Positions 1 to 64,000 of a stretch of DNA of 64,000 bases are shown here, in pieces. The stretch is from a virus (lineage: Duplodnaviria > Caudoviricetes). Each line of letters begins with the position of its first letter. Position 1 is the first letter of the stretch. The stretch covers positions 32,001 to 96,000 of the IMG/VR virus record IMGVR_UViG_2061766007_000586; one strand, written 5' to 3'. A program made the position numbers and the translations under genes. The notes below the pieces were generated by a model. That model made no database searches. It worked only from the letters and a program-made list of their open reading frames with translations, and was not told the DNA's origin.

Positions 1-265
1 CAACTAAACAAAGACGAAGTGGAATATAAGGTGGCATCCAATTCACTTCTTTTCTAGGACGATTAATTGGAATTAAAATTTCAGTATCTTCAAATGAGAA
101 TCCTTTTTCAAAAAGATTCTTTTTTAATGTTTCATCTTTCGTATCACAGAAACGAATTGCTTTACGATCACTTGCAATTTCAAATTCTTTGTACATAACT
201 TTTACATCTGTGATCTGATTCAATGCACGTTTTACAGGAATACTAACATAAATTTTATCATCCAT
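1..265 (-). CDS. hypothetical protein, partial (runs off the window edge)
   Basis: Manual translation MDDKIYVSIPVKRALNQ... is open to position 1; GGAG RBS upstream. Not in the ORF track. Confidence 0.6.
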   Translation of the reverse strand, partial: MDDKIYVSIPVKRALNQITDVKVMYKEFEIASDRKAIRFCDTKDETLKKNLFEKGFSFEDTEILIPINRPRKEVNWMPPYIPLRLCLV

Positions 266-335
266 AATAAATTCTCCATTTATTAAATTTTATTTGAGTT
301 TCTCTATACCATAAATTATATTACAAATTTTTGGC

Positions 336-344
336 CATTTTATG
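336..344 (+). promoter_or_regulatory. late-type promoter motif CATTTTATG
   Basis: The same 9-mer occurs upstream of several structural genes; phiKZ late promoters centre on TATG. Confidence 0.5.
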
Positions 345-372
345 CGGTTTAGAATAATACCACATAACTAAT

Positions 373-1839
373 ATGAGGTTTTTGATGTCTAACTTTGAAC
401 AGAAAATCACATCTTCTGATATGTCAAACCAACGACTTCACATCTCTGTTCTAAAAGCACATCTGTTAGATATCAAACTAGCTGCTCGATATCATGTGGA
501 TGAGCTGAATCAAATTGTTCAGGATGTAAATCGGATTACAGATCAAGGACTTTATAAATTAAGTCCTTATTCGAAACATTTTTCTAATAATCCAAATGAT
601 GAATTACCTGATAACGGAATTGCTTTACTTTATGTCATTCCTCTTACTAGCGAATATATTCGTCAGTATGAAGTAATAGCAGCAGATGGTAAAACAACTA
701 TTATCACTCGTTTAGGTATTTGGAAAGATAGCTATGTGACTTGGGGAAAATGGAGGACATATTCAGATGATAATCCGTTCTATGAAATACTTAAAGACAC
801 AGTTGCTCGACCAAATACAAATTATCTTAGCTTTGCTGATCATGTACTAACATTACCACACCCTGCTTCATGTAAGGTCGGTGATGTTATTCGACTTGAT
901 CAATGGAAGGGTAATGGTACTGTCGAACAAGGCGATAATTCAATCAGTACAAGTCCAGTAACAACTGGACTTACCACAAAAATGGTTTGTACTGGTTTAT
1001 CAACTGAACAGATTACTCTCGAACGTATTTCCAATACATTATGGGAATCAAAAGATAAAGCTTATCGAATTGATGCAGATATTGTTCATGAAGATACAGG
1101 CATCTATGAAGGTACTGATGACATCTATTGGACAATATCAAAAAACAATATCCCGACATATCGATCCGTAAATACAATTTATACATCTCCAACTCCTGAT
1201 ACTTCAACTTATACAAGATTAATTGAAGAAGTGATTGATGAAGTCACTTATGAGATAGGATCTCCTGTAGGAGCTGAAGTAGGATTAACATTACAATTAG
1301 TTGAATCATCAGGTGAAGAGAATGATATATGGTCCTGTAATACTTATGAATTTGAAATCTTCAACGATAATAACATAAGTAATCCAAATGACAATTACTG
1401 GTGTCTGTTTATTTCAAACGATACTAGAAATGTCAATACAGATACTGTAAATTATAATGATGAAACATTTAATCATTTCCTACATCATGTAACAGATCTC
1501 CATGTGAGAATTACTGAAGTAAGTAATACACTTACTAGTTATGTAAATCATACAAGTGAAATCTTAACAAGTTTTATTAATACAACAAGTGAGATTTTAA
1601 CAAGTTACATCAATGTAGTTAGTAACAATGTAACAAACTTTACCACTTCTAGTATTTCTGCTCACGATGAATCTGAAACAGCTCATGCTTTAATCACGGC
1701 TAGTATTACTTCCACAAAAGCTGAGCTTATAGATCTTATCACAAGCAGTATTTCTGTACATGATGCTAATGCTCAAGCGCATCCTGCTATACAGGAACAA
1801 ATCGCTGCTGCAGCTACACCAGCTCCAGCAGGTCCTTAA
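373..1839 (+). CDS. tail-fibre/baseplate-associated protein, paralogous to the N-terminus of the next gene
   Basis: Shares DVNxIxxxGLY, TRxG, WGxW and LTLPxPxxCxxGDxxRLDQW with 1900..10134; C-terminal coiled coil with HDxxxxAH motifs typical of fibres. Confidence 0.65.
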   Translation: MRFLMSNFEQKITSSDMSNQRLHISVLKAHLLDIKLAARYHVDELNQIVQDVNRITDQGLYKLSPYSKHFSNNPNDELPDNGIALLYVIPLTSEYIRQYEVIAADGKTTIITRLGIWKDSYVTWGKWRTYSDDNPFYEILKDTVARPNTNYLSFADHVLTLPHPASCKVGDVIRLDQWKGNGTVEQGDNSISTSPVTTGLTTKMVCTGLSTEQITLERISNTLWESKDKAYRIDADIVHEDTGIYEGTDDIYWTISKNNIPTYRSVNTIYTSPTPDTSTYTRLIEEVIDEVTYEIGSPVGAEVGLTLQLVESSGEENDIWSCNTYEFEIFNDNNISNPNDNYWCLFISNDTRNVNTDTVNYNDETFNHFLHHVTDLHVRITEVSNTLTSYVNHTSEILTSFINTTSEILTSYINVVSNNVTNFTTSSISAHDESETAHALITASITSTKAELIDLITSSISVHDANAQAHPAIQEQIAAAATPAPAGP

Positions 1840-1899
1840 TGTATTGAATTCTATGAGAAGATTTTAAATCATAATTAATCTATCAAAGGAATATTACAT

Positions 1900-4800
1900 A
1901 TGTCTAACATGAAATCAGTCATCGGTTTCGATGACAACTTATCTAACGGTCTGCAGGAGTTTGCACCTACCTCTTATGCAGTCAGTAAGATGAGAGCTGC
2001 ACGTACTCCTTATGGATTAAATGGTTCTGTGATTAAGGATGTAAATGACATCTTTAAACCAGGACTATATCTATTAGGAGCAGGTACGGAACATACCAAA
2101 AATGACAGTTATGTTCTTACAGATAGTGATACCGGCTATCTGTACTTATTAGGTCCTGATCCTGATGAATCTCTAAAGGGTGGTCATGTATTAACGAATA
2201 AGCGTGAAGCAACCGGAGTGACGTTTAGAGAAATTCTCTATATGAATCAAGGCTCTTCCAACGTTATTACAACACGCTTTGGTCGCTATATTGCTGATAT
2301 CAGTAATACCACAAGTAATCTTGGACTTCATCACATTGAAAGTATTCAATCTTTGTATGATACTTGCCCTGCTGGTGGAAGTAAGATTCTTTGTTGGGTT
2401 GAAGATATTGCTCTTTGGATTACAGCAAATCGTAAACAGGATTTAGTTGAATGGCATCCTGCTATTAGATGGGGTGCTTGGCAAAGTATCGGAACAGGTG
2501 CATCCGGTGGTAGTGGTGGTTCTTCCGTAGGTGGTTCTATGTCTATGGAACTTCTTGAGGATAGTAAAGAAGCCACACCTAATACGATTTACGTTTCTTT
2601 CGGTGATTATACATTAACCCTCCCTGATCCTTCTATCTGCTCTCTTGGTGATAAAGTTCGTCTTGATCAATGGGCAAATACCGGTAGAGTTATCAATCTC
2701 GATGGTACTATTGATGTTACCACAACTCCTTGTGTAAACGGTGTTGATCAAGCTGACTTTACTTGGAGTGGTGATAACATTATTCCTGATGGAACTATTT
2801 TCCATCACAGTACAGAAGAAGGATTAACTTGGTCTGCTGTTGCAAATAATACAACTTATGTTATCAAACAAGTTAGTTTCTTAGATGATGCAGTTCGTTA
2901 TGTATTAACAACAGCTGATAGTTCTGTTATTCTCAGACTCTGCTATACTGAAGTAACATATCCTTTTGTTGAAGAAGCTGAGTGGGCAAATATTACAACT
3001 CTGGCTGGTGGATATCCAATTCCTGAGAATGTCAATATTTCTGATATCACTCGTGGTATCTCTGCTGCTCATAAAGTTCATCCTGTTCTGATTACAATCG
3101 ATACAGATCTTATCGGTTGTATTTCTTATGAATTCGAGCTTACGTATGATGGATATAATCAAGATCCAAATACTAAGATTTGGGTTCTTCTGAAGAGCAA
3201 TGATGATGAAACAGTTGTAGCTTCTATTCAGAGAATGGTTGGAAATAAAGTTGTAAAACATACAACTGAAATTGAAAACCTTTGGGATAAAGTTAGCAGT
3301 CTTGATATTGGTCCTTTAGTCAGTAGAGTAAGTTCTCTTGAAAACACTGTTGTAGATTACATTAATGTTACTTCACAGGTATACATCACTGAACATTCTG
3401 CAGCAATGGACTATGCAAATGAGATCATTGCAAGTGCTGCTATTGATCATGATACTATCACTAGTTCTGTTTATTCTGCAGCTAAAGCTTATACTGATAG
3501 TCAGGTTTCTCCTGTTAGTGCTCTTGCTTCAAACAATAGTTCTAGAATTAATGTTACTAGTAATAAAGTTTCTGCAACAAGTTCTTCACTTGTAGTACTT
3601 AGTGCTATAGTGAGTACACATGTAAATGGTGGTCACGATACGGGTCACTGGACATCATCTGAAATTGCTGGAATGGCTGATCTTACTGGTGTCAGTTCTG
3701 TACTTAGTGCGACTAGTTCAATGGCTAAGACTACTAGTACGACTTTATCATCTGTAAGTTCTTCTGTTAGTGTTCATATCAACGGTGGTAAAAACACTGG
3801 TCACTGGACAGCAGAACAGTTATCTTCGATGATGCCATCATCAGCTATACCTGGTGTGAATACATTAACAGCTGGTACAACTAATGTTATTATTACATCT
3901 GGTATGGACGATGCTACAGGAAAAGGTGATCTTGTCATTTCTGTTGTTCAACCTGTCAAATTAGCTAGTAGTGCTGGTGGAGAAAGTTGTGTAATCAGTG
4001 AGGTTGCTGGTGATGTTGGAACATTAAACTTTAGCAGATTAAATCTCATGTATGATGCATACAAAAGTAATACAAATGTGCAAGCTGCATGGGATAATGA
4101 TTATACTGTTCCTACTGCGGCAGCTGTTGCACGACTTGTTGTATCAAGATCTGTTACAGTTCAACCTGGATTAGCTGGTGTTGCTACACTTACAACAAAT
4201 GACAATCGTGTTATATTAAGCTCAGGTTCAGAAGATGAAGTAGGTCAGGGTAATATTACAATCGCTGTTAATGTTTCTGATATCGAAAGTGATGTAGAAG
4301 AAATCAGTTCTACTGTCAGTAACCTATCTTCTAATTTAAATGAAGCAATATCAACTGTAAGTGATATTTCTTCTAGCTTAGATAGTACTATATCCGCTGT
4401 AAGCAATGCATCATCAAGTTTAAATGATGTAGTGTCTAATGTAAGCGATATCTCTTCTAATCTGGATAGTGTGATATCTGATGTATCTGAACACATCAAT
4501 GGTAGTAGTAGTACTGGCCACTGGACTGCAGAAGAAATTCAAGGCATGATTAATGCAGGATCTGCAGGCATTGCTATCTCTGAAGGAGACAATGTATCGA
4601 TTGGTACAAGTGATGTTAACGGAATTACTACGTATTATATCAGTGCGTTAACCAATGCTGACTCTGCTACAGGTGACGGAAGTACACTTGGTATCGTAGC
4701 TACGTTAACTGATATTGAATCCAATAATGCAAGCAATTCTGTAGTTCCAACAGTAAGAGCTGTTTATAATTACGGATCTGATATCCTTAGCTATACATCT

Positions 4801-7800
4801 TCTGTTAGTGAAAACGCAAGTGCTGCAATATCTGATATTAATTCAACTGTTAATGATATCAGTGAAGCTGTTTTGTCAAGTGCTGGTGTTCATTCACTTT
4901 CTCGTGGAACAGATAACGTCATAATCTCTTCCAACGGAACAGATTTTACAATTTCTGTTAATGCAACTTCTGTAGCTTTAGCTCAAGGTGTAAGCACTGG
5001 AAATTCCGACATATCTGATATAGCTGGTGTTGTTGGTACACTGGATTATCAAAGATTAACTCAACTGTACACTGCAGCTAAGAACGGTACTAATCTTGAA
5101 TCAAGTTGGTTGAATGATTATACTGTTCCTACTGCTGAAGCTGTAGCTAGAACAATCGCTGCTGCTATGCCGTCAACTACTTCTGATGGAAGTCAGGTTT
5201 CTTATAACGATGGTCCTATCTATGGATTTGCATCTGATATTAGTAGTTACGTTAATGATGTTAGTAACATTGTTTCTAACACAAGTAGTAGACTTGGAGT
5301 TGTTTCTGAATTAGTATCTTCTAATGATGTAATTCTGAGTTCTGTAAGTGATGCAGCTGCTACAGCAAGTACAAAAGCAAGTGCAGTTTCTTCTTCGCTA
5401 CTTGAACTCGATTCATTTGTAAGTGATGTAAGTGCAACTGTATCCAATATTGATAGTAGCTTAGCGGTTGTATCTTCAACTGTAGATTCACATACGGATT
5501 TAATTAGTTCCGCTTCTGATCTTGCAGATACAGCTAGTTCTTTAGCCGCTTCTGCTTCAGATTCAGTTAGTGCTTTATCTGATATTGTAGATGGTGTCAG
5601 TGATACAGTTGATACTGTCAGTAATACTGTTTCTGCAGTAAGTGGCACAGTAGATGAAGTTAGTAACACTGTAGATACTGTCTCAAGTACAGTTAGTTCT
5701 GTTTCTAGTTCTGTGTCAGCACTACAAAGTGCTTTTGATGTGGTTAGTAGTGATCATTATGAAGTAAGTTCCGCTCTTGATGTCGCTATCTCGTCTGCTA
5801 GTGCATTACAAGAAGCATTTGATACAATCAATATTCCTACTTCAGCACACATTTACGGCGGTAATGATACAGGACACTGGACTGCTGGACAAATTCAGGG
5901 TATGATTCAAGCAGGTTCTGCAGGTATTGCTATCTCTGAAGGTGCTAATGTTACAATTGATCCTATCACTGATCCTGATACTAGTATTACTACTTATTAT
6001 ATCAGTGCATCTCCGACTACTTATAGTCTCTGTAACGGCTCTAGTATTTCGGGTATTGTTGTAGCATCTAACAATGTTATCTCTACCTATGGTAATACTG
6101 CTGAAACCAGCTATGTTGTTCCCACAATGCGTGCTGTGTACAACATGAGTTCTGCACTTAATAGTGCAATTGGTACAAAGCAAGCAGCTGGTAATTATGC
6201 ATCTGCTACACATAGTCACACAATTGCAAACATTAGTGACTTACAAACAGCACTGGATGGTAAACAAGCTGCTGGCGATTATGCACTATCCGACCATAGT
6301 CACACTATCGCTAATATCAGTGGTCTGCAAGATGCTCTTAACGGCAAAGCAGCGACTGGTCATAATCACAATGGTGTATATGCAACAACTGATCATATCA
6401 CTATTCTTTCTAGTGGTGATAATGTTACATTAAGCTCTTCTGTAAATGGTAGTCAGACTACTTATTACATTAGTGCATCTGATACAAGTTACGGGAGTGC
6501 TACTGGCAATAGTACAACTCTTGGTGTTGTAGCTACAGTAACCGAAGTTGATAGCGACTATGAGTCAAATTATCAAGTACCAACCGTTGCTGCTGTATAT
6601 TCTTACGGTTCAGCTATTAGTAGTTATGCTACTGCAGTTTCTAGAGCAGTTTCTAATGTTGATAGTACTCTCAGTGCTGTAAGTGGTACTGTAGATACTG
6701 TTAGTACAACTGCTAAGAATGCAAGTAACACTGCTTCTGCTGCAGCATCAACTGCAAATGCTGTAAGTACAGATTTCTATGACACAAGTAGTGTAGTCTC
6801 TAATATGGACGATACACTTGATGAATTAGTAATTCATTACAACGCAACAAGTGATACTGTTAGTGAAATTAGTTCTACTCTGACGACTGTTGTTAATTCT
6901 GCCACAGCATTACAGACTTCGTTTGATTCTGTAAGTAATGACTTCTACGGAGTTAGTGGGAGTATTGAAACAATTGTAGACTCAGCTACAAGTTTACAAT
7001 CTTCATTTAACGCAGTGAGTGAAGATCTCTATGATGTTAGCAGAGGTATTTCTACAATTACGGATTCTGCTACATCTTTACAAACTTCATTCGATTCTGT
7101 AAGCAACGATTTCTATGGAGTTAGTGGAAATATCTCTACTATTGTAGATTCAGCAACATCCTTACAAACATCATTTGAAGCTGTAAGCACTGACTTCTAT
7201 CAGGTTAGTGGTAATATTTCAACAATCGAAGATTCAGCTACTTCACTACAATCTTCATTCAATACAGTAAGTGATACTGTTAGCGAAATCAGTTCAACAC
7301 TTATGAGTGATGTGATTGAATCAGCTACTTCATTACAGACTTCATTTGAAGCAGTTAGTACTGACCTCTATTATGTGAGTAATGATGTATCAGTTATTAT
7401 TGATTCTGCTACAAGCTTACAGTCTGCTTATGACGCAACAAGCAATCTTGTATCTGAAGTTAGTAGTGACTTCTATAATACATCATCTGAAATTTCATCT
7501 CACATCAATGGTGGTAGTGAAACAGGTCACTGGACTGAAGAAGAACTATTAGCCAAAATTGATACTGGTGTAACTGGTGTTGCAATTTCTGGTGTAAGTA
7601 ATATCTCTGTTACTAATAGTAATGTAAATAGTATTAACACGTTCTATGTTAGTGCTATGATCAATGGTGTTTCTAACTCTGGTATTAGTGCATGGGTAGA
7701 TAGTCAAGGCACTTATATTCAAGGTATCGATGCTACCACGTATATCGAATCAGGTGGTCCTGGTACGGCTATATTTGGCGTTGTAAAGGTAGCTAAAGAA

Positions 7801-10134
7801 TATGAGCGTGGTACAGATCCATTCTTCCGTGGTTATTCCAATCAAACCACCTACAATCCTGATTGGGATAGTGCAGATAGTTTTGTACCATCACTTAAAT
7901 TAATTCACAAGAATTATTTACCAAAGCAAATGGCAGTTGCTGTTAACCATGAATTCTTCTCAGATACAAGTACTTGCGCAGCTATGCGTAATAAATATCT
8001 TGCTTGGAAGCATGGTGGTGCAGTTGCGCCTATTGCTGCACACGGTATTACAGAAATTAAGAATGTATGGTCTAATTTAAGTGCTAGTGAAATAAATGTA
8101 GCAGCAAGCAATTATGGTAGTAATATCAGCGAAGACGGTGGAGAAAGTTCAGGAACAAGATATCTCTTTGCTGAAAATTGCGCCGTTCCTACATTCCATA
8201 CATTTGTTGTAGCTATTTCTGAACTTCAGACAAGTATTGGCACTGGTGGTGGAACACCGGTTGTTGTATCCCAGGGTTCTGGTATTACTGTTGAATCCAG
8301 TGCAGCTGGTAGTTCTATGGTATATAAGGTTAGTGGAACCTTCTGTGACGGAACAACTCAAGTAGGTATTGTTAGAGCCTCTAATGCTATTGTATCTACA
8401 GCATCTACTAATGCCGCTACAGGATCTTCAAATACTGCTGAAACGAAATATATTGTTCCAACTATGCGTGCTGTCTGGAGTATGAGTTCTGCTCTTAACA
8501 GTGCTATTGGAACTAAAACGAGTTACAATCTCTGTAATGGTTCTAGTATAACTGGTGTGGTTAAAGCTTCTAATTCGATTATATCTACTGCTGGTACAGC
8601 TGGAAATCCAGAAACAAGTTACATTGTTCCTACCATGAGAGCTGTATACAACATGAGTTCCAATCTTAACAGTTCAATTGCGGCTAAGAAAACAGTCTCT
8701 GTTGTAGCAGGTGATAATGTTAGTGTTGCTTCATCCACGAACGGTGATATTGTTTCTTACATTGTTAGCTGTCTTGCTTCAGGTGGTGGGCCTGGTGGAT
8801 CTGTTGATCTTTTAACATCATTAACCGCTGCTGATGCTTCTGTCACCAATAAAGCAGTAACACCTGCTGCTGTTATTGGAAGTTTCATCAATACAAGCAT
8901 GATGGGCTTTAATGTAGGAACTATTACTCCGTTCTTAAATGCACTTGGTTTTGGATTCTATACAAAGAACAATGCATATTGTCTTGATGAATTCAAAGCT
9001 GATATGAGTATGATTGACTCTAGATTAAGAGTTAAAACGAATGGTGGATATTTTGCATATCCATATGCACAGCCATCCTGTAGCACATATAGTACTAATA
9101 TCAGTGGATTGATGAATAACTCTTCGCATGGTAAATACGGAAAGGCTATTTCTAAATACCACGATGCAGTTATGAATAGTTCTGAATACATTGAAGAATA
9201 TCTCGTTACTGATGCAGTATCCTCAGCTAGCTTCCAAGCTCAAGTTACAGCACTTAACGTTGTGTCTAATCCAAATATGATTGTTTGGAAAGATACATGT
9301 GTTACATTACCATTTGGTCCAGTCATCAGTGGTAAAACGCATCGTTTCGTTGTTGAATTTGGTCGTACTGTGCCTGTTGTTGCAGGTGACGATTACCCGC
9401 ACAAGCAGTACTTACTCAAGCCTGTTGATGAGTTACTGTATTGCGGACTTACTATTATTAATCCTACTAAAGACGATCATCAACTGTATGACTTAATTCC
9501 TCAATACATTAATAACATCTATGCAAGTGATGCAAATGGTGTTTGTATTCAAGGATTTAATCATATGTTCCAGCGTGTCTGGCTTGTTCCTGCTTGCAAT
9601 GCAGCATTACAGATGGCATATGTTACAATTGGTATTGAACATCAAGCTGTTTCTACAACTGTATCTGCTGAAAATTGTCAGTGGCCTTATGCCGGCATCC
9701 TGAATGATACTTCTTTCACAAGCACACCTGAAACTGGAGAAGATGGTCATACTGGTGTACTTGAACCTCATGCCGGTAAGGTTGTTGTTTCAACTGAAAC
9801 AGGTTTCTGGAACCTTGACGCATATTGGGGTAATCATGCTAATATGAGTCAGATTCTTATGTCCAGTACTGATTGCTGGTATCAATATGGTAGTGATTAT
9901 CATAGAACAGCTACAGATGCTGTTGAAGAAGGTGAAGACGTTGAAACAACTAGACCTCCATCCAGCGCTGGTGATACGCTCAGTGATATTATTCTGAATT
10001 CTGGCACTGAACTAGAATTAGTGTCGGGTGTTTCGGATAAATATCAATCAGCTGTAAACGTTACAATCAATTCTGGTGCATCTGCATACGTGGGTGAAGG
10101 TACCTACATGAAAGGAGTAAAGTTACATGGGTGA
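1900..10134 (+). CDS. giant Ser/Thr-rich tail fibre / receptor-binding protein (2744 aa)
   Basis: HSHTIANISxLQxALxGK phage-tail repeats, recurring GxV...VPTxxAVY modules, heptad Ser-rich coiled coils; AAGGA RBS. Confidence 0.75.
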   Translation: MSNMKSVIGFDDNLSNGLQEFAPTSYAVSKMRAARTPYGLNGSVIKDVNDIFKPGLYLLGAGTEHTKNDSYVLTDSDTGYLYLLGPDPDESLKGGHVLTNKREATGVTFREILYMNQGSSNVITTRFGRYIADISNTTSNLGLHHIESIQSLYDTCPAGGSKILCWVEDIALWITANRKQDLVEWHPAIRWGAWQSIGTGASGGSGGSSVGGSMSMELLEDSKEATPNTIYVSFGDYTLTLPDPSICSLGDKVRLDQWANTGRVINLDGTIDVTTTPCVNGVDQADFTWSGDNIIPDGTIFHHSTEEGLTWSAVANNTTYVIKQVSFLDDAVRYVLTTADSSVILRLCYTEVTYPFVEEAEWANITTLAGGYPIPENVNISDITRGISAAHKVHPVLITIDTDLIGCISYEFELTYDGYNQDPNTKIWVLLKSNDDETVVASIQRMVGNKVVKHTTEIENLWDKVSSLDIGPLVSRVSSLENTVVDYINVTSQVYITEHSAAMDYANEIIASAAIDHDTITSSVYSAAKAYTDSQVSPVSALASNNSSRINVTSNKVSATSSSLVVLSAIVSTHVNGGHDTGHWTSSEIAGMADLTGVSSVLSATSSMAKTTSTTLSSVSSSVSVHINGGKNTGHWTAEQLSSMMPSSAIPGVNTLTAGTTNVIITSGMDDATGKGDLVISVVQPVKLASSAGGESCVISEVAGDVGTLNFSRLNLMYDAYKSNTNVQAAWDNDYTVPTAAAVARLVVSRSVTVQPGLAGVATLTTNDNRVILSSGSEDEVGQGNITIAVNVSDIESDVEEISSTVSNLSSNLNEAISTVSDISSSLDSTISAVSNASSSLNDVVSNVSDISSNLDSVISDVSEHINGSSSTGHWTAEEIQGMINAGSAGIAISEGDNVSIGTSDVNGITTYYISALTNADSATGDGSTLGIVATLTDIESNNASNSVVPTVRAVYNYGSDILSYTSSVSENASAAISDINSTVNDISEAVLSSAGVHSLSRGTDNVIISSNGTDFTISVNATSVALAQGVSTGNSDISDIAGVVGTLDYQRLTQLYTAAKNGTNLESSWLNDYTVPTAEAVARTIAAAMPSTTSDGSQVSYNDGPIYGFASDISSYVNDVSNIVSNTSSRLGVVSELVSSNDVILSSVSDAAATASTKASAVSSSLLELDSFVSDVSATVSNIDSSLAVVSSTVDSHTDLISSASDLADTASSLAASASDSVSALSDIVDGVSDTVDTVSNTVSAVSGTVDEVSNTVDTVSSTVSSVSSSVSALQSAFDVVSSDHYEVSSALDVAISSASALQEAFDTINIPTSAHIYGGNDTGHWTAGQIQGMIQAGSAGIAISEGANVTIDPITDPDTSITTYYISASPTTYSLCNGSSISGIVVASNNVISTYGNTAETSYVVPTMRAVYNMSSALNSAIGTKQAAGNYASATHSHTIANISDLQTALDGKQAAGDYALSDHSHTIANISGLQDALNGKAATGHNHNGVYATTDHITILSSGDNVTLSSSVNGSQTTYYISASDTSYGSATGNSTTLGVVATVTEVDSDYESNYQVPTVAAVYSYGSAISSYATAVSRAVSNVDSTLSAVSGTVDTVSTTAKNASNTASAAASTANAVSTDFYDTSSVVSNMDDTLDELVIHYNATSDTVSEISSTLTTVVNSATALQTSFDSVSNDFYGVSGSIETIVDSATSLQSSFNAVSEDLYDVSRGISTITDSATSLQTSFDSVSNDFYGVSGNISTIVDSATSLQTSFEAVSTDFYQVSGNISTIEDSATSLQSSFNTVSDTVSEISSTLMSDVIESATSLQTSFEAVSTDLYYVSNDVSVIIDSATSLQSAYDATSNLVSEVSSDFYNTSSEISSHINGGSETGHWTEEELLAKIDTGVTGVAISGVSNISVTNSNVNSINTFYVSAMINGVSNSGISAWVDSQGTYIQGIDATTYIESGGPGTAIFGVVKVAKEYERGTDPFFRGYSNQTTYNPDWDSADSFVPSLKLIHKNYLPKQMAVAVNHEFFSDTSTCAAMRNKYLAWKHGGAVAPIAAHGITEIKNVWSNLSASEINVAASNYGSNISEDGGESSGTRYLFAENCAVPTFHTFVVAISELQTSIGTGGGTPVVVSQGSGITVESSAAGSSMVYKVSGTFCDGTTQVGIVRASNAIVSTASTNAATGSSNTAETKYIVPTMRAVWSMSSALNSAIGTKTSYNLCNGSSITGVVKASNSIISTAGTAGNPETSYIVPTMRAVYNMSSNLNSSIAAKKTVSVVAGDNVSVASSTNGDIVSYIVSCLASGGGPGGSVDLLTSLTAADASVTNKAVTPAAVIGSFINTSMMGFNVGTITPFLNALGFGFYTKNNAYCLDEFKADMSMIDSRLRVKTNGGYFAYPYAQPSCSTYSTNISGLMNNSSHGKYGKAISKYHDAVMNSSEYIEEYLVTDAVSSASFQAQVTALNVVSNPNMIVWKDTCVTLPFGPVISGKTHRFVVEFGRTVPVVAGDDYPHKQYLLKPVDELLYCGLTIINPTKDDHQLYDLIPQYINNIYASDANGVCIQGFNHMFQRVWLVPACNAALQMAYVTIGIEHQAVSTTVSAENCQWPYAGILNDTSFTSTPETGEDGHTGVLEPHAGKVVVSTETGFWNLDAYWGNHANMSQILMSSTDCWYQYGSDYHRTATDAVEEGEDVETTRPPSSAGDTLSDIILNSGTELELVSGVSDKYQSAVNVTINSGASAYVGEGTYMKGVKLHG
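6898..7430 (+). repeat. about 6-7 degenerate, mostly 84-bp (28-aa) tandem repeats, SATSLQ(T/S)SFxxVSxDFYxVSxxIxTIxD
   Basis: Visible in the translation; synonymous positions have diverged between copies. Confidence 0.8.
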
Positions 10135-11281
10135 GTTAGTTGTTAGTAGTGGTGGCTTTGTTGAAGAAGTAGAAGCCTATTCTGGCGGAGTATTATCCGT
10201 TGTTGATGATGGTTCTGCTAACAGTGTCATCATTTATAGTAGTGGATATGTGTATATTGATTCAGGTGGATCTTGTAGTCTTGTAGATGTATCAAGTGGT
10301 GGATCATTATGCATCTGGAATAGTGGTACTGTGGATAATGTTAACATCTATGCTGGTGGCACTGTTGAAATAGACGAAAGTGGTACGGCATATGACGTTA
10401 AAGAAAGTGGTGGTCAAATAGAATTTGATCCTGAATACACGACAGTAAATATTACTGAACAAACAGTTTCAGATGGTATTAATGTATATGTAACAGATAC
10501 TGTTTCTGCAACTGCAACTGTCCATTCAGGAACTACATTCCAGAGTGTAAATATACACGAATTTGCTAATGCAAGTATATTTTCTAGTGGTTATGTAGGC
10601 ATTATGAATTTATATGGTTCAGCAACTATTGCAGCATCTGGATGTATTAAAACACTCCGTGTAATTGGACCTAATGCTTCTGCAGCTATACTAACTGATG
10701 CCATTATCCCAACATCTGGAGAAATTTGGGTTTACTCTGGTGGATGTGCTTCTGGTTATCAGCCTGTTCAAATTAACAGTGGTGTAGTAGTACAAGTGAG
10801 CATTGAACCTCGTGATGATTGGAGTGATGATGCAAGATCTGGTTCAGTCTACAATTTTGCTATTAATCCACATGGATCTTTCATTGTAGCATCTGGTGGT
10901 TATGCCAATGATATCATTGAAAACGGTGGATATGTAGAGCTTCAGGCAGGTGCAACTTGCTATTTTATACCTAACACAATGAGTGTATCTCTTGCGGGTG
11001 ATCCTAGATCCAACACTATGGATTACTGTACTGTTCACAGTGGAACCACACTTAGCAGGGCTACATTAACCAATAATGCTGCCATCTTTATCTTCTCAGG
11101 TGGTATTGCTAGTAATGTAAGTCTCTGTACAAGTACTTGTGGAATCTGGTGGGTAGATACAAACACAGATGATTATAGAGAAAATGGAGATTATGCAAAA
11201 GCTACTAGTGTAGTGTGTGGATCTCCTGGTGTCTATAAAGTATTAGCAAATGGTACGATTTCTCGTACTGGTAATGTTTAA
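10127..11281 (+). CDS. AIDA/autotransporter-passenger-like beta-helix repeat protein (fibre tip or adhesin)
   Basis: Approximately 19-aa VxSGG repeats; overlaps the upstream stop; AAGGAG at 10112-10117. Confidence 0.65.
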   Translation: MGELVVSSGGFVEEVEAYSGGVLSVVDDGSANSVIIYSSGYVYIDSGGSCSLVDVSSGGSLCIWNSGTVDNVNIYAGGTVEIDESGTAYDVKESGGQIEFDPEYTTVNITEQTVSDGINVYVTDTVSATATVHSGTTFQSVNIHEFANASIFSSGYVGIMNLYGSATIAASGCIKTLRVIGPNASAAILTDAIIPTSGEIWVYSGGCASGYQPVQINSGVVVQVSIEPRDDWSDDARSGSVYNFAINPHGSFIVASGGYANDIIENGGYVELQAGATCYFIPNTMSVSLAGDPRSNTMDYCTVHSGTTLSRATLTNNAAIFIFSGGIASNVSLCTSTCGIWWVDTNTDDYRENGDYAKATSVVCGSPGVYKVLANGTISRTGNV

Positions 11282-11290
11282 TTATTCTAG

Positions 11291-11320
11291 CTACCTCTGC
11301 CTAGAAATAGGCAGAGGTAG
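11291..11320 (+). terminator. intrinsic terminator
   Basis: CTACCTCTGCCTA-gaaa-TAGGCAGAGGTAG followed by a T tract. Confidence 0.8.
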
Positions 11321-11379
11321 TTTTTAATATAGCATTTTATTGAACAGTATTTTCAATTTTTAAATAGAAGGAGGCAATT

Positions 11380-12138
11380 ATGCCTGAACCTACAAGAAGA
11401 CTTCCTAATACCTCAGTAGATCCATCAGTATTAGCTCAGCACATGACTAGTCTGAACCCTCATCCTGGGGTTTGTATGCAATATAACGATCCTATTCTTT
11501 CGTTAAGATGTTTAACACTTTATCGCAATATTACTGACTTCAGAGTTATGCCTAAGTTAATGGGTGCTACTTATGCTCCATTCTTAGTTCTTTATGTTGG
11601 TGAAAACGGACGTGATTCTGCTACAGTTGAATCATACGTACAATATCATTATTATCGCTATAGTGGTGCTAAGGTTGGTAGATTCCCAAAATGGGAAGAC
11701 GTAACATCCTCTATTGTAGGAACTGCTGCGACAACAAATCAATCGTCAACCATCCCATCAGCCACTGTAACAAATGAAGAAATTATAGCGCACAATAATG
11801 ATGCAAATGCGCATGCTTCTTTATTTGCAGCAGTAGCTCCAAAAGAGCATACACATTCAGCATCTGATATTAGTGGAATTGGTGATGTTATTTCAGCTTA
11901 TTTGTTAGCAAATCCAATATCGCAAGTAGTACAAACAGCTAGTGGAAGTGAAGCAGGCACTGTCATATTAGCCACAACTGATGAAGTACTCAGCGGAACA
12001 TTTACAGACAGTAATAGAGTTGTAACTGTCGGCGATTTATGGACAGCTTTAAATGCTATTAATACTAGAATCGATAATATTTCTAGTGGAAATAACAGCA
12101 GTAGTAGTGGTGGCGGATATGATGATTTAGGCGATTAA
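11380..12138 (+). CDS. tail-fibre-associated protein
   Basis: HNNDANAH, HTHSASDISG and GTVILATTDEV...VVT fibre motifs; GGAGG RBS. Confidence 0.6.
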   Translation: MPEPTRRLPNTSVDPSVLAQHMTSLNPHPGVCMQYNDPILSLRCLTLYRNITDFRVMPKLMGATYAPFLVLYVGENGRDSATVESYVQYHYYRYSGAKVGRFPKWEDVTSSIVGTAATTNQSSTIPSATVTNEEIIAHNNDANAHASLFAAVAPKEHTHSASDISGIGDVISAYLLANPISQVVQTASGSEAGTVILATTDEVLSGTFTDSNRVVTVGDLWTALNAINTRIDNISSGNNSSSSGGGYDDLGD

Positions 12139-12143
12139 TGCCT

Positions 12144-12204
12144 ACTCACTATATTTCTAAAATTGACGACATTTCTCCTTGGTTATGAAATATAGTGAGT
12201 TTTT
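12144..12204 (+). terminator. large-loop terminator-like hairpin with an anti-SD loop
   Basis: 14-bp arms ACTCACTATATTTC / GAAATATAGTGAGT followed by a T tract. Confidence 0.55.
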
Positions 12205-12211
12205 AATACTT

Positions 12212-12245
12212 GGCTCTAGCACGCGGATATCCGCGTGCTAGAGCC
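12212..12245. terminator. perfect 34-bp palindrome between convergent genes, probable terminator
   Basis: GGCTCTAGCACGCGGAT-ATCCGCGTGCTAGAGCC. Confidence 0.7.
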
Positions 12246-12251
12246 TTTATA

Positions 12252-12821
12252 TCATTCTTCAATAATAGTAGTATCAGGAGTATTTACATAAGTATTGTGT
12301 TGCTGTGGAGCAACGTAAGTATTATTCTGCTGCAGTTCAGGAAGAAGAATTCTTTTTACAGTATCAAGATGTTCAAAGAACTGAAATACAAGAAACAACG
12401 CTGTAGCAATAGCAGCAATGGAAGCAACCCATTTTTCAACTCTCATTAGTCGTTCTACTACTGTATCATGTTCTTTTTTCAATTCAATAATATCCGAACT
12501 GTTTTGTGCAATATCTTTCTCAACTGTAGTAATACGTGAATGTGTTTTGTTAAGAGAATCAGTATATGTTTTAACTTCTGCTCTTAGATCTTTAATAGAT
12601 TTTTTCTGACTATCCATAGAATCAGAAAGTTTAGTAAGAGTAGTTGCTATTTGTTTGAACTCTTCTTGAGTTTGTTCATGATTCTTCCTAACTTCTGCAG
12701 TTAATTCTTTCAAATTACCCTCAATCTTTACATCAGCATCACCCTGAGATTCGAGTTTTGCCCTAAGTTCAGAAATAGCACCGACCTGTGTACAACCATG
12801 TTCTTCTGCCATAGTAATCAC
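12252..12821 (-). CDS. coiled-coil membrane protein (holin/lysis accessory candidate)
   Basis: Long heptad coiled coil followed by one hydrophobic helix, WVASIAAIATALFLVFQFF. Confidence 0.5.
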   Translation of the reverse strand: MITMAEEHGCTQVGAISELRAKLESQGDADVKIEGNLKELTAEVRKNHEQTQEEFKQIATTLTKLSDSMDSQKKSIKDLRAEVKTYTDSLNKTHSRITTVEKDIAQNSSDIIELKKEHDTVVERLMRVEKWVASIAAIATALFLVFQFFEHLDTVKRILLPELQQNNTYVAPQQHNTYVNTPDTTIIEE

Positions 12822-13696
12822 ACTTTCTGTCTGAGCTTATTATAGATAAGCGTATAGTTATGAGATAAGGACATGAGATTTAAAATACCCATGCCGAATA
12901 AATCTATAGTCTTAGCTAAAGTCTCTGCAGAATCTGATAATGAACTAGCCACAGATGAAATAACTGTAGCGTCTTTATTACTTTCTATATCAGAGATTAT
13001 GGCTGTTATATCGTCAGTCAATTTACTAATAGATGCTACACTTTCAAGGTATCTCTCAACTTGAAGGATCACATCTTTAGTCGAACGGAGTTCACCAACA
13101 CTCTTAAATTCTTTTGTAAATGGTCTTGTCGGAGATGATTCTTTACCAGAGAATTTGCTCTCCATCTCTGTCGCCATACGGGTGACAAAAGACTTCTTCC
13201 CATTCATCGCAGCGGCAAAGCTTCCGACCTGCACTGTGACATCATGGTTTCTATGAACGTTTGTACAAAATTGTTTAAGTGTTGATTTAATGTTTGTTAA
13301 AAGGGACCTCAGGTCTAAATCATTAAATAAGGTATTTAAAAATGTTGCAGCATCCTTGTAGGATGTTGTCATTCCCGTAGGAACATCAATATCTACTTGA
13401 AATATCTCATTATCTATATTTAAACTTTCAATCTTGTGTACTGTAGCAGCGTGATCATCACAGTACTTTTTAAGTTCCCCTCGCTTTACCGATTTTGTAA
13501 ATTTTGTAATAGAGGTTGTCAGTGTATTGAAGATTCTTCCAAAGTAATCTAAAACTGTTAGAAGAGTCTGAGCTTCATTAGAATATTCTATCTTAGCTTT
13601 GTATTCTTCAATTGACGCACATATGTCGCGCATAACCGACACATCGTAAATGCTAGATGCTTCTAGCTCATCATACGCAGCAGCAAACGTCAGCAT
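12818..13696 (-). CDS. putative internal head protein with a propeptide
   Basis: Acidic N-terminus ending in SNE-A, matching the S/A/G-x-E phiKZ prohead-protease motif; late motif upstream. Confidence 0.5.
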   Translation of the reverse strand: MLTFAAAYDELEASSIYDVSVMRDICASIEEYKAKIEYSNEAQTLLTVLDYFGRIFNTLTTSITKFTKSVKRGELKKYCDDHAATVHKIESLNIDNEIFQVDIDVPTGMTTSYKDAATFLNTLFNDLDLRSLLTNIKSTLKQFCTNVHRNHDVTVQVGSFAAAMNGKKSFVTRMATEMESKFSGKESSPTRPFTKEFKSVGELRSTKDVILQVERYLESVASISKLTDDITAIISDIESNKDATVISSVASSLSDSAETLAKTIDLFGMGILNLMSLSHNYTLIYNKLRQKV

Positions 13697-13750
13697 AATT
13701 CACCCAATTAATAATATTAAATGTTTAATGATTAAGAGTTCGATTCACAT

Positions 13751-13759
13751 CATAAAATG
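13751..13759 (-). promoter_or_regulatory. late-type promoter motif CATTTTATG
   Basis: Exact copy upstream of 12818..13696. Confidence 0.5.
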
Positions 13760-13772
13760 TTATATAATTATA

Positions 13773-13797
13773 GTAGTAGGGGAAAATCCCCTACTAC
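13773..13797 (-). terminator. terminator after the helicase
   Basis: GTAGTAGGGGA / TCCCCTACTAC inverted repeat. Confidence 0.65.
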
Positions 13798-13799
13798 CA

Positions 13800-15365
13800 T
13801 TATTCTTGCTTAATTTGAGAAAAGAAATCTTCAGCCTCTTTGGGCTCTTCTTTTGGTTTATTAATAGATGCTGCATCAGCATAAATATCCTGAATACTTG
13901 CATCTTTAGATCCTACATCATCCATGATGCCAAGATCATCACTGATAAATCGATAAGCACAGAATTTATCTTTTGCTGGTGGTGGTGCATTATTACGATG
14001 CTTATTCCAAGCAAACGTAATATAATCGATATTATCGATATGCTCTATCATTTGGAATATCAAAATATCAAGAGCTCGTCTGATACCTTTTGCATCTGCT
14101 AACGCTGCACCAGTTAATTTTTTAACAGGACAAACCTCTCCTGTACTAACTAATTGCTCTGCAGTTTTATCAAGTTGTAATCCTGCAAACAATGCAATAT
14201 CACGTGCATGAGAAAGATCCATTAACTTCTGATAAAGTTTTTCCAATGCTTTTGGTGCATTGTCTCTATCATTGGTTTCAATTTTCATTAAAGCAGGATA
14301 GTCGATCAATAAGCAAACTACTTCCATGTCTTTCATTTCAAGACGAGAAATAAGTTTCACAAGATCTGTATAACAGAAATCTTCACCAAATCTTTTTACG
14401 ATTAATCGATTCCCTGATTGATTTAAATATTCATAAGCTTCATCAATTAATTCTTCACGGCTGATATCTGGTGGAACTGGTTTACGATTCTTATTTACAT
14501 AAGCCATTCTAACCATATCGTTATAATTGTCTGAAACTTCGTTCTCCAAAGACACTAATACAATCGTAGGAGTTTTTGTTGGATCTTTTAAATCATACTT
14601 ATTATAAACTGTTGCCCAGATAGCAATGTTCATAAGCATATATGATTTACCATTGTACGATGGTGCTGCTAATCCAACTAATTCACCTCTACATACTCCA
14701 CCATTTACACCCATCATTCTGTTAAGTCCTTGCCAACCTAATCGAATGATGTTAGTTTTCTTTCTCTGCGCATATTTATCTGCACTGTTTAACATAGACG
14801 ACTTAGATGTAAAATCTAATTCATCGATACTCTCAGCTAATCCTATTACATTATTCTGAGCTTGAGTTAGATCATGTGCTTTATCTAACACTCGCTCAAT
14901 AATCAAATCATTCGCAGTTTCATCATCTTTGCTATACTGTCTGCATAGAGTTAATCCGTCTAAGAACGTATTATTCGATGCAGATATTAGACACCAATTC
15001 TGTACTCGTTTTCGTTTCTTTAATTCATTTCTTAAACTAAGTCCTTCTCCAACTCCTTGATTTAACATAGCAGCAACTTGCTCTACAAACATGGAATCTC
15101 TTTTTGCATAAGGACTTGCTTTGACTTTTAAAACAATTTTTCTAACTTCAGCTTTTCGATCCAATACACCTGTTTTATTTAAGTCTTTAATAATTTCAAT
15201 CAAGACATCCATATCGGTATCGACTGGAGCTTGACTCTTCTTGTTGTTTCTACCAGCATCATACAAATCAGTGAATTTCGTAAGAATATATCTTGTCTCA
15301 TCTGCTGTACTAAATGCTGCTAGTTCTAATGCATCAAGTAATAGACCTGTTGTAATTGGCAACAT
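13800..15365 (-). CDS. dnaB: DnaB-like replicative helicase (phiKZ gp118-like)
   Basis: Walker A APSYNGKS, SLEN, IDYPALM and QL motifs; divergent from the head-protein/capsid pair as in phiKZ. Confidence 0.88.
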   Translation of the reverse strand: MLPITTGLLLDALELAAFSTADETRYILTKFTDLYDAGRNNKKSQAPVDTDMDVLIEIIKDLNKTGVLDRKAEVRKIVLKVKASPYAKRDSMFVEQVAAMLNQGVGEGLSLRNELKKRKRVQNWCLISASNNTFLDGLTLCRQYSKDDETANDLIIERVLDKAHDLTQAQNNVIGLAESIDELDFTSKSSMLNSADKYAQRKKTNIIRLGWQGLNRMMGVNGGVCRGELVGLAAPSYNGKSYMLMNIAIWATVYNKYDLKDPTKTPTIVLVSLENEVSDNYNDMVRMAYVNKNRKPVPPDISREELIDEAYEYLNQSGNRLIVKRFGEDFCYTDLVKLISRLEMKDMEVVCLLIDYPALMKIETNDRDNAPKALEKLYQKLMDLSHARDIALFAGLQLDKTAEQLVSTGEVCPVKKLTGAALADAKGIRRALDILIFQMIEHIDNIDYITFAWNKHRNNAPPPAKDKFCAYRFISDDLGIMDDVGSKDASIQDIYADAASINKPKEEPKEAEDFFSQIKQE

Positions 15366-15396
15366 AATTATAGTTTCCTTTTATGCATAAATAGTG

Positions 15397-15405
15397 CATT
15401 TTATG
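15397..15405 (+). promoter_or_regulatory. late-type promoter motif CATTTTATG
   Basis: Exact copy upstream of the capsid operon. Confidence 0.55.
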
Positions 15406-15496
15406 ATGTTGTCACTGATAGGGTAAATATTCCCTGCAATAAATGATGTCATCCTTTATTTTAATTGTACATCCTTAACTACAAAGGATTTTATTT

Positions 15497-17362
15497 ATGA
15501 GTTATTTAAAATTTATCTCAGCCTCACAAGAAGGTGTACCTACAAGCTGGGCAGTAAATCCTGATAAAGCTTATCTTAGCTTAAGCGATCTTGATCGTGC
15601 AGGATTTATTTTTCAACAATGCCTGATCTTGAGATATCTGTATCTTGTATATGGCGGTGGCATTCCTGTGTTAATCAGAAACTATGCTTCTGTGACATGG
15701 GAAAGAGTTAGAGGATTAATCCAGAGAAGTAATGTTCTACTGAATGATCCTAACACAAAACAGCAGGAACTTGAAAAAGGATCTTTCTCAAGTTACGTCA
15801 ATCTTATCAGAGAGTTAGCGTCTGGATTTGTGATTGAAAGAACAGAAGAAGCAAAGGAAGCTTTACTTCATTGCATTCGCTGTGGTCATGACTATCCAAA
15901 CGTTTTATCTGATACACCAACACAAATATCATTCTATGATACGTTCTTAACGTATTTAAGTCATGTGTCTTCTGATTTCTCCACAAATCAGCTTATCAGT
16001 CTTCCTTCTATCAGTTTAGTTGGACAAAGATTAGTCATCTGTTATGACGCCGTCTTTAACAACTATACTAGAAACCAGAAGCTGAGAGATACTCTGATAG
16101 CATCACAGATTGTACCAAATACATTCTTTGATTTTATCAGTGGTTATAGCTGGAATGATAAACCAGATCATGGACTTATGACTTTGGTTGGTATTTTAAG
16201 TACTTATAGTTTAGACCTTGATGATTCTTGGCTTTATAAAGATCACGATGAATCAACAAATAATCGTATTCTCGATAATCCCAGAACCAAAATTGGTCTA
16301 TTGGAAATATCAAGATCCACATCCAACGAATCGAAGATCTACAACATGCTTCATAAGTTGATGTGTCGTTTTGATCCGTATGTCAAGACGCCTTTTGATG
16401 CACTGGAGACATCGTCTGAAGCTAACTTTAGACGACTCTTTATCTCGCTGCTGATTGCCCTACGTCGCCAGTATAACCTGGTTTTCACCGAGTCTTCTAC
16501 TGGTATGTTATCGACAGTCATGGGTGAAGGTGAGATAATCTCAAGTTATCTCAATGCCACAAACACCAAAGGCGTTAGTAACGAAGCGTTATCAGAATTC
16601 AGACAGTCTGTATTTGCAGAGTTTCCTGAACTTCGTTTAGGTAACAGAATTGCAGATCCAAAAGTCTCATCTGATCATCGCAGTGTACCAAGTGCATCCT
16701 TAGAGGAAAGCCTTAAGGCATTACGTATTCATGACGTAGTGATAACAGGTCCGGCACCCTTTAAAGATGCGAAGAATGATGATGTAGAGGAATCTGATTC
16801 TAAGTCAGCCACTAGTAAGACCCCTGATCTTACTCTGGATGATATGCCTACTGATGATTCGACTGAACAAGGTGGGGATAATTTACCAGATATATCAGAT
16901 CTAGGTGAAGATGAACGTGGTGACGTTGGAGCAACAGGTGATGACGATACACCCGGTACCAAGTCAGATAATGGTAAAGATGAATCTACGGATGGCGAAA
17001 CAGAAGATGACACTGAAAAATCCGATACAGAAGGTGAAGAGAAGTCGGACAAACAAAGGGATAAAATCAGCATGCGCCCTGTCCCACCTCCAGCCGATGT
17101 TAGTGATAAAGAAGGTGTCAAACTCGAATTAACCTCCAGTGAAACAACAGATACGGTATTCTATCGCATGGAATTAAAAACATGGATAGATAGTATTCTT
17201 GACAATCCTCCAAAAACTATATCGCAACAAAAAATACAAGTATTAAGGAAGATTGAAGCATTCTGGTTAAATATTTTAACACCTCAATGTCTTCATGATT
17301 TAATTGACTCTGTCGTTAAACTTCCTGCAATGTTCAACATACATAAAGGTAAAAAATCATGA
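15497..17362 (+). CDS. head protein (phiKZ gp119-like by synteny)
   Basis: Lies between the helicase and capsid genes; SQE, SNE and SLE cleavage-like motifs; acidic disordered linker. Confidence 0.55.
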   Translation: MSYLKFISASQEGVPTSWAVNPDKAYLSLSDLDRAGFIFQQCLILRYLYLVYGGGIPVLIRNYASVTWERVRGLIQRSNVLLNDPNTKQQELEKGSFSSYVNLIRELASGFVIERTEEAKEALLHCIRCGHDYPNVLSDTPTQISFYDTFLTYLSHVSSDFSTNQLISLPSISLVGQRLVICYDAVFNNYTRNQKLRDTLIASQIVPNTFFDFISGYSWNDKPDHGLMTLVGILSTYSLDLDDSWLYKDHDESTNNRILDNPRTKIGLLEISRSTSNESKIYNMLHKLMCRFDPYVKTPFDALETSSEANFRRLFISLLIALRRQYNLVFTESSTGMLSTVMGEGEIISSYLNATNTKGVSNEALSEFRQSVFAEFPELRLGNRIADPKVSSDHRSVPSASLEESLKALRIHDVVITGPAPFKDAKNDDVEESDSKSATSKTPDLTLDDMPTDDSTEQGGDNLPDISDLGEDERGDVGATGDDDTPGTKSDNGKDESTDGETEDDTEKSDTEGEEKSDKQRDKISMRPVPPPADVSDKEGVKLELTSSETTDTVFYRMELKTWIDSILDNPPKTISQQKIQVLRKIEAFWLNILTPQCLHDLIDSVVKLPAMFNIHKGKKS

Positions 17363-19614
17363 GTGCTACATACTCTTTTGAAAGTTACATGAATGAGATC
17401 AAGAATCATGTCGCTTCTCGTAAATCCTACGATGATCCGAGACTGACTGATCTTTCTGGTCTCTCGAAAGAAGTGTCAATGGCTGTTGAAGAGCTGTTAA
17501 CTTCTACTAACGTTGTTACGAAATCTGGTGCACAGGGTGAATATTCACGTCCTGCTCAGGTCAGTTTTGAAGCCTTCTCCAATTCCTGCGGTGCTGATAA
17601 GCTCGAAACGCTTATGGATCGTTGCAGAGTTCCTGAATCCTGCCGCGAAGCTTGCATGGAAGAATGCGCTCTTATCATCAATCGTTCTCTCAAAGGAACG
17701 CAGGGTGCATGGGGTGAACAGTTCAAGCAGACTGATCACAGTGGTAATCAGAATCCTGTCAAAGATCTCAGTACCATCTATCCTATCGACGTTGTGCATG
17801 ACCTGACTGCAGTTACGCCTGCTCAGGAAGCTTTCGGTGCTAACATCGACATGGTCATTCCTGACCTGAAGATTACGCTCACGACTGCTATCATGAACTT
17901 CCACAGCAGAATTATGCCGCGTATGCTCCCGGTTCGTACAACCGATCAGCCAAACGCCACATATACCAAAGAATATCTTGAGATCTATGATAACTCTCAG
18001 CATGATGGTGAATCCATGAGACTTATCGATCTCTATGAAGATCCTACCTTTGCTCGCAACGAACTTAAGAAGATCATTCCTCTTAAGGCTCGTGACACCG
18101 AAGGCAAGTATGTTCTGAAAGATGGTATTCTTCTGTTTGGACCGAAGGCCAACATTCTCAAGCTCAGTCTTGATGACACGAAGCCTGGTTATGACAAGAT
18201 CAACAGAACAGACATCATCGAAGAAAACGTCAAACTCGAGTTCGTGTATGTCAGCCTTACCTCTGGCAGCAAGACCGAAGTCTTCGAAATTCCTGTTCCG
18301 GATAGCTTCAACCGTCTCAGCCGTTCCTACAATTCACACGATAGTGCTGATCGTCAGGGCGATTTCACCTTCGACTATAAGCTCTATGCTGATGAACCTA
18401 TCGCACAGGCTTGGAAGGCTGATCCAACAAGTGATGCAGATGAAAAGTCTGAGATCCTCGCTGGTCTCGCAGAAGATGATTTCATTCGTCTCCACATCAT
18501 CGTGAAGCCGAGCATCAACCTGAAGCGTGGTAACACTGATTGCCAGGGCAGCTTCACTGTCTCCGCTGGTAACAAGGAAGATGATGCCAAGACCGAACAG
18601 GCCACAATTGATCTGGCTGAAACTCTTAATGATGCAGCTGGTCACGGCTTAGTTGGTTATTCTCTGGATGCAAGATTCAGCGAAGCCAACCTCCGCAAGA
18701 CCAACATCGCCATGATGACACACAGAGTGCCGTTTGCATACGACATTCCTGTTGGTCGTAACTATGTCTTTGATTATGCTATTGGCCAGGTCAATGCAGA
18801 AGAAAACGCTGCAAACCTCGTCAAAATTATCGGCATTGGTCAGGACCACGTCCAGCTTACTGCTATTAAGAAGACGCTCGATGATGTCAACGATCGTATC
18901 GCTAACTTCACGGTCAATCCGGAAGATCCCTATGATCACGTTGGCGCAGACTTCGTCGCTGGCGACAAGATTCGCCCGACCATCTTCACTGGTACGCTTG
19001 ACTTCAGCAAACTCAACATCATCCGTGATGCTGACAGAAGCGGCGATATCAAGCAGAAAGCCAAGAGCTATCTCAATGGCGTTACTGCTCAGCTGATGCA
19101 GCTTTCCTTCCTCCAGCAGCAACTCGGTGGCAGCACGACTGCTACATTCAAAGTTGTCACCTCTATGGAAGTTCTTGCTAACGTCTTCTCGCAGCAGCAC
19201 ATCCATAACCACATGGTTAAAGATGACATGAGAGATCTCGGCGATGGCGTTGAATACGTTCTCGTTCTCGACAATGGTATCAGACTTGAGTTCATCACCT
19301 CAACGTTCAAGTATCTCCGCAACACATTAATCATGGTTCCGGTCATTCCTGGCAACGCTGAATGCGAACTCAACTTCGGTACTATTTGGAACAATGGTCA
19401 GATGGTTGCACATTACACTCCATCTGCTGATGCTGTCTGGCACCGTCTGTTCGCGAATATTCGTGAGCTCATGGTTGTCACTTGCCCGATTGGTGCTATC
19501 ATCGATATCACTGGTCTCGACATCGTCTCCGGTATTGCTAAGTACGCTGTCCTTCGTCCCAAAATCAAGACGATCCAGGCTGACGAAGAAACTCCGTATT
19601 ACCCCTACGATTGA
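17359..19614 (+). CDS. major capsid protein (phiKZ gp120-like)
   Basis: 751 aa; AQE-AF maturation-like site near residue 157; GYSLDARFSEANLR and LNFG motifs; strong C-ending codon bias; synteny. Confidence 0.85.
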   Translation: MSATYSFESYMNEIKNHVASRKSYDDPRLTDLSGLSKEVSMAVEELLTSTNVVTKSGAQGEYSRPAQVSFEAFSNSCGADKLETLMDRCRVPESCREACMEECALIINRSLKGTQGAWGEQFKQTDHSGNQNPVKDLSTIYPIDVVHDLTAVTPAQEAFGANIDMVIPDLKITLTTAIMNFHSRIMPRMLPVRTTDQPNATYTKEYLEIYDNSQHDGESMRLIDLYEDPTFARNELKKIIPLKARDTEGKYVLKDGILLFGPKANILKLSLDDTKPGYDKINRTDIIEENVKLEFVYVSLTSGSKTEVFEIPVPDSFNRLSRSYNSHDSADRQGDFTFDYKLYADEPIAQAWKADPTSDADEKSEILAGLAEDDFIRLHIIVKPSINLKRGNTDCQGSFTVSAGNKEDDAKTEQATIDLAETLNDAAGHGLVGYSLDARFSEANLRKTNIAMMTHRVPFAYDIPVGRNYVFDYAIGQVNAEENAANLVKIIGIGQDHVQLTAIKKTLDDVNDRIANFTVNPEDPYDHVGADFVAGDKIRPTIFTGTLDFSKLNIIRDADRSGDIKQKAKSYLNGVTAQLMQLSFLQQQLGGSTTATFKVVTSMEVLANVFSQQHIHNHMVKDDMRDLGDGVEYVLVLDNGIRLEFITSTFKYLRNTLIMVPVIPGNAECELNFGTIWNNGQMVAHYTPSADAVWHRLFANIRELMVVTCPIGAIIDITGLDIVSGIAKYAVLRPKIKTIQADEETPYYPYD

Positions 19615-19643
19615 TGTTGACACATCCATAACCACATGGTTAA
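19198..19643 (+). repeat. 23-bp exact direct repeat (19198-19220 and 19621-19643)
   Basis: CACATCCATAACCACATGGTTAA inside the capsid CDS and again in its 3' UTR. Confidence 0.9.
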
Positions 19644-19651
19644 GTAATACT

Positions 19652-19683
19652 TCTACTACTCTCCCGTTTGGGAGAGTAGTAGA
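19652..19683 (+). terminator. capsid operon terminator
   Basis: TCTACTACTCTCCC-gttt-GGGAGAGTAGTAGA followed by a T tract. Confidence 0.85.
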
Positions 19684-19740
19684 TTTTTTTATTTTAACAA
19701 AAAAAGAAACCCAGGATTGCTCCCAGGTTTCTTTTCGATC

Positions 19741-20217
19741 TTACGATCTGAACAGACTGACAAGTCCGTAGACTGCCAGTCCAATGATGGCGAATCCGGC
19801 AACGGCGCAGATGCGCTGGCGACGACGAATTCTTTTCATCTCAGCCTGAAATTCAGGGCTGTTGATTGTTGCATCAACAATGATCTTGGAAAGTTCTTCC
19901 GACGTCCTTTTGACAGACTCATTGAACTCTTTGCCAATCTCTTCAGATCTCTTCTTGATCTCTTTCTCATGAACTTTGTTTTCCGTGAGTTTGACAAGTT
20001 CGCCGAAAGTTCCGTCCTTCTTGAAATGATTGATTTCTTCCGTCGTAAAGACAATACCGAATTCGTTCTCGAGATCATTCACCGTACCGATGACAGTGAG
20101 TCCATCCACACCCAAATCATCAATGAGACGGTCAGTATCAACGATTTCTTTTTCGCTCTTGGCGAAAAGACCATAGTTGTCACGAAGCATAGTTTCGACA
20201 GTTTCTCTGATTTCCAT
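19741..20217 (-). CDS. acyl-carrier-protein-like domain (DGL in place of DSL) with coiled coil and C-terminal TM helix
   Basis: LIDDLGVDGLTVIGTVNDLENEFGIVF...TFGELV follows the ACP pattern; basic stretch then a hydrophobic tail. Confidence 0.65.
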   Translation of the reverse strand: MEIRETVETMLRDNYGLFAKSEKEIVDTDRLIDDLGVDGLTVIGTVNDLENEFGIVFTTEEINHFKKDGTFGELVKLTENKVHEKEIKKRSEEIGKEFNESVKRTSEELSKIIVDATINSPEFQAEMKRIRRRQRICAVAGFAIIGLAVYGLVSLFRS

Positions 20218-20351
20218 AACGACAAACTCCTTGTTTGGATTAAAGATAACGTTCGAGAAAGGCTACGAGCATATTACCAAAGATACGCCCATATCCATTT
20301 GTGAAGCTGAACGCAAGACGTTCAGCGTCAAGATGAATCTGATACATAAGG

Positions 20352-20666
20352 TTACTCCTTAGTACAGACCCCCACGATAACAAGACCAACGATCAAAACG
20401 CCGCAAATGGCAGCCGAAATAATATTTGCTGTTCTCTGCGCCTTTCTGTCAGCTTCCTGCTGTTCATGAAGAATACGAGCCATGATACTGTTTGCCTGCT
20501 CTCCAAAATTATGAACCATCTGAGCATTCATGGCACGACGTTCGGCGGAAGCTTTATTGATCGTACGCTGCAGCTTTTCCGCGAGGACTTGATTGTAGTC
20601 AGAATCGTTGTGAGGTCCGTGGTTGACTTTATAAAGATCGGGACGAATGGTAGTGGTGTTAGGCAT
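20352..20666 (-). CDS. small C-terminally anchored membrane protein
   Basis: AAGGAG RBS; C-terminal IISAAICGVLIVGLVIVGV. Confidence 0.6.
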   Translation of the reverse strand: MPNTTTIRPDLYKVNHGPHNDSDYNQVLAEKLQRTINKASAERRAMNAQMVHNFGEQANSIMARILHEQQEADRKAQRTANIISAAICGVLIVGLVIVGVCTKE

Positions 20667-20678
20667 AGGAAAATCTCC

Positions 20679-20957
20679 TTAATTTTTGGTTACAAGATAA
20701 GTGATAGCGGCACTGAGAACGGCTGCGCTGAGAATCAAACCACCAGCAATCACCATGGTAACTTTATTGTGATGCTCAAGAAACTGAATATAATCTTTAT
20801 CACACTGAATCAGTTTCTCTTGATCTTCGATATGATCCTCAAGCACGGTGATATATTCCTTAGTCGGTCCATCGATTGCTTCATTAGATTTAATCAGCTG
20901 ATCGATCGTTTTTTGTATGCTATGAAAAGAAGCATTTATGTTTTGTTTAGTAGCCAT
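20679..20957 (-). CDS. small C-terminally anchored membrane protein
   Basis: AAGGAG RBS; coiled coil plus hydrophobic tail; early promoter upstream. Confidence 0.6.
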   Translation of the reverse strand: MATKQNINASFHSIQKTIDQLIKSNEAIDGPTKEYITVLEDHIEDQEKLIQCDKDYIQFLEHHNKVTMVIAGGLILSAAVLSAAITYLVTKN

Positions 20958-20995
20958 AGTGATTTCTCCTTAATTAATTTTGGTTTATTGCCTTT

Positions 20996-21003
20996 GTAAT
21001 ATA
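20996..21003 (-). promoter_or_regulatory. early-type promoter TATATTAC
   Basis: Matches the phiKZ early consensus; recurs before many minus-strand genes. Confidence 0.65.
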
Positions 21004-21034
21004 TACGCATTATTTTTTCAAAAACAAAAAAGAA

Positions 21035-21060
21035 GTAGAGGCCCAATTAAGGGTCTCTAC
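21035..21060 (-). terminator. intrinsic terminator
   Basis: GTAGAGGCCC / GGGTCTCTAC hairpin with a minus-strand T tract. Confidence 0.65.
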
Positions 21061-21070
21061 TCTATGTTGA

Positions 21071-21376
21071 TCAGATATGATCAATCTCACCGTTCTCAAG
21101 CTTCTTGAGGAACTCTTCATTCGGGATAAGAGTTTCATGAAGGAACTTGACGCACTGCTTGTGAAGTTCGACATATTCAGGACTGGAATTTTCAGGAAGA
21201 GGTCTTGCAAGGAACACTTCGAGATCTTCTACATCCAGTTTCGGTTCATTTTTCATTTCCTCTTCACGTTCCACCGGATCCAGTGAATATAGAGTATCCG
21301 GATGCTTTTTGAGCAGATTGTCATGATAATCTTCGTACCGCTTGATGTTGGCGTTGATTTCTTCGAGAGTTTTCAT
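21071..21376 (-). CDS. hypothetical early protein
   Basis: AAGGAG RBS, own terminator, variant early promoter upstream. Confidence 0.6.
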   Translation of the reverse strand: MKTLEEINANIKRYEDYHDNLLKKHPDTLYSLDPVEREEEMKNEPKLDVEDLEVFLARPLPENSSPEYVELHKQCVKFLHETLIPNEEFLKKLENGEIDHI

Positions 21377-21483
21377 AGTGATTCTCCTTAAATTGATTTG
21401 GGTTTATTTTACGGCGGAATAATAAACAATCTCTTTCATGCTAGATAGGTATATATACCTAAAAATTAAATGAAATATTGAAA

Positions 21484-21514
21484 TATACTCGTAGGACTAT
21501 GTCCTACGAGTATA
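21484..21514 (-). terminator. terminator hairpin
   Basis: TATACTCGTAGGAC-tat-GTCCTACGAGTATA. Confidence 0.65.
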
Positions 21515-21518
21515 AGAA

Positions 21519-22304
21519 TTAGCGTCGACGATATTCGTAAACTTGTCCACCAGTACAAATTACAGAAGCACCTTCATAAACAATGATTTCATTTACGTTG
21601 TTATCTTTTAAGAATACAACTCCATCATCAATCATAAGTGTTCCGTAAACCTGTAAACCTTCTACAACCGCACCTTCGTAAAGATGAAGAGATCCACCTT
21701 TTTCCACAACTGCATATTCAATACGTCCGCCTTTATACACATCTACTGTAGATGTAATCTTAGATCCATATACAACAGTACCATCGTGTACAGTTGCAGG
21801 TTGACTTAAATCATTTGTAATGAGAGAAGGTGTAAGACGAATCAATGTGGTCCAATCAATACCATAAATGCCAGTTGCATGTACAACACCGCCATTCTCT
21901 TTTAAATTTAAAAAATAAGAATTAGCGTACTTTGTAATATCAATATTTACAGTCTGTCCAGGGTTGACTTGGACTGCCGGTTTACTAAAATCTGTGATAT
22001 AATCATTCATAGGTTTAGGTTCATCTTCCAAGGTTAAATCGGTGATATCATCAGAAGCCACTGCTTTTGATAAATTGGTGGAATGATTAATCGCCATTCC
22101 AAGGATAAGTGCTGTTACTACAAACAAGGCGCTTAAATAAACATGTTTCACTATCATTTCGCTTTCTCGCTTTTCTTGTAAAGTTATAATTTTAGGTGGA
22201 ATATAACGCATTAAATAAAACCTCATTTTGTACGTTACATTATAATGTCTAATTCGATCAAAAAAAGATCCACCATGTTTAACATGGTGGATTCTTATAT
22301 CCAT
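21519..22304 (-). CDS. membrane-anchored beta-helix repeat protein (true start possibly 22157)
   Basis: TM-like segment VYLSALFVVTALILGMAI; C-terminal VYKGG / VEKGG / LYEGA repeats. Confidence 0.5.
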   Translation of the reverse strand: MDIRIHHVKHGGSFFDRIRHYNVTYKMRFYLMRYIPPKIITLQEKRESEMIVKHVYLSALFVVTALILGMAINHSTNLSKAVASDDITDLTLEDEPKPMNDYITDFSKPAVQVNPGQTVNIDITKYANSYFLNLKENGGVVHATGIYGIDWTTLIRLTPSLITNDLSQPATVHDGTVVYGSKITSTVDVYKGGRIEYAVVEKGGSLHLYEGAVVEGLQVYGTLMIDDGVVFLKDNNVNEIIVYEGASVICTGGQVYEYRRR

Positions 22305-22815
22305 CTAACGTAAAGTCATCTGGGTTAAAGAACTGACGTGCGATCGACATACACTGTTGTTCTTCCCAGATTCGATGAGTATTCACATCACTTTGTGACT
22401 CATCTAGATAGAATTTCTCCCCATCAATGATTGCAATAGCTAATCCTCGCTTGTAAGTCTCAAATCGTCTAATACGATTCAATGGTAACAACACACGAGC
22501 ATGCTGCTTCGTATCAACTGATAAATCAAAAGCAGGAAGATCTTCTGTAGATAATCCATCAGTAGGATTATTTTGACACCATTCACGAAATGCATTCGTA
22601 ATCTTGGATTTGATATTACGAATGTTTTCTTTCATTGTGTACATTCTTCTTCCTGTTTCATAATTACAGATTACTTGACAGAGAGGAATTCTGTTTGTAC
22701 CAAGATCAATCGGATTTAAATCATAGACTGCTGTAATACGATCTACAGGGAGATCATACACAAGCCCCTTTTTGATTCCGTTGAACTCTTCTAAACTGAT
22801 TGTGAAGTTAATCAT
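22279..22815 (-). CDS. hypothetical protein with an apparent internal duplication
   Basis: AGGAGG RBS; LPVDRITAV and LPLNRIRRF halves. Confidence 0.55.
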   Translation of the reverse strand: MINFTISLEEFNGIKKGLVYDLPVDRITAVYDLNPIDLGTNRIPLCQVICNYETGRRMYTMKENIRNIKSKITNAFREWCQNNPTDGLSTEDLPAFDLSVDTKQHARVLLPLNRIRRFETYKRGLAIAIIDGEKFYLDESQSDVNTHRIWEEQQCMSIARQFFNPDDFTLDGYKNPPC

Positions 22816-22860
22816 AATTCCTCCTGTGTTGGAATAAAGTGAAAATCTCTATTCTAATTC

Positions 22861-22910
22861 AAAAAATCAGATATCACGCATAAGGAGAATTATGAAAACG
22901 TGATATCTGA
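22861..22910 (-). terminator. DNA polymerase terminator with an anti-SD loop
   Basis: 12-bp arms TCAGATATCACG / CGTGATATCTGA, inner CATAA/TTATG stem, T6 tract on the minus strand. Confidence 0.7.
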
Positions 22911-22914
22911 CTCC

Positions 22915-23234
22915 TCACTCCTGACCAAGAATGTACTTGTCCATTTCATCAAAGTCTGGTAACCCAAACTCATCATGACAGACTTGTACTGCATTTTCTT
23001 CAGGAGTGAAATAAGATCCAAAGAAATTCTCAATAAACACAGTATTCTCCATAACAGCTTCATCATAGCTGTTCTTGAGCATAGTGTGTCGTTTAGCATC
23101 TTTTTCGTTTTGAAGTTCATCCCATATATCGTTGAGTTCTTTCAACGTATGAGGTGCTCCTTCAATCCATAACACGGATGCATATCGAGATTCTCTGGAT
23201 AAGTTAGTTGACATCTGAATCGATGGATACAGTG
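22915..23234 (-). CDS. DNA polymerase B N-terminal subunit, exon 2
   Basis: Begins (T)CA CTG TAT CCA TCG = SLYPS after splicing. Confidence 0.85.
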
Positions 23235-23557
23235 CAAACCATATAAGACATATATACTTATAGTTTGTTTGGATCATATCACCATCCTGAATATATCAGG
23301 AGCTTCCCATTTCGGATAACCTACTCTCTTTCGAGATGATCTCTGAACCTTCTTCTTTTCAGAAGCTTGGATGCTGATTTTAGATTGTCACACTTTTTAG
23401 TCTTTCGACATGAAGCAACTTGTTTCTTTTTTCTATCTTTCGATCACATTCACAATTATCTTTTCAGATTTTGTTGTAGTGAAACAAGTATTACTAAGTC
23501 CCAGCAGTTAAGGAAGTTTTTCACGCTCAGTTACCTGATCGTGGCGCCACTATGTTA
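23235..23557 (-). ncRNA. group I self-splicing intron, 323 nt, no homing endonuclease
   Basis: P (AACTGCTGGGA), Q (AATCAGCA), R (GTTCAGAGATCATC) and S (GATATGATCC) elements; P3 CTTCC/GGAAG; P7 GATCA/TGATC; 5' exon ends in U, intron ends in G; P1 and P10 pairings present. Confidence 0.9.
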
Positions 23558-24989
23558 ACGCAGCATCGATATCATTTACCAACATTTCAATTGAAGTTTC
23601 AGCCGATATCTCTTTGAGATGTCGAGTACCTTTGACTTCTAGTAAGTTCGGACTTAATACAGCACCACCAATATTCGCTATGAACTTATCCCATTCTTGG
23701 CTCATATTACATGGTGCTACAATAGATCCGGAAATACTATTTATATTGGTTCGACAATAGTTAAACCAATTGTTCTTGAGCATAACTGTTTGTTTACTAT
23801 ATTCAGATAATTCTGAAATACCAACCAAGATCATCATCGATGTTGTATCTTGTGTTACAGCATCAATAATACATGGAAGGATCGTATCGAAACAGTTGTA
23901 AATGCAATAGCCAACTTGATCATGCAACTGCATATTGGTGTGAGAATTATTAGCTCCGAATTTGATCTTACCAGAGCCTACCATTTTCTGTCCAATATAT
24001 TCCAACGTATAGAAGTTCTCTCTACCTTGGACTTTTCTCAAGCGACTATAAAGACACATTGGATCGTACCAACGTGTATATCCTGGAGCTTCTACCTGAT
24101 GCCAAGAATCAGTGAAATGTTCCACTTGTTTAGAATCAGGTTTCCATCTAAAGAATCTCCATTTCTTAGGTACATCAGGATGACAGAATAATTGAGACAG
24201 ATCAATACGATGGAATTGAGAACGCTTCTCAATATACGGAATATCGTAAGAGATGTTCCAAACACCGCATAGATCTGGTTTACAAGAAATTGCAGTAGAG
24301 ATGAGTTTGATAATAAGTTCACGTTCATCTTCACAATAGATAAACTTAAAGTTATGTGGATTTGCATCCCATACTTTTCGAGCTTTATCATTCAATCCAT
24401 CTACAAACGGAGCAGTTTCTTTTTCCAGTCGTTCTCGCATGACAGACTCATCTAAACTACACCACGGTTTATTGATAAACTCGTAAGTAGTTCGTGTAAG
24501 CCAATCAGTATAAGACGCACAGAGAATCTGATTATCGAAATCATCAATAACAGACGTTTCAATATCCAGCATCCCTATATCAATTCTTGGAACGACTTCA
24601 TTCACATTCTGCATATACTCGATTTTCATTCTGATCAATGGACCAACATCAATCCCATACACATGTGGATCTGATTTCTGTGGAACATTGTTGAATGGAG
24701 CTCGATACATCCCTAGAGCATGAGCAATATGTTGATACAGATTCTTATATTGACAAACATAAGTATCTAATCGATCTAAAGACTCACGCTCTAGACGAAT
24801 GTTCTGATGTCTAAATTGTGGTTTTGTAATCCAATATTCAAACTTTGGATTTTGTATTACATGAAGTTTGTGATCACCTGTTTTAACGTTTTTGATTGCT
24901 GCAACAATTGCATCATCAAAATCTGTTTCTTCAGATGGTTTTATATAAACACCATGTAACATGTTGTAATCTGGATAAGGGTTATACAT
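23558..24989 (-). CDS. DNA polymerase B N-terminal subunit (3'-5' exonuclease plus motif A; phiKZ gp82-like), exon 1
   Basis: ExoI DIET, ExoII WNISYDIPYI, ExoIII YNCFD, GGAV; ends at DIDAA; spliced product is 583 aa. Confidence 0.88.
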
Positions 24990-25011
24990 AAATAAGTTCC
25001 TTTCTTATATT

Positions 25012-25019
25012 GTAATATA
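25012..25019 (-). promoter_or_regulatory. early-type promoter TATATTAC
   Basis: Upstream of the DNA polymerase gene. Confidence 0.6.
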
Positions 25020-25045
25020 TAGTTTTAGAACTTATGAGATAACTC

Positions 25046-26581
25046 TTAATCTTCAAGCTGATAAGGCTGTGCAAAATTACTTCCTTCATCTGTGTAATAA
25101 ATAATACCAGCTTCTTTAACAACCAATTTATTACGATAAATAAATAACCATAACAAATAAGGCATAAGTCTCTGGAAGATTTTAGGATGTCCCGCACCAG
25201 TGCATTTGTATTCAGCTGTAATAGCTTTTTCATCAAACTTATACAACTCTTCCAATCTTTGACATACATCAAAGAATAATTCACAAAATTTATCAAAGTA
25301 AACTTTCTTTGCAATAAAGTTACAACGAACTGGAATCGGTACAAGTTCATCCATCATAGCATCTTTCCAAATCTTGTGACCGTAGTCGTAATGATACGTA
25401 CGAACAATATCTTCAAGATGATGATAGAATGCATTACCAAATTCTTTACACATAAACGAAATGATGTTACGAGTATATTTATTTATAAACTGTAATTGAC
25501 GTCTACCAACTACAATGTCATATTGCATGAAATCATACTCCATTGTATTCAAATCATCTCTTGTATGACTTTTTGCAACACAAGCAAGATCATTGTAACA
25601 AATATATCCTTGTACCTGATCTGGAGTGAAGCAGAATCCATTAATTAACCACATATCGGAACAATGGAATCCAACACCAGACTGATCAGATACACTCTTA
25701 TCCATTTTCCATGCAGCATAAAGCGCAGTTAATGGACCATACAAATTGTATCTAGGAAGAAGAGGATTTTCGATATCGTCATCGTGAAGACAATTATCTA
25801 ATTTCTCACCCATTGCTTTTGTACATTGAACTGGAATGAATCTTCTTTGAGCTTTTGGCATAGCAATTTTTTCTTCTAATGCCACATAAACGTGATTTAC
25901 AGTAGCATCAGTGATTGCTTTACTTAATGGATTGATTTTTTCACTTAAATAGATTTGAGCAAGAAAATCAATAGTAGGATCAATATTAACAGATTCATTC
26001 TCTAACCTACCACCCTTGAATACATATTGCCAATTTGCTAATCCGGTCAATACACCTTCAACAAGAACACACATGGCAGGATCAATTGATGAGAAATAAT
26101 TATAGATCGTTCTCAACTGATCTTTATCATTCATGACAAGAAGTGTACTATCTGAAATAGTTCTACCTGGCCAATGAGAACAGAACATACCCTTTTTAGT
26201 AAAGTAAGATACAACTTTATCAGGATGGAAAAGAATCACATCATTTTCCATATGTACAACATACTCATATTCATTTAAACCAATTTCAAGAGCATGCTTG
26301 AAGGAACGAATCCATCCTGGGAAACACAAATCACTTGTTCTTCCTAATATAGGAGTATGATTACGAATATAAAGATTGGAATGCTTAAGTAGATCAGGAT
26401 CTACAGCAGCAATATCTTCTACTGTAATTTCACCATCATTGAACACATAAAAGTCTGGATTTAATTCTTTCAGACTATTGATTTGTTCAAAATTATGAAA
26501 CCAACTAGAGACGCGTTTTAAATAAAATTCTTTCTTAAATTCTGCACAAGTACAGAATATCATCAACTTCGATTTTGCCAT
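25046..26581 (-). CDS. two-domain glycosyltransferase-like protein (GT-A-like plus DUF4422-like)
   Basis: YVVHMENDV acidic motif; FIPVQ...DD...YGPLTALYAAWK...VGFH...CNFIAKKVYFDKFCELFF pattern resembles DUF4422. Confidence 0.6.
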   Translation of the reverse strand: MAKSKLMIFCTCAEFKKEFYLKRVSSWFHNFEQINSLKELNPDFYVFNDGEITVEDIAAVDPDLLKHSNLYIRNHTPILGRTSDLCFPGWIRSFKHALEIGLNEYEYVVHMENDVILFHPDKVVSYFTKKGMFCSHWPGRTISDSTLLVMNDKDQLRTIYNYFSSIDPAMCVLVEGVLTGLANWQYVFKGGRLENESVNIDPTIDFLAQIYLSEKINPLSKAITDATVNHVYVALEEKIAMPKAQRRFIPVQCTKAMGEKLDNCLHDDDIENPLLPRYNLYGPLTALYAAWKMDKSVSDQSGVGFHCSDMWLINGFCFTPDQVQGYICYNDLACVAKSHTRDDLNTMEYDFMQYDIVVGRRQLQFINKYTRNIISFMCKEFGNAFYHHLEDIVRTYHYDYGHKIWKDAMMDELVPIPVRCNFIAKKVYFDKFCELFFDVCQRLEELYKFDEKAITAEYKCTGAGHPKIFQRLMPYLLWLFIYRNKLVVKEAGIIYYTDEGSNFAQPYQLED

Positions 26582-26627
26582 TTTAAAAATCTCCGATACA
26601 AGAGATACCTACCGGTATCTCTTGAGT

Positions 26628-27275
26628 TTATTGTGATTGTGTAGATTCAGATTCAAGAGATGGAAGTTGCATTACATTGACATATGGATTTGGTTCAGCA
26701 TATGGATCCCCATAAGGATCTGCATATGGATCATTTCTTAATTTATCAATGCCTTGTGTCAACATATCAGTAAACTGTTTCATTCTGTCCTGGAAGATTT
26801 TCTCTTGTGACTTAATAGCGTTGCTACATTCTTCAAATGAAACACGACCTAAATCACATAATTGTGGAAGAGCAATATCCGGAAGAACTTCTAATGAACA
26901 ACCATTTAAGAATATGTGACAATGACGATCAATAATAAGACCAGGAAACTCTGGAGTAACTTTGACAAGACCGATTGCCATATCTTTTTTATTTCTGTCG
27001 TTGAACCTACCTGTTGCTGACATAATTGGAAAACTATTGTGCAGCATGATCGGAACAATGTTTTCATACTCTTTCTGTAAGAACAGAGATCCAACTTTGC
27101 TAATTGAGATATAGTGATAGCCTGATTTACCAACAAACATACTTGTTAAGTATTCGACTATATGAGAAACAGGGATAACAGGGAGAGACGCAATTCGCTT
27201 CAGTTCCATTTTCTGTGCGAATATCTCATCTCTATTTTGTTGTTTGCGTAGCTTTTTTTGTCTACGACCACTCAT
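26628..27275 (-). CDS. hypothetical protein with a basic N-terminus and DPY repeats
   Basis: Start reassigned to MSGRRQ (AAGGAG upstream, overlapping the ruvC stop). Confidence 0.55.
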   Translation of the reverse strand: MSGRRQKKLRKQQNRDEIFAQKMELKRIASLPVIPVSHIVEYLTSMFVGKSGYHYISISKVGSLFLQKEYENIVPIMLHNSFPIMSATGRFNDRNKKDMAIGLVKVTPEFPGLIIDRHCHIFLNGCSLEVLPDIALPQLCDLGRVSFEECSNAIKSQEKIFQDRMKQFTDMLTQGIDKLRNDPYADPYGDPYAEPNPYVNVMQLPSLESESTQSQ

Positions 27276-27847
27276 TTGGTGGACTCCTTTGTGTTTGAAG
27301 TTGATTGGAACAAACGCCATTGCGTGTAACCTATTGCAATAGCATCTCCTTCATGTTCCGTTAGTTCGAGATTTTGTAAATCCGAGGAGAACGTAATATC
27401 TTTATGTTTAAAAATCGCTGCTTGAACACCTTCCTTATTGGAAGTACCTATACCTGAAATAAATTTCTTAACAAGTTTAGGTGGTATCTTGTAAAGCGGT
27501 TTTTGATATTCATCACGAAGTAAAAATGATACAGTTAAAATCCAGTGAATCAATGCTTCATAAGCACCAGGTCTTCTTGGATTAAAAAATGCATCCTCAC
27601 TAACTACTATATCAGGTTGATAATGATCCATAAGTTCTCGAATCATACCACGTAATAGAGATAGTGTAATAATACGTTTTCCATAGAGGGATACATCCTC
27701 TCTATGCGATTTATGATCCACGGTCTTGTTAGGTGTAATCATACCAAAGTTTTCTACAAGGAAGCTAGATTTATCATCATTTACTTTTGAGTAAGCAAAT
27801 CCTGAAAACGATAAACCTGGATCAAAACTTAAGATATGATACTCCAT
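27272..27847 (-). CDS. ruvC: RuvC-like Holliday junction resolvase
   Basis: SFDPG, VSEDAF, VKKFISGxGxxxKEGVQ and EHEGDAIAIG catalytic motifs. Confidence 0.9.
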   Translation of the reverse strand: MEYHILSFDPGLSFSGFAYSKVNDDKSSFLVENFGMITPNKTVDHKSHREDVSLYGKRIITLSLLRGMIRELMDHYQPDIVVSEDAFFNPRRPGAYEALIHWILTVSFLLRDEYQKPLYKIPPKLVKKFISGIGTSNKEGVQAAIFKHKDITFSSDLQNLELTEHEGDAIAIGYTQWRLFQSTSNTKESTK

Positions 27848-27849
27848 AA

Positions 27850-28017
27850 TTAATCTTCATCTGAATCTAAATCGTAATCTGGCTCACAGCCTTCTTGAGT
27901 TGCTTCTATTTTATCTTTTGATGGATCAAACGATTCGCAACTATCTAATGTGATCAGAGGAAGCTCTTCTTCTTGAGGCTTCTTCTTTCTCGGTTTTTTA
28001 ACTTTATTCTCAGCCAT
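27850..28017 (-). CDS. 55-aa hypothetical protein (basic N-terminus, acidic C-terminus)
   Basis: Manual translation MAENKVKKPRKKKPQEEELPLITLD...DSDED; abuts the ruvC start. Confidence 0.5.
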   Translation of the reverse strand: MAENKVKKPRKKKPQEEELPLITLDSCESFDPSKDKIEATQEGCEPDYDLDSDED

Positions 28018-28105
28018 AGCAACACCTATAATTCTGTAAATAACTCTACTTTCAATATTTCATCTTTGTAAAAAAGAAAGCAAAGTATCAAAGTAAATTA
28101 GGTTA

Positions 28106-28165
28106 AGTACTTGTGTACAATCCATGCTGCTAGATCACTAGTACATATGATTATACACAAGTACT
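28106..28165. other. long imperfect hairpin
   Basis: AGTACTTGTGTA / TACACAAGTACT arms with nested CTAG-atca-CTAG. Confidence 0.55.
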
Positions 28166-28174
28166 AGGATTTAA

Positions 28175-28657
28175 TTACGCGGAGATTTTGATCTTCACGC
28201 CCTTGCCAGCCTTACGAGCAGCAAGGAGTTCGCCAATCTGATCACTGAGCTTCTTCTCTTCAGCGTCATTAGCGATAGCATCCGGAACTTTGGAATAGTT
28301 CTTAACCTGAGTTGCACCAGGACGAGTAACACTCTGGGTCGGTTCACCAGCACGACCAGGGATCGTCACAGTAACTTCAGGCTTAACAGTTACATCAAAG
28401 CGGCTTTCTTTCATACCGGCACGAAGCTTCCATTCCTGCTCAGGATCTTCATCCTTAAGGATCTGCTTCTTCAGAAAGACGCTTGCTTCATGCTGCATGT
28501 CAGCACGAACTTTATTATAGGTTTCGATAGTTTCTTTTGCATTCGGAAGACCACGCTTTTCATATTCAGCATAAAGCTGAGAATTGCTCATCGTGATGGT
28601 CCTATTTTCGACGGGAAGTTCACCAAACGGTGTTTTGATTGTTTTCTTATCAGCCAT
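28175..28657 (-). CDS. hypothetical, probably highly expressed early protein
   Basis: Biased codons, AAGGA RBS, TATATTAC at 28742-28749. Confidence 0.65.
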   Translation of the reverse strand: MADKKTIKTPFGELPVENRTITMSNSQLYAEYEKRGLPNAKETIETYNKVRADMQHEASVFLKKQILKDEDPEQEWKLRAGMKESRFDVTVKPEVTVTIPGRAGEPTQSVTRPGATQVKNYSKVPDAIANDAEEKKLSDQIGELLAARKAGKGVKIKISA

Positions 28658-28741
28658 GATAAGATTCCTTTCATTTATAGTTTTTTGTTTAAGTGGAAGA
28701 TTTTATCGTTGCGGTTTTACGATATTTCTCTCCCTATTATA

Positions 28742-28749
28742 GTAATATA
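28742..28749 (-). promoter_or_regulatory. early-type promoter TATATTAC
   Basis: Exact motif. Confidence 0.6.
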
Positions 28750-28856
28750 TAGACGAATTTATTTTGATAGGTCTAAACTATAAATTGTATCATTTATACA
28801 AAAAATTATATTTTATGTAATTTACATTTCACCTATAATAAATAAAGGAAACTACA

Positions 28857-30674
28857 ATGTCATATCGTTCTCAACATCGATTATCCAAAAACGGAGCTGC
28901 TTGTCAGGTAATTACTTTTAAAGAAAAGAAACCTCAAAAACAGCCAACTGAATTAAGCAAAACTATTACAATTGCTGAACGTTTATTAAAACAGATTCAA
29001 GCTAATGCTCCTGTAAAAGATCCAAATATAGAAAAGATGATGGATTGGTTAGATAATAATCACCATCCTGTTGTACCAGAACACACATCACATCCTAATG
29101 AAAAACCAGTAACTGATTTAGGCGTTGTACTATGCTATCACGGAAATGATGCTCAGAGAATAGCTGCATGTAATAGAGCTTTACCAAGATTATTAAAAGC
29201 TAACCCACAACCTGCAGGATTCTTTATTGTAGAAGCTCTAGAAGATCATCAAATTTCCAATTTAAACAAGTATAAAGATAATCCACAAGTTACTATTATC
29301 AATGTCAAAATTAAAGATAAAAATAAAGCGCTCTTCCAAAAAGAAGCTCTATGGACAATAGGAACAAGAAAAGCGTTTGAGAATCCAAGTATCACGAAAG
29401 TTGTTGCTATTGATGCAGATAGTGCTTTTGATGATAATAGTTGGGCTTATGTAATTAGTCAAGCATTAGAGTATAACGATTTCATACAGCCATTTATCGG
29501 AATGAACTATAGTGAGCAAAAAGATGGTCCAGCTCAAGTCTTACTTGGCGAAGCTTATGCTTATATTACAAAATATAAAGGTAAGCGTAATGTTGCACCT
29601 GGTGGATCATTTGCATGTACAAAAAAACTCTTCCAAGAAATTTTTAATAATCAATGGCCATATCGTCCTTTAGGTGCTGGTGATGTTGCTACATGGGCGT
29701 TTATATTAGGTAATAGAACTGAATCGGCTAAGAAACCTTCTAATATCGAAGATAGTATTATTTTAGATGAAGGTCTGTGCCCTAATATTCATGTACACTA
29801 TGCGAATTTAATATTAAATCACTATTATCATGGTCCTTTAGTTAACAGAATGTATGGGACCAGAAACTATCTTGCTAAGAAATATAATAATCCTGAAACA
29901 ACATTCATTGATAAGCAAGGATTATTATCATGGTCTGATACAACAGATGGTCAGATTTTTCAAGAATCTTTTACCATGTTAAAGGCTCAAACAAAAAACT
30001 ATCTTTCTGTTAACAGACTATTTACAATCAAAGATACAAAAGCAATGACCAAACTCATTGCTGGAAGATATTACGGTGTAATAGATGGTGCATTAAATCG
30101 TTTAATCATCACTACTGTATATCGTAGTGGTTACGATAAATCACCTTTAATCATCAAAAATTTATACAATGATTTAAAATTACATTGTAAGAATTTATTT
30201 ACTTTTGTTGTTTTTACAGATACTGATTTACAAATGAGTGGTGTTGAACAATATCCATTGAATCTCAACTATATCGATGCTCCTAATATGTGGAGAAGAA
30301 TGAGTATTTTCCAAAAAGAATATCGTTCTACTGATAATGTATTATTTATCGATCCTTCTACTTCGATTATAAATGATTTTACAATGTTAAATTGTTCTTC
30401 TGGTTATATGTATTTTGCTAGACATGATTCTGGTAGATGGAGTAGTTCTATGATGTACTTCAAAAATGTTCCAAGAATCTGGGAACAATATAAAGAAGAA
30501 TCTGAGGCTAAAACAACATTGAAACCAGAATATATCTATCTTGACCCTGCTACTTATCTGCTAGCAAATTGGCATGATAAAGAGGTTATATTTAAAAATC
30601 TCATTATTCATGCTGATTATAAATTTGAAAAAGAAAGAGAAGCTTCTCCTGTTAATGACTTTATTTTAAAGTAA
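28857..30674 (+). CDS. two-domain glycosyltransferase (GT2-like plus GT8-like)
   Basis: AIDADS DxD motif, GGSFAC, GAGD; second domain FVVFTD...WRRMSIF...LFID...WSSSMMYF; late-like TATTTTATG upstream. Confidence 0.7.
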   Translation: MSYRSQHRLSKNGAACQVITFKEKKPQKQPTELSKTITIAERLLKQIQANAPVKDPNIEKMMDWLDNNHHPVVPEHTSHPNEKPVTDLGVVLCYHGNDAQRIAACNRALPRLLKANPQPAGFFIVEALEDHQISNLNKYKDNPQVTIINVKIKDKNKALFQKEALWTIGTRKAFENPSITKVVAIDADSAFDDNSWAYVISQALEYNDFIQPFIGMNYSEQKDGPAQVLLGEAYAYITKYKGKRNVAPGGSFACTKKLFQEIFNNQWPYRPLGAGDVATWAFILGNRTESAKKPSNIEDSIILDEGLCPNIHVHYANLILNHYYHGPLVNRMYGTRNYLAKKYNNPETTFIDKQGLLSWSDTTDGQIFQESFTMLKAQTKNYLSVNRLFTIKDTKAMTKLIAGRYYGVIDGALNRLIITTVYRSGYDKSPLIIKNLYNDLKLHCKNLFTFVVFTDTDLQMSGVEQYPLNLNYIDAPNMWRRMSIFQKEYRSTDNVLFIDPSTSIINDFTMLNCSSGYMYFARHDSGRWSSSMMYFKNVPRIWEQYKEESEAKTTLKPEYIYLDPATYLLANWHDKEVIFKNLIIHADYKFEKEREASPVNDFILK

Positions 30675-30679
30675 AAGAA

Positions 30680-30707
30680 AACCCCGAGCGAGAAATCGCT
30701 CGGGGTT
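30680..30707. terminator. bidirectional terminator
   Basis: AACCCCGAGCGA-gaaa-TCGCTCGGGGTT between convergent genes. Confidence 0.75.
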
Positions 30708-30711
30708 AACT

Positions 30712-30885
30712 TTATTTCGTTTTTGTTTTTCTTCTTTCTTTCAGAAGATTCCACAGAGAATACGGGTCATCCCGAAATTCATCTTGAATCATCCAAACCA
30801 GAAAAACGACACTGATCACAGTTCCCAATGCAATCGTGAACGGGAACAGAAACGAGAAAAGACCGACCATAATGGTTTCAAACAT
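30712..30885 (-). CDS. 57-aa membrane peptide
   Basis: Manual translation MFETIMVGLFSFLFPFTIALGTVISVVFLVWMIQDEF...; AAGGAG RBS; TATATTAC at 30921-30928. Confidence 0.65.
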   Translation of the reverse strand: MFETIMVGLFSFLFPFTIALGTVISVVFLVWMIQDEFRDDPYSLWNLLKERRKTKTK

Positions 30886-30920
30886 AAGTGCTCCTTATAT
30901 TTATGGGTTTAACTATAGTA

Positions 30921-30928
30921 GTAATATA
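30921..30928 (-). promoter_or_regulatory. early-type promoter TATATTAC
   Basis: Exact motif. Confidence 0.6.
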
Positions 30929-30980
30929 TACGAAAATAGTTTTCAACAACAAAAAGAAGAAGGGGGTATAACCCCCTTCT

Positions 30981-31142
30981 TTACTTGTTAAGCTTATGGG
31001 CTTCGTCCAGCATATTCTCAGCAAGCTGACGATAGAACACCTGCTGAAGTTTCTTCTGGATGTACTGACCAATCAGACCGATGCCAGTGAGAACGATGAG
31101 GATGAGAGCGACAGTGAGAGTGACAGTGATGGCGAAATCCAT
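30981..31142 (-). CDS. 53-aa membrane peptide
   Basis: Manual translation MDFAITVTLTVALILIVLTGIGLIGQYIQKK...; AAAGGAGG RBS; terminator hairpin immediately downstream. Confidence 0.7.
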   Translation of the reverse strand: MDFAITVTLTVALILIVLTGIGLIGQYIQKKLQQVFYRQLAENMLDEAHKLNK

Positions 31143-31246
31143 AGCAAACCTCCTTTGTGGGTTAATGGGGTAAATTCGATTGTGAAATATATACTTAAAT
31201 ATTTTTCAAAATCATCATACTCTGATTAATAAAAAAGGATAGCGCT

Positions 31247-33811
31247 ATGAGACTTATATCAATTGATTTATATTTATACAAACCATTTTTACACCATAAA
31301 ACAAAACATGTAGGAATCAATGATATTCCACATGTAACTGTTATCTCAGGTGAAAATGCTTGTGGTAAATCAAGTTTACTAAGAGCTATATCTCCTTATC
31401 CAGCTGTTAGCACAGAGTTCGAAAAAGGCGGGTATAAGAAAGCTGTCTATGAACATATGGGATGTTATTATGACATCAGTTCAGATTTTAGAAAACAATC
31501 TGGTGTACATAGTTTTAAACGTGATGGAATAGAATTAAATGAATCAGGAACAACTGATGTTCAGAATACATTAGTGGCTGAATATTTTGGCTATGACAAT
31601 GTCATTGAGAGATTAACATCAGGCAAATACAAAATCTGTGATGCAGGTAGGCCTGAACGTAAAGCATTATTCATGTCAACTTATCCATCATCGATGGCTT
31701 TTGTATTAGATTACTACAAAGTAGTTTCTTCTAGATTACGTGCTGCTACAAACAATATCAAAATGTTGCTTTCAAGAAAAACTCAGCTTGAACAACAGAT
31801 GATATCGGGTGCAATCTTAGAGGATTATAAGAAAGAAAAAAGAGACTTAGAAGAAGCTAAAGCAAAAATTGAAACAGACATTTACACGATTACACACTCC
31901 ATTGAACATGTGCAAGATCTGTTAAATAAATTCGACCCAGCTATTACTTCTTTGAATCAGGATTCTTTCTTATCTAAAATAAAAAATATTAATACTAGAT
32001 TTTTAAAACTACTCCAAGATAATAAATCAACTGAGAGTTTCAAAGATAGTGAACTTATGGTTGATCGAATTACAAATCAAGAAAAAGTAATTCAAAATAC
32101 AGTCAAAGAACAAGAAGATGCCGCTAGAGCTTTAAAAGAAGAAATCGACCAGTGTCAAAAAGTTCTTGCTACCGATACAGAAGCTCTTATTCGTGAATAT
32201 ACAAATAAGATTCAAGTTCAAGATAAGATCATACGTAACACGCCAATCAATAATTACTTTCCTGCTCTTAGTAATATTGAACTTGATGAATTACGAACAA
32301 ATCACAAATCAATCTTAGAAAAACTTGAACTTATTCGTGGATCTAGTGCACCGTATTTATCTGAATTCGAATATCAAGAACAAGAACAGAAATTAGCTAG
32401 TCTTAAGCAGCGTAATAATAAGCTCTACTTTGATCTAGAGCAGATCGACAAAGAACTTGAAGCTTTATTAAGACGAATTAAGTCATATGACTTACATTCT
32501 TGGCCTAGTGATTGTGCAAGACCTTGTGATATAAAAGAAACTTGTCAAAACGCAAAGAACTCTCTCAATTGCGAATTAAACCATATTCGAAAAGAAAAAG
32601 AACAAATCGAAAAAGAAATTGAAGAAAACAAAGCTCTCATTACAAATCAAGAAGATGTATTGAAAAGTAAAAATACAATTCGTGTTACTTTAAGAGAACT
32701 TGCTAAATTCTTCAATGGTGTAAACTGGAGCCCATTTGTTTTAGACAGCCTGTCCTTTATAGAAGCTTTAAACAAAAACATAACTCAAGTTTACAACAAG
32801 ATTAGTCAATTATTAGTCAATGCTGAGAATGAGAAAATAGTTAATGAAGCAAAAAATACAAAACAACTTCTTGAAACGAAATTAAAGAATCTTCAAGAAG
32901 GAGATAATCCTGCTCGTCAACTTATCAAAGAATCAGTATTGAAAAAAGAAATTCAACTTAATGCATTTATCCAATCTGTAACAGAATCAAGAGAAAAATT
33001 ACTTTCTTTAGATAAGCAAAAATATCAATTAACCAAATATATTGATATTAAGCAAGAGTTGGATACATTAGGAAGACAATATGAGATTTGGAAAAAATAT
33101 CATTTCTCTCAAGCAGAAATTTCTTACTTTAAAGATTTAGCTGAGCAACTTGCTGCTAGCAAAATCAAGATTGATGAGAAAATTAGAGAGCTTGATGTTA
33201 TCATTCAAGATCAAGACAAATACTTAATTAGGCTTAGGGAAGAGATATTACCAGAACTTGCTAAATTACAAAAACTACAAGAGGAACTCTCCATTGTAGA
33301 AGGGCAATTAAATCCCACAAAAGGGATCAGTCACAGATATGTGGTTCGTTACATCAATGCAGTTTTTAGTTTAGCTAATCAATTCATTGCTCGTGTTTGG
33401 TCTTATCCGATGCAACTTGATTATATCAATGAAGATGATGAATCTTTTGATTATCAATTTAAATTGATTATTAACGAAACATCTAGTATCAAAGATATTA
33501 ATATTGCATCAGCTGGACAAAAAGCAATTATTAATCTTTGTGTCATGTTAGCTGTTTGTATCTTCAGAGATTACGGAAAAACTTATCCTATTATTCTTGA
33601 CGAAGTTACAGTTAACATGTCATTAAATCATCAGAATAGTTTAATTCAATTCTTAAATGAATTGTTCTCCCAAAACGATTTATCTCAAGTCTTTATCGTA
33701 GACCATTGTATCGATGTTTGTAGTTCTTTTGCAAGCATTGCTGAAATGGTTTGCTTATCTAGAGACTTTGATATAGGTCAAGAGTGGAAACGTATTGGAA
33801 CTATTGAATAG
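31247..33811 (+). CDS. sbcC: SbcC/Rad50-like SMC ATPase
   Basis: Walker A GENACGKSS, long coiled coils with a central Cys cluster (CARPC), signature SAGQ, Walker B ILDE. Confidence 0.88.
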   Translation: MRLISIDLYLYKPFLHHKTKHVGINDIPHVTVISGENACGKSSLLRAISPYPAVSTEFEKGGYKKAVYEHMGCYYDISSDFRKQSGVHSFKRDGIELNESGTTDVQNTLVAEYFGYDNVIERLTSGKYKICDAGRPERKALFMSTYPSSMAFVLDYYKVVSSRLRAATNNIKMLLSRKTQLEQQMISGAILEDYKKEKRDLEEAKAKIETDIYTITHSIEHVQDLLNKFDPAITSLNQDSFLSKIKNINTRFLKLLQDNKSTESFKDSELMVDRITNQEKVIQNTVKEQEDAARALKEEIDQCQKVLATDTEALIREYTNKIQVQDKIIRNTPINNYFPALSNIELDELRTNHKSILEKLELIRGSSAPYLSEFEYQEQEQKLASLKQRNNKLYFDLEQIDKELEALLRRIKSYDLHSWPSDCARPCDIKETCQNAKNSLNCELNHIRKEKEQIEKEIEENKALITNQEDVLKSKNTIRVTLRELAKFFNGVNWSPFVLDSLSFIEALNKNITQVYNKISQLLVNAENEKIVNEAKNTKQLLETKLKNLQEGDNPARQLIKESVLKKEIQLNAFIQSVTESREKLLSLDKQKYQLTKYIDIKQELDTLGRQYEIWKKYHFSQAEISYFKDLAEQLAASKIKIDEKIRELDVIIQDQDKYLIRLREEILPELAKLQKLQEELSIVEGQLNPTKGISHRYVVRYINAVFSLANQFIARVWSYPMQLDYINEDDESFDYQFKLIINETSSIKDINIASAGQKAIINLCVMLAVCIFRDYGKTYPIILDEVTVNMSLNHQNSLIQFLNELFSQNDLSQVFIVDHCIDVCSSFASIAEMVCLSRDFDIGQEWKRIGTIE

Positions 33812-33825
33812 AACCAAAAAGAAAA

Positions 33826-33857
33826 ATCACCTGGAGTCGCTTACGACTCCAGGTGAT
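33826..33857. terminator. bidirectional terminator
   Basis: ATCACCTGGAGTCG-ctta-CGACTCCAGGTGAT. Confidence 0.75.
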
Positions 33858-33873
33858 ACTTAAATCAGATTTG

Positions 33874-34851
33874 TTATGCGACAATCCAGGTTTTGCCGTC
33901 TTCGATATACGTGCGGAAAGATCTGTCAGTGGTGATATCAATACCATCCAAATCTTCACCGTAGATTCTTCCACCAGCGTGGAGATGGATTGTACAAACA
34001 GAAGATCCTTTACTGATGTATACTGTTCCACTGCAGCACATGTGATTAACATCGCAGCAAACTTCTGCAACTGCTGTTTTATCAACAACCAAAACACCAA
34101 TGTTGCATCTGTATAAACTAGCAGTGCCATGAATCTCAGCACGATCGATATCGACCGGAAGATCATTCTCATCAACCATTCTGCAATTTACATTGAGATG
34201 GTTAGCTTTACCAATGACAATTGCATCGAGATGAGCACCATTGATCACTTCAATCGTAGTACGATTTTCAATACATTCATCAGTATTGATACCATCATCA
34301 AAGGTAACTTTGTTATATGCACCGCCATTAATACCAACGGAGACACGACCAAGAGAAATATCTTCGTTCATGTAGCACATATCGAATGCGATCTGTGTAC
34401 CTTCCGATATAGCATTTTTGATGTTTTCATACTGCTGTTTTGGAAGATCAACAGTAAATCCATCATAAATGATCAGACTATTGCTCTTAATTTCAATGAC
34501 CGGATTAATGTCATTGCGGAGCTTCAGAGTTCCATCATCAACGATGAATTTTTCTCCATGCCAATTATTTTCACCGAAAGTAGATTCATCCATACCAGTA
34601 ACAGTGATGGTCTTAACATCTTCTTTCTGATCAGAAACAGGTTTAACGCAACTGAGAATTTTTCCCTGAGCTGGTTTAAAGTTCACTTTCGTGAAATCAA
34701 TATTATTTGATTCCGCAAAATTTCTAATAATCTGTTCTGATTCCTCTGGAGTGTGTTTTCCGATTATTGCCTTTCCTTCATCATTAAAATGAATGTGAAG
34801 TGTCTGCTGTTTGTTAGTGTGTAAATCGGTTACTGTAAGTTTAGCTTTCAT
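33874..34851 (-). CDS. hypothetical protein with a C-terminal beta-helix-like region
   Basis: Start reassigned to MKAKL (AAGGAG RBS); TATATTAC at 34914-34921; ISKGS / LHAGG repeats. Confidence 0.55.
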   Translation of the reverse strand: MKAKLTVTDLHTNKQQTLHIHFNDEGKAIIGKHTPEESEQIIRNFAESNNIDFTKVNFKPAQGKILSCVKPVSDQKEDVKTITVTGMDESTFGENNWHGEKFIVDDGTLKLRNDINPVIEIKSNSLIIYDGFTVDLPKQQYENIKNAISEGTQIAFDMCYMNEDISLGRVSVGINGGAYNKVTFDDGINTDECIENRTTIEVINGAHLDAIVIGKANHLNVNCRMVDENDLPVDIDRAEIHGTASLYRCNIGVLVVDKTAVAEVCCDVNHMCCSGTVYISKGSSVCTIHLHAGGRIYGEDLDGIDITTDRSFRTYIEDGKTWIVA

Positions 34852-34913
34852 AGCTATCTCCTTGGTTAAATTAGGGTTTGCTTGATCTTTATACAAAGAT
34901 CTATATCAATGAT

Positions 34914-34921
34914 GTAATATA
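34914..34921 (-). promoter_or_regulatory. early-type promoter TATATTAC
   Basis: Exact motif. Confidence 0.6.
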
Positions 34922-34958
34922 TAAATAAAAAAATAATCAAAAAAAAATCTCGGAAGCA

Positions 34959-35732
34959 TTAAGCTTCCGAGAGGTTAAGTTTGAATTTGTCCAACTCAGA
35001 TTCGAGGGCTTTCGCGATCTTCATGTGACGACTGAGAGCTTTTCCGCGCAGAGGTTTTCTGTCGAAATGCTCACGCATATACTGCTTCTTGATGACAGCA
35101 GGCATTTGCATCTGATCAGCACAATGGAGATCTTCGATCGTCGGATAAGACGCTTGCACGTCTGCTCCAGTTTCGTACCACACCGTTCCAATCCAAGGAT
35201 TGAATTTCCGATATCTCATGTCGGCGCGAACAATGAGCTTCGCTCCTTTTTCGACATAGATGTTTGGAATTCTGGAACCACCAGTGATGATAGTGGTTGA
35301 TCCTTTGTGAAGGTAAAGGGAATGGTAGAAGCATGTGTCCAACGTTGCCGGAAGCTGAGTTTGACGAATGTGGACGGTCCGGTGATCTCGCTCGAACCGT
35401 TTAATCCTACGACGACGGCGATTCTCCTGCCGACGATAACGTTTGGATTTCGGATCGGCGAATCCAAGAAAACGAAGAAGACGTCTCGTCTGCCCACTCA
35501 CAGGCTGATCGCCTTTCTTGTGAGCATTACGATCCTTCTTTTCAATTTCGTAAAGTTGCCCACTGATAGCGGAGTATCTCTTTTTGAGATCCCACATTTC
35601 ATCAGTGAGCTGGTCAAGAACAGGAGTCGACGCTTCGTCGAATTCATCGACTGCTTCGATCTTTTCGCTGAGTTCTCCCATCTGTTCTTCGAGGTTGTCG
35701 AGTTCATTGTTCAGTGTAACGATTGCGCTCAT
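34959..35732 (-). CDS. hypothetical protein: acidic coiled coil, Arg-rich linker, short beta-helix
   Basis: AAGGAG RBS; LHKGS / VEKGA / YETGA repeats. Confidence 0.6.
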   Translation of the reverse strand: MSAIVTLNNELDNLEEQMGELSEKIEAVDEFDEASTPVLDQLTDEMWDLKKRYSAISGQLYEIEKKDRNAHKKGDQPVSGQTRRLLRFLGFADPKSKRYRRQENRRRRRIKRFERDHRTVHIRQTQLPATLDTCFYHSLYLHKGSTTIITGGSRIPNIYVEKGAKLIVRADMRYRKFNPWIGTVWYETGADVQASYPTIEDLHCADQMQMPAVIKKQYMREHFDRKPLRGKALSRHMKIAKALESELDKFKLNLSEA

Positions 35733-35743
35733 GGTGTTTCTCC

Positions 35744-36118
35744 TTATTCAAAATCGTTGGTGTTTGATGCGACGTATTTGTTATGGATCATCTCGTACTT
35801 GAAAGTCACAGCCAAACTGAAATTAAGCCAGATGGCTTCATGACGTTTCTGAGGACGAGTACGATGTGTCTTTTCTGCCTTCATAGACAGATGTTTCACA
35901 TGATCCGTGTACTTGGCATACGAACGATACCATTTCTGGTCAAGTGCAAAAGCTTTGCTTCGCAGTTCCTCGTAGGCCTTGACGTCACCTTTGGCGTACA
36001 AATTATCTGATTCTTTGTACAGCCTTTCAAGTTCCGGAAGAGTCTTCGTCAAACTCTTCACATAGAACATGACACTCTGGCTCCAAAGGTAGCAAAGGGA
36101 TTTGTTCTTTTTCTTCAT
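35744..36118 (-). CDS. hypothetical early protein
   Basis: AAGGAG RBS; variant promoter TATATAAC near 36161. Confidence 0.6.
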   Translation of the reverse strand: MKKKNKSLCYLWSQSVMFYVKSLTKTLPELERLYKESDNLYAKGDVKAYEELRSKAFALDQKWYRSYAKYTDHVKHLSMKAEKTHRTRPQKRHEAIWLNFSLAVTFKYEMIHNKYVASNTNDFE

Positions 36119-36200
36119 GGCAAATTCTCCTTATAAATTTAGTTAATTGTTTCTATGTTAGTTATATATATTTTTATAAATTTGATAATCATGATTTTAG

Positions 36201-36209
36201 CATTTTATG
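36201..36209 (+). promoter_or_regulatory. late-type promoter motif CATTTTATG
   Basis: Exact copy upstream of a probable structural gene. Confidence 0.5.
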
Positions 36210-36239
36210 CGCTTAAATAAACTAACAAATGAGGTGTGT

Positions 36240-37052
36240 ATGAACTCTGCATTAGAAGTTGCATTTGTTAAAATACATTCATCAATACCTCCTGAAATTC
36301 TGGAATATGGATTCTCAGATCGAGACACGAGAGATGAAGTTGTATCAATAGACGAAATGATTTACAAGAAAGTAATTCATTATCGTGTTATGAAAGATAT
36401 GAATATTGATGGTGGTAAATTTAAAGAGATTTTACTCCGTCGTGAATACATGGAAAAAATGACTCGCAATAAAGATGATGTTCATCTTCATACAGGAAGA
36501 TGGAGTATCTATCGTATTCCACCACAAGCACGTGATGGATTACCAATTGCTGAAGTTATGAGTTTAAAATTTAGAGGAGCATATGCAGGATATCAACCTT
36601 ATAGTCCTGGGTATGTTGGTGGTGCTAATCTTACTACATTGGCTCAAGGTGTACTAGATGCACATACATTCCAATCTGCTCCGCCTACTCCTAATATTGA
36701 ATTACTAGCTGGAGATCTTGTTAGGCTCTGGCCTTCTCAGCACCACGGAACTATGTGGGCAATGAATTGTAGATTATGTTACGATGATCGTTTAACAAAT
36801 CTTAACACTTCAGCCATTATTCCATTTGCTGATTTATGTGTATTGGCAGTTAAAGCATACATCTATATTCAAATGACTGTACAACTCGATAAAGCATATA
36901 TTCAAAATGGTTATCAGATCGGACAGTTCAAAACAATCATAGATAGTTATGCCGATGCAAATGACAAATATGATGAAAAATATAAGGAACTTGCTGGAGC
37001 TATGTTCTTAGATCCTGCAAGACTCAATTCTATTCTTCCTTACATGCTTTGA
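36240..37052 (+). CDS. phiKZ-like virion structural protein
   Basis: MNSALE...IPPEILEYGF N-terminus and LAVKAYIY...G..IGQFKTIIDSYADA C-terminus resemble a conserved phiKZ-group protein; GAGGTG RBS at 36231. Confidence 0.55.
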   Translation: MNSALEVAFVKIHSSIPPEILEYGFSDRDTRDEVVSIDEMIYKKVIHYRVMKDMNIDGGKFKEILLRREYMEKMTRNKDDVHLHTGRWSIYRIPPQARDGLPIAEVMSLKFRGAYAGYQPYSPGYVGGANLTTLAQGVLDAHTFQSAPPTPNIELLAGDLVRLWPSQHHGTMWAMNCRLCYDDRLTNLNTSAIIPFADLCVLAVKAYIYIQMTVQLDKAYIQNGYQIGQFKTIIDSYADANDKYDEKYKELAGAMFLDPARLNSILPYML

Positions 37053-37063
37053 TGAAAAAAAGA

Positions 37064-37092
37064 AACCACTGGAGCATAATGCTCCAGTGGTT
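37064..37092. terminator. bidirectional terminator
   Basis: AACCACTGGAGCA-taa-TGCTCCAGTGGTT. Confidence 0.75.
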
Positions 37093-37102
37093 CTTAAATT
37101 AT

Positions 37103-37768
37103 TTAGCCAACGATGTAATCCTGACGGATCGGTTGATTGTCCGTTTTCCGACGAATTGTGTGAACTTCAGACCAGAAGTTTCTTCCAGCTTCAGCACGAA
37201 CAAATTCGACTTTACAATTGTGAAGCTTTTTCACACGTCCACCCGGATAAATCTTGCATGTTTTAACATCACAATTATCCAGAGTAACCGTACCACGAAC
37301 ATGCAGCATCTCAATCACTGCACCGTCCTTGATATATGCTTCACCTGTTTCATCAATGACCGCATTTTTGGTTCTAGATCCAGGACCAAACGTAATGTAA
37401 CCATGGCACATCACGTTTTCAAGTTCTGAATTGTCGCCCACCCATGAGATAGTGTCTTCACGGGTGATGAAATTATTGAGCTTTGTGTTCGTGATAATAC
37501 ATTCATTACGAACTCTGGCCGGAATGTCAAGATCCTTCGGCTCAATATCAAACACATTGAGTTGAGAATCCATGATTTCAACATCAACATGTGACATCAA
37601 CCTTGCAGGTGAAGTACAATTTACAAGTTTGATTTTATTGAACTTTTCAGTCAAATCATAGAACGCTTCATCTGTTTCGATGTGCGTATTATGAATTGTG
37701 ATTTTCAAAGGATTTTTATTCTGATCGTATTCTTCGATCGGATAGTTGTTTTTTTCGTAAAGCGGCAT
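37103..37768 (-). CDS. beta-helix-like hypothetical protein
   Basis: AAGGAG RBS; FGPGS / IKDGA / IYPGG repeats. Confidence 0.55.
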   Translation of the reverse strand: MPLYEKNNYPIEEYDQNKNPLKITIHNTHIETDEAFYDLTEKFNKIKLVNCTSPARLMSHVDVEIMDSQLNVFDIEPKDLDIPARVRNECIITNTKLNNFITREDTISWVGDNSELENVMCHGYITFGPGSRTKNAVIDETGEAYIKDGAVIEMLHVRGTVTLDNCDVKTCKIYPGGRVKKLHNCKVEFVRAEAGRNFWSEVHTIRRKTDNQPIRQDYIVG

Positions 37769-37790
37769 GATAATTTCTCCTTATTGTGGT

Positions 37791-38198
37791 TTAATAATTT
37801 TCAGCTTCCTTCTTAGCTTCAGCTCGACGGAAGCTTTCGATCGCTTCTTCAACACGACCAGTATAGTAAATAAACAGTTTCTTATTCTCCTCTATTTCAA
37901 CAACCTTATATCTGTTGTAAATAGTAAAAATATCGATATTAATTTCGATATTCTTAGGAAGAACATCTTTGTTGTTCGTAAACTTACCTACTGCAATTTC
38001 TGTTTCAATATTGTAGCAAACAGGAATACGTGTTTTTCCATTTTCATCTCGGAAAATCCCATCAAGAAATGTCCCAAAGATTGGAAGAATTTGGATAACA
38101 TGATTTGCAGTAACCACACCAATTAAATCTGAAACAAGTTTTTCTCTCAGATTTAAATAATAAGTATCATGTATGAAATCCCGTGGTAATGTTTTCAT
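37791..38198 (-). CDS. hypothetical protein
   Basis: Packed in an operon with a start/stop overlap. Confidence 0.55.
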   Translation of the reverse strand: MKTLPRDFIHDTYYLNLREKLVSDLIGVVTANHVIQILPIFGTFLDGIFRDENGKTRIPVCYNIETEIAVGKFTNNKDVLPKNIEINIDIFTIYNRYKVVEIEENKKLFIYYTGRVEEAIESFRRAEAKKEAENY

Positions 38199-38656
38199 TT
38201 ATACCATCTCCAACCTGTAAGTTTAAGAATTCCTTTAGGACGAGGAATAGGTGTCCAGATAAAAGATCCAAACCGAAAGGCATGTTTCTCTTGCCAAACA
38301 TATCGATCCTTTTTCTGAGGATGAATATTCACACAATATTCATGAACATTATTGTTTTCAAGAACAGTAATGTAAGCGCAATCATGAATACCATTTTGAA
38401 GATCATATCGTACATCTTTCCACGATAAACCATCAACACCAGAATTCCATTCCCATTTGTTACTCTTCCTATAATCATCTGATTCTATTGTAGGAAACCA
38501 TTCCTTACGCTCAAAATTAGTGATTAATGATTTCCAACGTATATCTTTCGAATTAAACGGATCTTGTTCAATACGAATTAATTTATCAGATATATTTAGA
38601 AAAGCATATTTTTTCTCTCCTGATAGAATAGCTTTTTTAACTGTTTGAAAGTTCAT
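38195..38656 (-). CDS. hypothetical Trp-rich protein
   Basis: GAGG RBS; packed in an operon. Confidence 0.55.
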   Translation of the reverse strand: MNFQTVKKAILSGEKKYAFLNISDKLIRIEQDPFNSKDIRWKSLITNFERKEWFPTIESDDYRKSNKWEWNSGVDGLSWKDVRYDLQNGIHDCAYITVLENNNVHEYCVNIHPQKKDRYVWQEKHAFRFGSFIWTPIPRPKGILKLTGWRWYK

Positions 38657-38694
38657 ATGTACCTCATGGAGTGAGAAGTATCAGGGATTCAAGG

Positions 38695-39288
38695 CTACCA
38701 ACTAAATTCCTCATGACTATTGTCTACGCCAACTGGGTGTTCGAGCTTGGCTAACGTTTCCTTAGTGTATCTATCAATAAGAACCTTTAGGAAAGGATTT
38801 ATTGTCTTACCTTCCATGGAAGCCTGGAACTGCATAATCTTAACTGCGTCTTTCATTGTCTTATTATCAGCATTACTAATCTCTCCACCAAATATTTGTT
38901 CGAAAGTTGTAAGCTGATCAAACATTTCACTAATCGGATCTTTGACTACAGCGTCCTTCATCTCCTTTAATCTTTTGTAATGATCTGGTTTTGCTCTCAG
39001 ATAAGCCTCTTTAATTTTTGTAATCTTATCAACAGTAGCTTGATCGGTTAAAGAAACTTCTTTCTTGAATCTCTCATAAGTAAATTCATAAGATTCGTCG
39101 TAGTGAACTGGCCCATAATAAGAACCATCTCTACCAAAGTTATGAACTTCTCTATCAAAGATTTCAATAGTCTTCTCTTCTTTATTGTTTATAACGCTTT
39201 CAACGACAATGTAGTATGTCGCATCTTTTGACCTGACAGTAATAAACGTGCCAGGAATTTCGAGTTTGTTGATTTCGGACAGTTTCAT
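38695..39288 (-). CDS. hypothetical protein
   Basis: AAGGAG RBS; N-terminus resembles the neighbouring gene 39314..39595. Confidence 0.6.
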   Translation of the reverse strand: MKLSEINKLEIPGTFITVRSKDATYYIVVESVINNKEEKTIEIFDREVHNFGRDGSYYGPVHYDESYEFTYERFKKEVSLTDQATVDKITKIKEAYLRAKPDHYKRLKEMKDAVVKDPISEMFDQLTTFEQIFGGEISNADNKTMKDAVKIMQFQASMEGKTINPFLKVLIDRYTKETLAKLEHPVGVDNSHEEFSW

Positions 39289-39313
39289 AATTTGTTTCTC
39301 CTTAAATTTAGTT

Positions 39314-39595
39314 TTAATTCGTTATTCCAAATTCCTCAAGTATTTCAGAATTGGCTTTAGAAACCCTTTCTGTAAATGTACTTTTCAGCATATCTATCGG
39401 TTCATCATAATGAGATTTTTTCCAACGAGGATCATAAGTACCAGGTCTACGAAAAATACATTCATCATAAATTCCGATAATATCTTTTAATATTTCAATT
39501 TCCTTAACAAGAACAACATAGTCTGACGTACTACCTTCGCCTTTAACAAAAAGATAGTCACCAGGCTTAACAGTTCTAGGATTTAATTTTTTCAT
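39314..39595 (-). CDS. hypothetical protein
   Basis: GAGGAG RBS. Confidence 0.55.
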   Translation of the reverse strand: MKKLNPRTVKPGDYLFVKGEGSTSDYVVLVKEIEILKDIIGIYDECIFRRPGTYDPRWKKSHYDEPIDMLKSTFTERVSKANSEILEEFGITN

Positions 39596-39638
39596 TTTGG
39601 TTCTCCTCTGCTAGTAGTTTAGTAAATTGTACTACAAC

Positions 39639-39899
39639 TTACTTAGTAAAATAGAAACCTGCAAACACCATTGCAACCAAAAGAATCATACTAAATAAAA
39701 TAAAGCAAACAAGTGTAACTTCCTGTTTAAAATCTTCTTTCTCTAGTTCAGCTTCCTTCTCTTTCAAATGTTCCAAATAAGCATCAGTTTTATGATACTC
39801 CTTCTCAAGCCATTCGAGATAAGTATCAGTTGAACCAGAGTTTTTATATTCCTCTTCCAACTTTTTCAGATAGCTTTCACGCTTGACAATTCCAAACAT
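39639..39899 (-). CDS. small C-terminally anchored membrane protein
   Basis: AAGGAG RBS; hydrophobic tail LVCFILFSMILLVAMVFAGFYF. Confidence 0.6.
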   Translation of the reverse strand: MFGIVKRESYLKKLEEEYKNSGSTDTYLEWLEKEYHKTDAYLEHLKEKEAELEKEDFKQEVTLVCFILFSMILLVAMVFAGFYFTK

Positions 39900-39910
39900 G
39901 ATTATTCTCC

Positions 39911-40354
39911 TTAATCTTTATGAAAAATTGTTGAACGATCAAAGACAACATCTTTGAACTTACAATTTGTAAGATCAGCTCCTGCAAACATAGCATCAGT
40001 TATATTTGCATAACTGAAATCACAATCTTTCAGAATCGCATTTGTGAAGTTAGCAGAACGAATATCAGCAAAACTAAAATCGGTACCAGTTAAATCTGCT
40101 CCGGTAAAATCTGCTCCATCAAGTTTAGCTTTATATAAATCGGTATAGGTAACTTTTGCATTTCTGAAATCCGCATTCATCGCAGCAATGTTGCGAAAAT
40201 CAGCATGATCTACAGTGAGACCTTGGAGGTCTACACCAAGTCCAAACATGCCATGCTGAAAAGATTCACAATTAGCATATTTTTCAAGTGTTTCTTTAAT
40301 GGAATGGTGAACAATAATAACCTTGTTCGTAAAACGAAATGGAATAATAGTCAT
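39911..40354 (-). CDS. pentapeptide repeat protein
   Basis: ADFRN, ADFTG, ADLTG, TDFSF, ANFTN and further A(D/N)(L/F)xx repeats. Confidence 0.9.
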   Translation of the reverse strand: MTIIPFRFTNKVIIVHHSIKETLEKYANCESFQHGMFGLGVDLQGLTVDHADFRNIAAMNADFRNAKVTYTDLYKAKLDGADFTGADLTGTDFSFADIRSANFTNAILKDCDFSYANITDAMFAGADLTNCKFKDVVFDRSTIFHKD

Positions 40355-40387
40355 TGTGGTTGTTTCTCCTTATGTTTTATTTATTAA

Positions 40388-40395
40388 GTAATATA
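40388..40395 (-). promoter_or_regulatory. early-type promoter TATATTAC
   Basis: Exact motif heading the 37.1-40.4 kb cluster. Confidence 0.6.
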
Positions 40396-40418
40396 TGCTT
40401 AACTAAATGATGATAAAA

Positions 40419-40448
40419 TCATAGTGCCCTGATGTCAGGGCACTATGA
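40419..40448 (-). terminator. terminator hairpin
   Basis: TCATAGTGCCCTGA-tg-TCAGGGCACTATGA. Confidence 0.7.
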
Positions 40449-40451
40449 GAA

Positions 40452-41714
40452 TTAGCGAGATTTAAAAGATAAGAGAATTACATATAAGATAAAACCTAAA
40501 CGTAGTCCTACTAACGTTCCAGCTCTAGTATATTTAGTATGAGTTGTAACAAAGTTATCAACACTGTTCTTGATACAAAGAATATCAGCATCAATAACAC
40601 GAGATGCTGTAAATGTGTTCTTAGCTAATTGTAGAATAGCAAGGTTGTTCTTCATATCAATACCGGATAATGCTGCACGTCTATAGATCTTCTGAATTAG
40701 TTCTTCTAGAAGTTTAGCATAACCTATGTACAGAGTATTATTAGTTTTATCTTTTACAATTTCATAAGACGTCTTATCACGAACCTGCTGTGTTGCCATA
40801 GCAGAGAACGCAATTAAAAGCGTATTAATCATGTCTGGTCTTGTATTCGCTGCTAACTTAGCTGCTAGCTTTACAAACTTTGGATCAAGGAATTCATTTG
40901 TATTGAGAACAATCGAAGTAATACGAGAGATCATAACATCAATCGTACCTTGTAAGTTCCCAAGCATCTTACCTTTTTCTTGATCTTCTGTAACTAAACT
41001 AGTTGCTACATAAGCATTACCTTTTGCGTTATTCTCGTAATATGATTCAGACACTAATACAATTTTACGACAAAGTCTTGTATGAATATCTGAGATTGAT
41101 TTTACAATAGCAGCATCAGGTCCAAAGTTTTTGAATACATTCGCATAAATACTGTTTGGTATTAAAGCAGCATTTGCATGTTTATAAATTAGTTTCTTCC
41201 AAGTATCTGTTTCACTATTCTTGATATCAGACTTTGCTGTTAAATTATCAATTGTGTATTGCATAACTGCTTCTTTAGCTCCATATGGAAATTGCATTGC
41301 TACTTTCCCACAGAAGAATTTATAATTCAACAGTTTCAATAAGTCTAAGCAAGCTTGATAACAGAGTTGTTTTGTCATCGCATGAACTACACCTTCGTTA
41401 TGGAGATGATAGATCAACCAGATAACAAGAAGATTAAATTCATTGGAAGTCACATTGAAATTCTTATCAACAGCAGGACTGCTTTTAATACACTGCATAA
41501 ATGTACGTTTATCTACACTGAAGATAGAGAAGATAGCATCTGCATCTTTGGGATACCAGTATGCTTTTACTACCCCTAACATCGGCGTATTAAACGCTAG
41601 AGGATTCTTGTCACGAACTTCATACATTGCTGTAAAACGAGACAGCTCCATTAAGACCTGTCTCGTTATTGTTGGTGCACAAGCCTCTGAAAATAATTCT
41701 TTCAAAGTGGCCAT
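40452..41714 (-). CDS. conserved phiKZ-group protein found near the terminase gene
   Basis: Recognised pattern (FNVTSNEFNL, FPYGA...LTAKSDIK...WK) and position; no function assigned. Confidence 0.5.
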   Translation of the reverse strand: MATLKELFSEACAPTITRQVLMELSRFTAMYEVRDKNPLAFNTPMLGVVKAYWYPKDADAIFSIFSVDKRTFMQCIKSSPAVDKNFNVTSNEFNLLVIWLIYHLHNEGVVHAMTKQLCYQACLDLLKLLNYKFFCGKVAMQFPYGAKEAVMQYTIDNLTAKSDIKNSETDTWKKLIYKHANAALIPNSIYANVFKNFGPDAAIVKSISDIHTRLCRKIVLVSESYYENNAKGNAYVATSLVTEDQEKGKMLGNLQGTIDVMISRITSIVLNTNEFLDPKFVKLAAKLAANTRPDMINTLLIAFSAMATQQVRDKTSYEIVKDKTNNTLYIGYAKLLEELIQKIYRRAALSGIDMKNNLAILQLAKNTFTASRVIDADILCIKNSVDNFVTTHTKYTRAGTLVGLRLGFILYVILLSFKSR

Positions 41715-41735
41715 ACATCAATCACAATCTATACC

Positions 41736-44132
41736 TTAAACAGGTACGGTTTCAGATTCTTCAATATAGCGGCGAATGTTAGAAACATTCACATGCTTTT
41801 CAATTTTACCATTATGAATGACAACTAAAGTAGGAGCTTGCTGAACACCATACTTCTTTGTCATTTCTTGTTCTTCATTAGCAATTACAATTTCATATTT
41901 GATGTTTGCACGATCTAAGAAACGAATTGCCATCTTGCAATTGGGACACGTACGAGTTGAGAAAAGAAGAACCTTGTCTTCGCCTACTTCTTGTGGCTTA
42001 ATTTCGCAAGCAGCACACTTCTTTTCTTCTTCAACTTTTACACCTTTATTCTCTAAAGACTTATCAACATTGTAAGTCTGACGGTCTTTATATTCCTGCA
42101 GCTTACCATCGTTCCAGTTTTGTACAGGACGATAATAACCAGTAATACGACTATAAACTTCAGTATTTTCACCACACTTGTCACATTTCGGTTTTTCACC
42201 AGCTATGTAACCATGGTTCTTACAAACTGAATAAGTCGGGGAAAGTGTATAGTACGGAAGTTTATAATTTTCAGCAATCTTGCGAACAAGCATTGCTGCA
42301 CTCTTCCAGCTAGGAAGCTTTTCACCTAAGAAAGCATGGAATACTGTTCCTGAAGTGTAGAGTGTCTGGAACTTATCTTGAATATCCAGCGCAGCAAACA
42401 CATCATCAGTATAGCCAACAGGAAGATGCGAACTATTTGTATAATAAGGTGTATCATTATCTCCGCTCACAGCTGTGATAATATCAGGGAATTGCTCTTT
42501 ATCGTGTTTTGCTAAACGATAAGAAGTAGATTCAGCAGGAGTTGCTTCAAGGTTATACAGATCACCATATTTTTCCTGATAATCAGAGAGGCGTTCTCTC
42601 ATGTGATTCAGAACAGCTACAGTAAAATCTTGAGAAACAGGATCTGTCAAATCTCTTCTAATCCAGTTAGCATTTAAGCAAGCTTCATTCATACCAACTA
42701 ATCCAATTGTGGAGAAGTGGTTATCTAACTTACCAAGATAACGTTTGGTATAAGGATAAAGACCTGCATCAAGGAAACGAGTAATTGTTTTACGTTTGAT
42801 ATGCAACGAACGAGCTGCAATATCCATCAGTCTATCTAAGCGCTTATAAAAATCTTTTTCATCAGTAGCCTGATAAGCAATACGAGGCATATTGATTGTA
42901 ACAACACCAATACTACCAGTACTTTCACCACTACCAAAGAATCCACCAGATTTCTTTCTAAGCTCACGAAGATCAAGACGAAGTCTGCAGCACATGCTAC
43001 GAATATCACTCGGCTCCATATCACTATTTACATAGTTAGAGAAATATGGAGTACCATACTTCGAAGTCATTTCAAACAGGAGTCTATTATTTTCAGTGTC
43101 ACTCCAATCGAAGTCTTTTGTGATTGAGTAAGTAGGAATTGGATACTGGAAACCACGTCCATTTGCATCACCTTCAATCATGATTTCAATGAAGGCTTTG
43201 TTAATCATATCCATTTCTTTCTTACAATCTTTATACTTGAAATCCTGTTCCTTACCACCAACAATAGCAGGAAGCTCTGCTAAGTCATTTGGCACAGTCC
43301 AGTCAAGAGTGATGTTGGTGAACGGAGCTTGTGTTCCCCAACGTGACGGTGTATTCACACCAAAAATAAATGACTCAATACATTTCTTAACTTGATTGTA
43401 ACTGAGATTATCAACTTTCACGAATGGTGCAAGATAAGTATCGAATGATGAGAACGCTTGAGCTCCAGCCCATTCATTCTGCATGATACCTAAGAAGTTA
43501 ACCATCTGATTACAGATTGAAACAAGGTGAGATGCGGGAGCACTTGTGATCTTTCCAGGTACTCCACCAAGTCCTTCTTGAATCAATTGCTTTAATGACC
43601 AACCTGCACAATAACCAGTGAGCATTGATAAATCATGAAGATGAATATCAACGTTTCTATGAGCGTTTGCAATTTCATCATCATAAATTTCTGATAGCCA
43701 ATAATTTGCTGTTAATGCACCAGAGTTAGATAAAATTAAACCACCAACTGAGTAAGTTACAGTCGAATTTTCCTTTACTCTCCAGTCAACATTTTTCAGG
43801 TAGCTATCAATCGTGGTTTTGAAATCAATGATAGTTGACTTCGTATCACGTAATTTGGTACGCTGACGACGATACAGAATATATGCTTTTGCTATATCAG
43901 CATATCCTGCTTGGATCAGCACTTGTTCCACGCAATCCTGAATATCTTCTACTGTGATAATACCATCCTTGATTTTAGAATCAAAGCTTGCTGTCACCTT
44001 CAAAGCTAAGAAATCAATAACATCAGGATGATAATTTTTCTCCTGCGCATCGAACGCCGATTTGATTGCATTTGTGATTTTTGTAATGTCGAAATCAACG
44101 GTACGTCCGTCACGCTTTTGCACTTGATACAT
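41736..44132 (-). CDS. nrdD: anaerobic (class III) ribonucleotide reductase with ATP cone and fused C-terminal glutaredoxin
   Basis: KRDG ATP cone, SMCCRL, EATPAES, CxxH...CxxC, glycyl-radical motif YSRITGYYRP, CPNC redoxin tail. Confidence 0.95.
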   Translation of the reverse strand: MYQVQKRDGRTVDFDITKITNAIKSAFDAQEKNYHPDVIDFLALKVTASFDSKIKDGIITVEDIQDCVEQVLIQAGYADIAKAYILYRRQRTKLRDTKSTIIDFKTTIDSYLKNVDWRVKENSTVTYSVGGLILSNSGALTANYWLSEIYDDEIANAHRNVDIHLHDLSMLTGYCAGWSLKQLIQEGLGGVPGKITSAPASHLVSICNQMVNFLGIMQNEWAGAQAFSSFDTYLAPFVKVDNLSYNQVKKCIESFIFGVNTPSRWGTQAPFTNITLDWTVPNDLAELPAIVGGKEQDFKYKDCKKEMDMINKAFIEIMIEGDANGRGFQYPIPTYSITKDFDWSDTENNRLLFEMTSKYGTPYFSNYVNSDMEPSDIRSMCCRLRLDLRELRKKSGGFFGSGESTGSIGVVTINMPRIAYQATDEKDFYKRLDRLMDIAARSLHIKRKTITRFLDAGLYPYTKRYLGKLDNHFSTIGLVGMNEACLNANWIRRDLTDPVSQDFTVAVLNHMRERLSDYQEKYGDLYNLEATPAESTSYRLAKHDKEQFPDIITAVSGDNDTPYYTNSSHLPVGYTDDVFAALDIQDKFQTLYTSGTVFHAFLGEKLPSWKSAAMLVRKIAENYKLPYYTLSPTYSVCKNHGYIAGEKPKCDKCGENTEVYSRITGYYRPVQNWNDGKLQEYKDRQTYNVDKSLENKGVKVEEEKKCAACEIKPQEVGEDKVLLFSTRTCPNCKMAIRFLDRANIKYEIVIANEEQEMTKKYGVQQAPTLVVIHNGKIEKHVNVSNIRRYIEESETVPV

Positions 44133-44190
44133 ACATGTACTCCTTTGTGATTTTGAGGTGAATCGCGTATAAAATATCCAGTCAAAACTT

Positions 44191-46287
44191 TTATCTCTTT
44201 AACATGAATCTCAACTTTGTTAAGAAGTCTGTATCGACTACATTTTGAGATTCCGTTTCTTGTTGAATAGCTGAAACAGAGACGTGATCTTCCTGGATCA
44301 TATTCGGATTAAAGATATCTTGAAGTGATTTTAATTCACGTTCATATGTGGCTTTACGAATTGGATTTGCTTCCAGTTGTAAAATGCCTCTTAACTCTTT
44401 AATTCGTTTATCAATTTGTTGATGTCTTGCTTTAACAGAAGGATCAACTGATTCACCGGTGTTTGTTACACCTTGTAAAATCAGATTATTAGGAATACCA
44501 TACATGTGATGATTCTTGCCATACAAAGCAAACCATCCTGCTAACATCATAGACATAGTTAAGTCATCGTGTTGACCAATGATGTGATCGATACGTCCGT
44601 TACGAACTGAAAGAGCTTTGATTTCTTCTGAAAGGTTATAGTCAAAAACACGATCAGCCATAATGTTAAGTTGATTGATCAAGACCTTTCCATATAAATC
44701 ATCACGAGATGCAGCAGTTGTATTATAACCAAAATGCTTGCGATTAATACCCGATGACAGGTCAATTCTATCTAAGTCTTTTGATGTAGTTGACCAATCC
44801 TGTATAAATGTATTGTAGATACGTCTATAAGGAGATTCATGATGAGAAATCATCTTATCAATCAGAACATCAACAAGAACTGCACCATTCTTATTACGTT
44901 CAGGAATAATAACAGAGTTTGGTAATTCTTCCATTAAATCGATTACACATTGTGCAACATGAGTAAAGGATGGTGTATTAACACGACAAGTTGCAATGAC
45001 ACCAAGATCAGTAGGATCAAGAACGCAAAGTGTTGTAAAGTCTTCACCCACATTATCTGAAGTATCACAACCAATAATGTAATGCTTATTTCTATTATCT
45101 TCATTTAAAATAATGGACTTGGATACATACCAGTTCACCGTTAATGTTCCATAAGTACTGTAATCAATTGGCTCGATAACAGAAGCAGCAACTCTCTTCA
45201 ACAACGCTGCAGGAACAACACTGGATCCGGTACCAACCTGCCAAATATTCAAATAGTCTGTTTCAATTTCTACCTGAGTCTTATCTGCAGTAACTCTCTT
45301 TAACCATTCATCGGTTTCACCGAGTTGCTGGTAAGAATACTCTAAGTAGAACATATTGTTTGTAGATTCCCTATCCAAGAATGCTTGTAATGCTTGTCTA
45401 TCAGGAAGATCATACAAAGTTTCTTTAAATCTAGCAGCATGTGATTTAATGCGATAGGCATATGCACCAGCTGGTGAAGCTAACTGACCTGCAGTTGTAG
45501 TAATAATCTTACAAGTAGGTAATCCCATTTCATGTGCAATCTTACTTGCCATATCCATAGAAGCTGCTGCTGATGGATAACTCAAATCAATGTTACGATA
45601 GTAAGCGAACTCGTCCCAGTGCTGTAATGGAATTGTAGCACCACGAGCCTGCTTAGCAGCTGCCAATCTATCGCCTTGAGCTACATAAGTTTTATATTCA
45701 TTATTAAGAGCAGCGTAGCTCAAACCCTCTTTATTATCTGTATCACGTACAGATCTGGACACAAGAAAATCAGGGAGATTATTTCTCATATCTTTCATAC
45801 GTTTAACGTTATCCTGAATCAGGGTATCGTCTTTTGCGAACATTGCTATTGTAGCATTGGTATAACCAAAGTACATAGCCCATGAGTCTAAGGATATAGT
45901 ACCAATCGTTTTACCTTTCTGACGAGGCATTGTGATAAACGTATTGACACTATTTGCAAAGCACCAAGATAGTGCTAAATTAGCACGATTTAACTGATAA
46001 GGAATTGGTGCAGAACCAGGAGCACTGATTCGTATCACTTCTCTTAAATAATACCAAATATTGATTTTACACTCGTGCGCTATTCGCGCAACGAGCTCAC
46101 TACTTGGATCGGTTAAATTATGAGGATCGTACTTTGCCAGTTCAGGCTGACTTAAATGCAGAAAGAATTTGTTATTTTTAATTCCCATACGTTCCAGGAG
46201 GAATACCATACGAATAAAAGATCTATTCTTTGTATTCGTCTGGAGCATTCCTCCCTGTGTCTGATAATCAGCTTGGAACAATAACAT
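44191..46287 (-). CDS. terL: terminase large subunit (phiKZ gp25-like)
   Basis: PRQKGKT Walker A, WDEFAY Walker B, ITTTAG, IGCDTSD and HDD nuclease motifs. Confidence 0.9.
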   Translation of the reverse strand: MLLFQADYQTQGGMLQTNTKNRSFIRMVFLLERMGIKNNKFFLHLSQPELAKYDPHNLTDPSSELVARIAHECKINIWYYLREVIRISAPGSAPIPYQLNRANLALSWCFANSVNTFITMPRQKGKTIGTISLDSWAMYFGYTNATIAMFAKDDTLIQDNVKRMKDMRNNLPDFLVSRSVRDTDNKEGLSYAALNNEYKTYVAQGDRLAAAKQARGATIPLQHWDEFAYYRNIDLSYPSAAASMDMASKIAHEMGLPTCKIITTTAGQLASPAGAYAYRIKSHAARFKETLYDLPDRQALQAFLDRESTNNMFYLEYSYQQLGETDEWLKRVTADKTQVEIETDYLNIWQVGTGSSVVPAALLKRVAASVIEPIDYSTYGTLTVNWYVSKSIILNEDNRNKHYIIGCDTSDNVGEDFTTLCVLDPTDLGVIATCRVNTPSFTHVAQCVIDLMEELPNSVIIPERNKNGAVLVDVLIDKMISHHESPYRRIYNTFIQDWSTTSKDLDRIDLSSGINRKHFGYNTTAASRDDLYGKVLINQLNIMADRVFDYNLSEEIKALSVRNGRIDHIIGQHDDLTMSMMLAGWFALYGKNHHMYGIPNNLILQGVTNTGESVDPSVKARHQQIDKRIKELRGILQLEANPIRKATYERELKSLQDIFNPNMIQEDHVSVSAIQQETESQNVVDTDFLTKLRFMLKR

Positions 46288-46289
46288 AA

Positions 46290-46784
46290 TTAAATTTCAT
46301 CAACACTATTAATAATTGCAGGACGCAGGTTTGCAATCGCACCTGGTTTTGATAATAGAGCTTTGTTACGCTCTCTTAATCTACGACGATTTCTTGCACT
46401 AGCAAATGCTCTCTTCTCATCTGTTGTCAGATAAGCAGAACCATATACTTTACTAATGTGTTTTGTATCTCTATTATAAGAAGCAAGATACCAATTATCT
46501 TTATAATAGATTGCGAATTTTGTGATTGAGAAATTAACCGAACCAATCGCAACAGCATCTCTGAAACGTTCACACTGATCTGCCATATTGATATAGTCTT
46601 CTTTAGTTAATTCCGGCTTAGAAGTATCTTTAATACCAAGCTCTTCTTTAATCTTCTCAATCTTCTTAGCCTTCTTCTCTTTAGGAGGAGTTGGCGTTGC
46701 GTCGACATCTACTTTTGTTTCTACAGGTTCTACAGGTTTAATAACCTTTGATTTAGAACTCTTTTTACTTTTTTTAGAAGCCAT
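46290..46784 (-). CDS. hypothetical Lys-rich protein directly upstream of the terminase
   Basis: AAGGA RBS; stop lies 2 nt from the terminase start. Confidence 0.6.
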   Translation of the reverse strand: MASKKSKKSSKSKVIKPVEPVETKVDVDATPTPPKEKKAKKIEKIKEELGIKDTSKPELTKEDYINMADQCERFRDAVAIGSVNFSITKFAIYYKDNWYLASYNRDTKHISKVYGSAYLTTDEKRAFASARNRRRLRERNKALLSKPGAIANLRPAIINSVDEI

Positions 46785-46807
46785 AATAAAAATCCTTTAA
46801 AAAAGAA

Positions 46808-46837
46808 ATAGAGATAGGGGAGAATCCCTATCTCTAT
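46808..46837 (-). terminator. terminator
   Basis: ATAGAGATAGGG / CCCTATCTCTAT with a minus-strand T tract. Confidence 0.75.
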
Positions 46838-46842
46838 CTATG

Positions 46843-47472
46843 TTACGCTTGAGCGAAAATGTCGTCATCAGGTGGGAGGTTACTTCTTCCACCTGATTTA
46901 TTGCCAAAATCACTCTGGCTGTTATAAGACGATCCACCACCTCTATTACCGCCACTATATCCACCACCCTGATTTTCCATCGGGAAGGACGAAAGCTGAA
47001 CCTGCACCGGAACAACATTTCGAAGATGATGAATTAAATGACTGAAAGTAGTTTCACTCTTCTCATCGGGCGGAATCTCACCCGTACCAAAAGCGATTGC
47101 ATTGATATTGACAATCGGGAAATCATAGTTCTGACCATTTGCCTTCAGAATGATGTGATAAACTTTCTTCTCATCTTTCTTCAGGACTAGAATGTAATCA
47201 AGCTTTCTCTGCTTCTCTTTATAATCATACGTATTATAAACCAGAGAATACTCTTTGCCAGGATCTGCTTTCAGAAGATTTGTCATGTAACGACTAACCA
47301 AGAAGGTTTCATCCTCTTTCAACGACTTGTTGAACAGAGGTTTCTGATTACGATCCGGACCATAAACCGACATCATCAGATGTCCCATCCAGACGCGGAA
47401 TTGTAACGTGCCATCTTTCGAACGATAGCTCGGACCTTTAAGTCTAAGGTCATCAATGTTGTATTTTCCCAT
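46843..47472 (-). CDS. ChmC-like (phiKZ gp67-like) nucleic-acid-binding protein
   Basis: Two genes downstream of SbcD in the chimallin block; beta-rich core with a G/S/N-rich tail ending DDDIF; biased codons. Confidence 0.55.
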   Translation of the reverse strand: MGKYNIDDLRLKGPSYRSKDGTLQFRVWMGHLMMSVYGPDRNQKPLFNKSLKEDETFLVSRYMTNLLKADPGKEYSLVYNTYDYKEKQRKLDYILVLKKDEKKVYHIILKANGQNYDFPIVNINAIAFGTGEIPPDEKSETTFSHLIHHLRNVVPVQVQLSSFPMENQGGGYSGGNRGGGSSYNSQSDFGNKSGGRSNLPPDDDIFAQA

Positions 47473-47493
47473 TCGTGGGTTCTCCTTTACGGG

Positions 47494-48357
47494 TTAAATA
47501 TGATAAGGTAATAAAATTTGGTTTTGATGAAGTTTGGTTTCTATATCTTTTTCTGCTAACAGATACCAAGTCTCTTTTGTCATAGTCTCTATTAGTTTTC
47601 TTTTAGCTCCTCTTTGCAGAGCAGCTTTCATATCTACTTTATCCCCAAGCAAGATATGAGTAGATTGATTAAACGGCAATAAGGGTTTGTTGAATACCAT
47701 CTCACTTAATGCTTCTGCAGTATGTTTAGCTCCAGTGAAGGAAGAGACTAAAATCCACTTATTCATATTAGAGTGAAGGTGATAATCAATAGGATGATGA
47801 CTCACCATCAAAACATTATGAAGATTTTCTGCACTAAGAATATCCTCTTGTAAATGGATGTATGGTGGAATTTTGCCTTCGAAATAAAGCTGAGCAAAAT
47901 TTAATTTCCAATTACCATGTCCATTCTGAGAATACTTAATACGATCTCTTACAATCTGTTCCACTCGAGCAACAAACTGATCAGTAGGAAATCTATAATA
48001 AGTAGAAGGTATGATTGTAGAATAATCTGCTATGTATACTCGAATATATCGAACCATAGGTGTAGTTGGCATACATGCAAAATCTGCTTCAATATTTGAA
48101 ACTAGAATCTGAAGTGTTCGCATGACATTATCAGCTACTGCTTCTAATGTATTTTTAGCAACCATATCTTTTTTCAGTTCAGTTGAGTAAACTGTACTAC
48201 AGACATTTCGACAAATTGTGGAAGCATTAATTAAAATAGTATCAATATCACAATTGGGTGATAATAAAATATTTTGAATTGTTTCACTAACGGGTTGACT
48301 ACCTAAGTCTAATGTACTACCATCTAGACTCATGGTATTAATCAGTTCCTGTTCCAT
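47494..48357 (-). CDS. conserved phiKZ-group protein (gp66-like by synteny), possibly a PIN/5'-nuclease-like fold
   Basis: INASTICRN, VSHHPIDY, LVSSFTG and LPFN...LLGD motifs. Confidence 0.5.
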   Translation of the reverse strand: MEQELINTMSLDGSTLDLGSQPVSETIQNILLSPNCDIDTILINASTICRNVCSTVYSTELKKDMVAKNTLEAVADNVMRTLQILVSNIEADFACMPTTPMVRYIRVYIADYSTIIPSTYYRFPTDQFVARVEQIVRDRIKYSQNGHGNWKLNFAQLYFEGKIPPYIHLQEDILSAENLHNVLMVSHHPIDYHLHSNMNKWILVSSFTGAKHTAEALSEMVFNKPLLPFNQSTHILLGDKVDMKAALQRGAKRKLIETMTKETWYLLAEKDIETKLHQNQILLPYHI

Positions 48358-49462
48358 CTAAAATCTCCTTGATTCTATCCCTAGTGAGCTCGGGATATTT
48401 TTGATGGACGTTGTCATAAATCAGATCAGGTAGATTACTTACTGTTATTAAAGGAAGATCATGCGTAATATCAGTTTGATACATCATGTCTTCTTTCTTA
48501 GCTTCAGTAATATGTTTTTCTGTGAAAACTGCATAAGGATATTTATCCTTCATTGCAGGCATTACAGCACTACCATCTCCGATTAACCGGATATGCATGA
48601 CGCGATTTAAAGCATTCTCGTAAATGAATGCTTGTTCAACGCGTCTATCTAAATACGACATTACCTCTTCTGTCGACGGATGTAAACTTAGATCAATTGT
48701 AATAAAAGGAACTGCCTCTTTATTCCTTATAAATCTAACAATTGATGTATGTTTATCAGGATCGTACTCTGCTGTCCAAAACCCTTTATCTTCTTCTTCA
48801 GCGTGTCTGAATCGTTCAAAGCTTCCACCAGAGATTACTTTATTCCAAATGCTAGGACTATGTACATGACCATTAAAAATATGACAACGTACTTTTGATT
48901 CTAACTTATTGTAGTCCAAACAATCATGTGGTCTAGTCGGTATCGTAGAAGGAAGTAAATGATCCCAAAAACCATGACAACAGAAATAATCTACAGCATC
49001 AAGATGATTTGCATCTAATACATCTAAGATAGCTTGTGTCACATCTTCATGTGGTTGATCATCTGGACAATACAAAATGTCAAGATTATACGGTGTAAAT
49101 CTCTCTACTTCAATCTTTTCAATAATCCGAATAAGTGGAATATCTTTGTACATAGGTATTTCTCTTGCACGATCAATAAATAAACGATTTTGATATCGAT
49201 CATGGGAGAATGTACCACGCAATACTCTAACGTAAATATGATTCTTGACTGCTAATTCAATTAATTCATCGATGATAAAGAGTGCAATGATGCCAGCATC
49301 AGAATTGAGGTTCAGAAGACAATCAAAGAAATCTCCACCCAACAATAGTAATTGTGCAGTTTCAATTTCTGGATACGCATACTTGCGTAAACTTTCATGT
49401 ATTCGATCAAGATAAACTTTTGGAGCACCAATATGAATATCTGTCAAGAATACAATTTTCAT
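48338..49462 (-). CDS. sbcD: SbcD/Mre11-like metallophosphoesterase nuclease
   Basis: TDIH, GGDFFD, GTFSHD, HG, GHVH, GSFER...EEDKGF. Confidence 0.88.
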   Translation of the reverse strand: MKIVFLTDIHIGAPKVYLDRIHESLRKYAYPEIETAQLLLLGGDFFDCLLNLNSDAGIIALFIIDELIELAVKNHIYVRVLRGTFSHDRYQNRLFIDRAREIPMYKDIPLIRIIEKIEVERFTPYNLDILYCPDDQPHEDVTQAILDVLDANHLDAVDYFCCHGFWDHLLPSTIPTRPHDCLDYNKLESKVRCHIFNGHVHSPSIWNKVISGGSFERFRHAEEEDKGFWTAEYDPDKHTSIVRFIRNKEAVPFITIDLSLHPSTEEVMSYLDRRVEQAFIYENALNRVMHIRLIGDGSAVMPAMKDKYPYAVFTEKHITEAKKEDMMYQTDITHDLPLITVSNLPDLIYDNVHQKYPELTRDRIKEILDGTGTD

Positions 49463-50124
49463 AAGAATTCTTCTACCTCTTCCGAACCTGGATTTACTGG
49501 AGTATTATTTCCTTGATATTGCCTAATGATTTCTTCAGATAATTCTTCTCCTGAATCTTCATTCTGCTGAACAGTTTTACCTGACTGAGCTAATGCTTGA
49601 GCTGCCATCTCTTGAGCTTGTTTCTTATTTGTATCAAGCTTATTCTGATCAGTCATGAGATTAATCGCAGTCTGTAAACTTTTGCTATAAGTTTGTTTCT
49701 TACGATCAAATCTATCATCAATGTCTGTTGCCGCAAGATTGTTGAATGCTTGCATGATATTCACACCATCTTTTCCAAGATTGTTCACAACACCAATCTT
49801 GTTATAAATGGCAGGTAGAGTTAAAACAACATTATCAGGTTTCAATAATTCCTCTACTGTAGAGAAACTCATATCTTTTACAATATAGACAGGATGATAA
49901 GGATCAATCCTATTCATGTATTCAAGAGACAAACCTCTTAATTCCTCTGCATTGATATCGCCAGATGTTTCAAACAATCTCTTGTACTGTTCAAAATCTT
50001 CTGTACTCATAATGTTCTTACGATATACTTGAAGATTGAACAAATGTGCCAGCTTCTTCGATTCTTCTGGGTCATCTAATCGATCAAAATCGACTGTACA
50101 ATTATCGTTGTTCTTTAAGTTCAT
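49459..50124 (-). CDS. conserved hypothetical protein of the chimallin block
   Basis: Start reassigned to MNLKNND (AAGGAGG); IDPYHPVYIV...LPAIY motif; overlaps the sbcD start. Confidence 0.55.
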   Translation of the reverse strand: MNLKNNDNCTVDFDRLDDPEESKKLAHLFNLQVYRKNIMSTEDFEQYKRLFETSGDINAEELRGLSLEYMNRIDPYHPVYIVKDMSFSTVEELLKPDNVVLTLPAIYNKIGVVNNLGKDGVNIMQAFNNLAATDIDDRFDRKKQTYSKSLQTAINLMTDQNKLDTNKKQAQEMAAQALAQSGKTVQQNEDSGEELSEEIIRQYQGNNTPVNPGSEEVEEFL

Positions 50125-50211
50125 GTGTACCTCCTTGTGTGTATAAAGTATATAATAAAAATTATTTAAAATTTTTAATAGGATGTGCTCAGATGAGCAC
50201 ATCCTACAAAA

Positions 50212-50601
50212 TTAATGAGCAAGCACAAATAAACCACTATGATCTTTTTTAATACGTTCCATTTGAATAACTGGATTTCCGATACTATCAATAATACGAA
50301 GATCCATAGTGTAACATGTTGGGTCGTTTTCATCAGGAATTACCTTGATATCACAAGTATATTCAGGATAATAATGATGAATAGCCTCGTTCAATAATTG
50401 CTGAATACCTGGCACGAGCTTAGAGCTATCTTCAGTATATTTTGCCATGCTCTTTCTCATACTCAGTAAACTATCATCATACCAAGATGAGATCCATCCT
50501 GGATTAAACATAAGAAATTTTAATAAACTAATCATCTTGTCTGATTTATTCTCAGCAAGTGGATGATTAATATCAAGTTGAGGTACAACTGCTTTTGCCA
50601 T
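50212..50601 (-). CDS. conserved small protein, probably a late virion component
   Basis: Start reassigned to MAKAVVP (AAGGAG); CATTTTATG at 50626-50634. Confidence 0.55.
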   Translation of the reverse strand: MAKAVVPQLDINHPLAENKSDKMISLLKFLMFNPGWISSWYDDSLLSMRKSMAKYTEDSSKLVPGIQQLLNEAIHHYYPEYTCDIKVIPDENDPTCYTMDLRIIDSIGNPVIQMERIKKDHSGLFVLAH

Positions 50602-50625
50602 AATTCTATCTCCTTCAATAAGATT

Positions 50626-50634
50626 CATAAAATG
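50626..50634 (-). promoter_or_regulatory. late-type promoter motif CATTTTATG
   Basis: Exact copy. Confidence 0.5.
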
Positions 50635-50645
50635 AAAAAACAAAG

Positions 50646-50676
50646 CTGTGCTGCATGGAAATTCCATGCAGCACAG
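50646..50676 (-). terminator. terminator
   Basis: CTGTGCTGCATGGAA-a-TTCCATGCAGCACAG. Confidence 0.75.
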
Positions 50677-50682
50677 TGAAGT

Positions 50683-51324
50683 TCAGACAGAAATGGTATT
50701 ACTTAAATCAGTAATATCTCTTCTTTGTCCATCCTCGCCAAGTTCTCTGGCTAATTCTTCCATTAAGAACTTACGAGATTGTTCGAGAATATCCATTTGC
50801 TCTTCCGTCATCTGGAAATCTATCTCTGCCGTATCATAGGTAGAGACGATAGCTTCAGGAAGATTGTCAGCATCGTCTGGATGAATTGTAATTCTACCAT
50901 TCTCAAGCTGTTTGCCATAGACATCCTCATCTGGGAATGTTGCTGGATCCCAGTTCCAAGCAGACAGTTTACCTTCTTTGAATAATTCAAATACGCCTGG
51001 TGTCATCAGGAGTGCAGGTTGCATACAAGCTGGCGCTGCAGCTAGTGCTTCTTCACTATCTATCACACGCCAATGTTCAGGATACAGAACACTTTGTGTA
51101 ACTTCACGTATCAGATTATCAGTTCGAGCAATTTGTCCTTGGATCAATCCCATGAAATTGCGATAATGCTCATTCATAGGATTTGAAATTTGGCCAAAGG
51201 CCACAGAAGCCGTACCACCCCATTTAGAATTGATGTTATCAAGCACAACTTGGCTTTGTACTCCACCAATCAATCCATAAAGTGTAGGTACGTTATCTAT
51301 TTGTTGTAAGGGTGCTACGAACAT
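50683..51324 (-). CDS. conserved chimallin-block protein (phiKZ gp59-like by synteny)
   Basis: APACMQPALLMTP...EDVY...NG and DITD patterns; position after the nvRNAP subunit. Confidence 0.45.
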   Translation of the reverse strand: MFVAPLQQIDNVPTLYGLIGGVQSQVVLDNINSKWGGTASVAFGQISNPMNEHYRNFMGLIQGQIARTDNLIREVTQSVLYPEHWRVIDSEEALAAAPACMQPALLMTPGVFELFKEGKLSAWNWDPATFPDEDVYGKQLENGRITIHPDDADNLPEAIVSTYDTAEIDFQMTEEQMDILEQSRKFLMEELARELGEDGQRRDITDLSNTISV

Positions 51325-51350
51325 GGTAGATCTCCTTGTACGTTGCCCTC

Positions 51351-51746
51351 TTACTCAATTTCTTCCATGGTTACAGTTTCAGCAACCGTCGTCTGTTCCT
51401 CAGGTTGTGTTTCACCTTCAGTAGCAGAAGCTGATTCTTCTGTTGTTTCAACAGAGATCTTAGTTTCAGCAGCCGCTTTCTCTGCTGCTTTCTTCTTATC
51501 AATCTCTGCCTTAACTGCGTTGACAAGATCTTTGATTGTATGGATCGATTCAATTGTCGGATCATCAATATCGATGAAATAGTTTTCTTCACACGACATG
51601 ATGAGTTCCTGAATTTCATACACATCAAGTTTCAGATCATCAACTAAATTTGAGTCCATGGTAATCGAATCGTTCAAGAGTTTATCGTTTGCTTGATAGA
51701 ACTCCTGAATAATCGATTTAATGAGATCGAAGATTTGTTTTGACAT
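51351..51746 (-). CDS. acyl-carrier-protein-like protein (DVY in place of DSL) with an acidic tail
   Basis: ITMDSNLVDDLKLDVYEIQELIMSCEENYFIDIDD...IHTIKDLVNAV aligns with AcpP. Confidence 0.75.
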   Translation of the reverse strand: MSKQIFDLIKSIIQEFYQANDKLLNDSITMDSNLVDDLKLDVYEIQELIMSCEENYFIDIDDPTIESIHTIKDLVNAVKAEIDKKKAAEKAAAETKISVETTEESASATEGETQPEEQTTVAETVTMEEIE

Positions 51747-51758
51747 AACGCGTCCTTG

Positions 51759-53228
51759 TTATGAATTGTAAATGTAATCTGGATCGGGTTTGGCTTGAGT
51801 CTGATCAAGTAACCAAGCATTCATAGCTAATGAAGCCTGATCAGTGATCTGAATATCCGAAGATATCAATGATTCGGATGATGCGAGCAGAACGTTAGTC
51901 GGATGAATACCCATAAACTTAGGTGCTTCAGCCATTTCTTTCAAGAACAACATGTGCATTGCATCACCATCAAAATCATAGTTCGGTGCTGCTGAAGCAA
52001 GAGCACTGATAGATACAGTTGCATCTTCATACTCAGGTTTCACACGTGTCGCATAAAGAAGGAAGATTGCACCAAGTCTTAATGACGGATTTCGACCCAT
52101 CAGGATTGGTAATCCTTTATACGGACATTCTGCTATAAGGATATTAATGATTTCATAGATCATAGGATCAAATTGGGCCAGAGCTCTTTCATGTAATTCC
52201 AGAGCTTGTGGACCAGTATAACCTTTACGATTCATGAGCACATTAACAATTTCCAATTTCAATTCCGCAACTGCCATAAGCCACGGAATATAAATTTCGT
52301 CGTAATTGTGTATATCTGAAATCGGCACAATCACAGCACGAGCACTACAATACAGACGAGCACCTAAGAGTTGCTTACGAATGAATCCTATCTTCTTCAA
52401 CAGCTTCTTATTCAGAATTGCTAAAGTATAATCAAGGAATGCATTATAGATAACCCACATGCGTTCGTCAATATACGATTTGCTATATGTGCTATTATGA
52501 TACACATAAATCAGATGACACATTTCCAACTTGGCTTGGATGATATATCCTACAACTCCATCGTTATACGAAATAGTTCCACTCTTTGTTCCTAAGTGTA
52601 AGCTACTGTTTAATGCTGGAATATGTCTGGTAAACATCCTATCACGATACTTTGCAACAAACTGAAGAGCTGCTTCAGTTCGTGGTTTCTCTGTTGGAGT
52701 ATTATACTTCTTCAGAGATGCAAAATACTGAATGATGTTATCAAAGTTATTGTAGAAATACCAGAAGCCTTGACTAAGAATGCCTTGGTACTCTGCAGGA
52801 AGAGGCTGGTTAACATTCATTAACGCAGGCAGAAGTCCTTGTTTTGGATGTAGCCAATTTTCCAAGACTCGATATGCTCCAGGATGAAGAACAGGTGGAA
52901 GGAAATCAGGGATCTCTAACCATCTTTTAAACTTCAATTCTTCAGCAAAGTTTGTCTTGACTATTGTACCACACTTAGGACAACAGATCCCTTCCATGTA
53001 GTTTCCTGACAAATGACCGCAATCACAAGATGCAATATTGGTCAAATCTCGTGATCCATCTTGGAAGAACAGTTGCTTATTCTTAGCCATCTGATCTTTA
53101 ACAAGAACCGAATCTTCGGTATATTGAATCACAAGTGCACCTTCATCTTCAGCAAACAATTGATCATAGTTCACTAAGGATAAGGATGCTAATTCAAAAA
53201 ATTCTTGTAGACTGCATCTTTCGTCCAC
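51759..53228 (-). CDS. non-virion RNA polymerase beta-prime N-terminal subunit (phiKZ gp55-like)
   Basis: CDCG...CPKCG zinc finger, ARAVI, RNPSL, catalytic NYDFDGD; GTG start with GGAGG. Confidence 0.9.
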   Translation of the reverse strand: MDERCSLQEFFELASLSLVNYDQLFAEDEGALVIQYTEDSVLVKDQMAKNKQLFFQDGSRDLTNIASCDCGHLSGNYMEGICCPKCGTIVKTNFAEELKFKRWLEIPDFLPPVLHPGAYRVLENWLHPKQGLLPALMNVNQPLPAEYQGILSQGFWYFYNNFDNIIQYFASLKKYNTPTEKPRTEAALQFVAKYRDRMFTRHIPALNSSLHLGTKSGTISYNDGVVGYIIQAKLEMCHLIYVYHNSTYSKSYIDERMWVIYNAFLDYTLAILNKKLLKKIGFIRKQLLGARLYCSARAVIVPISDIHNYDEIYIPWLMAVAELKLEIVNVLMNRKGYTGPQALELHERALAQFDPMIYEIINILIAECPYKGLPILMGRNPSLRLGAIFLLYATRVKPEYEDATVSISALASAAPNYDFDGDAMHMLFLKEMAEAPKFMGIHPTNVLLASSESLISSDIQITDQASLAMNAWLLDQTQAKPDPDYIYNS

Positions 53229-53314
53229 TTGTCACCTCCACATGTGCTTAGGATTATTGGAAAAAGAACATCAGGTACAGTTTATTCAACCATACCTGAT
53301 GTTACAGAATTCAA

Positions 53315-55006
53315 TCAATGATAAGCCATGTAGATTCCGTTGTTATAGCCCTGGCTCATGAGACCGTTGGTCAGCGGCACATTCGTCATCTGGCTAATGA
53401 GAGACGGAAGAGTGATCGGAGTATCGAGAGAAGTCGGAGTGACATACTTCACGACACTGGCAAGGAGCTGAGTCAGATAATTGATATAGCCATTGTTGAA
53501 GAACACGCCAGTGGAACGATACGTGATCTTAGCGGAATCTTCGCCGAGCAGCGAAGCAATGGCCTTCATGCGATAATCAGACTGAGCATACTGCTCGAGG
53601 AAGGAGTTGATGACCGGAGTCTGCGTCTTAGTCGCAGTGACAAAGTTGAGATAATCGCCGAAGCGAGTATCGAGACGCTTACCTTCGAAGAGCATATTGC
53701 CTTCATAATTCGTGAAGATGTACTCGGTATTGATAACGTTGTAGTTAAATCCGAGACCAGGAGTAGTGAGTCCATAATAATCAGCAGTGCATTCGCACAT
53801 CGTGATCTGATTGTTAGCAACCCAAACCGGATTCGCTTCAGTACCAATATTCGACTTACGAACATCATAGAGAAGTTCGAGCTTCGGAAGGTGTGCACGA
53901 CCTTCCGGAATATCGATCATGATACCAGCAGGCAGAACATGAGGAGTCATCTCAATATTCATTTCTTCAGGAGAACTGAAGAACTTGAGAGTCTTGTTCT
54001 GGACATCCTGGAACAGATAACCGAGGTTCGGCTGATCCTTGGCGAACGTTGAATACGGCTTCTTCCAAAGGTTCATAGAAGCAATATGATTTGCAACGAT
54101 CGGCAGAGCGATATTGAGTGCTGCAAGAACCGGAACTTCAGCCGTGATATTGGTTATCACAAGAACTGGATAGAACTTCGCAACATTGTCGATATTCGTC
54201 TTAATGAAGCGAGTATAACCACCGACTGCCAGCATAGGAGTACGGAGATAATCCTGCGTATACTGATAACCCTGGAAGTTGCGAGAAGTATCATCGAACT
54301 CCAGGAGAACGCCCCAGTCAACACGATCCTGGATGACATGAGGAGACTTACGATCGATGTAAGCCTTAACAGCGTTGACGTTCGTATTAGCGGAAATCTT
54401 CATGTCACGATAGACAGAAGCGTTGATCTTGATGCTCGGATCATAAGCCACGAACGTATTGTAGATGTGAGCACCCATGCGATCTGCACGAGTATAGTCA
54501 CCAGCTTCCTTGTCAACGACAATGGACTGGACCAGATTAAGCTTGTTGCTAGTCTGGATAGCCGGAACACGGTCGATCAGAGGAACAAGGCACGGATTGT
54601 AAGATTCCGTGAAGAGGAGCAGGATAGCATTTCCTGTACTCTTGTCGATAAGCACACGATATTCACCCGCGATGCTGTCGGTACCAGGCATGACATCAAC
54701 TTTGCGAGGATGCATCTTGATACTGTCAATCGTATTGATGATATCTTCAATGTACTTCGTTCCTTCAGGACTCAGAGAACTGATCTGATGGAAGAAACCG
54801 ATAACATCTTTACGAGTTGCGGTAGATTCCACATTTGCAGTTTCCTGGATCGGCGGAGGAGGTGGCATTACCGGAGGTGCAGGCGGTGCAGGAGGAACTA
54901 CCGGTGCAGTGTTCACGGTTTCATCGGACGTCTCGATCTGGACAGAGAGACCTTTCTTGCTCGTTGCAGCTGTAGCTGCAGACTTCGTCTTGACGACTTT
55001 ACCCAT
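53315..55006 (-). CDS. chmA: chimallin (phage nuclear shell protein)
   Basis: Directly upstream of the gp55-like subunit; early promoter; strong codon bias; PVLVIT, LGYL, IDIPEG, RLDTRFGDYL and ITY...VFFN motifs resemble chimallin. Divergent, so an HMM check is needed. Confidence 0.72.
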   Translation of the reverse strand: MGKVVKTKSAATAATSKKGLSVQIETSDETVNTAPVVPPAPPAPPVMPPPPPIQETANVESTATRKDVIGFFHQISSLSPEGTKYIEDIINTIDSIKMHPRKVDVMPGTDSIAGEYRVLIDKSTGNAILLLFTESYNPCLVPLIDRVPAIQTSNKLNLVQSIVVDKEAGDYTRADRMGAHIYNTFVAYDPSIKINASVYRDMKISANTNVNAVKAYIDRKSPHVIQDRVDWGVLLEFDDTSRNFQGYQYTQDYLRTPMLAVGGYTRFIKTNIDNVAKFYPVLVITNITAEVPVLAALNIALPIVANHIASMNLWKKPYSTFAKDQPNLGYLFQDVQNKTLKFFSSPEEMNIEMTPHVLPAGIMIDIPEGRAHLPKLELLYDVRKSNIGTEANPVWVANNQITMCECTADYYGLTTPGLGFNYNVINTEYIFTNYEGNMLFEGKRLDTRFGDYLNFVTATKTQTPVINSFLEQYAQSDYRMKAIASLLGEDSAKITYRSTGVFFNNGYINYLTQLLASVVKYVTPTSLDTPITLPSLISQMTNVPLTNGLMSQGYNNGIYMAYH

Positions 55007-55069
55007 TGTAAGGGTCCTTTCTTTGGTTTTGTGATATCACATTTAGAGGAAGTTCATTCCTCTAATATA

Positions 55070-55077
55070 GTAATATA
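55070..55077 (-). promoter_or_regulatory. early-type promoter TATATTAC for chimallin, followed by a 5' hairpin (55043-55065)
   Basis: Exact motif; TTAGAGGAA / TTCCTCTAA inverted repeat in the leader. Confidence 0.65.
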
Positions 55078-55158
55078 TATTTGTTAAAAAAATGAATCGA
55101 ATCTTTTTGGCATTTTATACCGGACAAGTACGATATATTATTTATAAGGATAAGCACC

Positions 55159-56313
55159 ATGCTTAGTACAATCTTAAACCTTACAACAACAGGAAATGAA
55201 AAGCCTATTGTTGCTTGGCTTAGGATGTTATCATACATTTCGTTAAAAACTAACATGTATACAGATGCCGTAATTCACGGAACTACTGTTATAACACCCT
55301 GGGTCAATAAGATCTTAAAAATTCTAAACGCGATTGATGCTGAGTCACTTAATAAACTTCCACCAGCACAAAGATACGCTAAGATACTCATGGATTGTGA
55401 CATCCGATTGATCAACCAATTAGCTCCTAATTATAGTGTATCAAGTTTACAAAACTGTTTTGCTAATCCTGTTACAGGAGAAGTAGTTCAGGAATACATG
55501 ATACCATGCAGAAGCGAATTTCCTTTAATGGATTTACCATTAGGAAAAAGACTTGATCAATGGAAGGATGTAAATCCAATCAATATCATTTATAACGACT
55601 CCACAGAATTATGTAGTTATATTCTAAAGATGCAATATCAATACAAACGTTCCGCTCCGAAGATGATAATTGCGGCAATAGATTTACCAGCATTAGCTAT
55701 GAAGTATTGTGTCTATGTGGATGAAATGCAACAGACTGGAAAGTCTTATAACGCATCGTCCTTCATAAAAGAATATCTGATGAATAATTTTTACAATGAT
55801 TGTGTACGTTGTTATATCTTTACATTAATCAAGAACTTCTTTGATAATGAAGATTTAGAACCCACATCTTCTTTAATTGTAGATTTTGCTGCAGTCAAAT
55901 CTGCACAAGAAAATCTAGATCTTTTTTATCACCAACTTAAGAAAAAGAATTACTCAGTCAATGACTTCATTTACACCAAATGGATTCCTGACTTATCTGG
56001 TCCTATCTCCATATATAAATATATGAAGTGGTTTGATCGTCATATCACTTTACCAGATTTTGCACAAGCAAGATATTTAAAGTTCTTAACTCAATATCCA
56101 CTTCTGTATATTCTGGTTAAATTGTATAACTTATCAGACAAACCGAATGATAAGATTATTAAACGTGCACTTTACTTTAAACTTTACAACTTAAATCGCT
56201 CAGGTGTTTTATCGCTGTGCAATAATAGAAAGTTGAAAAGTAAACTTCATCACGATATTAGAGAATTGATCGATCTTTGCAGACCGGACGAATTCTCCCC
56301 GTCGCTAAGCTAA
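55159..56313 (+). CDS. hypothetical protein divergent from chimallin (possibly a conserved core gene)
   Basis: 384-aa ORF; IAAIDLPALAMKY motif; synteny. Confidence 0.55.
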   Translation: MLSTILNLTTTGNEKPIVAWLRMLSYISLKTNMYTDAVIHGTTVITPWVNKILKILNAIDAESLNKLPPAQRYAKILMDCDIRLINQLAPNYSVSSLQNCFANPVTGEVVQEYMIPCRSEFPLMDLPLGKRLDQWKDVNPINIIYNDSTELCSYILKMQYQYKRSAPKMIIAAIDLPALAMKYCVYVDEMQQTGKSYNASSFIKEYLMNNFYNDCVRCYIFTLIKNFFDNEDLEPTSSLIVDFAAVKSAQENLDLFYHQLKKKNYSVNDFIYTKWIPDLSGPISIYKYMKWFDRHITLPDFAQARYLKFLTQYPLLYILVKLYNLSDKPNDKIIKRALYFKLYNLNRSGVLSLCNNRKLKSKLHHDIRELIDLCRPDEFSPSLS

Positions 56314-56371
56314 GTGATTTCTCACTTAACTCGCATAATATATACTAATATCAATACAAAAAAATTTGTAT

Positions 56372-56402
56372 CACAAGCTACTCCAAGTCGGAGTAGCTTG
56401 TG
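56372..56402. terminator. terminator between the CDS and the tRNA cluster
   Basis: CACAAGCTACTCC / GGAGTAGCTTGTG. Confidence 0.7.
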
Positions 56403-56415
56403 TTATTTATTAATT

Positions 56416-56491
56416 TGGTGCTCTGGCTGGGACTCGAACCCAGGACTCACGCCTTAAAAGGGCGTTACTCTACCGACTGAGTTACCAGAGC
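56416..56491 (-). tRNA. tRNA-Lys(UUU)
   Basis: Cloverleaf; ACGCC-CTTTTAA-GGCGT anticodon arm, TTCGAG T-loop, encoded CCA. Confidence 0.93.
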
Positions 56492-56494
56492 AAA

Positions 56495-56579
56495 TGGTGG
56501 TAGGGGATGGATTCTAACCATCGAAGGCTGAGCCGGCGGATTTACAGTCCGCTGCATTTGAACACTCTGCAACCCTACC
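56495..56579 (-). tRNA. tRNA-Tyr(GUA)
   Basis: GCGGA-CTGTAAA-TCCGC, long variable arm, CCA; atypical T-loop TTAGAAT. Confidence 0.9.
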
Positions 56580-56590
56580 AATGAATCAAG

Positions 56591-56666
56591 TGGTGCCTGT
56601 GATACGATTCGAACGTACACTACACAGATTCTAATTCTGTTGCCTCTGCCGTTGGGCTACACAGGC
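56591..56666 (-). tRNA. tRNA with UAG anticodon (nominally Leu), short variable loop
   Basis: ACAGA-ATTAGAA-TCTGT, TTCGAAT, CCA; 76 nt. Confidence 0.85.
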
Positions 56667-56740
56667 AATCGATGTATAAGATATACTACTATACACAATA
56701 AATATAACAACTCATCCTATAGCCAATTAAGGAGGTTCAT

Positions 56741-57277
56741 ATGGAAGACATTTCTGATTTAATGAATAAGAAAATGTTTTATGTTTCTATTCCTGAAGTT
56801 TATACTAAAGTTATACCTAAATATTTTTTACAAAAATCAAAACCAGATTTACCGAGATTAAATGGAAGACCTGTTTCGGTTGAAGAATTCAACGAGAAAT
56901 TCCCGGACTATCAATTCGAAGAAGGATTCATTCCAGACATGGTGTACAATCCCCCAGAACAAAATGTAGCTACAGCTTTCGATTCAGTTGCCGACATGGT
57001 AGATATGATCGATAACAATACTACATTTTGTTTATTTAAACCAAGAGAAAATTATCCAAAGGTAATCGAAATATTAGATACCTATATTTACGAATTACAA
57101 CGTGTTGCTCCGGGTCATCCAGAACTAGAAGTCTATTTGAAAAAAGCAGAAGCAGCAGGACTTCTATTTCATGATAGTTATGAAAGATATAAAAACCATT
57201 ACTCTTATCGTGCTACTGGTGAACCAGATCCTGACTTTGACAACAAATATGGCATGATAGCTCGCAACTTCGTATAA
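56741..57277 (+). CDS. hypothetical protein, probably virion-associated
   Basis: AAGGAGG RBS; in an operon with the next gene. Confidence 0.55.
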   Translation: MEDISDLMNKKMFYVSIPEVYTKVIPKYFLQKSKPDLPRLNGRPVSVEEFNEKFPDYQFEEGFIPDMVYNPPEQNVATAFDSVADMVDMIDNNTTFCLFKPRENYPKVIEILDTYIYELQRVAPGHPELEVYLKKAEAAGLLFHDSYERYKNHYSYRATGEPDPDFDNKYGMIARNFV

Positions 57278-57288
57278 GGTAATCGACT

Positions 57289-58977
57289 ATGCAAAATTTA
57301 ACTAATATATCACCTCAGCTTCGAGCTAATATTGAAGCAATTTTAAATCCTGTTCTAAGTGATAACTATAATTCTGTTAATGGTGTTTCTACAAATATCA
57401 AAATTACTGAAGCACCTAAACCTATTAGTTATTACATTGAAGTTACATTTCATAACCAACTTAAAGATGGTTTAAAGTATACTGATCCTAATACAAAAGA
57501 AGAACGTGATTATTTTGAATTTACGCCTATTCGTATGAATGGATTTCGTATTCAACAAAACTTTACTACAAATTATTTAAATCATTATGAAATCAATTGT
57601 AAATTAACAGTTGATCAATATCAATTGCTATTCTACAACTATAAAGATCTTCGTTGTAATGTTATCCTTTATTCCATGGATATCAATACTGGTGCTATTT
57701 ATGGAAAGACTGCTCCTGGAGAACCTATCTTGTTTATTGAAAATGCATATTGTATTTTCAAAGATAAAGTAGATCTTCTTAAGAAAAATCCACGTGGAAG
57801 TATTATTCCTACAGAAGAAGGAATGAATATTTCACATCAGGGACAATTATTAGACAACATTAGTTTTCAGTTAATTCCTGAAGAAGATTATCTTTTCAGA
57901 ATTGAAGACTGTAATGCTATTTTTACAAAGAGTACAGTAGCAGATGCTATCTGGGGTATTGCTAAAGTAGCTGGATGTGTTGATGCTATCATGCTTATTG
58001 ATCCAGATAATAAAACAGTTTATAATAATTTAATCATTCCACCTGTTTTGTCTATTCCTGATGCTCTTGAATTTTTACAAGAACATTATGGTGTTTATAA
58101 CAAAGGTTTAGGATTCTTCTTCCAGAGAAAAGCGTTATATATTTATCCTAAATTCGAAACTAATCCGATTATGCCCAAAGATAAAACGGAACAAAACGAT
58201 TGGAAATCTGAAAAAGATTCTGCAGTCTTAGCATCTCGTTCTATCTCAAGTACTTCTACTGTACGTGGTGAAGTTACTTTAAATACTCTTGGTGATGGTG
58301 GTATGGTACACATCTATATAGCTGGTGAAAATAACTACACTGGTATGCAATGTTATCATGGATTTGAAAATCAAACTATTCATATTGTCAGTAACGATGA
58401 AGCAACATTCCAGGATTTAGCAGATACTGGATTAGAGAATACAGGTTATGGTTATGTCATACATCATTCTGATCGTGATATTGATGTAGGTCGTACAGTA
58501 CTTGAAGCTGATGATCCTGAAAGTGCTAAATACGGAGTGTGGCCGATCAATATTCACGAAACGCCTAATAATGCATATCTCACTCAAGATCAGCAAAATA
58601 CACAAATTGGCATTACAAGTACTAAGTCCAATTTACAATATATGGATACAAAAAGTAATCCGTTTACAATTCAATCAGCTTTAAATTCTTACAGAAGAAG
58701 TATTGCTATCTTCTCTTGGAATGCAGCAATACCGTTTACCTTTAGACCTGGTTATCGTATCTGTTGTCACTATGATGGTGAAGATGAAACAAAACGTGAT
58801 CTTTCATCTAAAACTGGTGATAGTTTACAATACATGACTAGATCTGGTGTAATTGATGAAGTTGATTATACTTTTACAGTAACCAAATTTATTGGTCCTA
58901 TAACAAATTATTTCTGCAAAGCTCGTGTAACAGCTTCACTCGAAGTGGAAAAAACAAAGCATTTAGAATCGATATAA
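57289..58977 (+). CDS. phiKZ-like virion structural protein (baseplate-hub-like)
   Basis: DPDN...YNNLIIPP...FLQEHYGVYNKGLGFF...IYP and W...PG motifs of the phiKZ-group tail/baseplate family. Confidence 0.55.
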   Translation: MQNLTNISPQLRANIEAILNPVLSDNYNSVNGVSTNIKITEAPKPISYYIEVTFHNQLKDGLKYTDPNTKEERDYFEFTPIRMNGFRIQQNFTTNYLNHYEINCKLTVDQYQLLFYNYKDLRCNVILYSMDINTGAIYGKTAPGEPILFIENAYCIFKDKVDLLKKNPRGSIIPTEEGMNISHQGQLLDNISFQLIPEEDYLFRIEDCNAIFTKSTVADAIWGIAKVAGCVDAIMLIDPDNKTVYNNLIIPPVLSIPDALEFLQEHYGVYNKGLGFFFQRKALYIYPKFETNPIMPKDKTEQNDWKSEKDSAVLASRSISSTSTVRGEVTLNTLGDGGMVHIYIAGENNYTGMQCYHGFENQTIHIVSNDEATFQDLADTGLENTGYGYVIHHSDRDIDVGRTVLEADDPESAKYGVWPINIHETPNNAYLTQDQQNTQIGITSTKSNLQYMDTKSNPFTIQSALNSYRRSIAIFSWNAAIPFTFRPGYRICCHYDGEDETKRDLSSKTGDSLQYMTRSGVIDEVDYTFTVTKFIGPITNYFCKARVTASLEVEKTKHLESI

Positions 58978-58984
58978 ATAAAGA

Positions 58985-59018
58985 GATACTCCTACGACCG
59001 AAAGGTCGTAGGAGTATC
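58985..59018. terminator. bidirectional terminator
   Basis: GATACTCCTACGACC-gaaa-GGTCGTAGGAGTATC. Confidence 0.8.
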
Positions 59019-59026
59019 GAATAACA

Positions 59027-59572
59027 TCAATAACCAGTAAATATACCAGCATTACTCAAAACGTTGTACAGTAATCCAACAACAGCAGCAGCTGTAGGAA
59101 CAACATACGAACAATCTGCACAACTTGCTTCTGCATAGTTCAGATTGTTACGATACGATGCCCATACATTGTGTAAATCATTGGCACACATTGTTTTAAC
59201 AACACCTGCTGATCCTCCGCCACCACCGGAACCGGTGCCGCCAAGAGACCCGCAATACTGTGCATAACCTACGCTGCCACCACCGCTCATGCCAGATTGT
59301 GCAGAAGAGATAATTTCAGCTTTAGTAGCACCTCCGAGCTTATCAGCATATGCACACCAAGAAGCCTTTATAGGCCAATACGATGCAGATGCAATGCTAG
59401 AACTTTGTACAATCGGAGTAATACGTCCTGAACTTGCTGCAGCAGTCTGAGCGGTAAAATACCTTGTATCAAACTGCCTTGGATGAAGCTCAGGGTACAC
59501 AAGATTCTGCACCCAACCGGTAGCAGAACTAACCCACTCTGTAAGTTGAGTTAAATTAATTTCACCAGCCAT
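59027..59572 (-). CDS. small tail-fibre-related protein
   Basis: AYADKLGG and GVVK...VVPTAAAV module shared with the fibres; Gly/Ser-rich. Confidence 0.6.
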   Translation of the reverse strand: MAGEINLTQLTEWVSSATGWVQNLVYPELHPRQFDTRYFTAQTAAASSGRITPIVQSSSIASASYWPIKASWCAYADKLGGATKAEIISSAQSGMSGGGSVGYAQYCGSLGGTGSGGGGGSAGVVKTMCANDLHNVWASYRNNLNYAEASCADCSYVVPTAAAVVGLLYNVLSNAGIFTGY

Positions 59573-59589
59573 AATCTAAGTGTCCTTTA

Positions 59590-62500
59590 TTATAATTTTC
59601 TAGTAGATTTAAAGCTAACAAACGCCGTAGCAGCAGCGGTGACATTTATCACAGACTTTCCACCATTTGATAACGCTGCAGCGATTGCAGTACTTGCAGT
59701 TACACCAGCACTGATTTCAAACTGTGGTGTTGCATCAACAAGATCTGTACCATTCCAGCAATATAATGTTAAATCTTGCATATTAAATGCTAATGCAAAC
59801 GGAAGAGTAACTCCTCTATAACCAGCTGCTACTGTTCCATTTGGATTCTGTGATGTGTCGGTACAATACTGGAACTTCTTGTTTGTTGCGTCAAAGTACC
59901 AACATCCTGAAGATACAAGACTATTTGGCGGAGTTAAATCAGAGAAGATGCATTTAAGAACAAAGCAAGATCCAGCTATTCTTTCAGCACGATAGTCATA
60001 AACTATATTAGAATTATTTCCTTCATAGACTGAAGGATATTTCGTATAGTAAACACCCGTATCGTCTCTGTTAAATATTAACTGCTGCTTCCACCTATCA
60101 TGATATTCTGATGAACAGACGCTATCGGCTGTGAAATAATAAATTCCGTTACTAGCAGATGTATCTGTAAAATGGAAGAATACACGGTCTCCTGATCCAC
60201 CAAAACTGACACGTTTTGCATATGTTGTGTCAACAATTTTGTTGATATTGATCGGACCCTCATCCTGGAACCTACTCCAAACTGCATTCATGGTAGGCAC
60301 AACACATGTGTTACCACTTGTTGCAACAGAAGTTATACCACTATAAGTTTTAACAGCACCACTACCGTAGTTACCATTAGCAAGAACGTGACTATGGTTA
60401 GTACTCAGCTGTGCTGCTGTGTAAGAAGTATTACTAGTAGCATAACCAGTATGTGTATGAGTATATGGAGCATATGTATTAGCTGGGATTGTAGCTTGCT
60501 TACCTTCAAGTGAATTATTAAGTTCAACAATTGCATGCGCAAATCCCATAAATGTAGGAACAGCACATGCTGAGAAGAAGGATTGAACATTAATGTTCAC
60601 ACTAGCATTTGAAGCATATCCTTTACAATAATTGAAAAGGTTAGTAATCTCAGTAACGCCTGTAGCCGTAATAGGAGCAACCCAGCCAGGATAAGTTCCT
60701 GAACCACCACTATGTGTCCAAAGTGTAGATTCATACTTACTTCTCATAGCAGAGCATTCACTCAAGCCAGAGAAGAAATATCCATCAACAGCATAAGCTG
60801 CCTGATTACGTATATAACCGCTATGTGTATGACCAGTATCTGCTTTACTATCAAGTGCAGTCTGAAGACCTACAACCTTAGCAATTGCATGACTATGGTT
60901 GGTGCTAAGATTTGCAGCAGTATACGAAGTATTACTAGTTGCATAATTGTGAGTATGGTTAGACACAGCATACGTATCTGCATATACTTCGGATAAAGTA
61001 CCATGAGCAGAATCAAATCTGTACAGCTTACCATTTTCCATGCATGCCCATATTGCAGAATTCTTTGCACTTACTTTCTTACCCGTGTAATAGAAACCAT
61101 TCAGGGCTGAACTTCCAGTACAAGAAATAAAGACTGTCGCGTTATTTTGCGCAATAGCAGATACATTTGCTGATGTCGCACATACACTTGTTTTATAGAA
61201 CTGCTGTACAAACAAATCACCTTTAATATGATCAGCTCTAACATACTTTGCGCTCTCAGTATGTAATATGACATCTTCAATACCACAATTACCAATGTTA
61301 GCATTAGCAACACTTGACGATACTCCATCAAGCTTATTAGCTACATTAGTTAGTTGTAAAGATGTAGCATAATTACCAGATGTCTGCTTGCCATCAAGAG
61401 CAGTCTGAAGATTAGTTACATCAGAGATAGCATGTTGATGCGAAGTAGGAGCATAGTTGTGAGTATGTGTAGCAGCAGCATAGTTGTGCGTATGGTTTGT
61501 ACTAAGTTGTGCAGCCGTATAAGAAGTATTACTAGTAGCATAGTTGTGAGTATGACCAATATCTGCTTTGCCTGAAACTGCTGTACTAAGATCAGAAACA
61601 GTTGTTGCAAAAGTCATGAATGTAGGAACAGCACAACCACTCAGGAATGAACCGAAATTAGCAATACTGTATGAACCAGAACCACCAGAAATGGTATAAC
61701 CTCTACCAAGACTGAAAGTATTTAACACTTCGGTCATACCATCAGCGGTAATAGGAGCAAGCCATCCAGGATATAGACCAGTAGAGTTGGTATTACTATC
61801 AAACCAAGATGCATTTTCATATCTTGATCTCATAGCAGGACAATTAGATAATCCAGAGAAGTAGTATGCATTAACTGCAATACCAGCATTTCTGGATATA
61901 TAATTAGTGTGACTATGTGCAACAGCTGCTTTACCGTCAAGAGTAGTTTGTAAATTGCTAATTTGTGCAATTTTGTGACTATGTGTAGCAGCGGCATAGT
62001 TGTGCGTATGGTTATAAGCAGCATATGTATTAGCTGCGATAGTAGCTTGCTTACCATCAAGTGCAGTTTGAAGACCAGTTACATCAGAGATAGCATGTTG
62101 ATGTGATGTAGCAGCATAGTTGTGAGTATGTGTCTTAGCAGCATATGCAGTATCATGGTTGTGACCAGTAGCTGCTTTGCCTGCAAGTGCATTATAGACA
62201 GCAAAGTTATTAGGAACAGAATTATCTCCTGGTAACTTTGAAACAACTGTACTAGTCCAATAAACACCACCTTGTTCAGTCTCTGTAGCAGGTCTAACAT
62301 AATGGACATTTCTGAGTGCATAACAATCTGTCCAGGAAGTATTTCCACTGGTAATTGTTGAATATATGGTTGAATATATCAAACCCATAGGTTCTATCCA
62401 AAGCTGACCATTTTTAAAAGTAAGCCTGGAGCCAGTACCACGCTGATAAAAACCATCTAGCTTGTGGTTATTTGCAACTGTAGCAAATATGATACCTGCT

Positions 62501-63990
62501 TGATCACCTGTAGTTACTCCGGAACTCAATGCGGCAGAAGTTGCGTATCCAAATGTACCTCCAAAAGCTCTAACTACTGGAGCAAGACCTAAAGCTTTAG
62601 GTGTTATGTATTTCGTAGTATTTTCAGCAAGAGCAACATCAGCAGATGTTGCAGCAGTGTACGTAGAATTAACTGTACTTACATAATAAGTAGTAGTAGT
62701 ACCGTTGACAGAAGAACCAACTGTAACATTGTCATTACCTTTAGACACAACAGTCACATGATCTTGAGCAGCATAGTTGTGAGTATGACCAGTATCTGCT
62801 TTACCTGCAAGAGCATTGTACACTGCTCTCATGGTAGGAACAATGTTCTTCGTCTCTTTCAGAGATTGCGGCCCATTTGTCGCATTAGAAGTAGTAGAAG
62901 TAATACCATTACTTGTGATAATTACACCAACAGTAGTACCATCACCAGTACAATCAATACCAGATACAACTGGGGTTCCTGTTTTGACAGCATTTGACAT
63001 ACCAACACCGTTGGTAGCCGAAACAGCCGAAACTGCCCAAGTATTAGTATCAGTAGTACTTACATAGTAAGTAGTTGTACTACCATTAACTGCTGAACCA
63101 ACTGTAACATTATTATTACCTTTAGATACAACAGTAATATGATCTGATGCTGCATAATTGTGTGTATGATTAGTTGCAGCTTTGCCTGCAAGAGCTGTAT
63201 AAATAGCGTTCATTGTAGGAACTACAGAAGTATTACCACCTGCATTAGAAGTAATAACACTAGTTGTAATAACCACACCCTTGGTAGAACTATCACCTTT
63301 AGTATCTATGCCGCTAATAATGACATTACCAGTAGATGCATTTTGGGTTAAACCATTAGCGCCTTTAACAGAAGAAACAGCCCAAGTATTGGTATCAGTT
63401 GCATTAATTGTGATTTCACCACCTACTCCTGTAGTAGGACTCAGTGTAATGTTAGTACCAGCTACAATCTTGGAGACATATGTTCCATTATGATTGTGAC
63501 CAGTAGCTGCATAATTTCCCTTTGGCTGGAAATATGCAGTAGTAGCTGCTACAGTAGGAACAAACTCATTTGTATTCGTATTGGTATTGATTGCAGATGC
63601 CATAGCTTTAGGCAGAACAATCTCCACAAGGTTGGTACCATCCCAACGGAAGGACTTACCATTAGAAGTATACAGAGTGGTCGTATTAAGAGCAGAACCA
63701 CCGTCCCAAACGAAAGAAGTTCCATTATGCACAGTTGCATAAATCTTCTTAGACGTAACGTTAATGTAGTGATAATCAGCTTGCTGAGAAACTGTTGCAA
63801 CACCTGCATTAGACGTCACGGCTGCATAAGGAACAATATCATCCACAGCGTTTGGGATAAACTGAGGACGAATTTTTTCACCATCGAATAGTTTGACATT
63901 CCCTGCGGAATCTGTCATATCGATGGTACGGACTTTCGGGAAAAGATTATTACCCGCACCGTCCTTTATTTGAATTTTACCATTAGCCAT
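59590..63990 (-). CDS. long tail fibre protein (1466 aa)
   Basis: Many HTHNYA and HxHAISDVTxLQTALDGK repeats, VPTMxAVY modules, terminal (F/Y)xW(D/N)GTxLV motifs. Confidence 0.8.
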   Translation of the reverse strand: MANGKIQIKDGAGNNLFPKVRTIDMTDSAGNVKLFDGEKIRPQFIPNAVDDIVPYAAVTSNAGVATVSQQADYHYINVTSKKIYATVHNGTSFVWDGGSALNTTTLYTSNGKSFRWDGTNLVEIVLPKAMASAINTNTNTNEFVPTVAATTAYFQPKGNYAATGHNHNGTYVSKIVAGTNITLSPTTGVGGEITINATDTNTWAVSSVKGANGLTQNASTGNVIISGIDTKGDSSTKGVVITTSVITSNAGGNTSVVPTMNAIYTALAGKAATNHTHNYAASDHITVVSKGNNNVTVGSAVNGSTTTYYVSTTDTNTWAVSAVSATNGVGMSNAVKTGTPVVSGIDCTGDGTTVGVIITSNGITSTTSNATNGPQSLKETKNIVPTMRAVYNALAGKADTGHTHNYAAQDHVTVVSKGNDNVTVGSSVNGTTTTYYVSTVNSTYTAATSADVALAENTTKYITPKALGLAPVVRAFGGTFGYATSAALSSGVTTGDQAGIIFATVANNHKLDGFYQRGTGSRLTFKNGQLWIEPMGLIYSTIYSTITSGNTSWTDCYALRNVHYVRPATETEQGGVYWTSTVVSKLPGDNSVPNNFAVYNALAGKAATGHNHDTAYAAKTHTHNYAATSHQHAISDVTGLQTALDGKQATIAANTYAAYNHTHNYAAATHSHKIAQISNLQTTLDGKAAVAHSHTNYISRNAGIAVNAYYFSGLSNCPAMRSRYENASWFDSNTNSTGLYPGWLAPITADGMTEVLNTFSLGRGYTISGGSGSYSIANFGSFLSGCAVPTFMTFATTVSDLSTAVSGKADIGHTHNYATSNTSYTAAQLSTNHTHNYAAATHTHNYAPTSHQHAISDVTNLQTALDGKQTSGNYATSLQLTNVANKLDGVSSSVANANIGNCGIEDVILHTESAKYVRADHIKGDLFVQQFYKTSVCATSANVSAIAQNNATVFISCTGSSALNGFYYTGKKVSAKNSAIWACMENGKLYRFDSAHGTLSEVYADTYAVSNHTHNYATSNTSYTAANLSTNHSHAIAKVVGLQTALDSKADTGHTHSGYIRNQAAYAVDGYFFSGLSECSAMRSKYESTLWTHSGGSGTYPGWVAPITATGVTEITNLFNYCKGYASNASVNINVQSFFSACAVPTFMGFAHAIVELNNSLEGKQATIPANTYAPYTHTHTGYATSNTSYTAAQLSTNHSHVLANGNYGSGAVKTYSGITSVATSGNTCVVPTMNAVWSRFQDEGPININKIVDTTYAKRVSFGGSGDRVFFHFTDTSASNGIYYFTADSVCSSEYHDRWKQQLIFNRDDTGVYYTKYPSVYEGNNSNIVYDYRAERIAGSCFVLKCIFSDLTPPNSLVSSGCWYFDATNKKFQYCTDTSQNPNGTVAAGYRGVTLPFALAFNMQDLTLYCWNGTDLVDATPQFEISAGVTASTAIAAALSNGGKSVINVTAAATAFVSFKSTRKL

Positions 63991-64000
63991 AAGTTATATC

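Follow-up and report, generated by a model that had tools for sequence, protein, structure and literature searches.

The window, a 64,000-nucleotide stretch of DNA, belongs to a complete phage genome of 318,604 bp and carries two genes on the minus strand for small proteins related to the acyl carrier protein (ACP). Judged from sequence and fold, ORF A (19741..20217, 158 amino acids [aa]) encodes a serine-less ACP-like protein with a predicted tail anchor, and ORF B (51351..51746, 131 aa) encodes a serine-less ACP-like protein with an acidic tail. An earlier note had picked out both frames as ACP mimics, one with a C-terminal anchor and the other with an acidic tail, in which the invariant Ser of the DSL motif was replaced by Gly and Val, respectively. 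Our analysis bore out each of these points.

The phage is probably a nucleus-forming-type giant phage (318 kb) from a rumen or gut source. The gene directly upstream of ORF B (51759..53228, minus strand) encodes an nvRNAP beta'-like N-terminal subunit that matches phrog_2987 (5.1e-86), which is compatible with a Chimalliviridae-type context. This protein holds an NYDFDGD motif and is 24 to 29% identical to nvRNAP subunits of known chimalliviruses. PF25620 (PhiKZ_MCP) matched the capsid product of relatives, which has the same length as that of the window. The single host clue is a 4.2-kb contig binned in a rumen Prevotellaceae metagenome-assembled genome (MAG). As further context, a 563-aa protein (53315..55006, minus strand) is likely a divergent chimallin: its gene is syntenic with 201phi2-1, Eowyn, and RTH11, and both synteny and size agree with chimallin. 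Profile-profile alignment by hhalign gave a weak match to chimallin (probability of 24%; E value of 8e-4; colinear over 196 columns), and searches for Pfam, PHROG, or PDB sequence matches and for pairwise BLAST similarity to chimallin were negative. Of the two upstream neighbors that had been assigned to ORF B, the nvRNAP subunit is thus confirmed, and chimallin stands as likely.

ACP homology and fold of the two proteins

ORF B matched the NCBIfam ACP models (best, NF002148 at 8.4e-12), the solved ACP 1x3o (2e-8), and phrog_5934, annotated as acyl carrier protein (3.6e-8). It scored 14.4 bits against PF00550, under the Pfam cutoff of 20.8, and 38.4 bits against the TIGR00517 equivalog, below the cutoff of 70.45. 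The modeled ACP-fold domain comprises residues 1 to 83 (51498..51746; pI 4.05), with a pLDDT of >90 across residues 31 to 80, and it matched solved ACPs in a Foldseek search of the PDB (TMt, 0.80 to 0.87; rmsd, ~2.2 Å over 76 to 83 columns). HMMER alignments to 1x3o, 6lvt, and 2ehs put Val42 (codon GTG, 51621..51623) opposite the phosphopantetheine Ser of DSL. The tail, residues 84 to 131 (51354..51497), is predicted to begin as a helical extension and to continue as a disordered stretch in which Glu, Thr, and Pro are frequent (pLDDT, 50 to 66), and it contains 13 Asp and Glu residues versus 5 Lys and Arg residues. The tails of P0023, P0027, and P0037 resemble it in composition but not in sequence, and in the clade 3 orthologues the tail is almost gone.

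ORF A matched NCBIfam model NF002150 (1.8e-6), PF00550 (21.4 bits; cutoff, 20.8), and the PDB entry 6lvt (1.8e-5), and its score of 23.7 bits against TIGR00517 was below the same 70.45 equivalog cutoff. Its ACP-fold domain, residues 1 to 80 (19978..20217), was modeled with a pLDDT of 93.7 and matched solved ACPs with TMt values of 0.75 to 0.84 (Foldseek, PDB). Gly39 (codon GGA, 20101..20103) takes the position of the phosphopantetheine Ser in the HMMER alignment, and most acidic residues of helix II are gone (T41, G44, N47, and N51). From approximately residue 81 to 135 (19813..19977), helix IV runs on as a long charged helix, or stalk, that ends in the basic sequence RIRRRQR. A predicted C-terminal transmembrane anchor follows immediately (residues 136 to 156, 19750..19812); residues 136 to 154 have a mean Kyte-Doolittle value of 2.26 and are helical in the model, in which DSSP assigned helices to residues 71 to 117 and 121 to 157. 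On hydropathy and the model, ORF A is a predicted tail-anchored membrane protein, with its insertion and topology deduced from these features.

Neither protein has a Ser in the loop or in the first turn of helix II. PF01648 found no phosphopantetheinyl transferase (PPTase) in the complete 318,604-bp genome, in which ORF A and ORF B were the only PP-binding matches, and there was no ACP-using enzyme among the window genes scanned. The sequence data support the view that both proteins have an ACP fold and would not be phosphopantetheinylated at the canonical site. The lack of a PPTase gene in turn argues that they are selected noncarriers. There was no detectable pairwise similarity between ORF A and ORF B; because of this, and because their evolutionary statuses are very different, the two are not a pair.

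Genomic setting, relatives, and selection

The start of ORF B lies 12 nucleotides (nt) past the stop of the nvRNAP gene, and the last gene of the unit (50683..51324, minus strand) encodes a 213-aa protein that always follows ORF B in relatives and had no Pfam, PHROG, or PADLOC match. Intrinsic-terminator-like hairpins on the minus strand bound the unit, upstream after the chimallin-like gene (53267..53303; 16-bp stem plus T run) and downstream after the 213-aa gene (50646..50676; 14-bp stem with 8 GC). ORF B orthologues were found in at least three phage clades, and the order nvRNAP beta'-N, ORF B, 213-aa gene was the same in all clades recovered, where 3 to 15 nt separate the genes. No ACP-like gene follows the nvRNAP gene in 201phi2-1, RTH11, or Eowyn, the three known chimalliviruses that we compared.

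At the Ser position, the ORF B orthologues of the sampled clades have V/T/M, P, P, N, and E, and never Ser, also at identities of 25 to 38%. This position is one of just five columns in the family with at least three residue types. Where the DNA of relatives was read, the codon equivalent to Val42 is GTG or ACG, and the protein of one relative has Met; ATG would join the two codons via single changes. Conservation in the three-clade alignment is concentrated in helix II, with E44 to E54 (51585..51617, minus strand) as the best-kept stretch and an invariant motif, E-x3-L-x-M-x-CEE (E44, L48, M50, C52, E53, and E54). The equivalent of Escherichia coli ACP residue E41 is Arg or Lys in four of five ORF B lineages, and that of D35 is Thr; the intact canonical acidic docking surface therefore cannot be a requirement for whatever function the family shares. 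Between the window and clade 2, ORF B is 37 to 41% identical, compared with 75% for nvRNAP, 70% for the 213-aa protein, and 77% for SbcD. Fast divergence combined with patchy presence is typical of accessory genes that face the host. The dN/dS ratio of ORF B, 0.14 to 0.23, indicates purifying selection.

ORF A sits in a variable island and was found in close relatives only. An AAGGAG ribosome-binding site lies 8 nt before its ATG, and a bidirectional terminator hairpin (19652..19683) separates it from the major capsid gene. Two small genes on the same strand precede it: one for a 104-aa protein with a C-terminal membrane anchor (20352..20666; Kyte-Doolittle value of 2.91 over residues 82 to 100), which lies beside ORF A in relatives, and one for a 92-aa protein with a C-terminal anchor (20679..20957), present in the window and absent from close relatives. 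Upstream of this cassette is a promoter-like motif, TATATTAC (20996..21003, minus strand), which supports the earlier placement of ORF A in an early cluster. The octamer is a listed predicted phiKZ promoter and is contained in the 201phi2-1 consensus (PMC7058600). It occurred 10 times versus 3.95 expected, with the majority of matches just upstream of gene starts, and one further copy lies by the putative chimallin gene (55070 to 55077). At the Ser position, the relatives of ORF A have G, S, D or G; one that is 92% identical (P0012) has DSL again. For ORF A, the loss could be recent and neutral. As in the ORF B family, few columns are hypervariable, and the Ser position is one of them; the dN/dS of ORF A, 0.18 to 0.34, likewise indicates purifying selection.

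Interpretation and rival explanations

Both genes very probably encode genuine ACP-fold proteins that are unable to carry phosphopantetheine and that have been retained by selection as binding modules. We infer that both act by binding, ORF B via helix II. ACP is among the most connected proteins of the bacterial cell, and the idea of the earlier note that the two proteins are decoys is plausible. Our best overall explanation, which we hold tentatively, is that ORF B acts as an apo-ACP look-alike on host ACP-docking sites and ORF A as a membrane-side ACP-like domain. On this view, ORF B would be a lineage-specific insertion between the genes for nvRNAP beta'-N and the 213-aa protein and would be cotranscribed with them. 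Its constrained surface would be helix II, the partner-docking helix of ACP, with the disordered polyanionic tail placed after the domain. As a permanently "apo" look-alike, it could fill the sites where host proteins dock ACP, such as those of phospholipid-synthesis acyltransferases or holo-ACP synthase, and during infection would thereby redirect or halt host processes that depend on acyl-ACP. For ORF A, we envisage expression from an early-type promoter alongside the other small tail-anchored proteins. On its long helical stalk, ORF A would hold out another ACP-like domain, of independent origin, at the cytoplasmic face of a membrane. Since its helix II mostly lacks acidic residues, its partner is probably a different one that works at the membrane. 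A tblastn search with both proteins against 50,697 phage records gave no match. ACP-fold proteins are common among unrelated phages (BFVD), a recurrence that suggests a common target on the host side.

Several observations speak against this explanation: the Arg or Lys at the E41 position and the Thr at the D35 position in ORF B lineages, the loss of most acidic residues from helix II of ORF A, the confinement of ORF A to very close relatives, one of which has Ser at the site, and the tight nvRNAP/ORF B/213-aa unit, which is kept in all clades seen and fits a phage-internal partner equally well. In that case, ORF B could serve nvRNAP as a regulator or additional subunit, with a delta-like layout, or could assist the 213-aa protein as its chaperone or partner; its ACP fold would then be no more than a recruited scaffold. 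The short distance to the nvRNAP gene within a unit that has strong terminators at both ends, the constant gene order, and the acidic disordered tail would all suit such a role. Gene order by itself, however, is weak evidence in phages, and the nvRNAP subunits of 201phi2-1, RTH11, and Eowyn lack an adjoining ACP-like gene. In addition, ORF B outpaces nvRNAP and the 213-aa protein in divergence by a factor of 2 to 3, although a subunit under tight coevolution would be expected to keep pace with them; its tail is nearly missing in clade 3; and its fold is that of ACP and not of delta. We therefore regard a phage-internal role as unlikely. The more specific decoy proposals of the earlier note, in which the proteins blunt the stringent response via SpoT or modulate MukB/SMC or defense proteins, are very unlikely. 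Both SpoT and MukB are known partners of ACP, MukBEF-ACP structures (e.g., 9gm6) are among the fold matches, and ORF B retains E44, E53, and E54. MukB and MukBEF, however, are not known outside the gammaproteobacteria, and the only host clue, Prevotellaceae, weakens the case for MukB. The stringent-response proposal loses ground as well because SpoT reportedly fails to bind apo-ACP (PMC3896788), which argues against it for a permanently "apo" protein. PADLOC matches to defense proteins were all below a credible level (NsnC, 0.0023; Cas10b, 0.0035).

That the two proteins are still carriers, with another residue modified or with Ser-bearing variants of ORF A feeding some acyl transfer, is highly improbable. 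The DSL of P0012 and the Thr at the site in some ORF B relatives are compatible with it, but other ORF B orthologues have Pro, Asn, or Glu there, neither window protein has a nearby Ser, and both a PPTase gene and, among the window genes scanned, an ACP-using enzyme are missing. The site is also among the most variable columns, the opposite of active-site behavior. Least probable of all is that the genes are decaying, functionless remnants of a former phage ACP. Both evolve faster than the neighboring core genes, and ORF A, which lies in a variable island, is limited to close relatives. Nevertheless, every copy has an intact frame, dN/dS values are well under 1, the models are confident and compact, and a good ribosome-binding site precedes ORF A. 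For ORF B, decay is largely refuted by selection and by motifs and synteny that persist across clades whose flanking proteins are merely 50 to 75% identical. The earlier preference for selection over decay is therefore upheld.

It is possible, if rather doubtful, that serine-less ACP look-alikes are a general, as yet undescribed phage weapon, i.e., unloadable mimics that jam host ACP-docking enzymes. In this phage, a soluble copy would be made with the phage RNAP, and an early membrane-tethered copy would act at the membrane, the workplace of phospholipid and lipid A acyltransferases, possibly in connection with the membrane vesicle stage that nucleus-forming phages pass through. A phage ACP that can dock and never carry would be a simple control of host lipid and cofactor metabolism. 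The nvRNAP-operon copy, kept across an uncultured giant phage group, and the membrane-anchored form in the same genome offer a concrete, testable case and not just a quirk of annotation. Identifying the partners would reveal the purpose of phage ACP mimicry and could give natural inhibitors of ACP-dependent enzymes in bacteria; should the phage polymerase prove to be the partner, the nvRNAP of nucleus-forming phages would gain a new accessory factor.

Comparison with known systems

Both proteins share with bacterial AcpP (PF00550; TIGR00517; 1x3o, 6lvt/6lvu, 2ehs, and 1l0h) a four-helix fold, colinear sequence homology at 28 to 34% identity, and the DDL...D motif ahead of helix II, and helix II of ORF B (ELIM...EE) is like that of the AcpP of a Prevotellaceae MAG. 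They differ from AcpP in lacking the phosphopantetheine Ser, in scoring far under the equivalog cutoff, in the lack of a PPTase in the genome, and in their added parts, i.e., the acidic tail of ORF B and the stalk and membrane anchor of ORF A. The RNAP delta subunit of Firmicutes (RpoE) combines a small folded domain at the N terminus with a long, disordered, polyanionic tail. ORF B, encoded beside an RNAP subunit gene, is analogous to it in layout alone; the folds are unrelated, without homology.

ACP-fold proteins of large phages, listed as phage ACPs or "carrier domain-containing proteins" (PHROG 5934 and 4154), include those of Salmonella phage ViI, Caulobacter phage phiCbK, Pseudomonas phage pf16, and Eneladusvirus (PMC7760394). 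ORF B differs from these in its nvRNAP-operon position and ORF A in its tail-anchored architecture, neither of which appeared in the literature searched, and we found no publication on serine-less phage ACPs. A parallel for retention without the cofactor is the mitochondrial ACP (mACP) of Plasmodium falciparum, which has no phosphopantetheine group and yet is essential as a purely binding subunit of Isd11-Nfs1 (PMC8547962). Like it, the phage proteins are cofactor-less ACP homologues retained under selection (dN/dS, 0.14 to 0.34 over both), whereas mACP is a eukaryotic organelle protein with an LYR-protein partner and lost its Ser independently. In E. coli, apo-ACP inhibits glycerol-3-phosphate acyltransferase more than holo-ACP does (Keating/Cronan work, reviewed in PMC3896788), and apo-ACP with 'TesA halts growth (PMC3896788). 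Although that effect came from the host's own overproduced protein, it provides a mechanistic precedent for a serine-less look-alike inhibitor.

Two serine-less members of the acyl carrier protein superfamily

Two proteins encoded in the window, ORF A (158 aa; 19741-20217, minus strand) and ORF B (131 aa; 51351-51746, minus strand), belong to the acyl carrier protein (ACP) superfamily by fold and sequence. ORF B matched the NCBIfam ACP models at 8.4e-12, the Thermus thermophilus ACP structure at 2e-8, and the PHROG "acyl carrier protein" family at 3.6e-8. ORF A gave 1.8e-6, 1.8e-5, and 1.2e-3 in the NCBIfam, PDB, and PHROG searches and scored just above the Pfam PP-binding cutoff. The earlier note's view that both ORFs keep the ACP pattern is thus borne out. 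The AlphaFold models of both proteins are ACP four-helix bundles with solved ACPs as the best structural matches (TMt 0.80 to 0.87 for ORF B and ~0.8 for ORF A); these models rest on alignments with ACP relatives that are rich in true ACPs, and the fold call also has independent sequence statistics. Pfam matches to Ribosomal_L50 and DUF1493 reflect the common ACP-like fold and were rejected as membership. Compared directly, ORFs A and B show no similarity and are therefore not recent duplicates.

Gly39 of ORF A (GGA, 20101-20103) and Val42 of ORF B (GTG, 51621-51623) align exactly with the phosphopantetheine Ser of the DSL motif, as had been read from the sequence at the outset. Judged by these codons, both proteins fail to show the defining feature of a carrier, and loading at the canonical site would be impossible. 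Both score below the equivalog cutoffs of functional ACPs. They are the only PP-binding matches in the 318,604-bp source record (complete by CheckV), of which the window spans bases 32001-96000, and no phosphopantetheinyl transferase (PF01648) was found in this genome. Loss of the Ser extends to all retrieved orthologs of ORF B and only partly to those of ORF A, as one of its three relatives reads DSL.

Between close relatives, the dS of both ACP-like genes (0.18 to 0.40) exceeds that of their neighbors two- to fivefold (0.06 to 0.11 for the adjoining capsid, nonvirion RNA polymerase [nvRNAP], and 213-aa genes). This suggests that these two genes alone have recombined or have a mosaic ancestry.

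ORF B in the nvRNAP operon of a jumbo phage

The window carries a phiKZ-type major capsid gene (phrog_3231; PF25620 on the product of relatives), a split nvRNAP subunit with the NYDFDGD motif (beta'-N, 51759-53228, minus strand; phrog_2987, 5e-86), and genes for SbcD, terminase, NrdD, DNA polymerase, and helicase, all signs of a chimallivirus-like jumbo phage. Identity of the nvRNAP subunit to its counterparts in 283 known phages is only 24 to 29%, which places the lineage far from all cultured phages. Upstream of it, a 563-aa gene (53315-55006, minus strand) holds the place of chimallin in 201phi2-1, Eowyn, and RTH11. Its product had no match in PDB, Pfam, or PHROG, and pairwise BLAST to three chimallins was negative; profile-profile comparison (hhalign) gave a weak colinear match to chimallin (probability 24%, E value of 8e-4). 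Synteny and this match make the protein a likely chimallin. The earlier placement of ORF B right after chimallin and the nvRNAP subunit accordingly stands for nvRNAP and is likely for chimallin.

Two related phages have an nvRNAP beta'-N gene that is broken around the catalytic NYDFDGD motif (L009:2-1051 and L019:1374-3871), in one by an insertion with an HNH-type homing-endonuclease ORF and in the other by ~1 kb without a long ORF. Both interruptions resemble insertions of the mobile-intron or intein type at the active site; the window copy is uninterrupted.

Word-based searches retrieved solely relatives at least 86% identical for both ORFs. Distant ORF B orthologs were reached by an exhaustive representative search followed by walking along the neighboring 213-aa gene (50683-51324, minus strand in the window). 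They form at least two further clades at 25 to 38% identity and share one gene order: chimallin-like, nvRNAP beta'-N, ACP-like, 213 aa, ~130 aa, and onward to SbcD. The Ser position reads Val, Thr, or Met in close relatives (86 to 99% identical), where just five columns, this one included, hold at least three residue types; in the distant orthologs, the site reads TPP, TPL, TNN, or TEH. The codons read in DNA were GTG and ACG, which ATG (Met) would join through single changes. Invariant residues lie mostly in helix II (E44, L48, M50, C52, E53, and E54), with I9, L38, and D73 elsewhere; across the aligned family, constraint is concentrated on the helix that ACP uses in docking. Cys52 was considered as an alternative acyl-attachment site and dropped, since ordinary Ser-bearing ACPs among the nearest matches have the same Cys and since it occupies the core-facing L46 position. 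The domain has a pI of 4.05, and the tail behind it, modeled at low confidence, is rich in Glu, Thr, and Pro, in keeping with the acidic tail described previously.

Among close relatives, ORF B is under purifying selection (dN/dS of 0.14 to 0.23) that is weaker than that on nvRNAP (0.02 to 0.04). Between the window and one distant group (clade 2), ORF B is 37 to 41% identical, compared with 75% for nvRNAP, 70% for the 213-aa protein, and 77% for SbcD. The genes for nvRNAP, ORF B, and the 213-aa protein form one unit, with a strong terminator-like hairpin on either side (53303-53267 and 50676-50646, minus strand). No ACP-like gene follows nvRNAP in 201phi2-1, RTH11, or Eowyn, where the small genes are not ACP-like, and the absence from these three known chimalliviruses argues that ORF B entered as a lineage-specific insertion and was retained thereafter. 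The 213-aa protein had no significant similarity to the Eowyn 215-aa protein of the same position. IMG/VR related-locus searches with nvRNAP and with the 213-aa alignment gave no match, and neither the region nor the two ACP-like proteins had one in 50,697 phage records (megablast and tblastn).

Among the 148 ACP-like representatives in public metagenomes that lie nearest to ORF B, 17 lack Ser at the attachment site (T, P, N, Q, E, C, W, D, V, or I instead). One of these (P0091) has a signal-like N terminus and several C-terminal membrane helices. A small relative from among the nearest (P0026, 73 aa; L016:1413-1634) has Trp at the site, and its gene directly precedes those of two radical-SAM/SPASM enzymes; the cluster does not look like phage DNA. 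It is a different kind of serine-less ACP-like protein that perhaps helps in peptide maturation.

ORF A in a replaceable island

Helix IV of ORF A is modeled as extending into a long charged helix that leads to a hydrophobic C-terminal helix (residues 136 to 154, KD of 2.26) preceded by RIRRRQR. The predicted layout is that of a tail-anchored protein with a cytoplasmic ACP-like domain, and the membrane anchor of the earlier note is thereby upheld. Most acidic residues of helix II are lost (T41, G44, N47, and N51). The family has four members, all close: ORF A and three relatives (86 to 92% identical), each of which sits between the capsid gene and that of a 104-aa tail-anchored protein. The Ser position, among seven hypervariable columns, reads G, S, D, or G, and dN/dS is 0.18 to 0.34. 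ORF A is a young accessory gene. Its place is taken by unrelated 128-aa and 312-aa genes in relatives farther away (capsid 76 to 81% identical), which puts ORF A in a variable island.

The replaceable island runs from the capsid gene to a 261-aa gene with a beta-helix-like C terminus (window 19615-22304; L021:1689-4208; L022:7245-10071). In the window clade, ORF A shares the island with a soluble 101-aa protein and with two or three small tail-anchored proteins. PF00550 had no match in the 38-kb relative L022, a record just 14% complete. The window also has a 92-aa ORF whose product carries a C-terminal membrane anchor (20679-20957); this ORF is missing from two close relatives (L011 and L012), where the flanking genes stand ~120 nt apart; it is a recent gain or loss inside the tail-anchored cassette.

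The motif TATATTAC lies at 20996-21003, upstream of the 92-aa/104-aa/ORF A cassette, and is also found ahead of the chimallin-like gene and of several further gene starts. It is a predicted phiKZ promoter and falls within the 201phi2-1 consensus (PMC7058600). By analogy, this promoter-like motif supports probable early expression of the cassette, in agreement with the "early cluster" proposed before. Within the cassette, the 104-aa gene and ORF A are separated by 134 nt, and this spacer contains a perfect 8-bp hairpin (GCTGAACG/CGTTCAGC; 5-nt loop, no T run; 20306-20326, minus strand) that could be a processing or attenuation signal.

Possible roles and known systems

We infer that both proteins act by binding. 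That they are still carriers is very unlikely. Decay is equally hard to credit, since dN/dS shows that both genes are kept by selection, which the earlier note had favored on the ground of the two different substitutions. That note proposed decoys acting on the stringent response (SpoT), lipid synthesis, or SMC or defense proteins. Our preferred reading, held tentatively and at somewhat short of even chances, is that ORF B is a permanent look-alike of apo-ACP that would sit in the ACP-docking sites of host enzymes. It draws on the accessory and fast-evolving nature of ORF B, on the report that apo-ACP inhibits glycerol-3-phosphate acyltransferase more than holo-ACP does (PMC3896788), on a known case in which an ACP without cofactor serves as a binding subunit (PMC8547962), and on the recurrence of ACP-fold proteins in unrelated phages, which speaks for a shared target in the host and against a complex specific to the phage.

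Several points count against such a look-alike. Four of five ORF B lineages have Arg or Lys as the E41 equivalent, and the D35 equivalent is Thr; SpoT is reported not to bind apo-ACP (PMC3896788); and the sole host hint is a Prevotellaceae bin. This hint, a weak one as to host or environment and consistent with the NrdD gene of the window, comes from a 4.2-kb related-phage contig (L021; OMSH01000244.1) binned in rumen MAG RUG828, labeled uncultured Prevotellaceae. PADLOC gave only weak matches, which we treated as noise. The main rival, a phage-internal role of ORF B with nvRNAP or the 213-aa protein, is suggested by the conserved operon of the three genes; we regard it as rather unlikely.

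Phage ACPs have been annotated and sometimes discussed (PMC7760394, PMC13573597). Our literature searches found nothing relevant on serine-less phage ACP mimics or ACP decoys. They also yielded no paper in which an nvRNAP operon includes an ACP-like gene or an ACP-like protein is tail-anchored. The closest functional analog of ORFs A and B is the cofactor-less mACP of Plasmodium (PMC8547962), and the closest mechanistic precedent is apo-ACP toxicity.
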